Positions 1-64,000 of a stretch of 64,000 nt of DNA are shown here, in pieces; position 1 is the first letter of the stretch; each line of letters opens with the position of its first letter. The DNA lies in the IMG/VR virus record IMGVR_UViG_3300018868_001080. One strand, 5' to 3'. The notes under the pieces were generated by a model, which saw only the letters and a program-made list of their open reading frames with translations, was not told the DNA's origin and made no database searches. The stretch is from a virus. A program made the translations under genes and the position numbers.

Positions 1-277
1 ATTCCACGCGAAACTTATCCTTACTACCTGGGTAATACAATTGATATTCTACACCATCCACTGTGTGTGCAGCAGGCTTGAATAGCTTGGTCTTAACTGC
101 ATCAATTACCCCTCTGACTTGATCATCAGTTAACCCCTTAAATCCATAACCGCCACTGGCTCCTTTGCGTGGATCAGATGCAAACCCCAGGTCCTCTGGT
201 CCTAACACCGGTATCTCACTGATCAACTGTGATTGGTTATATGCTTCGAAGATTAACTTTGAGTCTTTGTTATTCAT
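1..277 (-). CDS. Hypothetical protein, truncated by the window edge; candidate head-packaged protein (MNNKDSKLIFEAYNQSQLISEIPVLGPEDLGF...)
   Basis: Own translation of the minus strand: ATG at 277, open to position 1; TAAATA 8 nt upstream; not in the ORF track. Confidence 0.75.
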   Translation of the reverse strand, partial: MNNKDSKLIFEAYNQSQLISEIPVLGPEDLGFASDPRKGASGGYGFKGLTDDQVRGVIDAVKTKLFKPAAHTVDGVEYQLYYPGSKDKFRVE

Positions 278-312
278 GCTTGAATTATTTATTCTTTGTA
301 CTAATATATTTA

Positions 313-1530
313 ATGGTCTCGCCCTTTGCTTCACCCTTCGCACCATCCTTTCCACAGCCCTATAACATCATGCCCGCAGGCATGCCTTCTGCTCCACAGC
401 AAATGCCAGCTGTGCCACCTGAAGCTAATCTGCCACGTGCCATCAATTATCTTGCAGATTACAGTGGTTGCGGTTTTTGGCGATTAATTTGGCCAGGTCA
501 CTTGTTGTGTGCACACCAGAAGGCTATTGTACATGCATCCACAGTGATGTGCTTTGATCCTCGCTGGTATAGCAACACTCAAGCAATTAGAATTCAAAGA
601 CAGGCAACGAGTCAGCAGAGACAGTTCTTCGAATTTCTCAAAAAACTCAGCGGCGAGATGGGATTCAGAATGATATATGAAATAGATGACATCATGCTGC
701 ATGAAGACATACCTGATTACAACAAGTTCAAACCAGCCTTTAAGAACGAAGAAATTAGAAACAATGCAATATCCATGATGAACATGTCAGATGAAGTCAC
801 TGTCACCTGTGATTTCATGAAAGACTATTATATTAATAAAACTGGCAATAAGAATGTCACAGTGATACCCAACTTCCCACCCAAGTGGTGGATAGGACAT
901 TTCTATAATGAAAAGAAGTTGAGCCAAGATTATGACAAGCACCGCAAGCGCCCTCGCATTTTATATGCTGGTTCTGGTGCACACTTTGATGTGGAGAACA
1001 GAGTCAATCAAGATGATGATTTCAGACATGTGCTGCAAGCCATTGTAAACACTCGACACAAGTATCAGTGGGTATTTTTAGGAGCGTTTCCTCTTGCATT
1101 GCAGCAATTTGTAAAGGATGGTACTTTAGAGTATCATCCATGGGAACTGCTGTATCAATACCCACAGAAAATCTACAATCTCAATATCAACATGATGGTT
1201 GCACCTCTGCAGGACAATAATTTTAACAAAGCCAAGAGTGACCTCAAGTATATTGAAGCATGCAGCTATGGCATCCCCATTGCTTGCCAAGATCTCTGTA
1301 CATATTCTAGCGCTCCATTTAAATTCAAGACAGGCGATGAAATGATTCAGAGGATTGATGAAGTGTTGGAGAAGAAATCCAAGTACATGACACACTGTCA
1401 GCATGCCAGAGCATATGCTGAAACACGGTGGCTAGAGAACGAGGACAACATTAACATGTATCAAGAGCTTTACACCTTACCCTATGGGCACAAGGACAGG
1501 AAGCTGCTTAATAAAATTAATGGCTTGTAA
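313..1530 (+). CDS. Glycosyltransferase (GT-B/GT4-like)
   Basis: ADYSGCGFWRLIWP, YEIDD, APLQDNNFNKAKSDLKYIEA..GIP motifs typical of phage GT-B enzymes; start moved from 229 to ATG 313 because 229-277 overlaps the divergent gene and a promoter-like motif precedes 313. Confidence 0.8.
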   Translation: MVSPFASPFAPSFPQPYNIMPAGMPSAPQQMPAVPPEANLPRAINYLADYSGCGFWRLIWPGHLLCAHQKAIVHASTVMCFDPRWYSNTQAIRIQRQATSQQRQFFEFLKKLSGEMGFRMIYEIDDIMLHEDIPDYNKFKPAFKNEEIRNNAISMMNMSDEVTVTCDFMKDYYINKTGNKNVTVIPNFPPKWWIGHFYNEKKLSQDYDKHRKRPRILYAGSGAHFDVENRVNQDDDFRHVLQAIVNTRHKYQWVFLGAFPLALQQFVKDGTLEYHPWELLYQYPQKIYNLNINMMVAPLQDNNFNKAKSDLKYIEACSYGIPIACQDLCTYSSAPFKFKTGDEMIQRIDEVLEKKSKYMTHCQHARAYAETRWLENEDNINMYQELYTLPYGHKDRKLLNKINGL

Positions 1531-1558
1531 TAGCTAGTTATTCATTTATTATCAATCT

Positions 1559-4135
1559 GTGTACAGAAACGCTGTCTATCTACCTAAAAATGAATGTGTA
1601 CGTGTGTATACATGGGACGCAGATGGTAAGAGAACCTTTTATGATGCCACATACAGGCCATATCTGTACATAGAGAGCAACAATGCATCTGACTTGAAGT
1701 CAATCTTCAACACCAACATCAAGAAGATTTCTTTTAAAACTCAATATGACCGCAATGAATATATTAAGCGTGGCGCTACACGCATATTTGAGAACACACC
1801 ACCCATACAGCAGCACTTGATTGATTCATATTGGGAAAAGAACGAAGACAAGGACTTTGGTAAAGACCCTCTCAAATTGTATTTGCTTGACATCGAGACA
1901 TATAGTCCGGATGAATTTCCTATACCAGAGCAAGCTAAACATACCATCAACATCATCACAGTGTATGACTCGTTGCAACAGCATTACTATTCTTGGGGAC
2001 TTAAGCCATACACCAAGAAGGTACAAAACATCACATACATAAAGTGTGACAGTGAGAGTGAATTGCTTAAGAAATTTATTAATTTCATTGAAATGGATCA
2101 CCCAGATATCTTGTCTGGGTGGAACTGCGAGTTCTTTGACATACCTTACATTATTAACAGGATAAAAAATATACTGGGTGATGAAGAAGTGTTGAGACTT
2201 TCACCGGTGTTGAAATTGTATCCCAGATCCATCCGCGGCAAATATGGTCAAGATCAAGTGAGATGGCACATAGAAGGCATATCTGTCATTGATTATTTGG
2301 ACATTTACAAAAGATTTTGCATGGTGCAAAGAGAGAGTTATAAGCTTGATAATATTGCGCAAATTGAATTGAATGAAACAAAGGTGGATTATGGTGACAC
2401 CAATCTCTCCTCACTTGCAGATGATAACTGGGATCTGTTTGTGGATTACAACATACAAGACGTAAAGATTCTAGTTAAACTGGAAGACAAGCTGCGATAT
2501 CTTGAATTGCTTCGCATGATAGCATACACTGGACTCACCACATTTGAGGCTGCAATGGGTTCACTCTCTGTGATAACTGGTGCTACTGCCATTCGCGCCA
2601 GATACAGACAGCAAAGAATACCTACTTTCATCAGGAATGATGACAACAAGACAAAGAATCCTGGTGCTTATGTGAGTGAGCCACAGCAAGGCTTCCAGGA
2701 GCACATTGTTTCATTTGATGCAAACAGTCTGTATCCTAACACAATGATTTCTCTGAATCTGTCTCCAGAGACCAAGATGGGCAAAATTGAAAATATCGAT
2801 AAAGAAACAGGCAATGTGCTCTTTCGCGATGTTAATGGCGTATCATTCACTCTCTCCAAGGAAAATTTCGCTCAGCTCATCAAAAAAGAGCAGCTATCAA
2901 TATCAAGATCCAAAGTTCTTTTTTCTCAGAAAAAGAAAGGCATAATTCCAGAGATTGTGGACAACTATTATTCACAACGCGTTGAGATCAAGCATGAGCT
3001 TAAGAAGCTCAAGAAAACTCTTGCAACTCTCGACAAGAATAGTGAAGAGTATAATCATACTCAAGCTGAAGTTAACAGATTGAACATCAAGCAGCACACA
3101 ATAAAGATTTTTATCAATACAATTTATGGATACTTTGGCAACAAACATGCCCCCATTGGTGATGATGATTTGGCTTCATCCATAACTCTCACCGGTCAAG
3201 CTGTAATCAAGCAGTGCAATGAATTGATTCGAGATTTCATCAAACTAAAAACCAATGCCGCTGAACTTCCAGCTGATCCTGTGATATACAATGACACAGA
3301 CAGTGTGTACATCACACTTAAAAACTTGGTGAACAATCTCAAGATCACTGTTTCAGATAAAAATGGCCACATAACAGCAGAGTATCATGAGCTTGTGGAT
3401 GAGTTGGAAGCTTATCTCAACAAACATATAACCAAATGGGGTACCGATTCATTAAATTCCAAGGATTGCCGATTTGTCTTCAAGCGCGAAGCAATTGCAG
3501 ATGTTGGCATTTTCCTACAGAAAAAAAGATACATTCTTCACCTGCTTGATGAAGAAGGTATTGCCTGTGACAAATTCAAATACACAGGTGTGGAGGTGGT
3601 CAGAACTACCATGCCCAGACCCATCAAGCCACATGTCAAGAAGATCATGACCACCATGTTAATGTCAAGAAATCAGAGTGAAACCAACAAGGTTTTAAAT
3701 GAAACTTATGAAATATTCAAGAACCTGCCTCTGCAGGACATATCCTTTGTGTCTGGCATTAAGAACTATGAAAAATATGCAGCACAGTGTGATAATTTTA
3801 AAGTAGTCAAGGGCATGCCCAATCATGTCAAAGCTGCTTATTACTATAATCTTTTGTTGCAGAAATTAAACATTGATAAAAAGTATGAAAAAATTAATTC
3901 TGGTGACAAAATAAGATTTTTTTATGTGCGCAAGCCCAATGCATACGGTCTCACATCCATTGCCTTCAAGCACTACTATCCAAAGGAATTTACTAATATT
4001 TTTGAGCCTGATTATGAGCTCATGTTCAATAAGATCGTTTTCAGTGCAATAGAAAGACTGTATGATGCAGTGCAATGGAAGGCGATAGAGCCTGGACAAC
4101 AAGTGCAGTGCGATTTATTTGAATTATTATCTTGA
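1559..4135 (+). CDS. gp43: Family B DNA polymerase (T4 gp43-like)
   Basis: Exonuclease motifs DIET, GWNCEFFDIPY, YNIQD; polymerase motifs SFDANSLYP, KIFINTIYGYFG, YNDTDS, KKRY; C-terminal clamp-binding-like DLFELL. Confidence 0.97.
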   Translation: MYRNAVYLPKNECVRVYTWDADGKRTFYDATYRPYLYIESNNASDLKSIFNTNIKKISFKTQYDRNEYIKRGATRIFENTPPIQQHLIDSYWEKNEDKDFGKDPLKLYLLDIETYSPDEFPIPEQAKHTINIITVYDSLQQHYYSWGLKPYTKKVQNITYIKCDSESELLKKFINFIEMDHPDILSGWNCEFFDIPYIINRIKNILGDEEVLRLSPVLKLYPRSIRGKYGQDQVRWHIEGISVIDYLDIYKRFCMVQRESYKLDNIAQIELNETKVDYGDTNLSSLADDNWDLFVDYNIQDVKILVKLEDKLRYLELLRMIAYTGLTTFEAAMGSLSVITGATAIRARYRQQRIPTFIRNDDNKTKNPGAYVSEPQQGFQEHIVSFDANSLYPNTMISLNLSPETKMGKIENIDKETGNVLFRDVNGVSFTLSKENFAQLIKKEQLSISRSKVLFSQKKKGIIPEIVDNYYSQRVEIKHELKKLKKTLATLDKNSEEYNHTQAEVNRLNIKQHTIKIFINTIYGYFGNKHAPIGDDDLASSITLTGQAVIKQCNELIRDFIKLKTNAAELPADPVIYNDTDSVYITLKNLVNNLKITVSDKNGHITAEYHELVDELEAYLNKHITKWGTDSLNSKDCRFVFKREAIADVGIFLQKKRYILHLLDEEGIACDKFKYTGVEVVRTTMPRPIKPHVKKIMTTMLMSRNQSETNKVLNETYEIFKNLPLQDISFVSGIKNYEKYAAQCDNFKVVKGMPNHVKAAYYYNLLLQKLNIDKKYEKINSGDKIRFFYVRKPNAYGLTSIAFKHYYPKEFTNIFEPDYELMFNKIVFSAIERLYDAVQWKAIEPGQQVQCDLFELLS

Positions 4136-4159
4136 TTTTTATGAATGTTATTATAAAAT
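4132..4159 (+). promoter_or_regulatory. Sigma70-like promoter TTGATT-N16-TAAAAT, 6 nt before ATG; representative of about 9 sites
   Basis: Same geometry before 313, 1559, 7782, 11171, 12450, 16017, 17873 and 36172. Confidence 0.7.
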
Positions 4160-4165
4160 TTATAT

Positions 4166-4549
4166 ATGAGCAAAACATTAAACATTACTACATTTGTTGA
4201 CCATATTGGTCGCGTTATTCTTGGTGAAGTTGTATCCGATACAAAGGAGACACTCAAGATTAAAAACCCTGCAATTGTCCATATTGGACAGAATCAGCAG
4301 ACTAACCAGATCCAGGTGCAAACTATTCCCTACTTCTTCAGGGAATTTGTCGCAGCCAGTGCACAAAAGGAAGGTACAACTTGGAATTTTAGCAAAGACA
4401 AGATTGTCACTGGTGAAGTGGAGCTTGACTCCAGACTCATTGAACAATATAAAAATCTCTTCAATAGCACTGTTATGCCTGCGCCTGCACCACAGCAAAG
4501 AACTGCAGCTGTAGATAAAGCAGAAGTTATCAAGCTGTTTGACGAATAA
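4166..4549 (+). CDS. Hypothetical protein, possibly small beta-barrel (Sm-like)
   Basis: 127 aa ORF with its own promoter-like motif, stop overlaps uvsX start; beta-rich N-terminus. Confidence 0.6.
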   Translation: MSKTLNITTFVDHIGRVILGEVVSDTKETLKIKNPAIVHIGQNQQTNQIQVQTIPYFFREFVAASAQKEGTTWNFSKDKIVTGEVELDSRLIEQYKNLFNSTVMPAPAPQQRTAAVDKAEVIKLFDE

Positions 4550-5703
4550 TGTCCCTTACCAAAGACATCAGAAGTGTACTAGATACAATTGATAGTACCA
4601 ATCCGCACGCCACCTATCTGTCAGAGGGCACTCTCTCAAAGGTTGATGGTTGGATCAGCACAGGATCATATGTGTTAAATGGCATCATTTCTGGGAGTAT
4701 TCACAAGGGTGTACCCAGAAACAGAGTAACACTATTCGCAGGTGAAAGTATGACGGGCAAGACTTATGTTATTACAAAAATTCTTGCAAATGCACAAAAA
4801 GAAGGTCTCATACCAGTTATATTTGATACTGAAGGAGCCATTGACGCAGAATCTGCAACCAAGCTTGGGTTGGACACCACCAAGGTGAAGTATGTGCCAT
4901 GCTTTTCAATTGAAGAAACTCGCAACACTATCTATAACTTTCTTACCAAAGTAAAAGAGAATGGACAGGAGGGTAAGTTTATCATTGCAATTGATTCTAT
5001 TGGTAACCTTGATAATCAACTCTCTCTGGATAGAATGACCAAAGAGAGCAGCTCCATGGACATGGGCACAAGAGCCAGAGCAATCAAGAGCTTGCTCAAA
5101 ACCTGCACAACCATGTCACGCTTGACAAAGACAACATTCTTGATCACAAATCATACATATGATGATCCCAGTGCAATGTATGAAAGCATGATCAAGCACC
5201 AACCTGGTGGTAAGAGTGTTTGGTATCTGTCAGATGTGGCAGTGCAGCTGGCGCGTAAGCCTGAAAAAGATGATGGTGGTAAAGCAGTGGACAGTAAGCT
5301 GGCAGTAGGTCAGCGCAATTACCCGGGGGTAATTCTGCGCGCTCTTACTGTTAAAAATAGATTTGTACGACAATACCTGCAAGGTGAGATGTACTTGAGC
5401 TTTGAGTCCGGTCTCAACAAATATTATGGCTTGCTTGACCTGGCTGTGGGTTTTGGAATTGTATTGCAAAATGGTGCTACATATGCCTTGGCTGATGGTA
5501 CCAAGCTCGGATATTATAAGACCTGGAGAACAGATGAAGAGCTTTGGAACACAAAATTGTTACCAGCTATTGAAGCCAAGATAATTGTTGAGTGGCAGTA
5601 TGGCAATTCAAATGAAGTGCCAGATGAACTACCAACTGAAGATGTGCCTGTTGTTAAAAAAACTAAAGGTGCTAAGTTGGCGGATGATGTTAACGACCAA
5701 TAA
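4549..5703 (+). CDS. uvsX: RecA-like recombinase UvsX
   Basis: ISTGSYVLN, Walker A GESMTGKT, FDTE, Walker B IAIDS, PGG, KNRF. Confidence 0.95.
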   Translation: MSLTKDIRSVLDTIDSTNPHATYLSEGTLSKVDGWISTGSYVLNGIISGSIHKGVPRNRVTLFAGESMTGKTYVITKILANAQKEGLIPVIFDTEGAIDAESATKLGLDTTKVKYVPCFSIEETRNTIYNFLTKVKENGQEGKFIIAIDSIGNLDNQLSLDRMTKESSSMDMGTRARAIKSLLKTCTTMSRLTKTTFLITNHTYDDPSAMYESMIKHQPGGKSVWYLSDVAVQLARKPEKDDGGKAVDSKLAVGQRNYPGVILRALTVKNRFVRQYLQGEMYLSFESGLNKYYGLLDLAVGFGIVLQNGATYALADGTKLGYYKTWRTDEELWNTKLLPAIEAKIIVEWQYGNSNEVPDELPTEDVPVVKKTKGAKLADDVNDQ

Positions 5704-6424
5704 GCCTGCTGTTGTAGTTCCAGTGAGTGGTGGCATGGACAGTACCGTGTTGCTGCATAAAGCTGCGCGCGAATTCAATAAAATTCACTGCATAAGCTTT
5801 GACTATGGTCAGAAACACAAGAAAGAATTAACTTGTGCTGCAACACAGATTGATCTGATAAAGAACAAGCTTGGTAATGACAATGTTTCCTGGGAAACTA
5901 TTGATTTGTCTTTTTTCAAGACCATCTCTTCAACATCTGCTCTCACAAACAGTGACATTGCTGTGGCAAAAGCTAAGCATGCCATGGGCGATCCACAGAC
6001 AGTTAATTACGTACCATTTAGAAACTTAATGTTGCTTAGCATTTGCCTGGCATATGCCGAGAGTCATGAAGCTACATCTGTATGGCATGGCGCTGCACAA
6101 GCTGACAGCATTGCAGGCTACTGGGATGGTAGTGCAGAGTTTATTGCTGATATCAACAAAATTGCATCATTAAATCGCAGATCACGCATTAAGATAGAAG
6201 CACCATTGCTTACAAAATCAAAATTGGATATTGTCACGCTTGGTGTGCATTTGGGTGTACCATTCAAGGACACCTGGACATGTTATGAGGGTGGTCAAGA
6301 TGCATGTGGTGAATGCACTGCATGCAGTCTTCGTTTGCAGGGCTTCATCAAAGCAGGATTTGTTGATCCTATCTCCTACACAAAAGAAATTGACTGGAAT
6401 TCCTACAACTGTATTCCATTATAA
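5684..6424 (+). CDS. queC: QueC-family (7-cyano-7-deazaguanine synthase-like) ATP pyrophosphatase
   Basis: PP-loop VSGGMDS, FDYGQ, YVPFRN, Zn cluster TCYEGGQDACGECTAC; start moved to ATG 5684/5687. Confidence 0.9.
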   Translation: MMLTTNKPAVVVPVSGGMDSTVLLHKAAREFNKIHCISFDYGQKHKKELTCAATQIDLIKNKLGNDNVSWETIDLSFFKTISSTSALTNSDIAVAKAKHAMGDPQTVNYVPFRNLMLLSICLAYAESHEATSVWHGAAQADSIAGYWDGSAEFIADINKIASLNRRSRIKIEAPLLTKSKLDIVTLGVHLGVPFKDTWTCYEGGQDACGECTACSLRLQGFIKAGFVDPISYTKEIDWNSYNCIPL

Positions 6425-6428
6425 TTAA

Positions 6429-7079
6429 ATGTGTGGTATATTTGGAGCTGTGGACAGAGAGAGATTTAAATCACTGTACAACTTGAACAAGCAGAGAGGT
6501 AATTTTTCTTTTGGATGCTGCTTTTTAACACAAGATAGACGCACACAGTACTGTGAATCCGCACCTGGCGAGGTGGATGTAGAGGATTTTATGAATGAGG
6601 ACTACTATTATCTGCTAGGGCATACACAGGCCCCTACATCATCTGCTCGTGAGTATGACCGTGCCACTTCGCATCCATTCATAGCTGGTGATTGGGTTGT
6701 TGCTCACAATGGTGTGTTATCAAATTTTGAGATATTGAAACAGAAGTATGCACCAGACCACACAAACCCCGTGGATAGCAGCATCATACCGGTGCTGCTT
6801 GACTGCATGCAAGAGGAAGACGAGATTAAAACAATAACAAGCGTGCTTGAGACCATTGAAGGCACATACAGTCTGTGGCTATACAATAATATTAGCAAGA
6901 ATATCTATGTGGCAAGATGTGGCAGTACCTTGTTTGGCGATCTGCTTAGATGTGAATTCTCCTCGTACCCTGACATTGGATTAACAGAACTTGATGATAA
7001 CACCCTGTATCTTGTAACACAAGAAGGTCTTACAAAAGTCTCAGGCTTCAATGGCAACTCTCCATTTTTTATTATATGA
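6429..7079 (+). CDS. Class II (Ntn) glutamine amidotransferase domain protein
   Basis: N-terminal MCGIFG (Cys nucleophile), GHTQAPT, HPF, AHNG, VDS. Confidence 0.9.
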   Translation: MCGIFGAVDRERFKSLYNLNKQRGNFSFGCCFLTQDRRTQYCESAPGEVDVEDFMNEDYYYLLGHTQAPTSSAREYDRATSHPFIAGDWVVAHNGVLSNFEILKQKYAPDHTNPVDSSIIPVLLDCMQEEDEIKTITSVLETIEGTYSLWLYNNISKNIYVARCGSTLFGDLLRCEFSSYPDIGLTELDDNTLYLVTQEGLTKVSGFNGNSPFFII

Positions 7080-7750
7080 ATATTTGTGTCTATAGTTGTA
7101 CTCGCAAGGAAGATGAAACACAGACAGTTCTGTATAAAAGTTGTGTAGCATTTGAACACCTGGATGTGTATTTCAAGAAAAATAATACTGAAGGTTTATC
7201 TAAATCATACAATGATTTTCTATTTAGTACAGAAGCTGCTGCATATGATGTTGTTGTGTTTTGTCATGATGATGTGTTCCTAGATGATCTCAAGCTGCAG
7301 AGCAAATTACAAGCTGCAATGGAGCTTGGCTACGATATCGTGGGTCTTGCAGGTTGCGTGTCACCAAGAATTATGAGACCCGCACTGTGGCATCTCATGG
7401 CAGGTGGGTTTGGCGGGTCCAATTTGAGAGGCATTGTGAACCACTATCAGGATGCAGATCACAAGCACTATTTTGCAACAAATTTTGGCATTACACCTGC
7501 ACGTGTTGCCATACTTGACGGTCTCTTTCTCGCTGTTAACGTCAACAAAGCCAAGGAGGCAAATTGGCGCTTTAACGAAAACTACAGCTTTCATCATTAT
7601 GATATTGCATCCTGCATAGATGCAAATGCAAAAAAATTAAAACTTGGCGTGTATCCCATCAATGTTATACACGGTTCTCCTGGGCTACAATCATTTGATG
7701 ACAATTTTAAAGCCAGTGAAGATATCTTCATGCAGGAATATGCAGGTTGA
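7076..7750 (+). CDS. GT-A fold (GT2-like) glycosyltransferase
   Basis: FCHDDV, DIVGLAG, LDGLFLAV, FHHYD motifs. Confidence 0.8.
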   Translation: MNICVYSCTRKEDETQTVLYKSCVAFEHLDVYFKKNNTEGLSKSYNDFLFSTEAAAYDVVVFCHDDVFLDDLKLQSKLQAAMELGYDIVGLAGCVSPRIMRPALWHLMAGGFGGSNLRGIVNHYQDADHKHYFATNFGITPARVAILDGLFLAVNVNKAKEANWRFNENYSFHHYDIASCIDANAKKLKLGVYPINVIHGSPGLQSFDDNFKASEDIFMQEYAG

Positions 7751-7781
7751 TTAATTGATATTTTCTTTTATCATATAAATT

Positions 7782-9116
7782 ATGCAAGAGCACGCTTTAG
7801 ACCTGGATTTCTTTGAGCATGTATTTCTATACAAATCACTCACCGACGAAAAGTTTTTAGGCTCAATAGTGGACATTGTCAAGCCTGCTTTCTTCAAAGA
7901 CAGAAACATCAAAAGTATTTTCAGCATCATTAAAGAATTTTACGTTAAAAATACTACTGTACCCACATTAACTGAGATCAAGGCTTATCTGAGTACTGAC
8001 AAGCTTAAGGAGAGCTTCAAAGAAGCCATTTCAAAATTTAAAGACATTGACAAGAATTTTAATGAAGAAGAGCTCTATCGTAATGCTGAAAGATTTCTGA
8101 GAGAAAAAGCTGTGTACACAACCATGCTGGAGGTAGCAGACAAGTGTTCAAAGGGCGAAATTAATACAGCAGAAATTCTGGAGAAGTTCGATACTTCATG
8201 CAGTATTAATTTGGCCATGGACCTCGGCATAGAGATATTAACTGATTCACAGCTTATCATAGACGATTTGAATAAAGTTGAAAGCTTCATCTCCACCGGG
8301 TATCCCTGGATTGATCAACGCATAGGTGGTGGGTTACAGCAGAACGGCAGATCATTGTATGTCTTTGCAGGTGAAACAAACATAGGCAAATCAATCTTCC
8401 TGGCTAATGTAGCTACAAACATTGCCAAGCAAAACAAAACTGTGTTATTAATTTCTCTTGAAATGCCAGAACTCATATATGCCAAGAGGCTTTCTTCTAA
8501 TATTACTAAGATTCCAATCTTTAGACTGAAGGGCGAGCAAGATCAACTCAAGATTGGGCTAGATGAATTTAACAAAAAGAACCCTAGTGCAAGAATTTAT
8601 GTGAAAGAGTTCCCCCCATCCACAATATCACCTTTGCAGCTGAATGCTTTTATAAAGAAGTTTATTGCCAAGGGCATCAAAGTGGATGCTATTGTACTTG
8701 ATTATCTTAACCTTATTCATTCACCGACTGGTACTAATTCATATGAAAGAGTAAAATATGTTACTGAAAAAGTACGTGCCATGTCCTATGTTTTTAATTG
8801 CCCCATCATCTCTGCTACTCAATTGAATCGCTCTGGATATAATGAATCTGACCCTTCCATTGCCACTATCAGTGAGAGCATAGGGTTAGCTGCAACTGCA
8901 GATGTTGTCATGAGTATTTTTCAGACAGATGAGGAGAGGGAGCTGGGTGTTATTCACTTGGGCATGATGAAGAATCGATTTGGACCAAATTTCGGTAATA
9001 TTCTGCTGCGAGTAGATTATCCAACACTGACAATAACACAAGATGACAACATCAATGATACAGATGAGAGCAACTCGCTCACATCAACACTCAAGGCACT
9101 AGCAGATAACAATTGA
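7782..9116 (+). CDS. gp41: DnaB-like replicative helicase (gp41)
   Basis: Walker A GETNIGKS, ISLEM, VLDYLN, ATQLNR, SES, KNRFG. Confidence 0.95.
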   Translation: MQEHALDLDFFEHVFLYKSLTDEKFLGSIVDIVKPAFFKDRNIKSIFSIIKEFYVKNTTVPTLTEIKAYLSTDKLKESFKEAISKFKDIDKNFNEEELYRNAERFLREKAVYTTMLEVADKCSKGEINTAEILEKFDTSCSINLAMDLGIEILTDSQLIIDDLNKVESFISTGYPWIDQRIGGGLQQNGRSLYVFAGETNIGKSIFLANVATNIAKQNKTVLLISLEMPELIYAKRLSSNITKIPIFRLKGEQDQLKIGLDEFNKKNPSARIYVKEFPPSTISPLQLNAFIKKFIAKGIKVDAIVLDYLNLIHSPTGTNSYERVKYVTEKVRAMSYVFNCPIISATQLNRSGYNESDPSIATISESIGLAATADVVMSIFQTDEERELGVIHLGMMKNRFGPNFGNILLRVDYPTLTITQDDNINDTDESNSLTSTLKALADNN

Positions 9117-9147
9117 TTATTTATAGATTTTCCTAAATACTCATAGA

Positions 9148-10026
9148 ATGCAAGACAAGTACTGCTTTGTTGTACCGTCCAATATAGAGGCGGCCAGCTG
9201 TGTATTGGCCTTTCTATGGCTTACCAAGAAAGATGATGTTACAACCATTGTGTCCAGTGAGAACAACCTACAGAACGATCTCAAAAAAATTAAATTGGAT
9301 GCATTCAAGTTTGTGTATATTGTTGGCTTCTATGATTTTAAGGGTCTAGATCAACTGTACAATCGTAAAAACATATACGTCATTAATAAAAAACTTACTA
9401 ATGTGCCAGACTTTGAGTTGACCCACTTTCTCTCTGGTGGTAACACTACTTTAGACTTGATAATTAACATGCTGCAGAAACATACCCAAGACAAACTAAG
9501 CAACAATCAAGAGATCTTTCTTGACAACATCAGACGGTACTTGACATTCACATTTGAAAATGATCTTACTCCATTAAAGCTATTTTACTACTTCAAAACA
9601 CAACCCGACATGAACAAGGTGGATGCATTCATACGCAAATTTCATGCCGGGTTAATATTGTTCAACGAAACAGAGAACTACAAGATTAGCATATTGCTCA
9701 AGGAGCTGGCCATAACACTCAAATCATTGAAGCTGTTCAAAGGCACTGTGAGCCACAACAACATCACATACAATGTAGTTTCCACTTTTAGCTCCAAATT
9801 TAAGAATGAAGTTGCTCACAAGATTCTCAAGAAAGGTGTGGACATCTCACTTGTGTTGGATCTGGAAAAACGAACAGCACATTTTCGCAAGAACAAAGAC
9901 ATTGACATTGACTTAGGCAATTTCGTGCATAAATGCTTTTCAGGATATGGAACTGAACATGCAGCATTTTGCAAGCTCAATGAGCAAATCATTGACTTAA
10001 CAAAGAATTTCTTCCCCATTACATGA
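9148..10026 (+). CDS. Degenerate DHH/DHHA1-family protein, likely catalytically inactive
   Basis: DHH-like layout; C-terminal FRKN...DLG...GYGTEHAA resembles the DHHA1 GGGH..AAG motif; DxD and DHH motifs absent. Confidence 0.55.
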   Translation: MQDKYCFVVPSNIEAASCVLAFLWLTKKDDVTTIVSSENNLQNDLKKIKLDAFKFVYIVGFYDFKGLDQLYNRKNIYVINKKLTNVPDFELTHFLSGGNTTLDLIINMLQKHTQDKLSNNQEIFLDNIRRYLTFTFENDLTPLKLFYYFKTQPDMNKVDAFIRKFHAGLILFNETENYKISILLKELAITLKSLKLFKGTVSHNNITYNVVSTFSSKFKNEVAHKILKKGVDISLVLDLEKRTAHFRKNKDIDIDLGNFVHKCFSGYGTEHAAFCKLNEQIIDLTKNFFPIT

Positions 10027-10313
10027 ACATCAAAGAACTCAACCCTTCGTTTAAAATGGTTGAGTCTGAAACAATGCACAACTTCTTATCTTTTTGCACC
10101 TTCATATACCTAATAAATGGTAAAAAACTTAACTTGGCAAATATCTTTCTGCTATGCCTAAAGAATGAAAACATTAAGAAACTATACAAAAGAATATTAG
10201 AAGTGGATAATGATTATTATGCCTTTAAAATGTTCTTTGAATTTGATCCTACACTGTACAAGAGTAAATACATAATGAAGTTTTTAAGCAACAGAGAAAA
10301 ATATGAGAAATAA
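10023..10313 (+). CDS. Hypothetical protein
   Basis: 96 aa ORF overlapping both neighbours (ATGA coupling). Confidence 0.7.
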   Translation: MNIKELNPSFKMVESETMHNFLSFCTFIYLINGKKLNLANIFLLCLKNENIKKLYKRILEVDNDYYAFKMFFEFDPTLYKSKYIMKFLSNREKYEK

Positions 10314-10506
10314 CGCCGAAGTAAAATTAGAGTCAAAGAAATCCTCTAGCAAAGAATATTTTGATAAAAAGCTAAATATCTTTTCCAAGTCAGTTAAGAA
10401 AAGTGGTGTGCTAGAAGATTTAAAATGGAAACGATGCTTCTACAAGCCATCAATGCTCAAGAAGTTGAAGAAGAAGAATGCGCACTTGAAGTGGAAATTT
10501 TATTGA
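10303..10506 (+). CDS. rpsU: Phage-encoded ribosomal protein bS21 homologue
   Basis: 67 aa, very basic; F-S-K-S-V-K-K-S-G-V-L-E-D-L-K-W-K-R-C-F-Y-K-P-S matches the bS21 pattern F.K...K.G.L.E...R..Y.KPS. Confidence 0.8.
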   Translation: MRNNAEVKLESKKSSSKEYFDKKLNIFSKSVKKSGVLEDLKWKRCFYKPSMLKKLKKKNAHLKWKFY

Positions 10507-11138
10507 TGTTAAGTGATTTCGAGAAATTCCTTTACAACAAATACTTGAGCTGCACTAAAAAAGCACAAAACAAACCCTATACTCTTCGAAAAGATTTTTC
10601 CAATATTGACAGCTCTACGGCCTTCTATCTGAAGAAGTTGGGCCTTTTTTTCAACAAATTCAAGCAAATCAAAATTGATGATTTTTTTGGAGCCCCTTTT
10701 GGTTTGCACAAGGATGAAAAATACATTGATTTGAAGTTCTACATTTCACCCAAAGCTGTAAACATGTACAACATGTATAAGAAACAAAAAGAAACACAAG
10801 ACCCCGACACTACTGACAATCTAAAACACACAGCATCTGCATTAAAATTTATTAAAAACTATTGCTCTGTCCACAACATACACATCAAAGACTATCTCAA
10901 TTTTACTGAACATACAAATAGCCTGCCAGCATTTGTAGGACATCTGCAATCGCATGATGTTAACTTTTACTCACTGATGGGATTTAATAATTTTATGAAA
11001 CTATTGACACAAAATTTTGAAACCCACAAATTTGTGCTTGGTGATGTGCTTGACAACATGCATGAGATATACAGCAATTTTGTGCGATCTAAAAAATTAA
11101 AAGTTTTAGTAAGAGAAGGCATTAAGAAAATTGCTTGA
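10506..11138 (+). CDS. Probable helicase loader (gp59-like)
   Basis: About 210 aa basic helical protein directly upstream of gp32, the T4 gp59 position; start at TGATG overlap 10506. Confidence 0.5.
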   Translation: MLSDFEKFLYNKYLSCTKKAQNKPYTLRKDFSNIDSSTAFYLKKLGLFFNKFKQIKIDDFFGAPFGLHKDEKYIDLKFYISPKAVNMYNMYKKQKETQDPDTTDNLKHTASALKFIKNYCSVHNIHIKDYLNFTEHTNSLPAFVGHLQSHDVNFYSLMGFNNFMKLLTQNFETHKFVLGDVLDNMHEIYSNFVRSKKLKVLVREGIKKIA

Positions 11139-11170
11139 TATATTATACTCTTCCTATATTATATTTAAAT

Positions 11171-12019
11171 ATGAATGACATCACCAAATCAATGTTTGAG
11201 AGTATTAAAACGGCACTAGTTCGTCAAGACAATGGCAATTCCTCCTATCGCGACATCCTCAGGATGGAAGCAGATAAGACGTACGTAGTACGCTTGCTGC
11301 CCAACATCAAGGATCCTGCCAAGACTTTCTTCCACTTCTATCAACATGCTTTCAATAGCTTTGCAACAGGCAAGTTCATGTCTGTGGTTTCACCTTCATC
11401 CTTTGGAGAAAGAGATCCCATCTCTGAACTCAAGTACAAATTAATACGCACAGGATCTGATGAAGAAAAGAAGAAGGCAGCCACTCTTGCGTGGTCTGAG
11501 CGTTGGCTAGTGAATGCATACATTGTTGATGACCCTACTAATCCTGATAACAACGGCAAGGTTAAGATTCTACAGTTTGGCAAGCAATTGCACAAGATTA
11601 TCATGCGTGCTATTGATGGTGATGACGCAGATGATCTTGGTGTAAAAGTATTCTCACTCAAAGCTGATGGTGTTAATCTCAAGATTACTTGTGAGACCCA
11701 GGGCGGGTTCAAGACGTACACTTCCTCCAAGTTCTCCATGCCAAGGGCCATTGATGGTGTAACTGATAAGAACATTGATGAAATTCTTGGCACCATGCAT
11801 GACTTGGAGAAAATTAACCCAGTCAAATCCTATGATGATCTCAAGAAGATTCTGGATGAGCATTTTCTCTGTGTTGAGTCTGCAGATAATGTGACACAAG
11901 AAGTTGCAGTCAAGCCAATGGAGAGACAATCAATTGTCACAGCTGCTAGCACCTCAAAGCCTTCTGCAGCAGTTGATGATGATGAGGTCAAGAGATTACT
12001 TGACGGATTAGATGAATAA
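11171..12019 (+). CDS. gp32: Single-stranded DNA-binding protein (gp32-like)
   Basis: VRLLP, N.YIVDDPTNPDNNGKVKI.FGKQL, Y.SSKF, KSYDDL, acidic tail. Confidence 0.93.
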   Translation: MNDITKSMFESIKTALVRQDNGNSSYRDILRMEADKTYVVRLLPNIKDPAKTFFHFYQHAFNSFATGKFMSVVSPSSFGERDPISELKYKLIRTGSDEEKKKAATLAWSERWLVNAYIVDDPTNPDNNGKVKILQFGKQLHKIIMRAIDGDDADDLGVKVFSLKADGVNLKITCETQGGFKTYTSSKFSMPRAIDGVTDKNIDEILGTMHDLEKINPVKSYDDLKKILDEHFLCVESADNVTQEVAVKPMERQSIVTAASTSKPSAAVDDDEVKRLLDGLDE

Positions 12020-12440
12020 AACACCTCAAGAAGAGTATCTTGAAAAAGTAGAACTGATCAAGTTCTTTGGAGCCGTAAAAGGTTCCTTGAATGAGATCAA
12101 CACCAAGGTTGTGGAAGGTAGCAATCTGCGGTCCGATCTGGATATTAAAAAGCTGGCCCTGGACCACGACAAAGCCATGGGCACACCACAAGCTGCAGAA
12201 CCACAATCTCAATTGCAGCTTGTGCACGGAGACTCTAGCAATAATTTTGTGCAGGCACCTATTGCTATTGAAACTATTTCACATGATGATCCCAACCAAT
12301 TAACATTGCCATTTGACAAGAAATACAGTCTGAATGACATTTTTGCAAAAATTGATGACATGTACAGAAAAGTTATTCTTCTGGAGAATCAAGTTTATAA
12401 ATTGCAGCAACTAGTTGAGAATAAAAAAAAAGAACTATAA
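12012..12440 (+). CDS. Hypothetical protein with QLTLPF motif and C-terminal coiled coil
   Basis: 142 aa ORF between gp32 and gp45. Confidence 0.7.
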   Translation: MNKTPQEEYLEKVELIKFFGAVKGSLNEINTKVVEGSNLRSDLDIKKLALDHDKAMGTPQAAEPQSQLQLVHGDSSNNFVQAPIAIETISHDDPNQLTLPFDKKYSLNDIFAKIDDMYRKVILLENQVYKLQQLVENKKKEL

Positions 12441-12449
12441 TATATCAAA

Positions 12450-13190
12450 ATGGTTCTCAAGATTTACAACCTAAAAGCCTTTAACAACGGGTTTTTGTAT
12501 AACATATCCAAACTAACCGATAGCTGCATCTTACGATTTGAAAAGAATGAAGTGTCTTGCATTGCAAGTAACAATGACAACACTGTAGTTTATTACAGTT
12601 CTTCCAATCAGGATACACCCTTTATAAATGACAACCTAGTCACACTCAACATACCAGACGTTAAGAAGTTGATAAAAATATTCTCTTGCATTGAGGATAA
12701 TAATATTCAATTGGCTGTTGAAAACAATAACATATCCTTTGCAAACAACTCTTTCAAATTCAAGTACCATCTGCTAGAAGATGGTATCATTGTCATACCA
12801 AAGATAAACATTTCAAAGATATTTGCCCTACAGTTCAACACCACTTTCAAAATTAAAAAGAATGAGCTTCAAAATATTCTCAAGGCAAGCACCATTGCAT
12901 TGGATGTTACAAAGCTATATCTATACAGTGATGACACAGGCATCTTTTGTGATTTTACTGACAACAACAGACACAACATTGATAGTATTGCTCTGAAGAT
13001 AACGGATACTTTTGAAGGTGAAAAGATCAAGCAACCTGTGCCTATTAACTTTGAGATTGTGAGATTGATATCATCTTCAAAATCTAACGCGCTAAACATC
13101 AATTACAACAACAGCCTCGGGGTGTTTCTCTTTGATCTTGAGGAACAAGGGCACACCTGTAAATATGTTGTGTCAGCGCTTGTAAACTGA
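12450..13190 (+). CDS. gp45: DNA sliding clamp (gp45/PCNA-like)
   Basis: 246 aa two-domain alternating alpha/beta pattern, I.D..KL..I, KYHL, C-terminal KYVVSAL; replication context. Confidence 0.75.
   Translation: MVLKIYNLKAFNNGFLYNISKLTDSCILRFEKNEVSCIASNNDNTVVYYSSSNQDTPFINDNLVTLNIPDVKKLIKIFSCIEDNNIQLAVENNNISFANNSFKFKYHLLEDGIIVIPKINISKIFALQFNTTFKIKKNELQNILKASTIALDVTKLYLYSDDTGIFCDFTDNNRHNIDSIALKITDTFEGEKIKQPVPINFEIVRLISSSKSNALNINYNNSLGVFLFDLEEQGHTCKYVVSALVN
13125..13190 (+). repeat. Direct repeat A, copy 1 (3' end of clamp gene)
   Basis: 66 nt, 51/66 identical to 13858-13923. Confidence 0.85.
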
Positions 13191-13198
13191 GCAAATAT

Positions 13199-13822
13199 AT
13201 GTACAATACAGAATCATGGAAGGGAACTTTTATTAATGATTTAATAAGAGACTTGCAGTGTGGATCTTATCTAGAGTTGGGGATAGCGGCTGCCGATACA
13301 TGGAATGCTGTTACTTGTCAAAATAAAGTCGGTATTGATAGTAACCCCAACATACGAGTGCCTGGTGTTATTTGTAATACAACAGATGAATACTTCAAAT
13401 CCCTGGATCCTACTGTTAAATTTGATCTCATTTACATTGACGCATATCATGAAAAAAATCAAGTCAAAAGAGATTTTTGCAACAGCTGGAACCACTTGAA
13501 TCCAGGCGGCACAATTGTAATGCATGATATTAACCCACTATCTTCTGAAGCTACAAGTGCATTTGCCAATCATAATTGTTTTGCATTTTGGATTGGTTTG
13601 GTTAATGCCTACCAATCAAGATTGGCAGTTTTCAGTGGTGGCACTATTTGTGGAAAATACGACAGCGTCGGGTTATACTACAAGAATGATGAAGCAATCG
13701 ATTCAAATAATTTAAATGTGGATCATAGTTATGAGTATTTCGATAACAACAGGGAAACCTTGATTAAAAAGCTAGAGCTATCATACAATGATATTATTGC
13801 AAAATATTCACAATTTAAATGA
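13199..13822 (+). CDS. Class I SAM-dependent methyltransferase (Methyltransf_24-like)
   Basis: YLELG, FDLIYIDAYH, LNPGGTIVMHD. Confidence 0.85.
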   Translation: MYNTESWKGTFINDLIRDLQCGSYLELGIAAADTWNAVTCQNKVGIDSNPNIRVPGVICNTTDEYFKSLDPTVKFDLIYIDAYHEKNQVKRDFCNSWNHLNPGGTIVMHDINPLSSEATSAFANHNCFAFWIGLVNAYQSRLAVFSGGTICGKYDSVGLYYKNDEAIDSNNLNVDHSYEYFDNNRETLIKKLELSYNDIIAKYSQFK

Positions 13823-13923
13823 CAACAAACACATCAACTTGTAGCAATTTGAATATATTTCTTTTTGATCTTGAAGAATCTACACACACTGGTAAATATG
13901 TTGTATCAGCGTTTGCAAATTAA
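13819..13923 (+). pseudogene. 34-aa scar mini-ORF containing direct repeat A copy 2 (duplicated clamp C-terminus)
   Basis: MTTNTSTCSNLNIFLFDLEESTHTGKYVVSAFAN* versus clamp end VFLFDLEEQGHTCKYVVSALVN*. Confidence 0.7.
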
Positions 13924-13927
13924 AATT

Positions 13928-14296
13928 ATGAAATTAGTTAAAAATAAAATTCGCACTGCAGGTTACTTTATCAAGAGATTGAGAGATAATGGGTTTATCG
14001 TACTTAAGATGTTCTTTAGATATGGTAAACACGATGCACGTCGCTGGACTGTGTTAGTTGATCCAAGTGGCGCATCAGTGTTCATTACTTGTTATGAGAA
14101 CAAGGACTTTATGAATGAAATTATGTTTGAGTTTAATGATGGTGGCGTAAAGTTTCCTAAGAACTTTAGTATTAAAACCGATTCATTGGAAGTTATCATA
14201 CATCACTTGATTACAAGTGGTGTATGCAATGAATACCCCACAAGTTTATATCACAAGAAACCAATAAATATTGTTGATGAAGAAGAGGAAAGATAA
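13928..14296 (+). CDS. Hypothetical protein
   Basis: MKLVKNKIRTAGYFIKRLRDNGF...; start moved to ATG 13928, just after the scar ORF. Confidence 0.75.
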   Translation: MKLVKNKIRTAGYFIKRLRDNGFIVLKMFFRYGKHDARRWTVLVDPSGASVFITCYENKDFMNEIMFEFNDGGVKFPKNFSIKTDSLEVIIHHLITSGVCNEYPTSLYHKKPINIVDEEEER

Positions 14297-14627
14297 TCCT
14301 GATTCAGGTGATGATGAGAGTATGAAGAAGAAAGAGGACAAGCTAAAGCAATCGCAAGAATTAGATAAAATTCTCAAGGCTGCACTTAATAATTATTTGA
14401 TGTCCCAAGTGTCAGAAGTAAAAAGCCGAACCCGGGATATTGATGCTCTTAAAGCTACTATAGAAGAATTTTTAAACAGCTACATATTGCTGGGGTATTC
14501 ACCTGTGGGTGAACCAGTGCATGTTGTGTCCGCGCACAATCAACAAGAGGCTGATTCACTATCTGCTTTGTTAAATAAGTTTCTTTTGAATCAGAATGAA
14601 AGACCGGATCAAGGTTTTCCTTTCTAA
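14277..14627 (+). CDS. Hypothetical protein
   Basis: ATG 6 nt after TAAATA (14265-14270). Confidence 0.7.
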   Translation: MKKRKDNPDSGDDESMKKKEDKLKQSQELDKILKAALNNYLMSQVSEVKSRTRDIDALKATIEEFLNSYILLGYSPVGEPVHVVSAHNQQEADSLSALLNKFLLNQNERPDQGFPF

Positions 14628-14632
14628 CCAAA

Positions 14633-15490
14633 ATGATTATCATCTTAGGCGGCGGATTTATAGGCGCGCAACTCCACAGCTTTTTAAACTGCAAATATTT
14701 CAACGTAAAGCTTGTAACCAGATCAGATATTGATTACTCTAACGAGAAGATTTTAACTGATTTTTTGTTAGCTAATAAACCACGATTTATAATTAATTGT
14801 TCAGGGTACACTGGTTACCCGAATGTGGATAGCTGTGAAACAGACCGCGAAACTTGCTTGAGATATAATGTGCAAGTACCGCTCAATGTTTGCAATGTGT
14901 GTGCAAAACTTGGCATCAAGGTCATACATGTTTCATCTGGTTGCATATACAATGGATATGAAAAAGATTACACAGAAGAGGATGTGCCTGACTTTGGAAT
15001 TTTTAATAATGAGTCTAGCTTTTATTCAAAAACAAAGCACATGTTTGAAGTGGCATGTGCACCCTTCTTGCACAACACAGCCATACTGCGCGTCCGCATG
15101 CCCTTCACAAACACTACAGATCACAAAAACTACCTGCATAAATTGTACAAATACAGCAATCTCATCAACTTGAAGAATAGCGTCACGTATTTGGAGGATT
15201 TGAACCGCTTCATTTTCACTCTTTGTCAGGCCAACAATTTTAAAGGCGGTGCATACAATGTAGTTAGTTCAGAGCCAGTGCTTGCAGCTGATGTTGTTTC
15301 AATCTTCAAGAGCAATGGCATGGACAACACAGCATGGCGTTTCGTGGATTTGAGTGAACTTGATATCAAAGCTAACCGATCAAATTGTGTGCTTTCAAAT
15401 AAAAAGATCATTGAACTGGGATTTGCTTTTCCAAACGCACATGCTGCCATGGATAAGTGCATAAAAGATATGAAGCAGTTGCTTGTATGA
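14633..15490 (+). CDS. rmlD: NDP-sugar reductase/epimerase (RmlD/UER1-like, rhamnose pathway)
   Basis: Rossmann GGGFIG, NCSGYTGYPNVDSCE, SSGCIY, catalytic YSKTK, RSNCVL. Confidence 0.8.
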   Translation: MIIILGGGFIGAQLHSFLNCKYFNVKLVTRSDIDYSNEKILTDFLLANKPRFIINCSGYTGYPNVDSCETDRETCLRYNVQVPLNVCNVCAKLGIKVIHVSSGCIYNGYEKDYTEEDVPDFGIFNNESSFYSKTKHMFEVACAPFLHNTAILRVRMPFTNTTDHKNYLHKLYKYSNLINLKNSVTYLEDLNRFIFTLCQANNFKGGAYNVVSSEPVLAADVVSIFKSNGMDNTAWRFVDLSELDIKANRSNCVLSNKKIIELGFAFPNAHAAMDKCIKDMKQLLV

Positions 15491-15771
15491 ATATTTTAAA
15501 ATATTTCAAAAAGCTTGTAAAGCAATACACCCCAGGCACCATATTTGCATACAAAAAGGGTTTATATACTGGCAAGATGATTGTATTGATCAGCAACAAT
15601 GATGATCACAAGGCATTTCTTTTGCTGCCAAACATGCTACCGTATACTGTTAATCATAAGGATTTTAGCTATTTACTTGCCACAGATGAACTTGAATACG
15701 TGGAAGAATTGCCAACCCATGTTTATGATATAATCAAAGCTCAGTATTTAAAAAACATCCATGCGGTGTAA
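15487..15771 (+). CDS. Hypothetical protein
   Basis: ATGA overlap with rmlD stop. Confidence 0.65.
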   Translation: MNILKYFKKLVKQYTPGTIFAYKKGLYTGKMIVLISNNDDHKAFLLLPNMLPYTVNHKDFSYLLATDELEYVEELPTHVYDIIKAQYLKNIHAV

Positions 15772-15779
15772 ATAATGAC

Positions 15780-15980
15780 ATGAGTAATAATAACCCCGGT
15801 AATTTTGTCAGAGCTACTGGCATAGTTTCGCCCATAAGTGGGCAATTGTCCAAGCCCAAAATTGTGGAACGCATTGTGGATGGCAAGCTTCATGTGGAAG
15901 CACATTGGTATGATCCCGCTAGCGGCTCTTTTATCCGCAAAGGCACAGTTGAAGTGAGAGACTTGCCTCAAAACAAATAA
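15780..15980 (+). CDS. Small hypothetical protein
   Basis: 66 aa; TAAATA 5 nt upstream. Confidence 0.7.
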   Translation: MSNNNPGNFVRATGIVSPISGQLSKPKIVERIVDGKLHVEAHWYDPASGSFIRKGTVEVRDLPQNK

Positions 15981-16016
15981 TATTGTTTTCTCTTAAACTT
16001 CATACATAATACATGT

Positions 16017-17060
16017 GTGATACTATTACCTGAGGAGTTCATTGTAACTAAATTCTTACAACATGCAGGTTACGCAAAGTATAAGCGGTTAGCTAATGTG
16101 TATGAAGGTGGCTGTCCCATGTGCAGGGAGGGCAAGAGCTGGGGAAGCAAGCGTAGGTTATTTTACCTACCAAAAAAGAAAGTTATATGCTGTCACAATT
16201 GTGGTTGGTACAGCACACCTTTAACTTGGATAAAGAAAGTTAGTGGTGCAGATGATATTGAGATTATAAGAGAAATAAAGGGATTCAGCTATAACATTGT
16301 GCAGGATTTATCCAAACAGAGTGAGGAACCAAAAAAAGAGATTATCAGAAGCACCTTGCCAGACAACTGCATAAATTTAAATGACCCCTCGCAAACAAAT
16401 TTCTATAAGAATGAAAAGGTTGTGCAGCTTGCATTAGCTTATGTCAAAGAAAGAAGACTCAATACTTGCATTAACGCACCACCAACGTTCTATGTGTCAT
16501 TGACAGATGTTGTGCACAAGAACAGACTTGTCATACCTTTCTTCTATAATAAAGAAATTATCTTCTATCAAACACGCACCCTGCTACAAGCAGACAACAA
16601 GACCAAACCCAAGTACCTCTCCAAGATTTCTGGTGAGAAGTCTTTGTTCAACATTGATAATGTGAAGGATGACTTGGATTGCATCTTTATTTTTGAGGGT
16701 CCCATTGATTCGTGTTTTGTCAAGAATGGGGTGAGCGTTACTGGCATTCAGGAACGAAGCAAGCAAACGTTCAATGAGCTACAAAAGAAGCAACTGGATC
16801 AATACAAGTTCCACAAGCGTATTTTTGTGCTTGATTCACAATGGCAAGATGAAGCAAGCATGAGAAAGACCAGAATTTTATTACAACAAAACGAATGTGT
16901 GTTCATATGGCCAGAGAAGCTGGGCAAAAAATTTAAAGATTTTAATGACATATGCATGCACACACAACGAGATTTCATCAAGCCAGAGATTGTGCTGAAC
17001 CATGCTTTTGATGGCGTGAAGGGGTTAGTACAATTAAGCAGAATTAAGCGTTATCGTTAG
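16017..17060 (+). CDS. gp61: DNA primase (gp61-like)
   Basis: Zn finger CPMC...CHNC; TOPRIM FEGPIDS, LD...D, KDFND. Confidence 0.93.
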   Translation: MILLPEEFIVTKFLQHAGYAKYKRLANVYEGGCPMCREGKSWGSKRRLFYLPKKKVICCHNCGWYSTPLTWIKKVSGADDIEIIREIKGFSYNIVQDLSKQSEEPKKEIIRSTLPDNCINLNDPSQTNFYKNEKVVQLALAYVKERRLNTCINAPPTFYVSLTDVVHKNRLVIPFFYNKEIIFYQTRTLLQADNKTKPKYLSKISGEKSLFNIDNVKDDLDCIFIFEGPIDSCFVKNGVSVTGIQERSKQTFNELQKKQLDQYKFHKRIFVLDSQWQDEASMRKTRILLQQNECVFIWPEKLGKKFKDFNDICMHTQRDFIKPEIVLNHAFDGVKGLVQLSRIKRYR

Positions 17061-17460
17061 AACCTGCAATCAAGTAACCCTTGAGTGACTCTGCAAGAGA
17101 ACTCAGATCCACTGCAACACGTGCAATCTTCTTTGTCTCACTGCGCGCAATTTTTTCAAACATGGAATCACAACCTGACTTGTGCAGTTTTGTTTGAATG
17201 GACTCATCATTCACACCATTGAGATAGTTAATGAATTCATCTATTCTGCCAATCCATGACTCCAGCTCTCCCAATTGGTGTGCTTGTGATTCTTGTTTGG
17301 CCTGTGACACTTGATCGCTGCCTGGTGTGGCACCAAATTGCTTAACGTCTGTTGTTTGCAGCTGTTGATTTGCAGCTTCTTGATCGGCTGTGGGTTGCAC
17401 TGCAGCTTCATCGGCTTCAAACAAGGAAATAAATCTATCGGAAAAACTTTTCATAGTCAT
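17044..17460 (-). CDS. Hypothetical protein, candidate head protein
   Basis: N-terminus MTMKSFSDRFISLFEA; TATAAATA upstream. Confidence 0.7.
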   Translation of the reverse strand: MTMKSFSDRFISLFEADEAAVQPTADQEAANQQLQTTDVKQFGATPGSDQVSQAKQESQAHQLGELESWIGRIDEFINYLNGVNDESIQTKLHKSGCDSMFEKIARSETKKIARVAVDLSSLAESLKGYLIAGSNDNA

Positions 17461-17479
17461 AATTACATTAAATATTTAT

Positions 17480-17848
17480 ATGATCTCGTTCAAAAAAATG
17501 TGTGAAGATGCACAAATGTATTCGGGTGACCGATATGTTGCAGGCATAGCTTCACGTGAGCTCAAGTCAAACCCCATTAGCATAGCAGATTTGTATGGTA
17601 ATCAAGATCAATACCCAAATAAGCAGAATATTGCACGTGTTACTCCTTCAGAATTAACAAACATATTAGATTTACTTGGCCAATTGTATTTGATCTGCGA
17701 GAATCTATTCACCAAATACAACTTGGCATTGGGCAACCCCACAATCAAGAACAAATTGCTTCTGAAGTTGGCGCTGTTGATTGTCAGAAAAATGTATGCT
17801 GCAACTAAGAAATTAGCAAACATTACGAGAAAAGTAGTTGATAGTTAA
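17480..17848 (+). CDS. Hypothetical protein
   Basis: MISFKKMCED...; ATG 5 nt after TAAATA; start moved from 17390. Confidence 0.65.
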   Translation: MISFKKMCEDAQMYSGDRYVAGIASRELKSNPISIADLYGNQDQYPNKQNIARVTPSELTNILDLLGQLYLICENLFTKYNLALGNPTIKNKLLLKLALLIVRKMYAATKKLANITRKVVDS

Positions 17849-17872
17849 TGTATTTCCGTTACCATATGTCTT

Positions 17873-18265
17873 GTGATTAGTATTATCAAGAGCATCATGA
17901 CAACGCTTGTTGTCAGCACAGCCATCACAATCTTGCTGCTTCCCATACAGCCACATTATGTCACCGGTTTCCTACTAACAACCATCATACAGTTTATTGT
18001 TTTTTATGTAGTAGGCAGTGTCATGGAGTTTATTGGTGAATTGAAATTGAAAGAGATAAATGCTTTCAAGTTGCAAGAACTTTCAAGACAGAGCATGGAG
18101 GTGGTGTGTCCCTGTTTCAAGAAGATCAAAGAAATCATACCCATTGATTTGAACTCTAAGAATTCTTACAGGTGCAATGATTGTGGCAAGACCAACAGCA
18201 TTGTTATTACTGCAGAAACTGCACATACTACAGAGCCAATTAGTGGTTTTGAGCCACCTGTATGA
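17873..18265 (+). CDS. Membrane protein with two hydrophobic segments and a Cys-rich (Zn-ribbon-like) C-terminus
   Basis: Hydrophobic about aa 5-25 and 30-52; CPC...CNDC. Confidence 0.7.
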   Translation: MISIIKSIMTTLVVSTAITILLLPIQPHYVTGFLLTTIIQFIVFYVVGSVMEFIGELKLKEINAFKLQELSRQSMEVVCPCFKKIKEIIPIDLNSKNSYRCNDCGKTNSIVITAETAHTTEPISGFEPPV

Positions 18266-18618
18266 TTGAATTTAAAGAAGTGCCACCCACATCAATTCAT
18301 GCAACTCTGCCTGTTGCTGCAGATTATAGCCAATTCAAACCACTAGCTGAAGCATTATTTTCTAAGAAAGATATAAACAGCGGCGCCATTCTTACATATC
18401 CTATAACAACTGTGGGTGATTTCATGGATGTCTTTTTTTTACTTTTAAAAGAAATTACTATTCAGAATGCTGACTTGAATAACGAATTATATCAAGCACA
18501 AACCATCCTTAAATCCATCTACAAAGAAAATAATAACTTAGAAAAGCTGTTGACTATGTTGCTGGGTACCATTATAAAAAGATATGAATACAAAACAAAC
18601 AATACAAGTACAAACTAA
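18262..18618 (+). CDS. Hypothetical protein
   Basis: ATGA-coupled ORF, 118 aa. Confidence 0.65.
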   Translation: MIEFKEVPPTSIHATLPVAADYSQFKPLAEALFSKKDINSGAILTYPITTVGDFMDVFFLLLKEITIQNADLNNELYQAQTILKSIYKENNNLEKLLTMLLGTIIKRYEYKTNNTSTN

Positions 18619-18916
18619 AACGACAACTGAAGAGCTCACGCTGGAGTGTGCTGCACGGTGGCTTTCTCTCATGGAAGCTATTTATATAGTAGGAAAAAAA
18701 GCCGATAATCTAGGAATCAATATTGACAAAAATATGTCCTGGATCAAGCCCATCAGCTTTCAAAAATATATGGATGAGAGACTGCCCTCCATGGTCAACG
18801 AGATAGAATTAGATTTGGGTATTTTCAAGGGCGGGTTAGAGCGCTGCAACACAAGCAAAGCAAAGATTGCAAGCCAAGAAGCAGATGAAGTGGACAGCGT
18901 TACAACTTACTCGTAA
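18584..18916 (+). CDS. Hypothetical protein
   Basis: 110 aa ORF. Confidence 0.7.
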   Translation: MNTKQTIQVQTKTTTEELTLECAARWLSLMEAIYIVGKKADNLGINIDKNMSWIKPISFQKYMDERLPSMVNEIELDLGIFKGGLERCNTSKAKIASQEADEVDSVTTYS

Positions 18917-19668
18917 TCACCATACACACTAGTATTATTTGTACCATCAAATACAGTTGTCTTTGACAACACGTTCACATCAAATGGATAGTTCTTGGTG
19001 GCACCAATGGCATTTGCATCTTTTGCATCATCAAACACCTGTGTGTTTCCTTTTTCTGCTGTGAGGCCCGGCTCGAAACTAGTTTCATACCTCTTGGCTT
19101 TTAGCAACCAAACATAATGACCCAACAGTGGGTTGATTTTGTTTATATCTTGATCCAACCGCTCTGTAATTTCAAACAGCTTGCCGTCTCGTTCACCTGG
19201 TCTATCAGAACCATATTCTGTTAATTTGAACACATCACCTGATTTGGGTTCAATGGTGTAGCCATGAAATAAAGCAGACAATGAAGGAGTGTTGTATGCC
19301 TCATAAAAAGAACTTATGTGTATGTACATGGTGATGTCATCATCTGACTGAAACCCATACTTGCTCAATAACAGTGAATTCTCATTCAGATCAATGTATG
19401 TGATGAAATTGATGGGTATGCCATATACTGATGCGGGTTGTTCACCATAAAAATTATCACCGGAAAGAACTGGGTTGTATGTGTTGACATAGTATGTTAC
19501 CCGAGTCCCATACAGGTTAATCTGTTCTCTGTACACATTTGATACCATATCACGTTCACATTGATTGGTACCCTTGTCCATGAACCGGAAACATGTGTTC
19601 TCAGTTGTGTTGGATGGCAGAGGGTAAAACCTCACATCTGGATTGCCGGTATACCTATCAATGCTCAT
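18907..19668 (-). CDS. gp14: Neck/head-completion protein (gp14-like)
   Basis: EQINLYG..V.Y, FYGE, LSKYGFQSDD, PKSGD, LFEIT. Confidence 0.8.
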   Translation of the reverse strand: MSIDRYTGNPDVRFYPLPSNTTENTCFRFMDKGTNQCERDMVSNVYREQINLYGTRVTYYVNTYNPVLSGDNFYGEQPASVYGIPINFITYIDLNENSLLLSKYGFQSDDDITMYIHISSFYEAYNTPSLSALFHGYTIEPKSGDVFKLTEYGSDRPGERDGKLFEITERLDQDINKINPLLGHYVWLLKAKRYETSFEPGLTAEKGNTQVFDDAKDANAIGATKNYPFDVNVLSKTTVFDGTNNTSVYGDYE

Positions 19669-19669
19669 A

Positions 19670-20026
19670 TTACCTTTGCATCATGTATCGGTTTGTTTGT
19701 TTATCAAAATACACGCTGATTCCTGTGTTGCCAAGCTTCTTAACTTCACCTGGCAGAATAATACCTATGTTGAACCTTTGCTTGAGTTTGTTTAGCTCAG
19801 AAGGTGACAACACCTTTACACCTGTTTTGCCTTTGCGTAAATTATCCAGCTTGGCAAACGATCCCATGTCTGGTTGATGCATGTCAGGTACAAATTCTCT
19901 GTGCTTGCGGTTTATGCCCGATCGACCTATTGCATGATGGTGTCGTTTCTTTGTGCCTATCTTCATGCCCACAATCTTGTCCACGTTCTTTTTATTTGAC
20001 TTGGCAAAGTAGTCCTTGAAGGTCAT
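19670..20026 (-). CDS. Basic hypothetical protein, candidate head protein
   Basis: MTFKDYF N-terminus; TAAATA 5 nt upstream. Confidence 0.7.
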   Translation of the reverse strand: MTFKDYFAKSNKKNVDKIVGMKIGTKKRHHHAIGRSGINRKHREFVPDMHQPDMGSFAKLDNLRKGKTGVKVLSPSELNKLKQRFNIGIILPGEVKKLGNTGISVYFDKQTNRYMMQR

Positions 20027-20040
20027 AAAGGTATTTAAGC

Positions 20041-20068
20041 AAAAAAAACCCCTCTTTGGGAGGGGTTT
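20041..20068 (-). terminator. Rho-independent terminator
   Basis: Stem AAACCCCTC / GAGGGGTTT with 5-nt loop and an A8 run (U-tract on minus strand), just downstream of 21002-20091. Confidence 0.85.
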
Positions 20069-20090
20069 AAAAACTTTTTTTTAATCTATT

Positions 20091-21002
20091 TTAGAGGTTA
20101 AATGCTGACTTACCGGCGACAATCTTGGAGCTAACTACGTTTGCTTTGCCCTTGACTGAGGTAGGAGCGCCACCGCTAACACCACCACCCACTAGGGCAT
20201 GGCCTTTTTCACCATCTGCGCCAACCTTATCAGTGTACTTACCGTCGCCACCTTTACCAGCCTTCTTACCAGCTGTTGATACTTCACTTGGAACGACATT
20301 GGAACCTGACGAAACTTTGTTCAATCCTTTGTTGAGCTTCTCTGCATCAACCACTGCATGGCCGACTTCTTCTGCATCTACTGCTTCACCAGCAACTTCA
20401 CGTGCTTCTTCTTGTTGCTCGTGTCCCATTTCAGAATTCTCTTCACCTGCACCCTCTTCATCAGTGACATCTTCATCAGCAGGGCACTTCTCGTGAGCCA
20501 GTTGCAGAAGCTCCAATGCCTTGGCAATGAGCTCTTTGGAGTTCATCTCAGCTTCAGACTTTGCACCTTCATCACCAGTGTCGATGTCCAGCTGCTGTGC
20601 ATCCAGAGCCTCCATGTCCTGGGGCTGGCCTTCGCCACCCATCACATCTTCGTAAAGTTTGTCAAAAATAGATTTATTGTTCATGAAATTATTTATATTC
20701 TCTTTCACCTTTTTTTTCACATTATTTGAAAATTTCTCTGGTTCGTAGTGATTATCTTCACCTTTGTTGGTCTTAGGATCCACAATGTTCTTGTTGAACC
20801 CATCAGCATTCTCTGGGCCTGAGTCTTTATGAAAGTAAGGTTGTGCAGGCTGACCATCATCTTGCAGAGGCTCTGTTATTTTAACAGAAGGAATTGCATG
20901 CAGTGGTTTGCCAGGCTTGGTGCCAAATTTGGCTTTTGGGTCAGCCAGCTTGGTTGCTTCATAGAGAGCTGATAAATCTAATAGGTCGCGAACTTTATTC
21001 AT
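20091..21002 (-). CDS. Acidic/Gly-Lys-rich low-complexity protein; candidate prohead core or internal head protein
   Basis: MNKVRDLLDLSALYEA start 5 nt after TAAATA; E/D-rich middle; followed by a terminator. Confidence 0.7.
   Translation of the reverse strand: MNKVRDLLDLSALYEATKLADPKAKFGTKPGKPLHAIPSVKITEPLQDDGQPAQPYFHKDSGPENADGFNKNIVDPKTNKGEDNHYEPEKFSNNVKKKVKENINNFMNNKSIFDKLYEDVMGGEGQPQDMEALDAQQLDIDTGDEGAKSEAEMNSKELIAKALELLQLAHEKCPADEDVTDEEGAGEENSEMGHEQQEEAREVAGEAVDAEEVGHAVVDAEKLNKGLNKVSSGSNVVPSEVSTAGKKAGKGGDGKYTDKVGADGEKGHALVGGGVSGGAPTSVKGKANVVSSKIVAGKSAFNL
20690..20697 (-). promoter_or_regulatory. Internal T4-type late promoter TATAAATA, 5 nt before in-frame ATG 20684
   Basis: Minus strand reads GAATATAAATAATTTC-ATG-AAC-AAT-AAA. 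Confidence 0.65.
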
Positions 21003-21017
21003 ATAAGTATTTATGGT
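21002..21017. promoter_or_regulatory. Overlapping divergent late-promoter motifs (TATAAGTA on +, TAAATA on -)
   Basis: Only 15 nt separate the divergent start codons 21002(-) and 21018(+). Confidence 0.65.
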
Positions 21018-22721
21018 ATGCACAGCAAAGAAAACAAATTTTATTTAGGCAATAAGAACTTACCCACACCTGAAACAAAATTTGAGTGGACGCCAGTCAT
21101 GTTGGCTGAGCTCAAGAAATGTAGCAAAAATATATTACACTTTGCTGAAAACTATTTTTACATTGTGAATCTGGACAGAGGCAAAGAGAAGATAAAACTA
21201 CACAATTATCAAAGAAGAATTTTAAGATCCTTGCGTGACAACAGATTTGTTTGCTTCCTATCATCCAGACAAAGCGGCAAAACCACATTGATGACCATAT
21301 ATGCACTGTGGATATCATGTTTCTTTGATGACCAACGCATTCTTCTTGTGGCAAACAAGGAGCAAACTGCAATCAACATTTTCAAACGTGTGCGAATGGC
21401 ATATGAACAGCTTCCAAATTATTTGAAACCCGGTGCCATTGAGTATGGTAAAACATCCATGGTGCTTGGCAATGGCAGCAGCATTGGCATATCCACAACA
21501 TCCTCGGATGCAGGCAGAGGTGACAGTTGCAACGTGCTCATCTTGGATGAGTTGGCATTCATTGATGATGGCATGGTGCAAGATTTTTGGAAATCTGTGT
21601 ACCCCATCATCTCTTCATCTAAGAAATCAAAAATATTTGTTGCCAGCACTCCTAATGGAACTGGCAACTTGTTTCACGAATTGTATTCTGGTGCTATAGA
21701 AGATTCAAATGGATGGAAAGCGGAAAGAGTAGATTGGTGGGAAGTGCCTGGTCGTGATGAAGAGTGGAAAGAGAAAACAATTCGTTCACTGGGCAACAGA
21801 GAATACTTTGATCAAGAGTTTGGTAATGTGTTCCTGCAATCAGGTGAAAGTTCTCTATCAGAAAAACTTTTCGAGGAACTAAAAGGTGGATGCAAGGACC
21901 CAGAGTTTGTTTTTGAAAATGGCAAATACAGAGTGTGGGAAGAGCCTAATGAAAAAAATATTTACGTTGTTGGGGTGGATGTGGCTGAAGGTGTCAGCAA
22001 CAATTACAGCGTGGTTCAAATACTGGATATTACAAATTTAAAAGAAATCAAGCAAGTGGCTGTGTATGGTGATAATAACATTACGCCTTTTAACTTTATC
22101 TCTAAACTTTTAGAAATTTTAAAACAATGGGGCTCACCACCGGTGTTAATTGAAAGGAACAATTGCGGTGCTCAAGTTGTGGATCAACTGAAATTAACAC
22201 ATCACTATGAAAACATTGTTTCTTACTCACCAAAAATTAACGGTCAAGAATATGCAAACCGGGTTGGTGTTGTGGCACACACAAATTCAAAATACAAAGG
22301 TGTCACTAACATGCGCTACTGGGTGAATGAATTGAAGGTTGTGAAGCTCTTTGATAGAGACACAGTGCTGGAATTAAAAAACTTTGTGCGCTATCCCAAT
22401 GGTACATGGGCTGCACGTCAAGGAGATCACAACGATGACAGGGTGATGTCTCTCATATGGGCTTTGATAATTCTTGAAAATGAAGTGTGTGAAAAATATT
22501 TTGACATCATAGAGTATGATACCAACCGCAAGCCACTGCTTTTGAAGCTGTTTGATTATGGCATAAGAAGCTTCATGAAACCATCAACTTACCTAAATAA
22601 TGAGAAGGGTTATGATGAAAACAGCAACAACATGCCCATCATTATCACAGGCAATAACAACGACCCATTTGAAATTGATGATCTCACATCACAAGGCTGG
22701 AAGAGGCTAAATGTCAACTAA
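21018..22721 (+). CDS. gp17: Terminase large subunit (gp17)
   Basis: SRQSGKT, Walker B LILDELAF, STPNG, QEF, nuclease GVDVAEG, DDRVMS. Confidence 0.97.
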   Translation: MHSKENKFYLGNKNLPTPETKFEWTPVMLAELKKCSKNILHFAENYFYIVNLDRGKEKIKLHNYQRRILRSLRDNRFVCFLSSRQSGKTTLMTIYALWISCFFDDQRILLVANKEQTAINIFKRVRMAYEQLPNYLKPGAIEYGKTSMVLGNGSSIGISTTSSDAGRGDSCNVLILDELAFIDDGMVQDFWKSVYPIISSSKKSKIFVASTPNGTGNLFHELYSGAIEDSNGWKAERVDWWEVPGRDEEWKEKTIRSLGNREYFDQEFGNVFLQSGESSLSEKLFEELKGGCKDPEFVFENGKYRVWEEPNEKNIYVVGVDVAEGVSNNYSVVQILDITNLKEIKQVAVYGDNNITPFNFISKLLEILKQWGSPPVLIERNNCGAQVVDQLKLTHHYENIVSYSPKINGQEYANRVGVVAHTNSKYKGVTNMRYWVNELKVVKLFDRDTVLELKNFVRYPNGTWAARQGDHNDDRVMSLIWALIILENEVCEKYFDIIEYDTNRKPLLLKLFDYGIRSFMKPSTYLNNEKGYDENSNNMPIIITGNNNDPFEIDDLTSQGWKRLNVN

Positions 22722-23319
22722 CTACACACAGTCACCTTTCAATAAGCAACGCAAAGATAAATTTCTTTTTGTGATGTCTCTGCCTGAAGCCTTGAGAGAT
22801 ATCAACAAAAAAATTACTCGCTCCACTACAAACATTCAGTTCGATTCCATCTCTTTCTCAGTGTACGGCGTTGTGGTGCCAAGTGTATCCATAAATGAAG
22901 TTGCTACCAGATATGCAGGGCAAACCTTGCATGTATCTTCAGAATCACGGCCACCCTACACAAATGTCACTGTTAATTTCACTATAGATAACTATTTCAA
23001 CAACTACTGGGCAATATACAGCTGGTTGGATTTAATTAACAATCAAAAATATAATGACCTGGATAACAGGGATTTGGTAGCTGGTACCACATCAGAAGTG
23101 TACAAATCTATCTTTACTTTGTATGGTCTGGACGAGTATGACAACAGAGTTATTCAATTTGACTTCACAAAAGCATTTCCCACGTCTTTAGGAGAAATAA
23201 ATTATAGCTATAGAGATGCAGCTCAAATAGACACTTCTTTTGATTTTGCTTTTGATCAACTCATAACAAAATTGATAACTCCCACTGAAACACAACCAAC
23301 AACTACAACTAATTTATAA
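22711..23319 (+). CDS. Tail tube-fold protein (gp3-like tail completion)
   Basis: V.F.ID.YFNNYW.IY.W, F.F..AFPTSLGEI.Y; upstream of the sheath gene. Confidence 0.7.
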   Translation: MSTNYTQSPFNKQRKDKFLFVMSLPEALRDINKKITRSTTNIQFDSISFSVYGVVVPSVSINEVATRYAGQTLHVSSESRPPYTNVTVNFTIDNYFNNYWAIYSWLDLINNQKYNDLDNRDLVAGTTSEVYKSIFTLYGLDEYDNRVIQFDFTKAFPTSLGEINYSYRDAAQIDTSFDFAFDQLITKLITPTETQPTTTTNL

Positions 23320-23346
23320 AAAGCAAAGAATTTTGTAACGAAAAGA

Positions 23347-23354
23347 TATAAATA
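23347..23354 (+). promoter_or_regulatory. T4-type late promoter TATAAATA, representative of about 25 similar sites
   Basis: Exact T4 late consensus 8 nt before the sheath ATG; other sites are listed in findings. Confidence 0.8.
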
Positions 23355-23362
23355 ATTTCAGT

Positions 23363-25672
23363 ATGGCAAGAACAATCCAAAGTCCCGGTGTACAAGTAAG
23401 CGAATTTGATTTTTCACTAAGAGCAGCAACCAACGATACAACCAATGTATTAGTTGCAGGATTTGCTGCACAAGGTCCCACATATGAACCCATTATAGTT
23501 TCGACACTTTCCGAATTTGAAGCAATATACGGCACACCCACAAATGGTGCTGAAAGGTATTTCTATCACACTGCAAAAGCTGTACTGGCAAGCCCTGCCA
23601 CAATTTATGCTAGCAGAATTGCATATGGCCCGGCTTTAGGTGATGGGTATGGATCCAAATACACTGCATTGGTTTATCCTGTGCGTGGCAAAGTTGCAGG
23701 CACTGGTGATATTCAGACAAATTTACAATTAATCAGTGGTGATGGAGACATGTATGTGTTGGGACGTCCCAACTTGGTTGAACTGTCAGATGTTGATTAC
23801 CAGAACATACAGAATGGCAGTGCATTCACATGGTCTGCAAATACTGACTCCAGCAACGGTGTCATTACTTCAGTTGGTAGCTTCGGTCAAGCAGGTGTAA
23901 TCATTATCAACAAGCAGAAGTACACCACCAATACAAATTTTGAGGGGTATTATGTTGGCTTGATTGACAACACAACAGTTAACCCACAAGTAGATTACCG
24001 TGGCATCAATGATGCACTCACAGTCAGCTTGACTGGTACCAGATCTGGCGGATTAAATTCCACATACACACCGCTGCTACCATCTAGACTCAATTTTGCA
24101 CTTAGCGCCACATTCACAGGCATTGATGGATCTGTGTCACAAGACATGGAGTTCACAACTTTCAACATTGGCACCACTGCATTCAGAGATTGCTTGAATG
24201 TTGGATTGTTCAAATTGAGACAAACCGTTTTCTCACCAACAGTGTTGCAACTAAGCAAATCACTGATGGAACCATATGTGGGTTCAATCAATTATTACCG
24301 CCAACAGTTTCCTGAGAATGGTGGCGCAGCACAGAGCTTCTTTATTGGTGATGTGGATGACACGTCCACATCAATTGAAATACTGGTTAACCCCTACGTT
24401 TCTAAAAGAGATTTAAGCACAAACAATTCTACCGCAGCTGGAAATCCTAAAGTAGCAATCCGCGTGTTGGGTAGTGGTCTTCGATATGATGCACAACTTG
24501 ATCCAACATTCACAGGCATCACACCCCAGCAAGTTGATTCGTTTATCGCATCAGGGGATGGGATTGGCGATGCAGGTGCATTGTTCCCTCTTGGTTCTTA
24601 CACACTGGATAATCCATACACAAAGAGTATTGGAAATGTGCCAGGCAAAGTTAATAAACTGTTACAAAAATTTGAGAATTATGATGTGTACCCACTGACA
24701 TTGACTGTTGAAGGCGGTCTTGGAACAATATATGCAAGTGCGTCCGCTAATAATGACATATTTGACGATTACAAATACATCACTGGTTACAATGGTTTAT
24801 CATCTTCAACTGGAATCACAGGTGATGCTAAAGGTTTGAGAGATTGCTATGCAAGTGTGTTTGAAGAATTCAGAGTGTTTGCACAGGATGTGCGCAAAGA
24901 TCACATGTTCATCGCTGATGCACCGTTGCCCATCTTTATTCAAGGCAAAAATGTTAAGACAATTGAAAGACCGGATACCAACTTCACATCCAACATCTAC
25001 TGGCCACTACGCAATGTGTATGACTCAGTTAATTCAAGCTATGTGTGCGTGTATGCCAATTGTGCCCGGGTGAACGACGCTGCATCAAGCGCACAAGTCT
25101 GGGTGCCTTTCTCAGGTTTTGCAGCAAACTTGATGGCAAGAACTGATACCAATTTCCAGCCATGGTTTGCACCAGCCGGGTTTAATCGTGGCAATGTTGC
25201 TGGAGCTGTTGACATTGCTCTGTACCCCAAGCAAAAGCAACGAGATCAATTATACAAGATTGGCATGAACCCAGTTGCATTCTTTCCTGCTGAGGGATTT
25301 GTTGTGTATGGACAGAAAACACTGCAACGGCAACCAAGTGCATTTGATCGCATCAATGTGCGCCGGTTGTTCATAAATCTTGAAACACTGGTACGCAACA
25401 CTGTGAAGAGTTTCATATTTGAACCCAACACATTGTTCACACGCACACAAGTGATTAACACAATAACACCATTTTTTGAGAATGCTAAAAATACTGCTGG
25501 TGTATATGACTACTTGATCATATGTGATGAAAAAAATAATACACCTTCTGTAATTGATGACAACACCATGGTTGTTGATATCTACCTCAAGCCTACCAGG
25601 ACAGCAGAGTATATCCTTGTGAACTTCTTTGCAACAAAGACAAGCCAGGACTTTAACGAAATTATTGCATAA
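23363..25672 (+). CDS. gp18: Contractile tail sheath (gp18)
   Basis: SPGVQVSE.D, GP, WFAPAGFNRG, YGQKTL, SAFDRINVRRLF, FEPN. Confidence 0.97.
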   Translation: MARTIQSPGVQVSEFDFSLRAATNDTTNVLVAGFAAQGPTYEPIIVSTLSEFEAIYGTPTNGAERYFYHTAKAVLASPATIYASRIAYGPALGDGYGSKYTALVYPVRGKVAGTGDIQTNLQLISGDGDMYVLGRPNLVELSDVDYQNIQNGSAFTWSANTDSSNGVITSVGSFGQAGVIIINKQKYTTNTNFEGYYVGLIDNTTVNPQVDYRGINDALTVSLTGTRSGGLNSTYTPLLPSRLNFALSATFTGIDGSVSQDMEFTTFNIGTTAFRDCLNVGLFKLRQTVFSPTVLQLSKSLMEPYVGSINYYRQQFPENGGAAQSFFIGDVDDTSTSIEILVNPYVSKRDLSTNNSTAAGNPKVAIRVLGSGLRYDAQLDPTFTGITPQQVDSFIASGDGIGDAGALFPLGSYTLDNPYTKSIGNVPGKVNKLLQKFENYDVYPLTLTVEGGLGTIYASASANNDIFDDYKYITGYNGLSSSTGITGDAKGLRDCYASVFEEFRVFAQDVRKDHMFIADAPLPIFIQGKNVKTIERPDTNFTSNIYWPLRNVYDSVNSSYVCVYANCARVNDAASSAQVWVPFSGFAANLMARTDTNFQPWFAPAGFNRGNVAGAVDIALYPKQKQRDQLYKIGMNPVAFFPAEGFVVYGQKTLQRQPSAFDRINVRRLFINLETLVRNTVKSFIFEPNTLFTRTQVINTITPFFENAKNTAGVYDYLIICDEKNNTPSVIDDNTMVVDIYLKPTRTAEYILVNFFATKTSQDFNEIIA

Positions 25673-25687
25673 CGAATAAATATTTTT

Positions 25688-26233
25688 ATGGCAGATGTAA
25701 ATCAATTAATATCAGACTTCTACAGAGTAGCGCAAGAGAGAGATTTCGCGCGCGACTTTCAATTCAGAGTGCTTTCAATCAATGCTGGCGATTCTGGTGT
25801 AACTTTTGATAATAATGATTTGGTGTATATTCGTACTGCAACATTACCTGAGAGAGCAATTACAAACAAACAAGTACCTTACATGGGTCTTAATTTTAAC
25901 GTGCCAGGCAACGCTACATACCCAAACAGCGAAGCTTATCAAGTGGAGTTTTACGCAGATGCACAATCGCAACTCCGGCAGAAGTTTGAAGATTGGTCCA
26001 GAAGCACATTTGATGATGCCAACAGCACAGGCAATTATTTCACACCAAAACAGAATTCTACAATTGACTTGGTTCAACTTGATTCCAAACTTGCAAAAGT
26101 GGCTCAATATCAATTGGTGGGTGTTTCAGTGCGTAATGTTGGTGCACTCACATACAACATTGCTGACGGAACAGGTGAAATCCTAAGATTCACTGCCACA
26201 CTAGCTTATCATTACTGGAAAAGAGTCTCGTAA
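25688..26233 (+). CDS. gp19: Tail tube protein (gp19)
   Basis: Follows the sheath gene; ATLP, PYMG, FYAD, FE.W, F.ATLAY.YW. Confidence 0.85.
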   Translation: MADVNQLISDFYRVAQERDFARDFQFRVLSINAGDSGVTFDNNDLVYIRTATLPERAITNKQVPYMGLNFNVPGNATYPNSEAYQVEFYADAQSQLRQKFEDWSRSTFDDANSTGNYFTPKQNSTIDLVQLDSKLAKVAQYQLVGVSVRNVGALTYNIADGTGEILRFTATLAYHYWKRVS

Positions 26234-26262
26234 TTCTCGCAACAGTTCATTAAATATTTTTA

Positions 26263-27189
26263 ATGAACAACCCCATAACAGACGCAGCGTCTGGCCTGGC
26301 TCAAAACGCACAAGGTTTAATTACAGGACAAAACCCACTATTTGCTCCACAAGTAACCAATTTATTTGGATTCAATATACCTGCAGTGCCTTTGATTGGT
26401 GTTCGCGATTACTTTCTCACACAAATGGAATCGTGGTCCACTTCCATTCCATTGCGCACACAATGGATTGTGTTGATTGACAGATACCCTGCAGCATTAA
26501 ATTCTAGAATTATACAAGGCCTGGAAATTATTGGTGGTGACAAAAAGGGGTATGACATTGACCCTGCATTGACCATACTCAAGAGCTACCCCCTGCAAAG
26601 AATCATAGGTTGTTTGTTTGCGTCATCTGTTTCCATCCCACCTGAAACTCTGGATACTGATTTTGCTACTATTAAAAATAACAGAGGATTTCTTGGTGGT
26701 CCAGTAAGTTCTGAGCGTCAGAAATACGGTTCTTTCTTGCGCATAGGATTCAGAGAGACCAACACATCATTTGTGGATGTGGTAATCAGGCCTTGGGTCA
26801 TACTGGCATCACACATGGGGTTTGCAGCTCGACCTGGCGACCTGGGTGGCAAGCGCGATTATTACAACGTCAAAACAGACATCACAATCATGCAGTATGC
26901 ACAAACCTATCAGAACATATCCATGGTGCCTAGAAAGGTTTGGCAGTTTTATAACTGTGTGCCAGTCACATTGGATGCAGAAGAAGCTGTGTATGATCCT
27001 AGTGGTGAGGTGCTCGATATTTTTCAAACAAGCTGGATATTTTCTCACTACACTGTGACACCCAACTTGTATTTCCCACTTGTCAACATAATTAAGCGTA
27101 TAGAACAAGGTCAGCTACCAGTTATCTCACCAGTGCAGAGCGGGTTCCAGGGCGGTTTTGGTAGTATTAACCCGTTCGGCTTGATATGA
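26263..27189 (+). CDS. Tube-fold baseplate/tail tube initiator (gp54-like)
   Basis: Tube-like motifs I.F.ET, I.IMQY, W.FYNC.P; position. Confidence 0.55.
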   Translation: MNNPITDAASGLAQNAQGLITGQNPLFAPQVTNLFGFNIPAVPLIGVRDYFLTQMESWSTSIPLRTQWIVLIDRYPAALNSRIIQGLEIIGGDKKGYDIDPALTILKSYPLQRIIGCLFASSVSIPPETLDTDFATIKNNRGFLGGPVSSERQKYGSFLRIGFRETNTSFVDVVIRPWVILASHMGFAARPGDLGGKRDYYNVKTDITIMQYAQTYQNISMVPRKVWQFYNCVPVTLDAEEAVYDPSGEVLDIFQTSWIFSHYTVTPNLYFPLVNIIKRIEQGQLPVISPVQSGFQGGFGSINPFGLI

Positions 27190-28076
27190 TCAATAGATTT
27201 AAATTAAAATTATATGTTCCCAGCTTAGACGACAGAGTTTATTTTGATGAACTCAAGAATTTTTATCTGTTAAATATTCTCAAGTTTACAACAAACAAAG
27301 ATAGCAAAGGGCTTGCTGAATACTTTGAGTATGTTATCAGGGATCTAATACAAGACAAGTCTCTGTTTCATCAGTTAGATAGCTTTGATAAATTTATTAT
27401 ATTATTACAATTCAAAGCAATTAATATAAACCCTGAATTAAAGTTTAAAATAAATGTCAAAGACGAGAGCAAGGTGCTGGCATATGATATTTTTCAAGAA
27501 ATAAAAAATTTAACTGAAGCTAAGCTAGTCAAGGAGAAGGTACTCAAAATCGATCACAATTTTTCTGTACACTTGAGCATACCATTGAAACTTTACATTG
27601 AAAATTTTGATGATGTTTTTCTTAATTGCATAAAATTTGTAAAAATAGATGATCAAAGCTTTAGCTTTGATGCGCTCACTGATGACGAACAAAACCAAAT
27701 ATTTGAAAGCATATCTGGTAGCTTCTTAAATCAAATCATGGAATTTTTAAATGAAAGCAAGAAGAGTTGCCAGAACGTTAATTTTCTTAAAGTTAATAAC
27801 TACATTGAAGAGCTCAACAGCTTGAAGTTAGATTTTTTTAATAATTCCATGCTGGGTTTTCTTGAATTGATATACTCTGAAGATTTAAAAAATTTATTTG
27901 AATTAATCTACGTTTTAATTAATAAGGTTAAGCTGGGCTTGACAGAATTCTACGACTTGGTACCATCCGAATCATTATTACTCTATGCACTCTATGCAAA
28001 AGATGTTAAAACACAGAACGAAGAGATGGAAAAATCAACCAAAAAATCTAGCATACCGTTGCAAACTTCGCCATAA
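27186..28076 (+). CDS. Baseplate hub assembly protein (gp26-like)
   Basis: Y.PS, D.F.ILL..KA, L..P pattern; similar layout to the next gene. Confidence 0.45.
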   Translation: MINRFKLKLYVPSLDDRVYFDELKNFYLLNILKFTTNKDSKGLAEYFEYVIRDLIQDKSLFHQLDSFDKFIILLQFKAININPELKFKINVKDESKVLAYDIFQEIKNLTEAKLVKEKVLKIDHNFSVHLSIPLKLYIENFDDVFLNCIKFVKIDDQSFSFDALTDDEQNQIFESISGSFLNQIMEFLNESKKSCQNVNFLKVNNYIEELNSLKLDFFNNSMLGFLELIYSEDLKNLFELIYVLINKVKLGLTEFYDLVPSESLLLYALYAKDVKTQNEEMEKSTKKSSIPLQTSP

Positions 28077-28092
28077 CCTTTAAATAGTTGTA

Positions 28093-28869
28093 ATGAGCTC
28101 AGATATCCTGCTGCAAAAGCTTAAAGAAATAAGCAACAAAAGCATAGATGTTTATATACCTTCTTTAGATAGGGACATACCTTTCAAGTCCCTTAACATC
28201 AAACAACAAAAAGAAATCATAAAGGCTTCTTTTGATAAGAACATACCAGGTATTTCTTTCAACAACATTTTAAATAGCATAATCAAAGAGAATTGTCAAG
28301 AGCAGCACATGGAATTGCTTGTTACAGACAGACCATCCATTGCCATTGCATTGCGTAAAAACATTTTTGGAACCAAGATTAAGAATGCAGTTAAAACTGA
28401 AACACTGGATGAAGAGAGTGTTGAGTTTGATCTTGAACAAGTAATCCAAACAAAAGCCAAGCTTGACATCACCACACTAAGAACAGTTAAATCGGATGTG
28501 CTTGAAGTGCAATTAAAAATACCCACACTTGCTACTGACAGCCGGGTCAACAAAGAAAGCCAAAAAGTGTTGTCACACCTGGTTGAGCAAAACAATACCA
28601 TCAAAGATCTCATCAGTGAATTGTTTGTGTATGAGCTTGTGAAATTCATTGATTATGTGGAAGTGCTTGACGTAGGCAAGGTGATTTTTGCAGAAATTAA
28701 TGTGGCAGATCAAATTAATATTGTGGAAAGCCTGACTGCAGAGGTGAACAAGAATATAATGGAATACATTGAACAAATAAGAGCTTTTGAAAAGAAATAC
28801 CTCTCTTTCACCAAGAATAACAAAGAATACAATATCAATTTAGACGCATCATTCTTTAGTAACGAATAA
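28093..28869 (+). CDS. Baseplate hub assembly protein (gp26-like)
   Basis: IPS...I.FK.L..KQQK.I, D...I.I.LR, L..PT, C-terminal FF. Confidence 0.6.
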   Translation: MSSDILLQKLKEISNKSIDVYIPSLDRDIPFKSLNIKQQKEIIKASFDKNIPGISFNNILNSIIKENCQEQHMELLVTDRPSIAIALRKNIFGTKIKNAVKTETLDEESVEFDLEQVIQTKAKLDITTLRTVKSDVLEVQLKIPTLATDSRVNKESQKVLSHLVEQNNTIKDLISELFVYELVKFIDYVEVLDVGKVIFAEINVADQINIVESLTAEVNKNIMEYIEQIRAFEKKYLSFTKNNKEYNINLDASFFSNE

Positions 28870-28883
28870 GTATTGTTATACTT

Positions 28884-30779
28884 ATGGCGGATAATATTGA
28901 CGTAGCTCAAGTGGTAGGAGATCTAGTCACTGCACTAGACAAAATGAATATCAAGCTTGATAAAATGCAAGCTGATTCAGTTTATATAGACGAATTTAAG
29001 AAGAGCAAGAATGCAAAGTTTAAGACGTTTGCCGATTTAATTAAGAAAGAATTCAAAGACTATCTAAAGAACATGTTGGTTCCTGCTGGAGGCATTGCGA
29101 CTTCCAAGACAGGCAAGCAAGAAGGGCAAGCTTCAGATTTAGCTGAATCAGGTGCAGAGAAGATAGGCGGTCCCATTTCAAAAGTAAGAGTTGAAGAAAT
29201 AAATCCTGCAGTTTTTAAAATGCTTCGCGATCTTCTCAGAGACACATTCAAGCAAAAAGAAGAAAAAGAAGAAATAAAAAAGAAAGGTGGCATGGTCTGG
29301 ATTTTTGGTTTGCTAGCTCTGCTCAGTGGTGTCATAGTAGGTGTCATTGAGTGGATTCGTGAGCGCTTTAAAATGATCAAATCAATGCTCAGAGGACTCA
29401 AAATATTTGAATGGATAGCGGATGGTTTTAGATTTCTGAGGTCCAGAATATTTGCAGCTGCAGAGTTCATTTACAAACAGCTCAAAGAAACCAGGTTGTT
29501 CAAATCACTGGAACGAATTTGGGAAGGCATCATTGCATCCATCCGTGAGTCTAGTTTTGTTAAAAAGCTTAGAACCTTTTTCAGTGAAGAGTCGTTTGTT
29601 GGCAGACTGTTTAAAAACATGGGTGCTTTCTTCAAGGGTGAAGGACGCGCAGGTGGTGTCGTGCGATCCATTGGCAGAGTATTTGAAATTATGAAGAATG
29701 CTTTGCGTGGTGTGGGTGGTGTGATAAAGAGTCTCATAGGTGCAATCAAGGGTGCAGGTGCATTTGTCATGAATCTCATCAAGCGCTCTCCAATGTTTGC
29801 CATAGGCAAGACCATAGGCAGATTGCTTGGTCCATTGTTCATTGTGTTTGAACTTATTACCAACACAATTGACAGCATCAAGCAACAAGGGTTCACTTTC
29901 AAAGCAGTACTTGATGGTGTGTTGGGTGGATTGCTCAGTTTCTTTACACTGGGAATACTAAACTTTGAGAACATTAAAAAGTTAACTGATCAAATATCTG
30001 CGGCTTTTCAGGAAGGCAATTTTGTGGAAGGCATATTGCGAATACTTTTAGGAATTCCTGATTTGATATTTCAGGGCATAGGCAAAATAGCCACATGGAT
30101 ATCTGGTTTTTTTGGTGATGATATAAAGAAGAAAGTAGAAAATTTTTTTAACGTTTCTTTTACCGACAAGGTGCTGCTAGTTATTAAAGATGTGATGAAT
30201 GTTCTGCTATGGCCTATTAACAAGACATTAGAAATTTTAAAGAATGTGTTCAACATAGATGTAGTAAAGTGGTTGAGAGAACATGTGCCTGCACCATTGC
30301 TAGGTATCTTTGATAAAATAGTAAAGGGCGCAACTGATACAAAAGAAAGACCGGCACAGCCCATGGATCAAACAAAATTAGATCAAGCTAAAATTGCAAA
30401 AGAAGAGCAAAAAGCTGGTAGCATGTTTGATTGGTTTAACAAAAAAGATGAAGATCAACCTGTGGGTATTGAAAAAGTTGAAGACAATGATTACGCTGAA
30501 GATGATGAGTATACAAAAGCTTCTGATCTGCCTCTTGTAACAACAGGCAGAGCTCCAGAATTAACAGCAAACAAATTAACACAAGAAAATATTTTTGACA
30601 GTGATAAAATTATTGCAGTATTGCAAAAACAGCTGGAAATAATGACACAAACTAAGAATTATCTGGAAACTCTCAAATCTACTAATAATGTTGCAACCAG
30701 TGTGAACAATCAAAGTGTTGTTAATATGAGCGGCAATTCTGGTGTATCATCTTGGCGCCAAGGTGTTATTGCAAGATAA
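28884..30779 (+). CDS. Tape measure protein (gp29-like)
   Basis: 631 aa amphipathic-helical with hydrophobic segments and N/S/V-rich C-terminus; follows hub genes. Confidence 0.65.
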   Translation: MADNIDVAQVVGDLVTALDKMNIKLDKMQADSVYIDEFKKSKNAKFKTFADLIKKEFKDYLKNMLVPAGGIATSKTGKQEGQASDLAESGAEKIGGPISKVRVEEINPAVFKMLRDLLRDTFKQKEEKEEIKKKGGMVWIFGLLALLSGVIVGVIEWIRERFKMIKSMLRGLKIFEWIADGFRFLRSRIFAAAEFIYKQLKETRLFKSLERIWEGIIASIRESSFVKKLRTFFSEESFVGRLFKNMGAFFKGEGRAGGVVRSIGRVFEIMKNALRGVGGVIKSLIGAIKGAGAFVMNLIKRSPMFAIGKTIGRLLGPLFIVFELITNTIDSIKQQGFTFKAVLDGVLGGLLSFFTLGILNFENIKKLTDQISAAFQEGNFVEGILRILLGIPDLIFQGIGKIATWISGFFGDDIKKKVENFFNVSFTDKVLLVIKDVMNVLLWPINKTLEILKNVFNIDVVKWLREHVPAPLLGIFDKIVKGATDTKERPAQPMDQTKLDQAKIAKEEQKAGSMFDWFNKKDEDQPVGIEKVEDNDYAEDDEYTKASDLPLVTTGRAPELTANKLTQENIFDSDKIIAVLQKQLEIMTQTKNYLETLKSTNNVATSVNNQSVVNMSGNSGVSSWRQGVIAR

Positions 30780-30799
30780 TTGCTTGATTAAATAATAAT

Positions 30800-32095
30800 A
30801 TGGCTTCTTCTTATCTATGGCAGTTTTCGCAGGATCTCTCGAAAACAAAAATATACAAAAGCACGCCACCCACTCTCATCCCTGCCAATACTAGAGCTGT
30901 TAATTCTGAAAGCCCCAATTATCTTAAATCTTCTTTTGCAACCCCATATAATGTGGATGTGGTAAACTCCTTCTATTGGACTATACAGAATCCAAAGACA
31001 CGGGCAGGCCAGCTGTACAGAAATGAAGTACCCAGAATAGAACTAATAGAAAAAAGAATTAAAATCAATGCAATTGTAAATCAAGCATTCTATGCAATTG
31101 CAACTGGTGTGTCAAAGACTGGTGATGTATCCAATGAAGTTGGACAATTTTTTAGTGATCAAGCAACAAAAATAAATGGCACCGGTGGCAGTTTGTTGGG
31201 TGGATTAGGCTCCAACATTACAAATGCAGTAGATTTTTTAAAAGACGGAGTCAGCAAATTAACTTCAAAAGTTGGGCTTACTAAAGATTTTAACGGAGTA
31301 TTGGCGCCATATGAGGGGTTATATTTAACTGAAGACACTGGGTGGAAATACAACATACCGTATTTTGAGAACTTAAGCAATGAAGTGAGCAATGTATTCG
31401 GTGATTTGGATGGTAGTGCTTTTGCTGAACTGGCTCAAGGCATAGGCGCTTTTGTGAAAGCAGGTACCGATTTTATTAACATCAAAGAGCCTGGCACATA
31501 CATTGAAAGAACAAAAATGTTTCAGTTTGCTGATGGAGGCGATGACATTACTTTCGAGTTCCCACTGATTAATACAGGCAATGCTACTTTTATTGATGTG
31601 GTAAGAAATTGGCAGTTAATATTTCTACTCATATATCAGAACAGACCTCAAAGAATTTCAAGAGACATTATTGAACCATGTGTATTATATGAAGCGTTAA
31701 TACCAGGCATCAAGTACACACCCTTTGCCTATATCAAAAGATTGAATGTGGAATTTGTGGGTGCCAGGAGAACCATGTCCTTGCCCATACCTCAAATTGG
31801 ATCTGGTGGACAAGTGCTAACAAATTCAGAAAGCTTTGAAACCATTATTCCAGATGCATACAAAGTTTCAATTACACTCACAAGCCTAGTTGCTGAAACA
31901 AGGAATTTTCTTTACTCCATGCTATATGAAAAGAAGAATCTGGTGTCTGCTTCCACTCGCAGTGGAGACATTGGCAGCATCTTAAATACTATAGGCACAG
32001 CAAACAACGGTCTGTTGGCTAACAGTAATCTCAACCCTACTAATGCCTTGAACGAAATACTACCAAACCTAGGAGTTAGCAACTTACCCACATGA
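30800..32095 (+). CDS. Baseplate tail-tube cap (gp48-like)
   Basis: ITFEFPL.N, P...., YI..L.V.F.G, IPDAYKVSITL.SL. Confidence 0.55.
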   Translation: MASSYLWQFSQDLSKTKIYKSTPPTLIPANTRAVNSESPNYLKSSFATPYNVDVVNSFYWTIQNPKTRAGQLYRNEVPRIELIEKRIKINAIVNQAFYAIATGVSKTGDVSNEVGQFFSDQATKINGTGGSLLGGLGSNITNAVDFLKDGVSKLTSKVGLTKDFNGVLAPYEGLYLTEDTGWKYNIPYFENLSNEVSNVFGDLDGSAFAELAQGIGAFVKAGTDFINIKEPGTYIERTKMFQFADGGDDITFEFPLINTGNATFIDVVRNWQLIFLLIYQNRPQRISRDIIEPCVLYEALIPGIKYTPFAYIKRLNVEFVGARRTMSLPIPQIGSGGQVLTNSESFETIIPDAYKVSITLTSLVAETRNFLYSMLYEKKNLVSASTRSGDIGSILNTIGTANNGLLANSNLNPTNALNEILPNLGVSNLPT

Positions 32096-32463
32096 CACCT
32101 GATCAACAAGGACAGTTTCAAAATTCTGTAGATGATCTGCCAAGACTTCTACCTACTAGGTATGAAAATATATTTAAATTGTACAAAACCGAGTACAATC
32201 AATACTATTACAATATCCTCAACACAGTACAATTTCCGGATGATTTGAACCCTTCCGTTTATTATGAAATCACTGTTTCATCAAAAATGCCTTGGACCAT
32301 GATAAGCTTCAATGAGTATGAGACCATGGATTTGTGGTGGTTGATATGCCTAGTGAATAAGATAGATAACCCGCTTAACTTTGCAGCAGTAGGCAACACT
32401 CTAAAAATTATAAGAAAAGAATTTCTTAAATTTGTGTTGGATGAAATCAGGCTAAAGTCGTAA
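32092..32463 (+). CDS. gp53: Baseplate wedge protein (gp53-like, LysM-like)
   Basis: W..IS...Y.T..LWWLI..VN.I.NP. Confidence 0.8.
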   Translation: MTPDQQGQFQNSVDDLPRLLPTRYENIFKLYKTEYNQYYYNILNTVQFPDDLNPSVYYEITVSSKMPWTMISFNEYETMDLWWLICLVNKIDNPLNFAAVGNTLKIIRKEFLKFVLDEIRLKS

Positions 32464-32464
32464 C

Positions 32465-34063
32465 ATGGGAACATTCAACACATCTCTACCATCACCGGAT
32501 ACTGATAATATATATAGGTTTGGTGATAATACTGAATATTATTATGATTTAATACTATACAATGCAAATGAAGAGTTTGTGAGACTGAAAACTCAAGGAG
32601 TAAAAGAATTGATAATAAATGATAATTTTTTAGATTTCTTTCACAAAGGCACTCTCACTTTTCGCAATGATATTGATGCTATAGAAAAAATTACAACAGA
32701 GCCAAGCGGCACATCACAAAACTTCTTTGGTACCAATTTTGCCCCCTCCAAGGGCGGGCAAAACACTTTGCTCCCTTTTGCGTTTAGAGGTGATTGCCGT
32801 GATTATCTCATTGTGGATATATGCCCTCGTCTATATGATAACCAACCTAATTATAACAATGGTGAGCAGGTTAATAAAATATGGAGACTTAAATTTGTTT
32901 TTGCTATCTATGATATTGAAGACATAACTGGACAAACGGCAGATGAGAAATATAAAAAATTGCATTTTTGGGATTACAGTTATCAATTAATGACAGAGAG
33001 AAATATAGATTTTTCTACTGCGCAGTATGTCAAAGCTGCTGATAAAGTTAATTTGGATGATAGCGAACGAGCCATGAAAACAGGCTTAGCTGTGAAGCAA
33101 ATAATTGAAAATACATTCCCTTCTACAGAAGGTTACACTCTTAAATTTGGCGAGTTTGATGAAGGTAGCACCAGTATATTCTATTCTTCACCTATTGCAT
33201 CAAAAGCTTTATTTGACTATCAATACATTGATTCTTTTCATGTGAGCAGTCCCAGCAACAATTATGATTTCTGCGTACTACGCAAAGAGAGATACACAAA
33301 TGAGTGGACTTACAAGTCACTTAAAAATTACTTTGACAATGCGTATGAGAGAAGAGTCACAAACAATCAGGATGGTGGTGGCGCTCTGCATTTAGAGAAA
33401 TTTTTGGTGGGCAATTACAGTGACAGTAACAGCTCCAACTTCACAAACGTCACAAGAACACCAGTTAGTATAAAAAATAACGCTTATTTGCCCGATTATT
33501 CACAAATACAAAAATACAGATTTTTTCCTACTGCAGGCAATGATGTGCAGAATTTCATCACTACAAACCAAGTGCATGCGTATGATTCTATGAACAAAGA
33601 GTTCATCATTGATGTGCAAGAGAATGACTTCACAAGAATATTGGACATATTTGAAACAAATTATGTGCAGGCATTCAAGGGCAATGCCTCTGGACCCTGG
33701 TCCACTTTAACTAAAAACGAATACCGCAGAAATAATACCAATTATAATGCTGATTACAGTGTTGCTCTTTCTCGGGATCAAAGACTATCTGCAGGTAGAA
33801 ATGCAGTGCTTAAAAAAGCATTGTTTTTAAACAATACAATTAATTTTGTAGCACCCGGGCTAACAATGCGACAAGCTGGCAGATTCATTTCAATTGACAG
33901 GGACAGCGCACAACCCAGCAACAAATTTGATGATAAATTTCTTGGCACATATTTTGTTGTGGAAGTTAATCACGTGTTTCGCGGTAATACATATGAAACA
34001 GAGATGACTTGTGTCAAGCCATACATCTTTTCTGATCCCAAGAATGTGGAGGATGTGGTATGA
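32465..34063 (+). CDS. Baseplate hub protein (gp27-like)
   Basis: C-terminal F..PG...R.AG.FI.I...G.YFV..V.H.F. Confidence 0.6.
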   Translation: MGTFNTSLPSPDTDNIYRFGDNTEYYYDLILYNANEEFVRLKTQGVKELIINDNFLDFFHKGTLTFRNDIDAIEKITTEPSGTSQNFFGTNFAPSKGGQNTLLPFAFRGDCRDYLIVDICPRLYDNQPNYNNGEQVNKIWRLKFVFAIYDIEDITGQTADEKYKKLHFWDYSYQLMTERNIDFSTAQYVKAADKVNLDDSERAMKTGLAVKQIIENTFPSTEGYTLKFGEFDEGSTSIFYSSPIASKALFDYQYIDSFHVSSPSNNYDFCVLRKERYTNEWTYKSLKNYFDNAYERRVTNNQDGGGALHLEKFLVGNYSDSNSSNFTNVTRTPVSIKNNAYLPDYSQIQKYRFFPTAGNDVQNFITTNQVHAYDSMNKEFIIDVQENDFTRILDIFETNYVQAFKGNASGPWSTLTKNEYRRNNTNYNADYSVALSRDQRLSAGRNAVLKKALFLNNTINFVAPGLTMRQAGRFISIDRDSAQPSNKFDDKFLGTYFVVEVNHVFRGNTYETEMTCVKPYIFSDPKNVEDVV

Positions 34064-35694
34064 GTATTAAGACCATGGTACCACAGCTTTGCGACATTAA
34101 CCTCGCATCATCCAAATACATACTTGAGAAGTATACTAATTATCTTGATTATCTTGGCAAATTTGTGGATCAAATAGAGACAGCCATCCTTTATAGAAAC
34201 ACTTTCTTTGATAACAACTCAATTGACACCCGGGTAGAATTTTTTAATAATCTACAAGAGAAGTTTAAAACTTTTAGCGAAGATTTTGTTGCATATTGGT
34301 ATGAAATATACAGAAGCAATCCTGAGTTTTTAAAATCTAAAGTTACTAACAGTACTCTGGTGCTGGATAGTGATTGCATCGGTAAATTTACCAACTCAAC
34401 ATATGTTATTGACGACAGTGTGAGTCCAATTTCAGATTGGTCCATGAACAGCGCTCCGCCCCCCTCTTGCATACCTTACAACACATTGCAAAAAATTTCA
34501 CCCTGGACAAAGCAGCTAATTGAAAGAGCTAGCTTCAGAACAACCAACATGTATCGGAGTAACATTGCAATGGTGCAACCAGTAGACACAAGCCCCATGC
34601 GCGCACATGGTACCAACCTGGTTACAGACGAACTATATTACACAAGAACTGTGTCCGAAATCAAACGCATAGCAATAGAAAAGATTACAAAAAAATTCGA
34701 AAAAGAAGTAAAAATCTTGTTACGTTACTGTAACATAAACGATAATGAAGCTCTGAACTATCAAGATGCAAAGCAAAACAAGAGCTTCATTGGACAGTAT
34801 ACGTTTGAAATGGAGATAGAGAGCGCAAGATACCAGGTGGATGTGTTATCAAATAGAATTAAGCAGCTAAAGAGTAGGTTATCTAATGAAGATGTTTTAT
34901 CATCTGAACAAAGCGTAACAGTTAGTATCAATCAAAAGACAACTGCACAATTGGATAGGATTTATAAAGATAACCTGCTCACCCGCTTAGACCAGCTCAT
35001 ACCACGCAACATATACAAAACTATTGCTGTCATGGAACAAACAGAAGTAACACCTGCTTCAGATACATTTAAAGAATTGAATGCTGGTGTGGTACCTGAC
35101 ACAGTAACAAACGCAACTGCAGCACAACAGACATCAAGCCAAGGGAGTGCAATACCAGTAACATTTAATCACTTCTCAGACAATGTGTCTTACCCCACTT
35201 ACCAGTCACCTGCATGGGCCACAGACGTTGCACAATGCTTGGGTGTGGGTGCCACTCTTGAAGCTTTCAATGGATTTGCTGATCCACTCACTGAGTTTGC
35301 AAATGCATCTTCTGCAGATTTTGATCTGTTTAGTTCATTGAGTGAAATTAAACCTTTTGGTATTGATCTAACAAATTTCACCATAGAACCCGACGCCATC
35401 TTGCTGCAGCTGCAAAGCATGCTGAATGCATTTGATGTATCCTCCATATCAACATTGTTTGGCTCTAATTTTGCAATACCATCCTTCACACTGGGTGAGT
35501 TGTTTGATAAAGCTGGTAAAGTAGGCGATCTCAAAGAAATAGCACTTAAACAAGCCACAGATGCTGCATTGAATACTATAAAAGATACAACGTTGAATAT
35601 ACTAGAAAGCTTGGCTTGTGGCACTGCTCAAACTGTTCTGGCAGGTGGTGGTGGCTTCGGTCCGCTCAGAAACCTGGCAGGTGGTATCGTCTGA
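34060..35694 (+). CDS. Hypothetical protein, probably virion-associated
   Basis: 544 aa, ATGA-coupled to the hub gene. Confidence 0.7.
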   Translation: MSIKTMVPQLCDINLASSKYILEKYTNYLDYLGKFVDQIETAILYRNTFFDNNSIDTRVEFFNNLQEKFKTFSEDFVAYWYEIYRSNPEFLKSKVTNSTLVLDSDCIGKFTNSTYVIDDSVSPISDWSMNSAPPPSCIPYNTLQKISPWTKQLIERASFRTTNMYRSNIAMVQPVDTSPMRAHGTNLVTDELYYTRTVSEIKRIAIEKITKKFEKEVKILLRYCNINDNEALNYQDAKQNKSFIGQYTFEMEIESARYQVDVLSNRIKQLKSRLSNEDVLSSEQSVTVSINQKTTAQLDRIYKDNLLTRLDQLIPRNIYKTIAVMEQTEVTPASDTFKELNAGVVPDTVTNATAAQQTSSQGSAIPVTFNHFSDNVSYPTYQSPAWATDVAQCLGVGATLEAFNGFADPLTEFANASSADFDLFSSLSEIKPFGIDLTNFTIEPDAILLQLQSMLNAFDVSSISTLFGSNFAIPSFTLGELFDKAGKVGDLKEIALKQATDAALNTIKDTTLNILESLACGTAQTVLAGGGGFGPLRNLAGGIV

Positions 35695-36123
35695 TGACAC
35701 ATCAATAACATTGGCTTCCTTGACAAGTTTCTTAAACATGTCCTCTCTTGTGCCAACAAGCATATCCTTGGCGTCACCTATGAGATCTCTCTTGAGATCA
35801 TGATCCATTCTCTTCAAATCCTTGAGTGTATCACTCTTTTTATCTTGCACCATTATTTTGTTTAGTGTCTCAATTGCAGCAGATGTTGCATTGAGAAGCT
35901 CTGCATATGCAGACAAATCCTTTGCATCTGGTGCAGCATTCAAATACACATTTAAATTCTTCACCAAATCCAACCCTTCATTTATAACTGTGCTGGCACT
36001 CTCAATGATGTATTGCTCCAAATTATCCTTGGTCGCAGATTTGCGAATCTCCTTCTTAACCTCAGTATTCTTTTCCTTCAAAGCATCTATTATGTTGTCA
36101 ATGTCATCACTATTATCAGGCAT
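35602..36123 (-). CDS. Probable terminase small subunit (gp16-like)
   Basis: Two long helices, P....AYAEL, late-type motif upstream, GTRED..K.L near the C-terminus. Confidence 0.55.
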   Translation of the reverse strand: MPDNSDDIDNIIDALKEKNTEVKKEIRKSATKDNLEQYIIESASTVINEGLDLVKNLNVYLNAAPDAKDLSAYAELLNATSAAIETLNKIMVQDKKSDTLKDLKRMDHDLKRDLIGDAKDMLVGTREDMFKKLVKEANVIDVSSDDTTCQVSERTEATTTCQNSLSSATSQAF

Positions 36124-36171
36124 ATGTAGTTATTTATCTTGATTTCTAGAATTTCATATTAATATTAGTAC

Positions 36172-36606
36172 GTGAAGTTAGCACTTGAATTCATTAAAAC
36201 ACATGAGCATGCAAGATTGCCTTGCAAGAATCATGCAAACGACACTGGGTATGATGTGTACAGCATAGAGAATGTGTGCATACCTGCACGTGGATCCAAC
36301 CTTGTGCCAGTGGGTCTGCAGTTTGCATGCATACCTGCAGGTTATTGGGTGCGTGTGGAATCACGCAGCGGATTAGGTTTCAAGCATGGGATAATGGCAC
36401 ACCCAGGAATTATTGACAATGGTTACCGTGGTGATGCAGGTATCAAGCTTTACAATCTCACAAACAACGATTACACTGTTAATCGCGGTGATAGAATTGC
36501 ACAATTTGTATTGTATCCGTTGGCATCAGATGTGGCAATTGGGTTCACTGAGATTGCTTCAGAGTCTGATCGAGGTGACAAGGGCTTTGGAAGCTCTGGC
36601 AAATGA
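36172..36606 (+). CDS. dut: Trimeric dUTPase
   Basis: GYDV, RSGLG, GIIDNGYRG, GDRIAQ, RGDKGFGSSG. Confidence 0.97.
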   Translation: MKLALEFIKTHEHARLPCKNHANDTGYDVYSIENVCIPARGSNLVPVGLQFACIPAGYWVRVESRSGLGFKHGIMAHPGIIDNGYRGDAGIKLYNLTNNDYTVNRGDRIAQFVLYPLASDVAIGFTEIASESDRGDKGFGSSGK

Positions 36607-37535
36607 ACTTCAATAATCTGTGGGTGGAGAAATATCGACCCAAATCTCTATCTGATATTGTTCTCACAAAAGAAACAAGATCAATCGTTACATCCTTCAA
36701 GGATAAGAAGGAGATACCCAACTTATTACTAATTGGCATACAAGGCATTGGCAAGACGTCTCTGGCAAAGATCATTGTTAATGACATTTTAGGGTGTCAA
36801 TACCTGTACATAAATGCAAGTGATGAGAATGGCATTGATACCATACGGACCAAGGTGGTCAGCTTTTCCAAGACCAAGAGCTTTGATGGCAACATCAAGG
36901 TCATAATATTGGACGAAGTGGATGGTATCAGCCTTGAGGCACAGAAAGCTTTGAGAAACACAATGGAGGAATATTCTGCCAATACTCGCTTCATACTGAC
37001 CGGTAATTATAAGCACAAAATCATACAAGCTCTGCAGAGCCGCTGTCAGGAGCTAAATTTGATACCACCTCTTGAGGGTATGGCCAAGCGAGTACTCACC
37101 ATCTTGAGAGATGAAAATGTACAGCTTGATGAAGCACAGAAGAGGGACTTGGTAACGCTAATCAAGAAGCTATACCCTGATTTTAGAAAAATAATTAATG
37201 AAATTCAAAAATTTAGCAGCTCTGGTAGTCTGTCAATACCGCAGCTGTCCATTAATAATGATGTGGTTGTCAAGATTGTTGACTTCATTAAATTGAAGAA
37301 AAGCAATTTGGGCAGAAAGTATTACATTGAAAATGAAGAAAAGTTTCAAGGTGATTACACAACTCTGTTGCGTGAATTCTTCAATTTTATCAATGACACC
37401 ATGGATTTTAATGACGAGAAAGCAAAAAGAGCATTATTAGTTATTTCTGAACATCTATACAGAAGTAGTTTTGTAGTGGATCAAGAGATTAATTTCTACA
37501 GCTGCATCATAGCGCTGGAAGGATTAATAATTTAG
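36603..37535 (+). CDS. gp44: Clamp loader AAA+ subunit (gp44/RFC-like)
   Basis: WVEKYRP, GIGKTS, INASDENG, ILDEVD, SRC. Confidence 0.95.
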   Translation: MNFNNLWVEKYRPKSLSDIVLTKETRSIVTSFKDKKEIPNLLLIGIQGIGKTSLAKIIVNDILGCQYLYINASDENGIDTIRTKVVSFSKTKSFDGNIKVIILDEVDGISLEAQKALRNTMEEYSANTRFILTGNYKHKIIQALQSRCQELNLIPPLEGMAKRVLTILRDENVQLDEAQKRDLVTLIKKLYPDFRKIINEIQKFSSSGSLSIPQLSINNDVVVKIVDFIKLKKSNLGRKYYIENEEKFQGDYTTLLREFFNFINDTMDFNDEKAKRALLVISEHLYRSSFVVDQEINFYSCIIALEGLII

Positions 37536-38125
37536 CGTTTGGGCAAGTAGCGGTGCACGTAGTTACTGACTGCAGGTGATTTCTCTTTGTCTGCCGGCAT
37601 GCTGGGAATCTTCACATTTTTATTAAGAAGCTTTCTGTCACCTTTGATAAGCTTGCCTGTACCATCATCTGAAGTAACAGTGTGAGCAATCTGTTGATTG
37701 TCCTCTGGCTTCTCTTGCTCTGGCTTAATCTGTGTGTTGTCTTTTCTTTTCAGTGAATCCGGTATGGGTGGCAGGTTAATGCCATTGCCGTACGGTTCCA
37801 AATATTTTGCAGGTACAGTCAAATAAGTGACATATCGGCCAGGTGCTATTTCTTGTGTAATATCCACGTCAAACTCACTGCCCGTGATTTCTGCATTGCC
37901 TGAACCTTGTGCAGTTGGCCGTGTAGGCTTAACGGAACTCACGCGCAACAACAAATCAGACTCTGACCATGCTTTTAGTGTGTCCTTGTACTCTTGTGTT
38001 TGATCCTTGTAAAAATCTGACTTGAAAACATCACTCTTAACATGCACCATGGCACCACCTAGAAAACCACCACGTGTTAATTTCTGCAAGTATGTCTCCA
38101 GTAATGTATCAAATCTCTTCTTCAT
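37532..38125 (-). CDS. Hypothetical protein, candidate head protein
   Basis: MKKRFDTLLETY; TATAAATA 6 nt upstream. Confidence 0.75.
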   Translation of the reverse strand: MKKRFDTLLETYLQKLTRGGFLGGAMVHVKSDVFKSDFYKDQTQEYKDTLKAWSESDLLLRVSSVKPTRPTAQGSGNAEITGSEFDVDITQEIAPGRYVTYLTVPAKYLEPYGNGINLPPIPDSLKRKDNTQIKPEQEKPEDNQQIAHTVTSDDGTGKLIKGDRKLLNKNVKIPSMPADKEKSPAVSNYVHRYLPKR

Positions 38126-38186
38126 TATATATATTTATATCTTCAAAACTAATTTTGTATATATAATTTGATACTAAATAATCTAT

Positions 38187-38657
38187 ATGAGCATTAGAAT
38201 AGAAAGCATCAAAGATGTTACCAACATCAATGATCTTAAGTATCAAGATTTAAAGTTAGATTTTGAGTATAGTTACACACAAAATTCACAATTTCTGAAG
38301 ACCAACGAAATTATTGATCTCAAAGTGGATTATGATCTGAATGCCGTTAAGAACAGCTTAAGAAACATGTTTATAACCAATCGTGGTGAAAAACTACTAA
38401 ATCCATACTTTGGCATTGGGCTAGCTAGCTTTGTATTTGATCAAGCAACACAATCAACTGCCAAGATCATTGGCGATGCCATCCTAACCAACATCAATAC
38501 CTTTGAACCCAGAGTGCAGGTGAACAGGGTAAATGTCATTGCCAATGAAGATGACAACAGCTACACAATCAACATAATCATGAGTGTACCACAATTAAAA
38601 GCTGAATTAGTAAACCTAATAGGCCTATTAAATAACAGAGGATTTACTTTTGTCTAA
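38187..38657 (+). CDS. gp25: Baseplate wedge protein gp25
   Basis: AVKNSL.N.F.T..GEKLLNP.FG, FEPRV. Confidence 0.92.
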   Translation: MSIRIESIKDVTNINDLKYQDLKLDFEYSYTQNSQFLKTNEIIDLKVDYDLNAVKNSLRNMFITNRGEKLLNPYFGIGLASFVFDQATQSTAKIIGDAILTNINTFEPRVQVNRVNVIANEDDNSYTINIIMSVPQLKAELVNLIGLLNNRGFTFV

Positions 38658-38659
38658 TT

Positions 38660-40516
38660 ATGAGTTCAACAACAAATCAAGACGCCAATCTTACAATTAA
38701 TCAGCAAGGCTATGCTGCATTTGATGCCACATCATTAAAGCAGTTAATTATTGACAGGCTCAACAACGGCACACTCTTCACAGATCAAAACTATGAGGGG
38801 AGCAATATTTCAGCAGTTATTGACATTGTTTCCTATGCTTACCATGTGCTCTTGTTTTATCTGAACAGGACAGCATCTGAAAGCTTGTTCAGCCAGGCAA
38901 CACTTTATGAAAACATAAGCAAAATTGTAAAGGAATTAAATTACAAACCCATTGGGTACCAGACTGCACTTTTAAGTTTTGTGGCCACTGCTTCAAAACT
39001 TCTCATCAAAGATACATACACCATTAAAAGATATTCTTACTTCACTGTGAATGGTGTTAGCTACAGTTTCAATAGTGACGTTACTTTTGTTAAAAACACG
39101 GACACCGACGAAGCATTAACACTCTTCAGTGACAACAATTTGCTGTATCAAGGTGCGTATGTAGAATACCCGCTGTACAATGCCATAGGCGATGATTTTG
39201 AGGCCCTCACTATAACCTATGTGGCAAATAATGCAAATCAAAAAATTGACCATTTTAACATTGATGTGTATGTGAAAGAAAAAACAACTGGCAAGTATTA
39301 CAAATATGCTGAAACATCGTCACTGTTCTTGAATGATTCCAACGCGCGTGTATTTGAAAAACGTTTTGATGAAAATGAAAGATATGAAATTAAATTTGGC
39401 AATGGCATCACAGGCAGAAAGTTACAAGCTGGGGATCAAGTAGCAATATATTTCTTACAAACAGATGGTACACAAGGTGAGATAGACATTGGCATCTTAA
39501 ATTCAAACAAGTTATTTTTGTACAGTTCTTTGCGGTACAACAGCATCATAGCTGATACTGTATCTGAAAATCTGCTGCTCTTGGACGACAATCAAACCAA
39601 ATACCTCACATTTTCTAACACTGACCCATCCACAAGCTATCAGGACAAAGAATCAGCCGAGCAAATCAAATCAAATGCACCCAAGATTTACAATTCACAA
39701 TACAGACTGGTTACTGCTAGTGACTATGAGGTGTTCGTAAATAGAAACTTTGCAAACATTATAAGCTCCACAAAAGCTGTTAATAACTGGGATTACTTAA
39801 ACGGGCATTTCCGATACTTTTACGACTTGCAGTTGAACAAACCCAATGATGATTCACGTGTTCTATTGAACCAGACTCGTTTTGCTGATACTTGTGATTT
39901 TAACAATGTGTACATATATGGCATTCCACGATTGGAAAGAATCACCTCACTTACACAGCGAACAAATTATCTCAACGCTGCACAAAAAGAACTGCTGCTC
40001 AATCAATTGCAAAACTACAAGACACTCACAGCAGAAGTAATAATAACTGACCCTGTGTATGTGGCTGTTGATTTTGGAATAAGACGGGCAGGTGAAACGT
40101 TGTCTCCTGATATAACCAACGATTGCAAGCTTGTGATAACCAAGAATGTATTGTCACAGATTGATAACCAAACTATTAAAAACAATGCATACAACATTAT
40201 AAAAACATTCTTTGACTCCAGAAACAATAGCCTGGGCATATTATTTGATATAAACGACATCACATCCCAAATTTTTAATATTGCAGGTGTGGAAGATTTT
40301 TATGTTGAGAGAACAGATGAACAGGGCACGTTTACTGTGCCTGGCTTAAATTTTCTGTTCTGGAATCCTGTGTATCCAGATGGTGATACACAAATCATTG
40401 CTCAGAATTATCAATTGCCGTACTTCAAGTATCCCTTCTTGAATAACCCACTTGAATTTCTTAACAAAATAGAGGTGCTCGCAACAACAAATGTTAATAC
40501 AAAAATTGAGTATTAA
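38660..40516 (+). CDS. gp6: Baseplate wedge protein gp6
   Basis: FTD.NYEGSN.S..ID, FGNG..G, ES.E.IK.NAP..Y.SQ.RLVT..DY. Confidence 0.92.
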   Translation: MSSTTNQDANLTINQQGYAAFDATSLKQLIIDRLNNGTLFTDQNYEGSNISAVIDIVSYAYHVLLFYLNRTASESLFSQATLYENISKIVKELNYKPIGYQTALLSFVATASKLLIKDTYTIKRYSYFTVNGVSYSFNSDVTFVKNTDTDEALTLFSDNNLLYQGAYVEYPLYNAIGDDFEALTITYVANNANQKIDHFNIDVYVKEKTTGKYYKYAETSSLFLNDSNARVFEKRFDENERYEIKFGNGITGRKLQAGDQVAIYFLQTDGTQGEIDIGILNSNKLFLYSSLRYNSIIADTVSENLLLLDDNQTKYLTFSNTDPSTSYQDKESAEQIKSNAPKIYNSQYRLVTASDYEVFVNRNFANIISSTKAVNNWDYLNGHFRYFYDLQLNKPNDDSRVLLNQTRFADTCDFNNVYIYGIPRLERITSLTQRTNYLNAAQKELLLNQLQNYKTLTAEVIITDPVYVAVDFGIRRAGETLSPDITNDCKLVITKNVLSQIDNQTIKNNAYNIIKTFFDSRNNSLGILFDINDITSQIFNIAGVEDFYVERTDEQGTFTVPGLNFLFWNPVYPDGDTQIIAQNYQLPYFKYPFLNNPLEFLNKIEVLATTNVNTKIEY

Positions 40517-40518
40517 AA

Positions 40519-43500
40519 ATGGCTTTAATTAATACAAATGAACTTTACATCAAAGTTTTAGATTATACTGGCACACCATCATTAAGCACATATGCATTGC
40601 CACAGACACCCCTAACATTTGTACCTGATTATTCTGTAGTCCAACTACTATCCACTGTTTCGTTTGTATCTTCACTCACATCTTATACAAACACATTCTA
40701 TATTCCTGATGGAAACGATTACTCCAATATTAAAATAAGATGGGATTTTGGTGACGGAACGTACCAGATAAGCCCCACCGGTACACATGCATACAATTAC
40801 CCTGGCACATACAAAGTAACATTATATCTCATTAATGAGAATGGTGAGAGCTTTAAAAACAATTTCATAGTCAATGTGACTGTTGCAAATTATTTGCAAG
40901 ATGATTGGAAATTCTCTCCTTACCAAAACTTCATAATTGATATACCTGCAGGCAGACTATCTGATAAGATTACAATCAACAGACAGAATAGTTGGCAGAC
41001 TTACAATGCACTATCTGGCACTGGCTACACATTCAACCTGTATGCCAGCGGCTCTGGCACATATTATTATGATGTTAAGAATTATTATAAAGATAAATGG
41101 GCACACTTAAAAAAGTTCTTTAAATTTATTAAGAAACAAACAATCAACAATCTATTACAGGATGTTATCATAAACAACATTGAAACATCCAATACTGAAA
41201 TTTATGCAAAAAAATTAGCTGGCGGTATATCTGTTTGTAGTAAGAATGATACAGGTGCCTTTTTTGTGGGTACAACTGGCAGTGCAGAGTTTTATTATAC
41301 TGATGATAGCAATAAGAACAACACATCTACTAACGATCCTATCTTCATATATGCAAATCTAGACACAAGTAAATTTTATGATAGCTTAGGAAATGCAGAG
41401 CAAGCATATGTCAATCTTACCCCGCTAGAGTTGAGCTACTTGAACACCATGCCTGCAGTATTGCCCATCATCAAGACCAGATACAATCCTGCAGCTGCGC
41501 TCACTATAACGTCCAATGGATTGGACGGTGAAGGTGAATCCACCATCAACAGCTTTGCACTCAACAAGACTAGCTTTGCAAATACCAAGATACCGTTCGT
41601 TCTCAAGTTAAAAGATCAAGACAACTACACAACAAAAAGTTACCCCTACCTGTCATCAACTAATATTGCTCCACTCACTTCTTACTATTTCAATATAAAC
41701 CTGCTGGACGATAACAATACAATTGTACCTTCTGTATCATTCTACAAAACAGATTTTGAAAAAGAAATTTTCCAGTCAGGTGGATTCTACAGAGGATACC
41801 TGGTGTGTGATACAGAGGTTCAAAATGCCAAGCTATCTGCTTCTGTGTACATAGATGATATACCAAACTTTGAGCAAGACACTGCATTCATTTTTTACTC
41901 ACAACCCTACACCCATTACATACCCAGAATATTTTCAACCACCATGTACAGCAAGGTGCTAAACACACCATTTGAATCAACCAACACCACATACGACTTT
42001 CTGGACACAATTGACAACAGAAGCATATTCACAATCACACAAATACCTTCTTCAAATAATGTCAGCAATGATTACTGCTTTTGGGCTGCAGATTCTGATT
42101 CTGATCGCTTGCTAAAAATGGATTACAACGGTGGTATCATTGCCACAGTAAATCTTTCTGCTGCCATGTTGAGCAATGGTACTGCTGTTGATTTGCGCAA
42201 CATATATGGCAGTGCTTCACCTTGCAGCATTGCCTTGGATAACAATAACAATGCTTTCGTGACACTATTTGATAGTGGCTCTGTTATTCGGATCAACAAC
42301 ATAACAAATTTAATTGACAGAATCGGCATACCACCGGTCAGTGCCATCGGAACTAACACTTTCTTAATATCATCTGATTATACAAGCAATCAAGGCTGGG
42401 TAGGTGAGTTTACTCTCTTACCGGCAAGTGTGGATGTGGATAAAGATGGCAATGTTTATGTGGTGTATACACACCCACTATCTACAACTCTTGTACGCTT
42501 TGATAACGAGTTGAATTACAAGAAAAAAATTACAGGATCGTTTAGTATCACAGATTATGCACAAAAGATTATCATTGACAGGAACAATAACATCTGGATG
42601 GCCACAACTCGAAAAGAAAACAGTTCCACAGGCAGTGTAAACCTGTCAGGTAAGAATGATCTTATTTGGCTACTAAAAGATACTGGAACTGCTTTTATAC
42701 CAACCTTAACCACATTTGCAGGGTTCAAGCAAATAAGTGACATCACAGTGGATGGTAATCAAAGCTGTTGGGTATCACATGATGTATCAACAGTGACAAA
42801 ACTTGAATACAATCAACTCACCAGGGAGTTTGCACGTCACGATTTCAACATGGGTGAAGTGTATGGTAACTCTACAGATTACTTGCAGAGCATTGAAGGC
42901 ATCTCTTGCAACTCATTGAATGAGATTGTTATTATCAATAATTTTGATTTAAAAATATACTTTCTTGATGCAACTGCTACAACTCAACCCACTTTAAGCA
43001 GCTTGAAGCAAATACAACTACAGTCAGCACCAAATAATTTCATGGAATATCCCATCTCTGCTTATTATGATAGTGTATATCAAGCAAATGGTGATTTTTT
43101 AGGATACAACTGGATTAATAAGTATTATTATTCTGCTGCTAATACCAGAATCATCACCGGCACATCCTCTACGTTCAGCATTTACCCTGCATCTGGTTAC
43201 AATTTAATATTCAAAGAAAATGAAAACTTTGATGGTGAGGGCATGTATAGAAATTTTGCATTAATGGAAACACTGCAAGATAAGAATGTTTTTTTTGACG
43301 ACTTTTTGGGCAAAATCGTTGGCAATCAGCAGTCCAATGCAAACAATGCATTATTAAAAAAGATCTATGAGAAGATTTCTAATTTCTCTGACAACATTGC
43401 AGCTGTAGACACATGCAATGTTGATTCATTAATCTCCAAATGCAACATGTTTGATGTCGCGTATGAAAACTACAGCTACCCATACCCTGCATCACTCAAG

Positions 43501-44019
43501 CGTGTCATTGATATCATAAGCATCAAGCGAAATAAATTATTTGGTAGCTTAAACCAAAGTAATTATAGCTTCTCAAGCAATTCAGACGACTTTAACCTGG
43601 GCAGTATATTGAACCTGACAACTGATACTTTTTCTGCAACTGAAATCCTCGTGGCAAGAGAGAAATTCTCCAACATCTACAAACCTGTTAATACAACCAT
43701 CATCAATGGATATTCTGCTACTGACATAATTCCGCTAGCAGAGTTTACATATGATTGGGGTTGGGGGCTTGTAGCTCCGCAAGGCTTGTCAGGTTTGAAT
43801 ATAGGCGGTTACTATGATTTCTACCGTCTTAGTCTTACTAATCAACCAATCTACGACAATATCATTGATTTTGCTAATAAAAATTCTAACATCATATTCA
43901 ATCTCAGCACTTATGATGATTTTTATGGTGAGGGTGGCATCATGGATCAAAATATCACATATGCTTTCACTAATGGCTTGAGATTAATCTCCAGTGCAAT
44001 GAACGTATATTACAATTAA
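40519..44019 (+). CDS. Large virion protein with PKD domain and beta-propeller repeats
   Basis: WDFGDG...H.Y..PGTYKVTL; repeated I..D..NN.W/V blades. Confidence 0.75.
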   Translation: MALINTNELYIKVLDYTGTPSLSTYALPQTPLTFVPDYSVVQLLSTVSFVSSLTSYTNTFYIPDGNDYSNIKIRWDFGDGTYQISPTGTHAYNYPGTYKVTLYLINENGESFKNNFIVNVTVANYLQDDWKFSPYQNFIIDIPAGRLSDKITINRQNSWQTYNALSGTGYTFNLYASGSGTYYYDVKNYYKDKWAHLKKFFKFIKKQTINNLLQDVIINNIETSNTEIYAKKLAGGISVCSKNDTGAFFVGTTGSAEFYYTDDSNKNNTSTNDPIFIYANLDTSKFYDSLGNAEQAYVNLTPLELSYLNTMPAVLPIIKTRYNPAAALTITSNGLDGEGESTINSFALNKTSFANTKIPFVLKLKDQDNYTTKSYPYLSSTNIAPLTSYYFNINLLDDNNTIVPSVSFYKTDFEKEIFQSGGFYRGYLVCDTEVQNAKLSASVYIDDIPNFEQDTAFIFYSQPYTHYIPRIFSTTMYSKVLNTPFESTNTTYDFLDTIDNRSIFTITQIPSSNNVSNDYCFWAADSDSDRLLKMDYNGGIIATVNLSAAMLSNGTAVDLRNIYGSASPCSIALDNNNNAFVTLFDSGSVIRINNITNLIDRIGIPPVSAIGTNTFLISSDYTSNQGWVGEFTLLPASVDVDKDGNVYVVYTHPLSTTLVRFDNELNYKKKITGSFSITDYAQKIIIDRNNNIWMATTRKENSSTGSVNLSGKNDLIWLLKDTGTAFIPTLTTFAGFKQISDITVDGNQSCWVSHDVSTVTKLEYNQLTREFARHDFNMGEVYGNSTDYLQSIEGISCNSLNEIVIINNFDLKIYFLDATATTQPTLSSLKQIQLQSAPNNFMEYPISAYYDSVYQANGDFLGYNWINKYYYSAANTRIITGTSSTFSIYPASGYNLIFKENENFDGEGMYRNFALMETLQDKNVFFDDFLGKIVGNQQSNANNALLKKIYEKISNFSDNIAAVDTCNVDSLISKCNMFDVAYENYSYPYPASLKRVIDIISIKRNKLFGSLNQSNYSFSSNSDDFNLGSILNLTTDTFSATEILVAREKFSNIYKPVNTTIINGYSATDIIPLAEFTYDWGWGLVAPQGLSGLNIGGYYDFYRLSLTNQPIYDNIIDFANKNSNIIFNLSTYDDFYGEGGIMDQNITYAFTNGLRLISSAMNVYYN

Positions 44020-44031
44020 ATAATACACAAT

Positions 44032-47000
44032 ATGTCTGATATTTTAGAGAACAATATACTAGCAATAACAGTAAGTGACTCTATTGTTGCAGGCACTACA
44101 AACAATGCTGTAGATTATACTAAGCCACTTTCATTCACTGAGTGGTTGGTGCGCACAAACCCAACTGAAACAGACAACTCATATTTAATTAGTCAGTATA
44201 AAATGTATTTGCTCGCTTGGTACAAGACCAAGAATTTAGATACAAAAAATACAGAAGATTTTGTAAGATCTTCTTTCATATCACTTTTACGAGAGATTTT
44301 ATTGAATTATTCTACCTTAGAAGAGCGAAGATTTGTAAGCAATGCAGATTTTAATAATGACCTGGAGCTGTACTCAGTTTTGCCCTTCTTTGTTAAAAAG
44401 ATAAAAGAGATTTGCAATTACTATGCTCTATTAAGACAAAACGTCAGTTTTAAAAAATACGAAAATAGCTTGAAAGGATCACAGGGCGGTGTCATTTCGG
44501 TATTAAAGAATGCAATTTATAAGAATCTACAAGCTACACAAATATCATCAGCAGAATCAAATCTACTCAATTTATCTGCAATTAAGAACAATTTAACTCT
44601 GGAAATTAAGGAACTATTTGATGACTCTCAGTACTTTGACTTGAACCCTGCTCTGCCTGCTACAACATACAACCCCACGTTCACTTCACAATTTTATTCT
44701 TCAAATCTCAACGAACTGGACGCTACACTGTACACTAATTTTGATCAAAGCATCATTGATGCAATAAAGACTTACCCCTTCTTCTTAAACGATTTTAAGA
44801 CACCATACTCAATCAATGTGCAAGTGCAGGCCACTGATCTGGCATATCTCAGAGACAAAGACTTCATCAATCAAATTAATAATCAAGATAAAACTAACTT
44901 GAACCTTAATCTTGAAAAAGAGTTGATAGAGAAATTTATCGGTACTGATTATTACTATGTTAGCACAGGCTCCACCATAACTGACTTCACATCTGGTGTA
45001 CTGTTTCAAGCACAAGACAAGGCAGCCAATTCGCAGAACAAGCGCTTTCCTTCTGTTGCATCTGTGCAAAATGAAGAGAATTTAAAAACCATACGAGAAA
45101 TAGGCGGTTTCTTTCTACCAGATAGACTTGGTGTCTTAAATTTCAACAATTTCAAATACACTGTGCAAATTGACGAGGCACAATTGGAACCTAACAAGAT
45201 TTATATTTTTCCTGACCCATACAAATATGGTAATATTTCAAATCTCTCTCTAACGGATTTTGAGAGCCCGTTGATTTACGAAGAAGATGTCACCTGGATG
45301 CACTATAATAGATCAGCTCAATTTCTCTTTGGTAATGTGGTAAGTAATCCCTTGTACAAAGATTTCTACGCATACCACAGCAGAAGTCAAACAGTTGGTT
45401 ATCAGCCCTATGGCATGTCTCGAGATATTGATAGCACTGAATTTTTTGAAGGCTCAGGTAAAGATGTGTGGGCAAATTCTGATGTGTTTCCTGTGATTGA
45501 AAACGTGCTACCTCTGCAGGATCGTCAATTTAATTTATTAGCAATAAACAAGACTCTCATCAAATACAAGAGTGATATTTACAGCAACAATTATGGATTA
45601 TTTAAAGAAATTAATCCTGTAGGTGTGGGACCAGATGGTAGCAATCAAGGAGATTTTATTTCAGCAGACGAATTAAATTTCTTTAATTTTACAGGTGGAC
45701 GTGGTGGTCTCAATGGCACAGGACGCAAAGGACTCACCTACAATCAATTTGATGCAATAAGATCCACACGAAAGAAACCATGCATGATACTGGATGGTTA
45801 TTTATTTTTTGACATTGATGATGGGTACAACTTCAATTTTGCAATTCCTAATGCTGCAAAAAGAGTGTCTGGTGTATATACACGCACCATCACACAGATA
45901 CCACCTGGCAGTGGATACTTCACGTCTGGACCAGGTATTCTTTCTGCATCACCCACCCCATATGCTAATTATAATATTGGATACCCCTACTCTGCACCAC
46001 CCACTTTCAAACCACTGCCTACACCTCTGTTGCTTGTGGCATATGGTAAAGGGCACTTCATACCTGATGATTTTTGTGATGTCAACACAGTAAATTATTG
46101 CTTGCTGTTGGATTGTGTAACATTTGTGGATGCACTGAGCAATCTCCGGTTGGATGTATCATCAGATTCATCTGCATGGTCCACATCTGTGCCTGTGTAT
46201 TACAGTGAATTGCTTGAAAGCAGCTTGACAACAACTTATACTAAGCCCAACAATGTAGAGAGAGCTACGTTCTCTTACACATACCCTGCATCTGCACAAG
46301 TTATCCAAGAGCTCAACGGTTACAGGTTCAATCTGCAAGGCCAGACACCTTGTGCTGTAACCAACAGCAACACTTCACCTGCAGCAGATTATAATCTTGA
46401 CAACACAAGCTTTGTGAACTTGCCTGTGCCACCTGCCTATGCAACACAAGTGCAAAACCTCACAACCAATAGCATAGGAAGTAAAACGATCTATTCTGGA
46501 CGCAACGAGATTGTGGGTGAAATGTACTATAAAAACGCCAATACTTCACGAGTGGATTTGATACAGAATGCATTATCTGCTGTGTTTATGAAATACCCTG
46601 TTGAAGTTCGAGACAGTGTCAATAATGGCATCATAAATTTTGATTTAATCTATAATGTCATTTTCATTGAAACTGCCGATTACTATATTGTGGACAAACT
46701 AGATTATAATTATGAAGAAAATGCTGTGGAACCGTTCAACAGTGATAAGAATTTCCTATCTACTTTCATAGTAAACAAGAGCGTAGAAAAGATAAGCAAT
46801 ATTTTCTATAACGAAAAATTAAATGAAGCTGTATTCACAAGGCTGGTCTTGCTGCCCACCATGAGTGCAAGCAATCTCAAAATCATATACCCTGAAATAT
46901 ATAAAATAGACATTACCAATCCAGTATTAAAAAAGCTGTACCCTAACTTTGATTTGAATTATAACAACTTGTCAAGCTTCATTCACATTGATGCAGATAC

Positions 47001-47859
47001 AAACATAGACCGTATTGACAAGCCAATCATGACCTATAACGAGGATTCAAAAACATACCTCATAAATTATCTGGCCAAAGACAGTAATAATGTATTTTTT
47101 AATGTTTTTGAAGAATTTCAAATTAAAAACAGCGATGTAATTTTTCTGCAAATGGTGTTCCACAAACCAGAATATCTCATCAAAGACTACAATTTTACAA
47201 TTGTTAATTCTGCAACTGCTCTGCAAAGCAATTCAATTGCAGGTGTGCTCTCTTCTTATCAAAACATCAATACACACACATATTGGTTCTGCATGTCCAC
47301 TGAACCTGTTGTCATTGTGCCAGAATATGTAGCATGTTTATATGGTGTAGTGTTTGTACCAGTGGTGACACCGACACCCACCCCCACTATCACTCCCACA
47401 CCTACCCCCACACCATCCCCCACACCTGCACCCACACCTACGGTGCCACCTTGGATCAACGCTTGCAGTACTTACAGCGTAGAAGTTACTGGTGCGGGCA
47501 CACTCGCTGCAGATGGCATATATGTTCTTTCTGCTGGCGATACAACGTTCTTCAGCCCAACTCCACAGTTTACTGTGTTCTATCAATCAACTAGTGATTC
47601 TCGTTTCTTCTTAATTGGTAACAACAGCTATCCTGACAATAGTACCATATTCAAAGGAGCCATACTCTCCACTCTCTCAGCTGCGAGTGAAAACTTCACA
47701 CTTATGTATACAAGCACAGGCCTGATGCTGGATTATGCATGCGTCCCATATGGAACATATGATGCAATTGGTGGTATTGACCCTGTATACCTGGAAACAC
47801 AAAACTTATCAGGCGTACCCCCATATCCCACAGTTTCATTCTACAGCATGACACAATAA
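44032..47859 (+). CDS. Large virion structural protein with Pro/Thr linker near the C-terminus
   Basis: 1275 aa; [25 protein letters not shown]. Confidence 0.75.
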   Translation: MSDILENNILAITVSDSIVAGTTNNAVDYTKPLSFTEWLVRTNPTETDNSYLISQYKMYLLAWYKTKNLDTKNTEDFVRSSFISLLREILLNYSTLEERRFVSNADFNNDLELYSVLPFFVKKIKEICNYYALLRQNVSFKKYENSLKGSQGGVISVLKNAIYKNLQATQISSAESNLLNLSAIKNNLTLEIKELFDDSQYFDLNPALPATTYNPTFTSQFYSSNLNELDATLYTNFDQSIIDAIKTYPFFLNDFKTPYSINVQVQATDLAYLRDKDFINQINNQDKTNLNLNLEKELIEKFIGTDYYYVSTGSTITDFTSGVLFQAQDKAANSQNKRFPSVASVQNEENLKTIREIGGFFLPDRLGVLNFNNFKYTVQIDEAQLEPNKIYIFPDPYKYGNISNLSLTDFESPLIYEEDVTWMHYNRSAQFLFGNVVSNPLYKDFYAYHSRSQTVGYQPYGMSRDIDSTEFFEGSGKDVWANSDVFPVIENVLPLQDRQFNLLAINKTLIKYKSDIYSNNYGLFKEINPVGVGPDGSNQGDFISADELNFFNFTGGRGGLNGTGRKGLTYNQFDAIRSTRKKPCMILDGYLFFDIDDGYNFNFAIPNAAKRVSGVYTRTITQIPPGSGYFTSGPGILSASPTPYANYNIGYPYSAPPTFKPLPTPLLLVAYGKGHFIPDDFCDVNTVNYCLLLDCVTFVDALSNLRLDVSSDSSAWSTSVPVYYSELLESSLTTTYTKPNNVERATFSYTYPASAQVIQELNGYRFNLQGQTPCAVTNSNTSPAADYNLDNTSFVNLPVPPAYATQVQNLTTNSIGSKTIYSGRNEIVGEMYYKNANTSRVDLIQNALSAVFMKYPVEVRDSVNNGIINFDLIYNVIFIETADYYIVDKLDYNYEENAVEPFNSDKNFLSTFIVNKSVEKISNIFYNEKLNEAVFTRLVLLPTMSASNLKIIYPEIYKIDITNPVLKKLYPNFDLNYNNLSSFIHIDADTNIDRIDKPIMTYNEDSKTYLINYLAKDSNNVFFNVFEEFQIKNSDVIFLQMVFHKPEYLIKDYNFTIVNSATALQSNSIAGVLSSYQNINTHTYWFCMSTEPVVIVPEYVACLYGVVFVPVVTPTPTPTITPTPTPTPSPTPAPTPTVPPWINACSTYSVEVTGAGTLAADGIYVLSAGDTTFFSPTPQFTVFYQSTSDSRFFLIGNNSYPDNSTIFKGAILSTLSAASENFTLMYTSTGLMLDYACVPYGTYDAIGGIDPVYLETQNLSGVPPYPTVSFYSMTQ

Positions 47860-47867
47860 ATAACTAA

Positions 47868-48143
47868 ATGGCCACCTTGCCCTATGTATATGCCGAATCG
47901 TTATCAGGCTCTGTAAAATATCTTGGAGAATGTTATGTTGCAACTGGTAACAGTGGCATTATTAATGCCAAAAAAGAAGAGTTTGTAGATGCACTAACAT
48001 GTGACACTTGTTTGGGCCAATCACCGTTTCCTCTGCTTTCACCCACCCCTACCATCTCTCTGACACCGGACCCCACAAGAACCCCCACCCCCACCCCCAC
48101 ACCTACAGTGACACCCACGGTGACACCTACACCAGCCCCATAA
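47868..48143 (+). CDS. Small Cys-containing protein with Thr/Pro-repeat tail
   Basis: ECY...CDTC followed by [20 protein letters not shown]. Confidence 0.75.
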
Positions 48144-48144
48144 T

Positions 48145-49599
48145 ATGAATCTCTCTGCATCCAGATCCTTCTCTCTGCTGCCTGCAGATCAATTGTCACC
48201 TGAAAATGATATTGTAGTTTCATTTGATTATGTGACCAATGTGTATGACAACTATTTGAATGTGTATGATAATGAATCACCATCTGAAGGATTCTGTTTG
48301 TTCTTCTATGAAGGCAATGCACCATTGAGTGGTGGTGCACCAGGCGCAGGTCTGGGATATCTACCTGGTGCTGCCATTGTGACCAACAACAACAATCTAC
48401 TTCTTAGCGAAGGCAACAACACATTCACACCATATTATCTTACTGCATATGGCACTGCAAATGGCATGCCAGCTTACAGAGGTGATGCATCTGCACTCAG
48501 TGGTGCAAAGATTGATTTCTATATTGCTGGTTACAATGGCCTGTTTCCTAGCACGTCTGGGTGGCGAATTTGGGATGGCATAAGTAAGTATTTTTATTAC
48601 AGCAATGGTACTGCATTGTATCCCATGTGGGCCGTGAATTGGATTCATGGTCCTGACATTCAAACTGGTTGGGGATACCCCATAATCACCAGAAAAGATA
48701 TGGGATACAGTTATGCAGGCAAAGCTGGTAGCTTGTTGGGAGTTGGTTTTGATTTCACAGGCAACTTCAGAGCCACTTATAATTCGTCAGCCACAGGCAC
48801 TCCAGTCATCAATAATGTCACTCTTAGAAATGGTAATTATGATTACATAACAAATTCCAACAACCTTACTTCTACAAACTTTCTGCAACCCACCATACTT
48901 TGGAATAGCTTGGCCAACAGCATGACACCAAGCATTGGCAACCGGGTCAAAGTGCGGCTAACAGACTTGGGCAAAACAATCAATGTGAAAATACGACCAC
49001 ACAATAAAGATGAATATGTGGATGTGTTAACCCACAATGCACAAGATTTAGGACCAGGCAACACCACAGACAGTGTCAAAGTGGGGTTGAACTTCTCTTC
49101 ACTCAACAACACAGAGTTTGGTGTTCGTAATTTTAACATTGCAGGTGTAGCTGCTACAGCAACACCCACTGTGACACCTACACCTACACTCACACCCACT
49201 GTGACACCCACCAGGACACCTACTGCAACACCTGGCGCATCACCAACTGCAACACCAACTGTAACACCCACTCCCACACGCACTGTGACGCCTACTAACA
49301 CGGCCACACCCACTGTGACGCCTACTAACACGGCCACACCCACTGTGACGCCTACCATAACTGTGACACCCACCATATCACAAACACCAGGTGCATCACC
49401 CACAGCGACACCTACTGCGACACCTACACTCACACCACCACCTTCAGTTACACCTACTGCAACACCCACTGTGACACCTACTGCAACACTCACACCTACA
49501 CCTACTGTGACACCCACAACATCTGCACTGCCATCACCGTTCCCTGCAGGCGCACCAATCACTGATGGTATCATTGTGGGCATAGGTAATATCCTATAA
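48145..49599 (+). CDS. Legume-lectin (ConA-like) domain protein with a long mucin-like Thr/Pro tract
   Basis: EGFCLFF, GG.PG.GLGY, LGVGFD, VKVGL.FSS; about 125 aa TPTxTP repeat. Confidence 0.75.
49153..49540 (+). repeat. Thr/Pro coding repeat containing an exact 30-nt tandem (x2.5) at 49281-49355
   Basis: CACTGTGACGCCTACTAACACGGCCACACC repeated. Confidence 0.9.
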
Positions 49600-49614
49600 A
49601 TAACATCATTCATC

Positions 49615-51102
49615 ATGGCCATCTACAATCCATTATACCTGAATAGCAGCACCAACACGTGGACTGCTGTTGATAACACATTGTCTGCAGATCCTATGCA
49701 CACAAGAACTGTGATGTATTCGGGTGATCGCTTGTTTTTTGGTGGTAACTTCATATACAATTTTACCAATGCCAACAATGTTGCTAATTTTCAACTGCCA
49801 GCCAAATCATACCAAGTGGGTTGTGTGGGGTACTTTGACACTACTATCAACCGCATTCAATCCATTGGTGCAATTGGCACATTTACAGAGCAAGCGTATT
49901 GCAATAGTGCGGCATGTGAAGCTCTGAGCACGTTTGACTTGCAGAATTCAGTCAATTGCTTAACTCTGTGTGGTGCAAATCTGGTGGCAGCAGGCTATTT
50001 CAAATCCATTAACACACAAATCACGGGGTTTCAAGCGCTTACTGCAATGCCCACAAGCATTTGGTTTGAATTATCTGATACTCCACCATTCAACACTGGT
50101 ATTCTTTCTGGTCAAGTTATTACTGTGCCTCAATACAATCTAATATTCACCAACTTATATACCATGGGACTGGCAACTAGCTTCATGCCCAAACTGTCTG
50201 GTAATCCTGCCGTGAACATTGCATACTACAGCCCAACTATTGGCAGGTGGCAGGCATTTCCCAACACCACCAATGTAGATTTTAGCAGCGGTGTATTTTT
50301 AGCATGTGAAACCTACAACAATATAGTATATGCAACTGGATTTGGCACTGGTATATCTGGCGGTCTCTACTACAACAGTGGCAATCAATGGAACCAAGTA
50401 ACACCATCCATTTCAAACAATTGTGAAAACACATCCGACACACCTACAGGCTTCTTTCTGTACAACGACCAGCGTGGCAATTTAATATACTGCGGATCAT
50501 TTGATAGCTATACTGGTGATACCGCCAAATCTGGCATAATGAAATATAATGGCAGTGTGTTCAGTGCCATTGGCAATGGTTTTGATGGGTCACCCAATCC
50601 ATATGCAACTTGTGCAATGGTGACGCTATCTGGTGACAACTACATTGCAGTAGGCAATTTTCCAGATAAAATTGCTTGGATAAATCGCAGCACTGGCACA
50701 ACTTGGACCAAACTCTACAATGGTACTGCGGCTGCAGCGGGGTTTATTACAGCTGATACTATCGCATGCATGGATTTGTCGGGTAATAACATGGTGTTTG
50801 GTGGCGCATTCGATTTAGATCCAGCCACCCCTAATACCAATGGTGTTGCTGCAATAACTAATAACAATGTCACAGGCATGCCGCAAGATATATATGGTAT
50901 AGATGATCTCTTTGCTTTGGGACGCTTACCACGAGTGTTGTTTGCCAATGTGCCTGTGGACTATTCTGTGAACACCACAATTGCTGCAGATTTTACTACT
51001 GCAATATTGCAAAGCCACCGTGACACAATGCTCACCACCAGCGGCATATCTGCATATAGCACAGCACCCTACCAAGGTGTTGATGGCATCATAATAACAT
51101 AA
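49615..51102 (+). CDS. Beta-propeller virion/receptor-binding protein
   Basis: Repeated L..GG.F / IA.W....W blades. Confidence 0.65.
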
Positions 51103-51135
51103 TAGCATTTTGCGCAGCATGTTGTAAAATACAAC

Positions 51136-52383
51136 ATGGACAGCATATACATTCAAATTGCATCGTATAGAGATCCACAATTAATTGTTACTCTTCGAGA
51201 TTGCATTGCCAATGCTGCACATCCAGAGTTGTTGCATTTTGGTATTTGCTGGCAACATGATGAGAAGGATAGCTTGGAAGAATTTGCAAATGATGCACGA
51301 TTCACTATTATAGATGTGCCATATCAAAAAAGTAAAGGTGTTTGTTGGGCAAGAAGCACCATTCAAAACCATTATCGAGGTGAAAAGTATACTCTGCAGC
51401 TAGACAGTCACCATCGATTCACTAAAAATTGGGATACTACTCTCATCAAAATGATAAAACAATTGCAGAAAAAGGGTCACAAGAAACCACTACTGACTGC
51501 TTACTTACCTAGTTTTGACCCAGACAATGACCCAGCATTACGTATTAATACACCATGGAAGATGAACTTCGACCGGTTCATACCTGAAGGTGCTGTGTTC
51601 TTCATACCTGCTTCAATTGACAATTTCAAAGATTTGCATGAGCCTGTGCCTGCACGGTTCTATTCTGCACACTTCTGCTTCACTTTGGGCAAGTTTTGCA
51701 AAGAAGTTCCACATGATCCAGATTATTATTTTCATGGTGAAGAGATTAGCATTGCTGTGCGCGCTTTTACACATGGGTATGATTTGTTCCATCCACACCA
51801 GGTGGTTGTATGGCATGAGTACACCCGCAAGGGGCGGACCAAGCATTGGGATGATGATAAGGATTGGGGCAAGCGCAACGAACTGTGTCATCTACGCAAC
51901 CGCAAACTGTTTGAAATGGATGGTGAAAAAAAGGACATTGACTTTGGGCCTTACGATTTTGGTAGCAAGAGAACTCTCAAGGATTATGAAAAATATGCAG
52001 GTCTCAGTTTCAAGAAACGCGCTGTGCAACAGTACACTGTGGACCATCACTTGGCACCAAACCCATACACTTTTAAACATGAAAAAGAATGGGAAGCATC
52101 ATTTCTTCAGATTTTTAAGCATTGCATTGATGTGCGTTATGAGCAAGTGCCTGAAAAAGATTACGACTTCTGGTGTGTGGCTTTCAAGGATAAAGAAGGC
52201 AAGGATGTGTATCGCAAGGATGCAGACAAAGATGAGATTCAGCGTATGTTTCACGATCCAGACAAGTACTGCAAAGTTTGGGGAGAGTTTAATTGTGAAG
52301 CCATGCCTGCAAGTTGGTTAGTGTGGCCTCATAGCATAAGCAAAGGATGGGCAGAGCCCATCACTGGTACTATTGGTCAATAA
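51136..52383 (+). CDS. GT60-like polypeptide O-alpha-GlcNAc transferase (Pfam GlcNAc type)
   Basis: IYIQIASYRDPQL..TL....A.HP, GICWQ, GVCWAR, LQLDSHHRF..NWD, LTAYLP, FHGEE, R.FTHGYD.F.P, WHEY. Confidence 0.85.
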   Translation: MDSIYIQIASYRDPQLIVTLRDCIANAAHPELLHFGICWQHDEKDSLEEFANDARFTIIDVPYQKSKGVCWARSTIQNHYRGEKYTLQLDSHHRFTKNWDTTLIKMIKQLQKKGHKKPLLTAYLPSFDPDNDPALRINTPWKMNFDRFIPEGAVFFIPASIDNFKDLHEPVPARFYSAHFCFTLGKFCKEVPHDPDYYFHGEEISIAVRAFTHGYDLFHPHQVVVWHEYTRKGRTKHWDDDKDWGKRNELCHLRNRKLFEMDGEKKDIDFGPYDFGSKRTLKDYEKYAGLSFKKRAVQQYTVDHHLAPNPYTFKHEKEWEASFLQIFKHCIDVRYEQVPEKDYDFWCVAFKDKEGKDVYRKDADKDEIQRMFHDPDKYCKVWGEFNCEAMPASWLVWPHSISKGWAEPITGTIGQ

Positions 52384-52395
52384 TATTGTAAGGTA

Positions 52396-53406
52396 ATGAA
52401 AGCAAAGATAAGGATTCACAGACCAGAGAATATACAGTGGGGCAGATACCATACACCATGGTTTAGATATTTTAAAACATTCCTAGAACAACACTTTGAT
52501 GTGGAGTGTTTAACTTATGACAGCAGAGAGGACTTGGGGTATGCGCATATAGAATTAGCTTGCAAAGACAATATTGGCTTGCAACCCACTGTGAGCGATG
52601 TTGATACCCTCATAGAGAATCTTGAAACTGGTGATTTTGTTGTGTTGAGTTTTACTGAGTACTTTAACCATAGAAATGTTCATTACTTGAAATCAATGCA
52701 TTGTAAAAAAATACTCTTGGCACATTTTAGTTATCATAATATTTACCATTGGTTAAAAGCTGATAGACTATTACACAGAATTGATGCAGTTTCACCTTGG
52801 TTTTTTGGTTGGATGGAAGAGTTTGATATTAATTCATGCAGAGATTATAAGAATCAAGTTACAGAATTTTGCACTGACAAAATGTTCTGGAAGGGATCAG
52901 GATGGCGAGGTGGTGATGCGGCTTATAGAAAAGTTGTTAATTTATTGAAAGAAAAAGGATTGGTTGATCCAGATTCAATGAATCATGATCAATATATGAA
53001 GGAACTCGCCAGACACAAAATCGCTTTATCCTATTATTTAGATTTGTCCATGTACAGCACACCATATGATCACCCAGGTGAGTTTTGCTACAGAGACATG
53101 GAATACATGTCCATAGGCGTGCCATTTATCCGCATTGAATACAGGGATGCAGTTTATGATGGTCTGATACCCAATTACCATTACATTGCCATACCTAGAG
53201 ACAAAGCATACGTTGAGTACTCTAAAAACGGTGATGCTGGAGTTGCAAATATAATTGAACAAAAATTTAACGAAGTTAAAAATGATGATGATTTCTTAAA
53301 GTTCATATCAAAAAATCAACTTGAATGGTTTGACAAATATGCCAATTTACCCAACAGTTTAGACTTTACTTTTAAGCTGACCGGGATAAATAATTGGATC
53401 CAATAA
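52396..53406 (+). CDS. Putative GT-B glycosyltransferase
   Basis: FWKG...YR, Y...LA.HKIALS, CYRDMEY...GVP, L.PN.HYI. Confidence 0.65.
   Translation: MKAKIRIHRPENIQWGRYHTPWFRYFKTFLEQHFDVECLTYDSREDLGYAHIELACKDNIGLQPTVSDVDTLIENLETGDFVVLSFTEYFNHRNVHYLKSMHCKKILLAHFSYHNIYHWLKADRLLHRIDAVSPWFFGWMEEFDINSCRDYKNQVTEFCTDKMFWKGSGWRGGDAAYRKVVNLLKEKGLVDPDSMNHDQYMKELARHKIALSYYLDLSMYSTPYDHPGEFCYRDMEYMSIGVPFIRIEYRDAVYDGLIPNYHYIAIPRDKAYVEYSKNGDAGVANIIEQKFNEVKNDDDFLKFISKNQLEWFDKYANLPNSLDFTFKLTGINNWIQ
53368..53399 (+). repeat. Direct repeat B, copy 1
   Basis: ACTTTTAAGCTGACCGGGATAAATAATTGGAT; 31/32 identical to 54102-54133. Confidence 0.9.
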
Positions 53407-53407
53407 T

Positions 53408-54031
53408 ATGAGTAACATGGAGAGGGTAGTTTTAAAAGAGAGTGATTTTACCGCAAAATGCAATGCAATCAAAGATCTTTTCTTTTTTCAAATAGGCGCA
53501 AACGATGGCATTAGTGTAGATCCAATTCATAAATTAGTACAAGAACACAATTGGAGTGGAATATTGATTGAACCTGGCATTGATGCTTTCAATGCTCTCA
53601 AACAAAACTATAGTACACAATCTAATTTAATTTTTGAGAATTCTGCAGTTACCAATGTGGATGGTGATATAGTGTTGTGGTGTGGCACGACAACCCCTCA
53701 TTTTACTCTAGATTATCAAAAAGCTGTTAACATGTTTGATGTTCAACCAAAACCTACAACTGTAAATGGTGTCAAATCAGCAACACTACTAAAAAAACAT
53801 AATGCACTGAAAGTAGATCTTCTGCAAATAGATGCAGAGGGACATGACTTTGTAATACTAAAGGACTGGCCATTTGATTCGTATCGCCCCAAAATAATTA
53901 GATTTGAATTCATAAATTTAAACGATTCATTCCATGAATGTATAGGGTTTATAAAAAATCTTAATTATCAAATATTTTATTCTGAAGACGGTGCTGATGT
54001 AATTGCACTATGTAATAATTATGAATTTTGA
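53408..54031 (+). CDS. FkbM-family methyltransferase
   Basis: FQIGANDG, WSGILIEP, ENSAV, LLQIDAEGHD, PKII.FE. Confidence 0.92.
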   Translation: MSNMERVVLKESDFTAKCNAIKDLFFFQIGANDGISVDPIHKLVQEHNWSGILIEPGIDAFNALKQNYSTQSNLIFENSAVTNVDGDIVLWCGTTTPHFTLDYQKAVNMFDVQPKPTTVNGVKSATLLKKHNALKVDLLQIDAEGHDFVILKDWPFDSYRPKIIRFEFINLNDSFHECIGFIKNLNYQIFYSEDGADVIALCNNYEF

Positions 54032-54140
54032 AAAAATAGAACTATGGGACAAGCAATATTATGCTGCTCATGTAGGTATTATTGTTAACAATATGATTAG
54101 CACTTTTAAGCTGACCGGGCTAAATAATTGGATAAAATGA
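54021..54140 (+). pseudogene. 39-aa chimeric scar mini-ORF containing direct repeat B copy 2
   Basis: MNFEKIELWDKQYYAAHVGIIVNNMISTFKLTGLNNWIK* ends like the 52396 protein (TFKLTGINNWIQ*). Confidence 0.65.
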
Positions 54141-54859
54141 GTATGCTTTGCTATTCAACAGCTTCATATGGATGCAAATACTATAACGCAACAAATAAGC
54201 TTATAGAATCGCTCAATATTATTGAAAGCAAAAAATTACCTACAATTTTTGTTATGACGGATAAAGTGGACGCTATAACCAAACACCCAAACGTTTTCGT
54301 AAAGGATATCAATGACTATAACCCAAAATATTCTACTTATAATGACAATTACTATAGATACAACGCAACTGCACACCGATACAATGTTTTGCACGCCTTA
54401 GAAAATGGTTATACTAATATCACGTACATGGATACAGATTTGTTATTTTTACCAAATTTTGATTTAGATATAGTGGAGACTTTCTTTGAGCCAAATACAG
54501 TTGCAGGTGAATCTATGTATGAGTTTAAAGATTATTTTATTGGTGCGATGTTAGGCAAGCGTTTTGCTAGTTATTACAAGCATTTTGAAGGTAGCGAAAA
54601 TTTAGATCAATTTAAAGATATGGTTATGCCTGATGATAGGTTAATTTATTACAGCTTTCGTGATGTTAATCACGGTAAAGAATATGTGGAATGGTGGGGC
54701 AAATGTAGTGATTATAGAGAACAGGCTGTTTTAGGTTGCGCTCCAGTAGGCAATTTAGATGAGAATTGTTTTTGCGCATACAAAACAGGCATGAAAGTAG
54801 AACCAAGCCATACTGCATATAAGTACAAAATGACAGTAAACGATCACGTTACGCATTAA
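54137..54859 (+). CDS. Putative GT-A nucleotide-sugar transferase
   Basis: FVMTD, YMDTD (DxD), DE near C-terminus; start moved to ATG 54137. Confidence 0.55.
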   Translation: MSMLCYSTASYGCKYYNATNKLIESLNIIESKKLPTIFVMTDKVDAITKHPNVFVKDINDYNPKYSTYNDNYYRYNATAHRYNVLHALENGYTNITYMDTDLLFLPNFDLDIVETFFEPNTVAGESMYEFKDYFIGAMLGKRFASYYKHFEGSENLDQFKDMVMPDDRLIYYSFRDVNHGKEYVEWWGKCSDYREQAVLGCAPVGNLDENCFCAYKTGMKVEPSHTAYKYKMTVNDHVTH

Positions 54860-54866
54860 GATAAAT

Positions 54867-55499
54867 ATGGAAGATCAGAAAATTACAGGCTGCTGTACGT
54901 ACAACGGTGTACTGGCTATGCAAAGACCAGAAGTCTTTGATGTATTTAAGGAGTTTATTACAGCAGTCCGACCATCTAGAGTTGTAGAAATAGGCACAGC
55001 AGCTGGCGGTTTGACTCTTTGTATAAGAGATATTTTTAATGAGATTGGATTGCAAGATGCGCCTGTTAGAACTTTTGATGTCAATCCTGATCAGTGGCGT
55101 GAAAAAGCTTTTGAAAATAAAAATATTGAGCTACACTTAGAAAATATATTTGGTCCTTGCGATGAAGAACCAATCAACATGGTTCTATCTTTAACAAAAC
55201 CCGAACTCATAGTACCCTTCATTCAAGCACCTGGAATAACCTTAGTTTTATGTGATGGTGGAAACAAGAGAGGCGAGTTTAATTGCTTGGCTCGCTATTT
55301 AAAACCAGGTGATATAATTATGGCTCATGATTATATTAGTAACTTGAATGAGTTTCAAGATCATTACATAAATAAAATTTGGAATTGGTTAGAGATATGT
55401 GACATTGATATACAAGGACATACCGAGAAATATAATTTAAAGCCTTTTTGGCAGGATAAATTTGACAAAGTTGTCTGGGTTTGTAGGCAGAAACAATGA
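54867..55499 (+). CDS. Class I SAM methyltransferase (CmcI/rhamnosyl O-methyltransferase-like)
   Basis: VVEIGTAAGG, LCDGG, LKPGDIIMAHD. Confidence 0.75.
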   Translation: MEDQKITGCCTYNGVLAMQRPEVFDVFKEFITAVRPSRVVEIGTAAGGLTLCIRDIFNEIGLQDAPVRTFDVNPDQWREKAFENKNIELHLENIFGPCDEEPINMVLSLTKPELIVPFIQAPGITLVLCDGGNKRGEFNCLARYLKPGDIIMAHDYISNLNEFQDHYINKIWNWLEICDIDIQGHTEKYNLKPFWQDKFDKVVWVCRQKQ

Positions 55500-57163
55500 A
55501 TCAAAATATTACGCTTGTAACAGGTATTTTTGATTTGGGAAGAGATAAAGCCGGTGAAGGATTCAAGCGACCCTTCACCCATTATATTGTAAAATTTACA
55601 GAACTCTTGAGAGCAACTAAAAATTATAACATGGTTGTGTATATTGAAGAAAGATACAAAGATTTAGTGTTAGATATCAGAGATCCACACAACACACAAA
55701 TTCGTATCAAAGAAATTGATGAGTTCAAAACGAACTTTCCTTTTTATAACAATACTACAGAAATAAGAAACAAAGACAGTTGGTTGAACCAAACTGGTTG
55801 GCTGCGTGAGAGTACTCAAGCAACCATGGAGCTATACAACCCTATGGTTATGTCCAAGATGTTCATGCTGCATGATGAGAAGGTTAGAAATTCCTTCAAT
55901 ACAGATTATTTTTATTGGATTGATGGTGGATTAACAAGCACTGTGCATCATGGTTATTTTTCAAAAGATAAAGTCTTGGACAAGATACCAAAAATTACAG
56001 ATAAATTTCTTTTCATAGCATTCCCTTATGCAGAGGGTAATGAGATACATGGTTTCACAAGAACAAAAATGAATGAAATGGCTCAAACAAAAAATGTTGA
56101 GTATGTTTGCCGTGGGGGATTCTTTGGTGGCCATAAAAATAACATATCAGACATCAACGGCATATACTACTCTCTTTTGAGCAACACGCTTAACGAGGGA
56201 TACATGGGCACAGAAGAGAGCATCTTCACGCTCATGACATACACACACCCGCATTTGTTTGCAAAACACATGATAGATGGTAATGGCCTAATTAATAAAT
56301 TTTTCGAAGATGTAAAGACCACCACATTCACTGAGAATACAATCACATTGAACAATTACTCAGGTGTTAACCTGTATGTGTTGTCATTCAACTCACCAGA
56401 ACAGTTTGAAAAATTAATTGAAAGTTATTTGAAGCAACCTGGTTTTGTACGTGAAACAAAGAATATTCTAATAGATAACAGTACCAACCCTGCAGTTAAT
56501 GACAAGTATGTGGAGCTTTGTGCAAAATTTAACTTTGAACACATCAAAAAGAATAACATTGGCATATGTGGTGGTAGACAATTTGTTGCAGAGCACTTCG
56601 ATTCAACAGATGCCAAGTACTATATGTTTCTAGAGGATGACATGAATTTATGCAGCGAGGATCTAAAGACCTGCAAAAACGGGTTTTCGAGATGTATTGA
56701 CAATTTATATTACAAGATTCAAAAAATTATGGATAAAGAGGATTACGACTTTCTTAAACTATCATACACTGAATTCTTTGGCGACAACACAACACAATGG
56801 TCATGGTACAATGTACCGCAGTCCATAAGAGAATTGTACTGGCCAGATAAACATGTACTGCCTGTGCATGGCTTGGATCCAAATTCACCCAAGACAATCT
56901 TCAAGCATATTGGAAGCATGGATGGGTTGAGCTACATTGATGGTGAGGTGTATTATTGCAACTGGCCTCAAATTGTATCACGAGCTGGTAACAAGAGAAT
57001 GTTTCTGAGTACCAAGTGGGGACATCCCTTTGAACAGACATGGATGTCATTCATGTATCAGTTAACCAAGAAAGACATGTTGAGAGGTGCAGTTTTATTG
57101 GCATCCCCTATAAATCATGAAAGATTTGCCTTTTATAAAAGTGAAGAGAGACGAGAAAACTAA
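55496..57163 (+). CDS. Two-domain glycosyltransferase: HtrL/YibB(WlaTC)-like plus GT2-like
   Basis: TLVT..FD.GR, Y..V..SK, YWIDGG, GGFFGG, GTEE; second domain IDNS, NIGI.GG, FLEDD. Confidence 0.75.
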   Translation: MNQNITLVTGIFDLGRDKAGEGFKRPFTHYIVKFTELLRATKNYNMVVYIEERYKDLVLDIRDPHNTQIRIKEIDEFKTNFPFYNNTTEIRNKDSWLNQTGWLRESTQATMELYNPMVMSKMFMLHDEKVRNSFNTDYFYWIDGGLTSTVHHGYFSKDKVLDKIPKITDKFLFIAFPYAEGNEIHGFTRTKMNEMAQTKNVEYVCRGGFFGGHKNNISDINGIYYSLLSNTLNEGYMGTEESIFTLMTYTHPHLFAKHMIDGNGLINKFFEDVKTTTFTENTITLNNYSGVNLYVLSFNSPEQFEKLIESYLKQPGFVRETKNILIDNSTNPAVNDKYVELCAKFNFEHIKKNNIGICGGRQFVAEHFDSTDAKYYMFLEDDMNLCSEDLKTCKNGFSRCIDNLYYKIQKIMDKEDYDFLKLSYTEFFGDNTTQWSWYNVPQSIRELYWPDKHVLPVHGLDPNSPKTIFKHIGSMDGLSYIDGEVYYCNWPQIVSRAGNKRMFLSTKWGHPFEQTWMSFMYQLTKKDMLRGAVLLASPINHERFAFYKSEERREN

Positions 57164-57175
57164 TTAAATAATACA

Positions 57176-57865
57176 GTGAACACTGTTACAGTTAATCTGT
57201 CTTCTGTACAAGACCCAGGTGATATTGTAATGTACAATCATTACTGGTTTTCCGACCCTTTATCTGGTACAAATATTGCCTATCCAGTGACTGCAAATGG
57301 TGACTTCTTTACATATAGCACCACACCCACAGTAACAGCTGATGATGGTCTCTTTTTTCCGTGGGGGTATCTCTTTGATGACACGTTTGAGACCATATAT
57401 GCAGGTAAATACAAAGGTCTTACAACTTTAAATTTTAATGCATCCGGACTGTCCACAGCATACTTTCCAATCTTGCGCATATATTATGAGTTTGGTGATG
57501 GTACAGTGTACAACAACTCCAGAAATGTGTTGATTGATTACTCCAAGCTTGCCATTGATTCGTTCATAAATGGTTATGGCTATGGTGACCCCAAGTTTAT
57601 ACCTGTAATGCATACGTATCAACCTAGTGATACTACATTCTCTGTTACATACACTGCACATGTGCAGGTATTCAATGGCAGCTTGGTCACAAACAATTTC
57701 TACATCATCATTGATATTGTGCAAGACTCCATATTTGATTTTGATGATATAAATTTACTGGACACAAAATTCATATCATTATCTGAAAAAACCATCATAA
57801 ACGTGCTTGAAGCCTCAAACCCTGAATATATTCTAAATAATCTTTTAAAATATAGTAATACCTAG
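57176..57865 (+). CDS. Virion protein with PKD-like segment
   Basis: YEFGDG...HTY; GTG start 5 nt after TAAATA. Confidence 0.65.
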   Translation: MNTVTVNLSSVQDPGDIVMYNHYWFSDPLSGTNIAYPVTANGDFFTYSTTPTVTADDGLFFPWGYLFDDTFETIYAGKYKGLTTLNFNASGLSTAYFPILRIYYEFGDGTVYNNSRNVLIDYSKLAIDSFINGYGYGDPKFIPVMHTYQPSDTTFSVTYTAHVQVFNGSLVTNNFYIIIDIVQDSIFDFDDINLLDTKFISLSEKTIINVLEASNPEYILNNLLKYSNT

Positions 57866-57893
57866 AAAGTATTGATATTCATAAATATTTTAA

Positions 57894-60800
57894 ATGGAAA
57901 TAAGACCTCTAAATAAAACTACATTTCCGTCATTAAGACTAAGCTATGATCTTGATCCCACGCTCAATGTAAGCAGTGATAATTTTGAAAACGAGCAGAA
58001 TCTCGACATATTGCTCAGCAATTTTCTTAACAATGCCCGGGATGAATCATCTAACAAGTATAGTAATTTTTACTTGACAGACAGGGTCAATTTAAGCAAA
58101 AATATTGAGTTCAAAGAACTGGCAAATCCTGAAGTGGAAATTCTTACCACATGGCTGGCTTCTGATGCTGACAAACAGCTCAACACAAAAACAGACTTCT
58201 GGACTGTGGGTAATGATATTGCAGGTGCAACAACTCTGCAAGATGTAGCAGCTTCAGGAATCTTTGTTAGCATTGACAACACATACATTTTTGATATTCA
58301 ATTGTTGAACGAGAAAATTTGCAGGGTGGGGCACACATACAATAATTACACCAGATATTTGACAATAAACTATCTCAATGCCACAGGCAATAGCTTCTTC
58401 TGTCTGGACAATGGTCAAGACCCGTTTGATGCAAATTCAACACAATCGTTTTGTTATTTATACGACAGAAAGAACGATTTTATTGTTCTTTACAAACTAA
58501 TAAATGATGTTGCCCACATTGTGTACACATTTGAAACAACCAAAGATATAAGTTTATCTGTGCCTTTGACATCAGATGATTTTGGTTTCACAAATGATCA
58601 AATATATCGATGCAGAGCACGTTTTGAGTCCGCTACTAAACCGATTGTTGATAGCATGTGGGTGCAGTACGAGAAAAATTTTAAGAATAACAAACTAACT
58701 ATTGATGACAGACCAGCACCTCTAAATTTATTTTGCCCTTCATATGCAAGCATTGACACAAATTTTTTAATCAACACTGAATACTATAATCTTTCTGGTA
58801 ATACATTACCAATCAATATCTTGACTCTCAAGAACACAACAACACCAAACAATTATCAATCCAAGAACAATCCATTTTCAGTGAGAGAACCTGATATACA
58901 GCAACGGCAGTATAGAAAACTTTTCACTGGTACAAATCAAGTTGGGGGACATGACAACATCAAGCTTGGTTACGAGACATTCACAAGCCAACGCATATTT
59001 GAACCTGATAAATTAACTTATTTTCATGCACCACAAGACTTCTTCCCATATCTGCAGCTCAATGTGCAAGACACAGGCTTGATTGAGAGCGGAGCCATGG
59101 CAGGCAACCACCCATTAAGATCTGACAAAATATTCAAAAAGAAAGCTGGTTATAAGTATACATCTCCCTTTGGTGATACCAGTAGCGAACAAAACGGCTC
59201 TTTTCTTTGTGCTTGGTTGTCAGGCAGTGATAACATAACCAACAGGCCTGTATGGGTGGACAGATATTATTTCCCAGATCAAACAAATTACCTTGCAGCC
59301 ATGACAGCAGCCACCAACCCATTCATAAATTATACTTCTGAAACACAAGGGTTAAGAAACGAGTTACCGTTCATAAAGCAAGTTGTTGTTGACATACCAA
59401 GCCGGCTTGCATTTGAGCCTGGCACCCTGTATGCATATCATCACATTGGCAAGAATACAATCAATCAATTGATCAGTAATCTTAATTATGTATTGTTTGA
59501 AAAAAATCTGACCACCTACACAAACACCACATATGATATGCTTACTGGACAGCCAATTGATAATGAACAATTAGAATACATGTTTGATGGCAATCGTTAT
59601 GGCAGCACAACTCGAGTCGCAGATGGTGCTGACAATAATTTCAACGAATTTACATTAAACTTCTACATGCATGTAAATGATTGGCAATCTAATTTTAGTA
59701 ATGAAATCGTTGGCAACTATGTGAATGATGGCTTTGGTGTGTACAACACCAACTATGTCACACCATTCATCACTCTGTTGTCTCCATCAGCAGTCAACAT
59801 ATTCAACACAGATGGTGTGTTGGCTGATAGCAAGAGCTTCAATGCTAAAGTTAACAACATATTCAAATATGATCAATGTGAAGATTATTTTGTTGTTAAA
59901 GCAGATAATTCCATTGCAAGAGTCAACACTGACAGTGTGGTATTGGACACATACAACTTTGGCAACATTGGAAATTCCAGATCCATCTACACATTCAATG
60001 ACAACCTGGCCTTTGTACTGACTGGCAATGCTTCTTCAAGCTTTTATTGCATCAATACTGACACCGGTGGGCTATCTGGCTATAATCAAACACCATATCT
60101 GTATGATGCTGCAAATATAATAGATTTTACCAACACAGGATTTTTAAACATCCTCACACACAACAAGCAAATCTACATACTGCAAGGATACTCACCACAA
60201 ATATTGGGTAACAATATCTATTTTAGCTGGGACAATTTTATCTGGCAATACAACACAATCACCAAAGAGAGATACTCTGCATACAAGTTCAACACATTAA
60301 TTGATTTTAATATTGATTTTGATGGTAATCTCTGGGCCTTGCATGACACTAACAAAGTGTCAAGACTGGACACTACAGTTGAAAAGAATGTGCTGTTCAC
60401 AAAAACACTTGATTTATCTGGTACATTATCCAATATAGATTTGTTATCATATTTTGAAGGCAATAGTTACAAGAAAGAAATGCTGGTGTATTCCCGCTTA
60501 AGCGGGGCAAATGCTGCATTAAGGATGGACAAGCTGCAATATGATGGTGCAGTTGCCATGACCACGCTACTCCCTAGCTATCTCTCCGCTTCTACAACAG
60601 ATAGCAATAACATCACATCAAAAACTGATACAACAGGTGGTGATTATGCAAGATACTATGTAAGAGAGCAATACTCTGCGCATAATTTATCAGCAAAAAT
60701 TAGACTGAGAAATGTTTACAATTATGGCAAGACAGAGAAAATCGATTTAAAGTTTGATTTGTCAGCTGTTGATGTTGGTTATCACCATGTGAGTGTTCGA

Positions 60801-61322
60801 GTTGACACATACAAAGGGATAATGTCCATGTTTTTCGATGGTGAGCTAGTAGCAAACCAATTTTTTCAAGAAAATAACTTTATATTTAACAACCTTCTCA
60901 AAGAACCATTCTATGCAGGCGCCACACCATCTTTTAATAATAAATCGTTGGCTACTAGATTGAAACAGCGCAACACTTTCTTCGCCAACAACACCAAGTT
61001 AAAGAACATATACCTGTACAAGAAGCCACTGGATTACTACCAAATTGGTCTGCATGTTAAACAGGCATTAGACTTGTACCCTATTAACTTTGATTTACCA
61101 TCTGGTCGTCGCAACATTCTGGATGAAATAGAACACGTCTTTAAGAACAAGATGCCAGGATTCAAGACAGGCATTTTTGATTTGGAAGTTAAAAACACTG
61201 GAATAACAGATCTCGTGATAAAGAATACTCTGGAAAAACAAATCAAGCAAACCCTGGCAGGTTGCATACCCTCATATACAAAATTAAGAAACATTATATG
61301 GAAAGAAACAGATGCAAGCTAA
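57894..61322 (+). CDS. Large virion protein, split LamG/ConA-like domain with propeller insert
   Basis: FDG....., FTLNFYM, GYHHVSV.VD...G.MSMFFDG, Y.KPL. Confidence 0.7.
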   Translation: MEIRPLNKTTFPSLRLSYDLDPTLNVSSDNFENEQNLDILLSNFLNNARDESSNKYSNFYLTDRVNLSKNIEFKELANPEVEILTTWLASDADKQLNTKTDFWTVGNDIAGATTLQDVAASGIFVSIDNTYIFDIQLLNEKICRVGHTYNNYTRYLTINYLNATGNSFFCLDNGQDPFDANSTQSFCYLYDRKNDFIVLYKLINDVAHIVYTFETTKDISLSVPLTSDDFGFTNDQIYRCRARFESATKPIVDSMWVQYEKNFKNNKLTIDDRPAPLNLFCPSYASIDTNFLINTEYYNLSGNTLPINILTLKNTTTPNNYQSKNNPFSVREPDIQQRQYRKLFTGTNQVGGHDNIKLGYETFTSQRIFEPDKLTYFHAPQDFFPYLQLNVQDTGLIESGAMAGNHPLRSDKIFKKKAGYKYTSPFGDTSSEQNGSFLCAWLSGSDNITNRPVWVDRYYFPDQTNYLAAMTAATNPFINYTSETQGLRNELPFIKQVVVDIPSRLAFEPGTLYAYHHIGKNTINQLISNLNYVLFEKNLTTYTNTTYDMLTGQPIDNEQLEYMFDGNRYGSTTRVADGADNNFNEFTLNFYMHVNDWQSNFSNEIVGNYVNDGFGVYNTNYVTPFITLLSPSAVNIFNTDGVLADSKSFNAKVNNIFKYDQCEDYFVVKADNSIARVNTDSVVLDTYNFGNIGNSRSIYTFNDNLAFVLTGNASSSFYCINTDTGGLSGYNQTPYLYDAANIIDFTNTGFLNILTHNKQIYILQGYSPQILGNNIYFSWDNFIWQYNTITKERYSAYKFNTLIDFNIDFDGNLWALHDTNKVSRLDTTVEKNVLFTKTLDLSGTLSNIDLLSYFEGNSYKKEMLVYSRLSGANAALRMDKLQYDGAVAMTTLLPSYLSASTTDSNNITSKTDTTGGDYARYYVREQYSAHNLSAKIRLRNVYNYGKTEKIDLKFDLSAVDVGYHHVSVRVDTYKGIMSMFFDGELVANQFFQENNFIFNNLLKEPFYAGATPSFNNKSLATRLKQRNTFFANNTKLKNIYLYKKPLDYYQIGLHVKQALDLYPINFDLPSGRRNILDEIEHVFKNKMPGFKTGIFDLEVKNTGITDLVIKNTLEKQIKQTLAGCIPSYTKLRNIIWKETDAS

Positions 61323-63039
61323 AGAAATAACAAAACTATACAACTACGAGTATGATCGATCACTTGGTGTGCCTAATGCCATGCCTTACAGTTTGGAATC
61401 TATTTTAATACCCAACAATGAAACAGCATACCACGCAACCATCAATGAAGTGTATGCCAAGCTGCAAGCAAATTTAATATACCTATACTCTCTTACCAAA
61501 CTAGCAGACAACAACATACCTGTAGACTATGCAAAAATAGCATCTGGGACACCCACAGCTTTTTATGCAGCGTCTGGAGCCTTCAAATGGATTTCCACAG
61601 ATGCCATAACATCCAATCAATCCAAACCATTGTCAAGCTATGGCTTGCCTCAGCTTGACAAGCTCAATGATGGCAAATTCTATGACCGTCAGGTTGATAG
61701 CTTGGAAAATAATGTGGGGTTCTTCGTTTCTGATAGTTTCATATATGCATTAACATCCAATTATACCAACAATACCATTGGTGTGCTAATATCAGCAAAC
61801 AGAGTCACAGAAACCTCCAACGCCACATTTTCAAAACTTAATTCCATAGCTTTTGATGGTGCAACTTTTGTGTATGTCGCAGATGGTGCACAAGATTCCA
61901 TATACAAGTACAATATTTCCAATCTATTTCTGGAGGATAATATAATTGGTAGAAAGATTTTGTATGTTGACAGCCTGGGTGGAACAGGCACATACCAAGA
62001 CACAAGCAAATTTAATAACCCCTCTTTCATTAACATATACAAAACGAACCTGTATGTGGTAGATAAAGCAAATTACTGCATAAAAGTATTTGACAGCAAT
62101 CTCAATTGGAAGACAACATACCGGAGAAAGGCATTGTTTGCACAAAATAATGTTACAGCTTTTAGAGTCAACCCATACAATGATTTGCTCTATTTTGGCT
62201 TTGAAAACAAATTTACAATCTTAACACCAGATTTAACGATGCCACCACCACCTGAATCACCAGCCATACTCAATCTTAACCTACCATACGATGCACAGAG
62301 AGTCACCAACTCAAACATTGATGTAAATGATGCAACCATGTATAGTTTGTCGTCATTTCTTCTATCTGGTGAAAATATTGTTGATTTTAGTTTCTCAAAA
62401 ATAGATAAAAATATTTTCTATATTATCACTAACAAGAACATATACAAAAGATTTGTAAGCAAACCAGATGTGCAGATTGGCCAGTTTCAACTGGCCAGGG
62501 ACAATACATATGTGGATAATTTTAAATTCAGTTATGTTGAAACATATGATGACAACACTGATAATCTTACCGTTTACGGAAACAGAAATAATGCAGGCAT
62601 CTTCTATTCTTTTCTGGAAGATTCAAACTACACATCAATATTGACTAACAATGATCTGGATTTCTATACAATACAAGAGATTAGAATAAACCCTGAAGAG
62701 TATTCACAGGATTGGGTATTTTCCAAGGCCAATCACAAAATTTTGCTCAATATACTCACCATGCGGGATCGAATTGTGAAGAGATTTGCTGGTCAATATG
62801 ATAATGATGGTAACTTGTTGTTCTTTGGTACCCTGTACCTGATTGACCAAGAGGTACAAAAGGAACAGTTTGATTTATCATTAAATTATTTTGTCGGAAT
62901 CAATGAAATGTTCACTAATTCTGTTATGAACAGAAGTATCAGCAAATTATATAGCTTGCAAACACAAATGTTGAGTGTACTGAGAGATGCAGCAGTAAAT
63001 GTGTACCCACCTCTTACATCCATCAAGGTGGTTTCTTAA
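61312..63039 (+). CDS. NHL-repeat virion protein
   Basis: VYVADG...IYKY, GG.G....KFNNP, LYVVD..N..IKVFD. Confidence 0.75.
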   Translation: MQAKEITKLYNYEYDRSLGVPNAMPYSLESILIPNNETAYHATINEVYAKLQANLIYLYSLTKLADNNIPVDYAKIASGTPTAFYAASGAFKWISTDAITSNQSKPLSSYGLPQLDKLNDGKFYDRQVDSLENNVGFFVSDSFIYALTSNYTNNTIGVLISANRVTETSNATFSKLNSIAFDGATFVYVADGAQDSIYKYNISNLFLEDNIIGRKILYVDSLGGTGTYQDTSKFNNPSFINIYKTNLYVVDKANYCIKVFDSNLNWKTTYRRKALFAQNNVTAFRVNPYNDLLYFGFENKFTILTPDLTMPPPPESPAILNLNLPYDAQRVTNSNIDVNDATMYSLSSFLLSGENIVDFSFSKIDKNIFYIITNKNIYKRFVSKPDVQIGQFQLARDNTYVDNFKFSYVETYDDNTDNLTVYGNRNNAGIFYSFLEDSNYTSILTNNDLDFYTIQEIRINPEEYSQDWVFSKANHKILLNILTMRDRIVKRFAGQYDNDGNLLFFGTLYLIDQEVQKEQFDLSLNYFVGINEMFTNSVMNRSISKLYSLQTQMLSVLRDAAVNVYPPLTSIKVVS

Positions 63040-63042
63040 ATT

Positions 63043-63061
63043 TTTACGTTTAAAACGTAAA
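63043..63061. promoter_or_regulatory. Intergenic inverted repeat TTTACGTTT-A-AAACGTAAA (operator or weak terminator)
   Basis: Perfect 9-bp arms, 8 nt upstream of a TAAATA motif. Confidence 0.45.
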
Positions 63062-63080
63062 TCTATTGATAAATACATGT

Positions 63081-63338
63081 ATGGCTGGAAATGCACGATT
63101 TCATAACAAGTACCACAGGGCCAATCACCATACTACTCCCTCTGGAGCAATACCTGACAGTGGCTCAGACCCCATAGCATCACCACAATATCCATTTCAA
63201 GGCAACTTCGTTATTAACGGTGTGCTTTCAGCTAGTGGTGGGTTAACGATGCAAGGCCTATCCGGTATTAATTATTCAGCTACCATTAACGCTTTAACCT
63301 GGACAGGGAAAAATGGAGTGTTGGTGAGCGTGGTATAA
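63081..63338 (+). CDS. Small virion protein (MAGNARFHNKYHRANHHT...)
   Basis: ATG 5 nt after TAAATA; His-rich N-terminus. Confidence 0.7.
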   Translation: MAGNARFHNKYHRANHHTTPSGAIPDSGSDPIASPQYPFQGNFVINGVLSASGGLTMQGLSGINYSATINALTWTGKNGVLVSVV

Positions 63339-63342
63339 TAAC

Positions 63343-64000
63343 ATGGCAGACATAAGCATAGTAAAGATTAAAGTTCGTAGAGGCACAGACTCTGACAGAA
63401 TCCGTGTGATTCTGGATGAAGGAGAATTGGGGTTCACAACTGACACCAAGCGCTTGTTTGTGGGTGATGGTAATACTCTGGGTGGGGTGAACATTGCTAA
63501 TAAATTTTTAGGCAGAGGACTAAGAGGATCGTTTGGTACTGCTCTTGTTGGTGATACAGTGTATGACGTTTTACAAAACAACATGTTTGGACTAACGGCT
63601 ACACCACCTTCTCTTTCTGCTAATTGGGCGAATTTAGGACCACAGACAGACGATGTTACACTTCAGTACAGAGGCACACCCAACAAGCTTAGCATCATAG
63701 ATCATGCCATCACACGTGTGCAGTTGAATGCAGCAGACATTGTGTACTCAGGATTATCTGCTACAGGTGACAGCCAAATCCTACTTGACCTCGATCAAAA
63801 CACTCTCAAATTTAATGGTAATAAAGTGTATGTGGACACCACTGTAATATCCATGTCTAGTCTCAAATCCACACCTGTTGGTTTGGCGACTACTGGCTTG
63901 AAGTGGGATGGGCTGTATATAGTACCAGGAGCAGCAGCACTTGCAACAGACGCCACATACCTATCATTACCATCAAATTCCCTGTTCATTCTGAATGAAC
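63343..64000 (+). CDS. Tail fibre protein with Mtd-N/hyaluronidase-N-like head domain, truncated by the window edge
   Basis: Own translation: MADISIVKIKVRRGTDSDRIRVILDEGELGFTTDTKRLFVGDG; open to the end of the window. Confidence 0.85.
   Translation, partial: MADISIVKIKVRRGTDSDRIRVILDEGELGFTTDTKRLFVGDGNTLGGVNIANKFLGRGLRGSFGTALVGDTVYDVLQNNMFGLTATPPSLSANWANLGPQTDDVTLQYRGTPNKLSIIDHAITRVQLNAADIVYSGLSATGDSQILLDLDQNTLKFNGNKVYVDTTVISMSSLKSTPVGLATTGLKWDGLYIVPGAAALATDATYLSLPSNSLFILNE

Follow-up and report, generated by a model that had tools for sequence, protein, structure and literature searches.

HMW1C is a soluble cytoplasmic enzyme whose N-linked modification occurs at N-x-S/T, with many short sequons on large β-rich adhesins. 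The general O-glycosylation system of Bacteroidota is periplasmic and uses the sequon D-(S/T)-(A/I/L/V/M/T), in which Asp precedes the Ser/Thr. The lipobox of lipoproteins, L-[A/S]-[G/A]-C, is found at the N-terminal signal peptide, and its subsites, like those of signal peptidase I, take a large aliphatic residue, any residue and a tiny one. Among phages, the glycosylation of mycobacteriophage virions by phage-encoded glycosyltransferases was reportedly described by Freeman et al. in Cell Host Microbe in 2023. Acting in the host cytoplasm, the transferases glycosylate virion proteins of the phage that encodes them; the glycans are located at the C-terminal ends of capsid and tail-tube subunits, with no tripeptide sequon reported (PMC12619734). 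The O-oligosaccharyltransferase PglL, which is periplasmic, modifies a Ser flanked by Ala (optimal motif WPAAASAG) in disordered, Ala/Pro-rich targets and has no rigid sequon (PMC8423747).

LS[AG] excess in the outer tail proteins

The window, the whole 64,000-nucleotide stretch analysed here (IMG/VR virus record IMGVR_UViG_3300018868_001080), encodes ten distal virion proteins (5,766 aa) in which a first-pass annotation singled out the tripeptide L-S-[A/G], written LS[AG] below. Its per-protein counts (5, 6, 1, 3, 5, 1, 8, 1, 2 and 2) were reproduced exactly, and the 34 occurrences compare with 4.5–4.65 expected from composition (7.5×; Poisson p = 8e-19), close to the rough figure of about 5 given earlier. 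The excess survives correction for composition, the check that the annotation had proposed: 2,000 shuffles of the distal proteins reached a maximum of 13, with a standard deviation of 2.1. A first-order Markov model, the expectation of which already includes the motif's own dipeptides, gives 14.2 (p = 6e-6). Of the 8,000 possible tripeptides, LSG ranks second and LSA fifth in the distal proteins, the sole signal above them being a TPT/PTP repeat. The six cassette enzymes are free of the motif, as had been noted (0.6 expected); the replication block, previously credited with about four, has five (3.2 expected), and the terminase-to-gp6 block, tail sheath included, has three (3.7 expected). The gp14-like neck (head-closure) protein (18907..19668, − strand) contains two, against 0.13 expected. 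LS[AG] is dispersed over, and confined to, baseplate, fibre and some neck proteins, the head not being involved, and its over-representation on the outer tail proteins is confirmed as real and far beyond chance.

All ten distal proteins are encoded on the + strand. The large baseplate protein after gp6 (40519..44019; 1,166 aa) contains a PKD domain and a β-rich, possibly propeller-like region, with weak propeller-like Pfam matches. Its five sites (codon starts 41011, 41833, 42154, 42643 and 43786) take up different contexts in an AF2 model, namely a loop, the middle of a strand, the residues directly behind a strand, a 3-10 turn and the approach to a helix, and three of the five are common to relatives, as LSA, LSG, LSS or LTA. 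A second large distal protein (44032..47859; 1,275 aa) has six sites (44572, 45940, 46573, 47527, 47674 and 47806) and a Thr/Pro tract at 47338–47475. It is followed by a 91-aa protein (47868..48143) with one site (47901) and a terminal Thr/Pro tract (48021–48140), a 484-aa protein (48145..49599) with three (48151, 48325 and 48496) and a long Thr/Pro tract (49138–49551) containing 23 TPT, and a 495-aa protein (49615..51102) with five LSG/LSA (49681, 50104, 50194, 50626 and 50776), two of them 50 aa apart in similar contexts; the orthologue of the last in a close relative, G001, has seven. Further downstream, a 229-aa protein (57176..57865; one site, 57260) precedes a fibre or baseplate protein with a β-propeller (57894..61322; 1,142 aa), which has eight (58791, 59217, 60072, 60414, 60498, 60582, 60687 and 60759) and some homologues of which bear a ConA-like lectin domain. 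Finally, there are a 575-aa protein (61312..63039; one site, 62362), a 90-aa protein (63066..63338; two, 63225 and 63258) and a protein cut by the window end (63343..63999; two, 63613 and 63754), with an Mtd_N-like N-terminus. Searches for solved homologues of the target proteins returned none that was useful, and searches for cultured relatives of the distal proteins returned none.

The signal depends on residue order, since the same residues permuted are under-represented ([AG]SL 0.82×, SL[AG] 0.81×, L[AG]S 0.69×). At the centre, S is enriched 5.85×, followed by C (2.45×) and T (1.71×), while A (0.72×), G (0.99×), N (0.98×) and D (1.05×) are not; in statistical terms, the central position favours a hydroxyl or a thiol. 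The third residue is tiny (A 6.9×, G 5.1×, S 3.1×), and the looser form of the motif reads [L>V,I,A]-S-[A,G>S]. An artefact of composition, of a DNA-level motif or of post-hoc choice among 8,000 tripeptides might be suspected, given that the motif was picked after the sequence had been viewed and that counts pooled over relatives contain orthologous copies. However, a p of 8e-19 withstands any correction for 8,000 tripeptides, the permuted-order controls do not exceed 1× and, together with the shuffles, rule out a global or local composition bias, one representative per protein family still yields 34 against 8.8, and seven of the eight families with an expectation of at least 1 lie above 2×. 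The motif is written with 26 different codon triplets and with both serine codon classes, and it is strictly frame-dependent (606 in frame in relatives, versus 35 and 29 in the two alternative frames), which excludes a DNA-level origin and indicates a signal at the protein level. An artefact is thus exceedingly improbable.

Clade spread, conservation and the six-gene cassette

The LS[AG] excess is shared across a large, uncultured clade of aquatic T4-like phages. In 80 IMG/VR relatives, 629 occurrences were found downstream of gp6 against 108 expected (5.8×), and 69 upstream of it against 60; 44 homologues of the 57894 protein contain 190 against 32. Neither T4 gp6–gp12 and gp34–gp37 nor the giant fibre of the cyanophage Syn9 has an LS[AG] excess or any tripeptide beyond p ~1e-6, and a general trait of T4-like distal tail proteins was therefore rejected. 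A sister clade without the excess was sought and not found, loci whose gp6 is only 27–31% identical still giving 2.7–7×. Motif serines are conserved at 88, 71 and 45% in three identity bands, compared with 57, 33 and 20% for other serines. In well-aligned columns, sporadic sites are about twice as frequent as the permuted controls; indel-rich regions likewise show a strong excess.

A six-gene cassette (51136..57163, + strand), lying between the motif-bearing distal genes, encodes a GT60-type GlcNAc transferase, an unknown protein, an FkbM methyltransferase, another unknown protein, an FtsJ/CmcI-like methyltransferase and an HtrL/YibB-like protein. The motif had been read as a dispersed site whose serine is O-glycosylated by one of these enzymes, or else as an assembly or processing signal. 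A dispersed, fold-independent tag is supported by the data, but the link to the cassette is not: the complete relative G002 keeps the excess although all six enzymes are missing (PF11397 is absent, and tblastn with the six finds none), so the cassette is not required for it, and the GT60 cassette was discarded as the partner of the motif. The expectation that a different glycosyltransferase cassette would accompany a different enriched tripeptide also failed, the cassette interior of G001 being different and its motif identical.

Structural context and candidate functions

Coil accounts for about 63% of the motif serines in two AF2 models, the same as for other serines, and many sites lie at strand–loop boundaries. 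The flanks hold at most 0.22 bit per position, on which ground a single shared repeat domain was rejected as the source. The earlier statement that the proteins have different folds and do not share one repeat domain thus stands as regards the flanks, but some sites do show repeat periodicity: those at aa 841, 869 and 897 of the 57894 protein are spaced by 28 aa, and in G001 the RCC1-like and LRR proteins hold LS[AG] inside their repeat units, LSA occurring in most units of the LRR protein. In comparisons that use repeats within single proteins, and hence non-independent copies, LSA stands at the RCC1 blade turn in 59% of the blades of close relatives, compared with LS[AG] in only 8% of those of distant homologues, where LKN is dominant, and 2,376 BspA-type LRR units, mostly from bacterial homologues, read LTS in 55% and LS[AG] in 0.6%. 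At the positions equivalent to the motif, homologues of the RCC1 and LRR types have K, N, T or S. The presence of other residues at this turn outside the clade supports the view that LS[AG] is not dictated by the fold.

A structural micro-motif without any modification is a serious rival to a modification tag. The Leu would be a core anchor at the end or start of a β-strand, the Ser hydroxyl would cap the backbone and the tiny residue would allow a tight turn, the unit having spread through the propeller, solenoid and fibre repeats of the host-recognition apparatus. Of the 163 sites with a reliable alignment in the 57894 family, 116 fall in six conserved columns, one of them a WLSG in a conserved core (site at aa 442–444) that is LSG or LSA in 44 of 44 homologues, a pattern which fits a structural role. 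Sites shared among relatives change conservatively (LSS, LTA, ISG, ITG), hydrophobic residues are weakly enriched in alternation at +5, +7 and +9 from the Leu, and the strand–loop boundaries, the inclusion of the motif in RCC1-like, LRR and fibre repeat units and the persistence of the excess without the cassette point the same way. On the other hand, the motif serines occupy varied secondary structure, just as other serines do; the usual turn-capping alternatives, Asn and Asp, show no central enrichment, and position 3 lacks the joint preference for Gly, Asn and Asp that a turn with positive phi would need. The LKN and LTS found in the same folds outside the clade, and the β-rich fibres of T4 and Syn9 without the signal, also argue against it. 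We consider the micro-motif quite possible, if somewhat doubtful.

The restriction of LS[AG] to the proteins from which the distal tail is built would also suit a recognition site, either for docking of an assembly chaperone or decoration protein or for a protease cutting at a hydrophobic-x-small sequence, and the order of large aliphatic, x and tiny residues resembles the signal peptidase I and lipobox subsites. Nevertheless, five to eight cuts would destroy a fibre protein, a strict middle Ser is atypical of such protease sites, a Cys follows LS[AG] in just two of 606 sites and, regarding docking, no conserved partner gene was found adjoining the targets. A docking or processing site is accordingly improbable.

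The reading that we favour, and tentatively place slightly below an even chance, is that LS[AG] is a putative serine-modification tag. It would be a short linear tag borne by tail proteins that face outwards (outer baseplate, fibres and some neck), read in the cytoplasm by a clade-conserved enzyme that would modify the central serine. O-glycosylation would be the most plausible chemistry because the genomes hold sugar-activation islands and several glycosyltransferases; sugar genes were found in the window, in G001 and in G002. The modification, its chemistry and its enzyme are all three inferred. A candidate reader is the glycosyltransferase-like protein encoded at 7076..7750 (+ strand) in the replication operon, which has a PF13712 match and a conserved HDD motif. 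The gene is core to the clade, being present in each of the eight genomes or fragments of the clade that were checked and in 470 IMG/VR loci; a homologue was not found in cultured phages, nor a late-promoter motif upstream, nor a useful solved homologue. Alternatively, it may be a DNA-modifying enzyme, because of its position in the early replication operon, roughly where a DNA glucosyltransferase presumably sits in the T4 gene order. Its tie to LS[AG] cannot be separated from shared ancestry. A link to a GT8-like gene common to G001 and G002 was not supported, as five fragments and the complete genomes G009, G010 and G011 lack it. The variable cassette would not be the reader of the tag, and may act on the nearby Thr/Pro tracts or extend the glycan. 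A fuller scheme, which we regard as unlikely in its entirety, would make LS[AG] the sequon for serine O-glycosylation by an undescribed cytoplasmic system core to the clade, in which the PF13712-like transferase would start a glycan on folded tail proteins and the variable cassettes would extend or vary it, resulting in a sugar-coated adsorption apparatus.

If the serines are modified, a short sequence-defined sequon would decorate the tail proteins of phages represented by hundreds of environmental T4-like genomes, a trait of major lake and sea viruses that would have been missed because no member is in culture. The coat could alter how hosts are recognised, how well particles withstand proteases and grazers and how sticky they are, and glyco-engineering could use the motif as a compact tag. 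If the role is structural, LS[AG] would be an unusually strong lineage-specific three-residue building rule acting across folds, useful for fold prediction and protein design.

Comparison with known systems

None of the known sequons considered (Bacteroidota, N-x-S/T, A-S-A and lipobox) is more than weakly enriched on the phage proteins, and the same holds for the SGS and DS[DE] tripeptides. The motif resembles the Bacteroidota sequon in comprising three residues, with a small or aliphatic one after the hydroxyl residue. The analogy drawn with it earlier is nonetheless not borne out by the counts (D[ST][AILVMT] 1.06× in the window and 0.94× pooled; DS[AG] 0.90×), and virion proteins assemble in the cytoplasm, whereas that system is periplasmic. 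With the lipobox, LS[AG] shares near-identical preferences at the first and third positions, but the invariant Cys is missing and the phage sites are internal and multiple. PglL has in common with it the strong preference for Ser over Thr and the small residues beside the acceptor; here, however, a Leu precedes the Ser, and ASA reaches just 2.3×. The likeness to HMW1C would lie in a soluble enzyme marking dozens of short motifs on β-rich adhesin proteins before assembly, although N-x-S/T is not enriched on the phage targets (0.91–1.08×). Regarding mycobacteriophage virion glycosylation, LS[AG] is dispersed over baseplate, fibre and neck proteins instead of lying in C-terminal extensions of capsid and tail-tube subunits. 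The likeness that we propose, from sequence, is that of phage enzymes which would act in the cytoplasm on the phage's own virion proteins.

The LS[AG] excess in the window and its relatives

The window covers part of the genome of a distant T4-like myovirus and encodes a T4-type large terminase, a tail sheath, a baseplate hub and a gp6-like wedge protein (38660-40516). No DNA-level match to it was found among cultured phages; the tail sheath matches these only over its C-terminal 42% (~35% identity), and the nearest cultured gp6 proteins, those of cyanophages, are ~25% identical. The tripeptide Leu-Ser-(Ala/Gly), LS[AG], is spread over everything downstream of gp6, that is, ten structural (distal) proteins with a six-gene cassette interposed at 51136-57163. 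The per-protein counts of the first-pass annotation, which had read the tripeptide as a possible glycosylation sequon, were all reproduced and total 34 in 5,766 residues, versus 4.5-4.65 expected from composition (Poisson p 8e-19). In 2,000 shuffles (sd 2.1) the count never exceeded 13, and with a first-order Markov expectation of 14.2 p is still 6e-6. LSG and LSA rank second and fifth in enrichment among all 8,000 tripeptides, with only the TPT/PTP repeat above them. There is no excess in the cassette (0 observed, 0.6 expected), the replication block (5 and 3.2) or the terminase-to-gp6 block (3 and 3.7).

The same pattern was found in 80 IMG/VR loci containing a gp6 relative at 42-90% identity, where the ORFs downstream of gp6 hold 629 sites versus 108 expected (5.8x), and those upstream 69 versus 60. 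Homologues of the fibre/baseplate protein at 57894-61322 (n=44) contribute 190 versus 32 expected, and the excess persists with a single representative per protein family (34 versus 8.8). It still amounts to 2.7-7x in more distant loci (gp6 at 27-31% identity), and whole-genome ratios are 2.3, 2.0, 1.4 and 2.4 in four complete relatives, versus 1.06 in cyanophage Syn9. It is absent from T4 gp6-gp12, T4 gp34-gp37 and the 6,076-residue Syn9 fibre, sets in which no tripeptide at all goes beyond p ~1e-6. The excess is clade-wide and clade-specific; the observation is real and strong, and the chance that it is an artefact is negligible.

Two further features of the distal region were observed. A 91-residue ORF (47868-48143) ends one base ahead of the start of a 484-residue ORF (48145-49599); both hit one and the same part of phrog_15511 and carry a Thr/Pro tract near the C-terminal end. 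They are possibly two paralogues or one gene that has been split. The protein cut off by the window end (63343-63999) has an N-terminus resembling that of the major tropism determinant (Mtd_N, E 6e-11), suggestive of a receptor-binding protein such as diversity-generating retroelements target.

Anatomy and structural setting of the motif

LS[AG] is defined at the level of the protein, and the order of its residues matters. Its 34 occurrences in the window are encoded by 26 different nine-base words, and in the relatives 606 in-frame matches to the degenerate coding pattern compare with 35 and 29 in the other sense frames, with both serine codon classes in use (TCN at 70% of motif serines versus 64% of the others). 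Permuting the residues removes the excess ([AG]SL 0.82x, SL[AG] 0.81x, L[AG]S 0.69x). The first position favours L (5.9x) over V (2.8x), A (2.4x) and I (2.2x). At the second, S (5.9x), C (2.5x) and T (1.7x) are enriched, whereas A, G, N and D remain at 0.7-1.05x, so the preference is for a hydroxyl or thiol group rather than for small size as such or for Asn or Asp, the usual turn-capping residues. At the third, A (6.9x), G (5.1x), S (3.1x), C (2.0x) and T (1.8x) are enriched, with N and D at 0.9x, so this position calls for a tiny side chain rather than for a positive-phi residue. The flanks carry at most 0.22 bit per position, with a slight preference for small residues directly ahead of the Leu and, after the motif, a weak alternation of hydrophobic residues.

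In the 57894 family, motif serines are kept at 88, 71 and 45% in three identity bands, versus 57, 33 and 20% for other serines, and two other families gave similar retention figures. At the WLSG site (residues 442-444 in the 57894 protein), 44/44 homologues have LSG or LSA; other shared sites vary to LSS, LTA, ISG and ITG. Sporadic sites in well-aligned columns occur at ~2x the permuted controls, and 69 of the 130 sites in the gp7-like family lie in indel-rich regions, where the controls give just a handful. Together these data point to both positional conservation and ongoing gain of sites. As a separate observation, the strongly conserved block FLCxWLSG...RPVWVDRYYxP (59217-59300, residues 436-465), which holds the only site retained in all 44 homologues, looks like a functional or fold core.

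The positionally conserved part of the signal could have a structural origin, and a structural micro-motif is a serious, though somewhat less likely, rival to the modification tag considered below. AF2 models of the 40519 baseplate protein and the 57894 protein (mean pLDDT 72 and 76, the latter containing a beta-propeller) place their 13 sites variously within strands, at strand starts or ends, in loops and ahead of a helix. When every alignment column in which the motif ever occurs is mapped on the two models, ~63% are coil and 30-35% strand, the same as for other serines, with no preferred offset from strand ends. Two repeat proteins of G001, a close complete relative, are also informative, both possible virion components: an RCC1-like propeller (L108:6333-7943) and a BspA-type LRR protein (L110:11130-13499), with 8 and 11 sites, respectively, and LSA within the repeat unit. 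The RCC1 blade turn is LSA in 59% of 209 blades of close homologues, versus LS[AG] in 8% and LKN in 35% of 553 blades from 93 more distant ones; of the 2,376 units in 120 mostly bacterial LRR homologues (whole-protein LS[AG] ratio 0.71), 55% have LTS at the equivalent triplet and 0.6% LS[AG]. In both comparisons, repeats inside one protein are non-independent copies. The fold thus fixes the Leu, not Ser-Ala, and the phage versions have shifted to LSA where the position is hydrophilic elsewhere. LS[AG] acts more like a short serine-centred recognition tag than a single structural element. It is tentatively read as a putative serine-modification tag, with a recognition site of another kind being improbable.

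Sugar genes and candidate enzymes

The cassette encodes a GT60-type GlcNAc transferase (PF11397), two methyltransferases, an HtrL/YibB-like protein and two unknowns. The proposal that these neighbouring enzymes read LS[AG] is refuted by two relatives. G002, a complete 221 kb genome (gp6 45% identical), lacks any PF11397 match, and tblastn with the six proteins found none of them there, yet the excess persists (6 versus 0.35, 4 versus 0.79 and, in a fibre protein, 7 versus 0.24); G001 retains the GT60 and HtrL genes around a different interior, with the motif unchanged. The cassette is therefore not the reader. The interior (52396-55499 versus 130.9-134.9 kb in G001) differs from that of this ~85% identical relative, between GT60 and HtrL-like genes 87-90% identical, and appears swappable. 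Three consecutive distal proteins, encoded just ahead of the GT60-type polypeptide GlcNAc transferase gene (51136), end in Thr/Pro-rich mucin-like tracts (47338-47475, 48021-48140, 49138-49551), TPT being the top-enriched tripeptide (40 versus 3.7); these tracts are predicted to be a more natural substrate than LS[AG] for that enzyme.

G002 has a sugar island of epimerase, nucleotidyltransferase, GT2-family, GT8-like, radical-SAM/SPASM and PIG-L genes, part of which have G001 homologues. A second sugar module (GT8-like, radical-SAM/SPASM, PIG-L deacetylase and a 365-residue protein, 49% identical) is common to these two distant genomes (L092:10378-15969 in G002, 148.9-154.5 kb in G001) and absent from three other complete genomes searched; its GT8-like gene is also missing from several incomplete contigs.

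Twelve G1 ORFs are matched in each of four complete relatives (G001, G002, G009, G010), none of them in Syn9. A Pfam scan of six of the 12 gave one glycosyltransferase-like protein (PF13712, conserved HDD). Its small gene (7076-7750) belongs to the replication operon, with the polymerase region on one side and the gp41-like helicase on the other. The gene is core to the clade: 470 IMG/VR loci carry it (47-78% identity for the best 80), as do 4/4 of the large fragments tested, and it was found in none of the cultured phages searched. It has no late-promoter motif upstream, and the T4 DNA glucosyltransferase presumably lies at a roughly equivalent spot; given this placement, the enzyme is no less likely to act on DNA than on protein. 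Its link to LS[AG] is inseparable from shared ancestry.

Comparison with known systems

LS[AG] matches none of the systems compared. Enrichment is weak or lacking for the Bacteroidota sequon, N-x-S/T, A-S-A and the lipobox, whose Cys follows LS[AG] at 2/606 sites. Two further tripeptides, SGS and DS[DE], score 1.3x and 0.8x in this clade. PglL favours Ser residues with neighbouring Ala, in periplasmic stretches that are disordered (PMC8423747), and mycobacteriophage virion glycans, as summarised in PMC12619734 from Freeman et al. 2023, are on the C-termini of capsid and tail tube proteins. The nearest working analogy for LS[AG] would be the cytoplasmic multi-site glycosylation of large adhesins.
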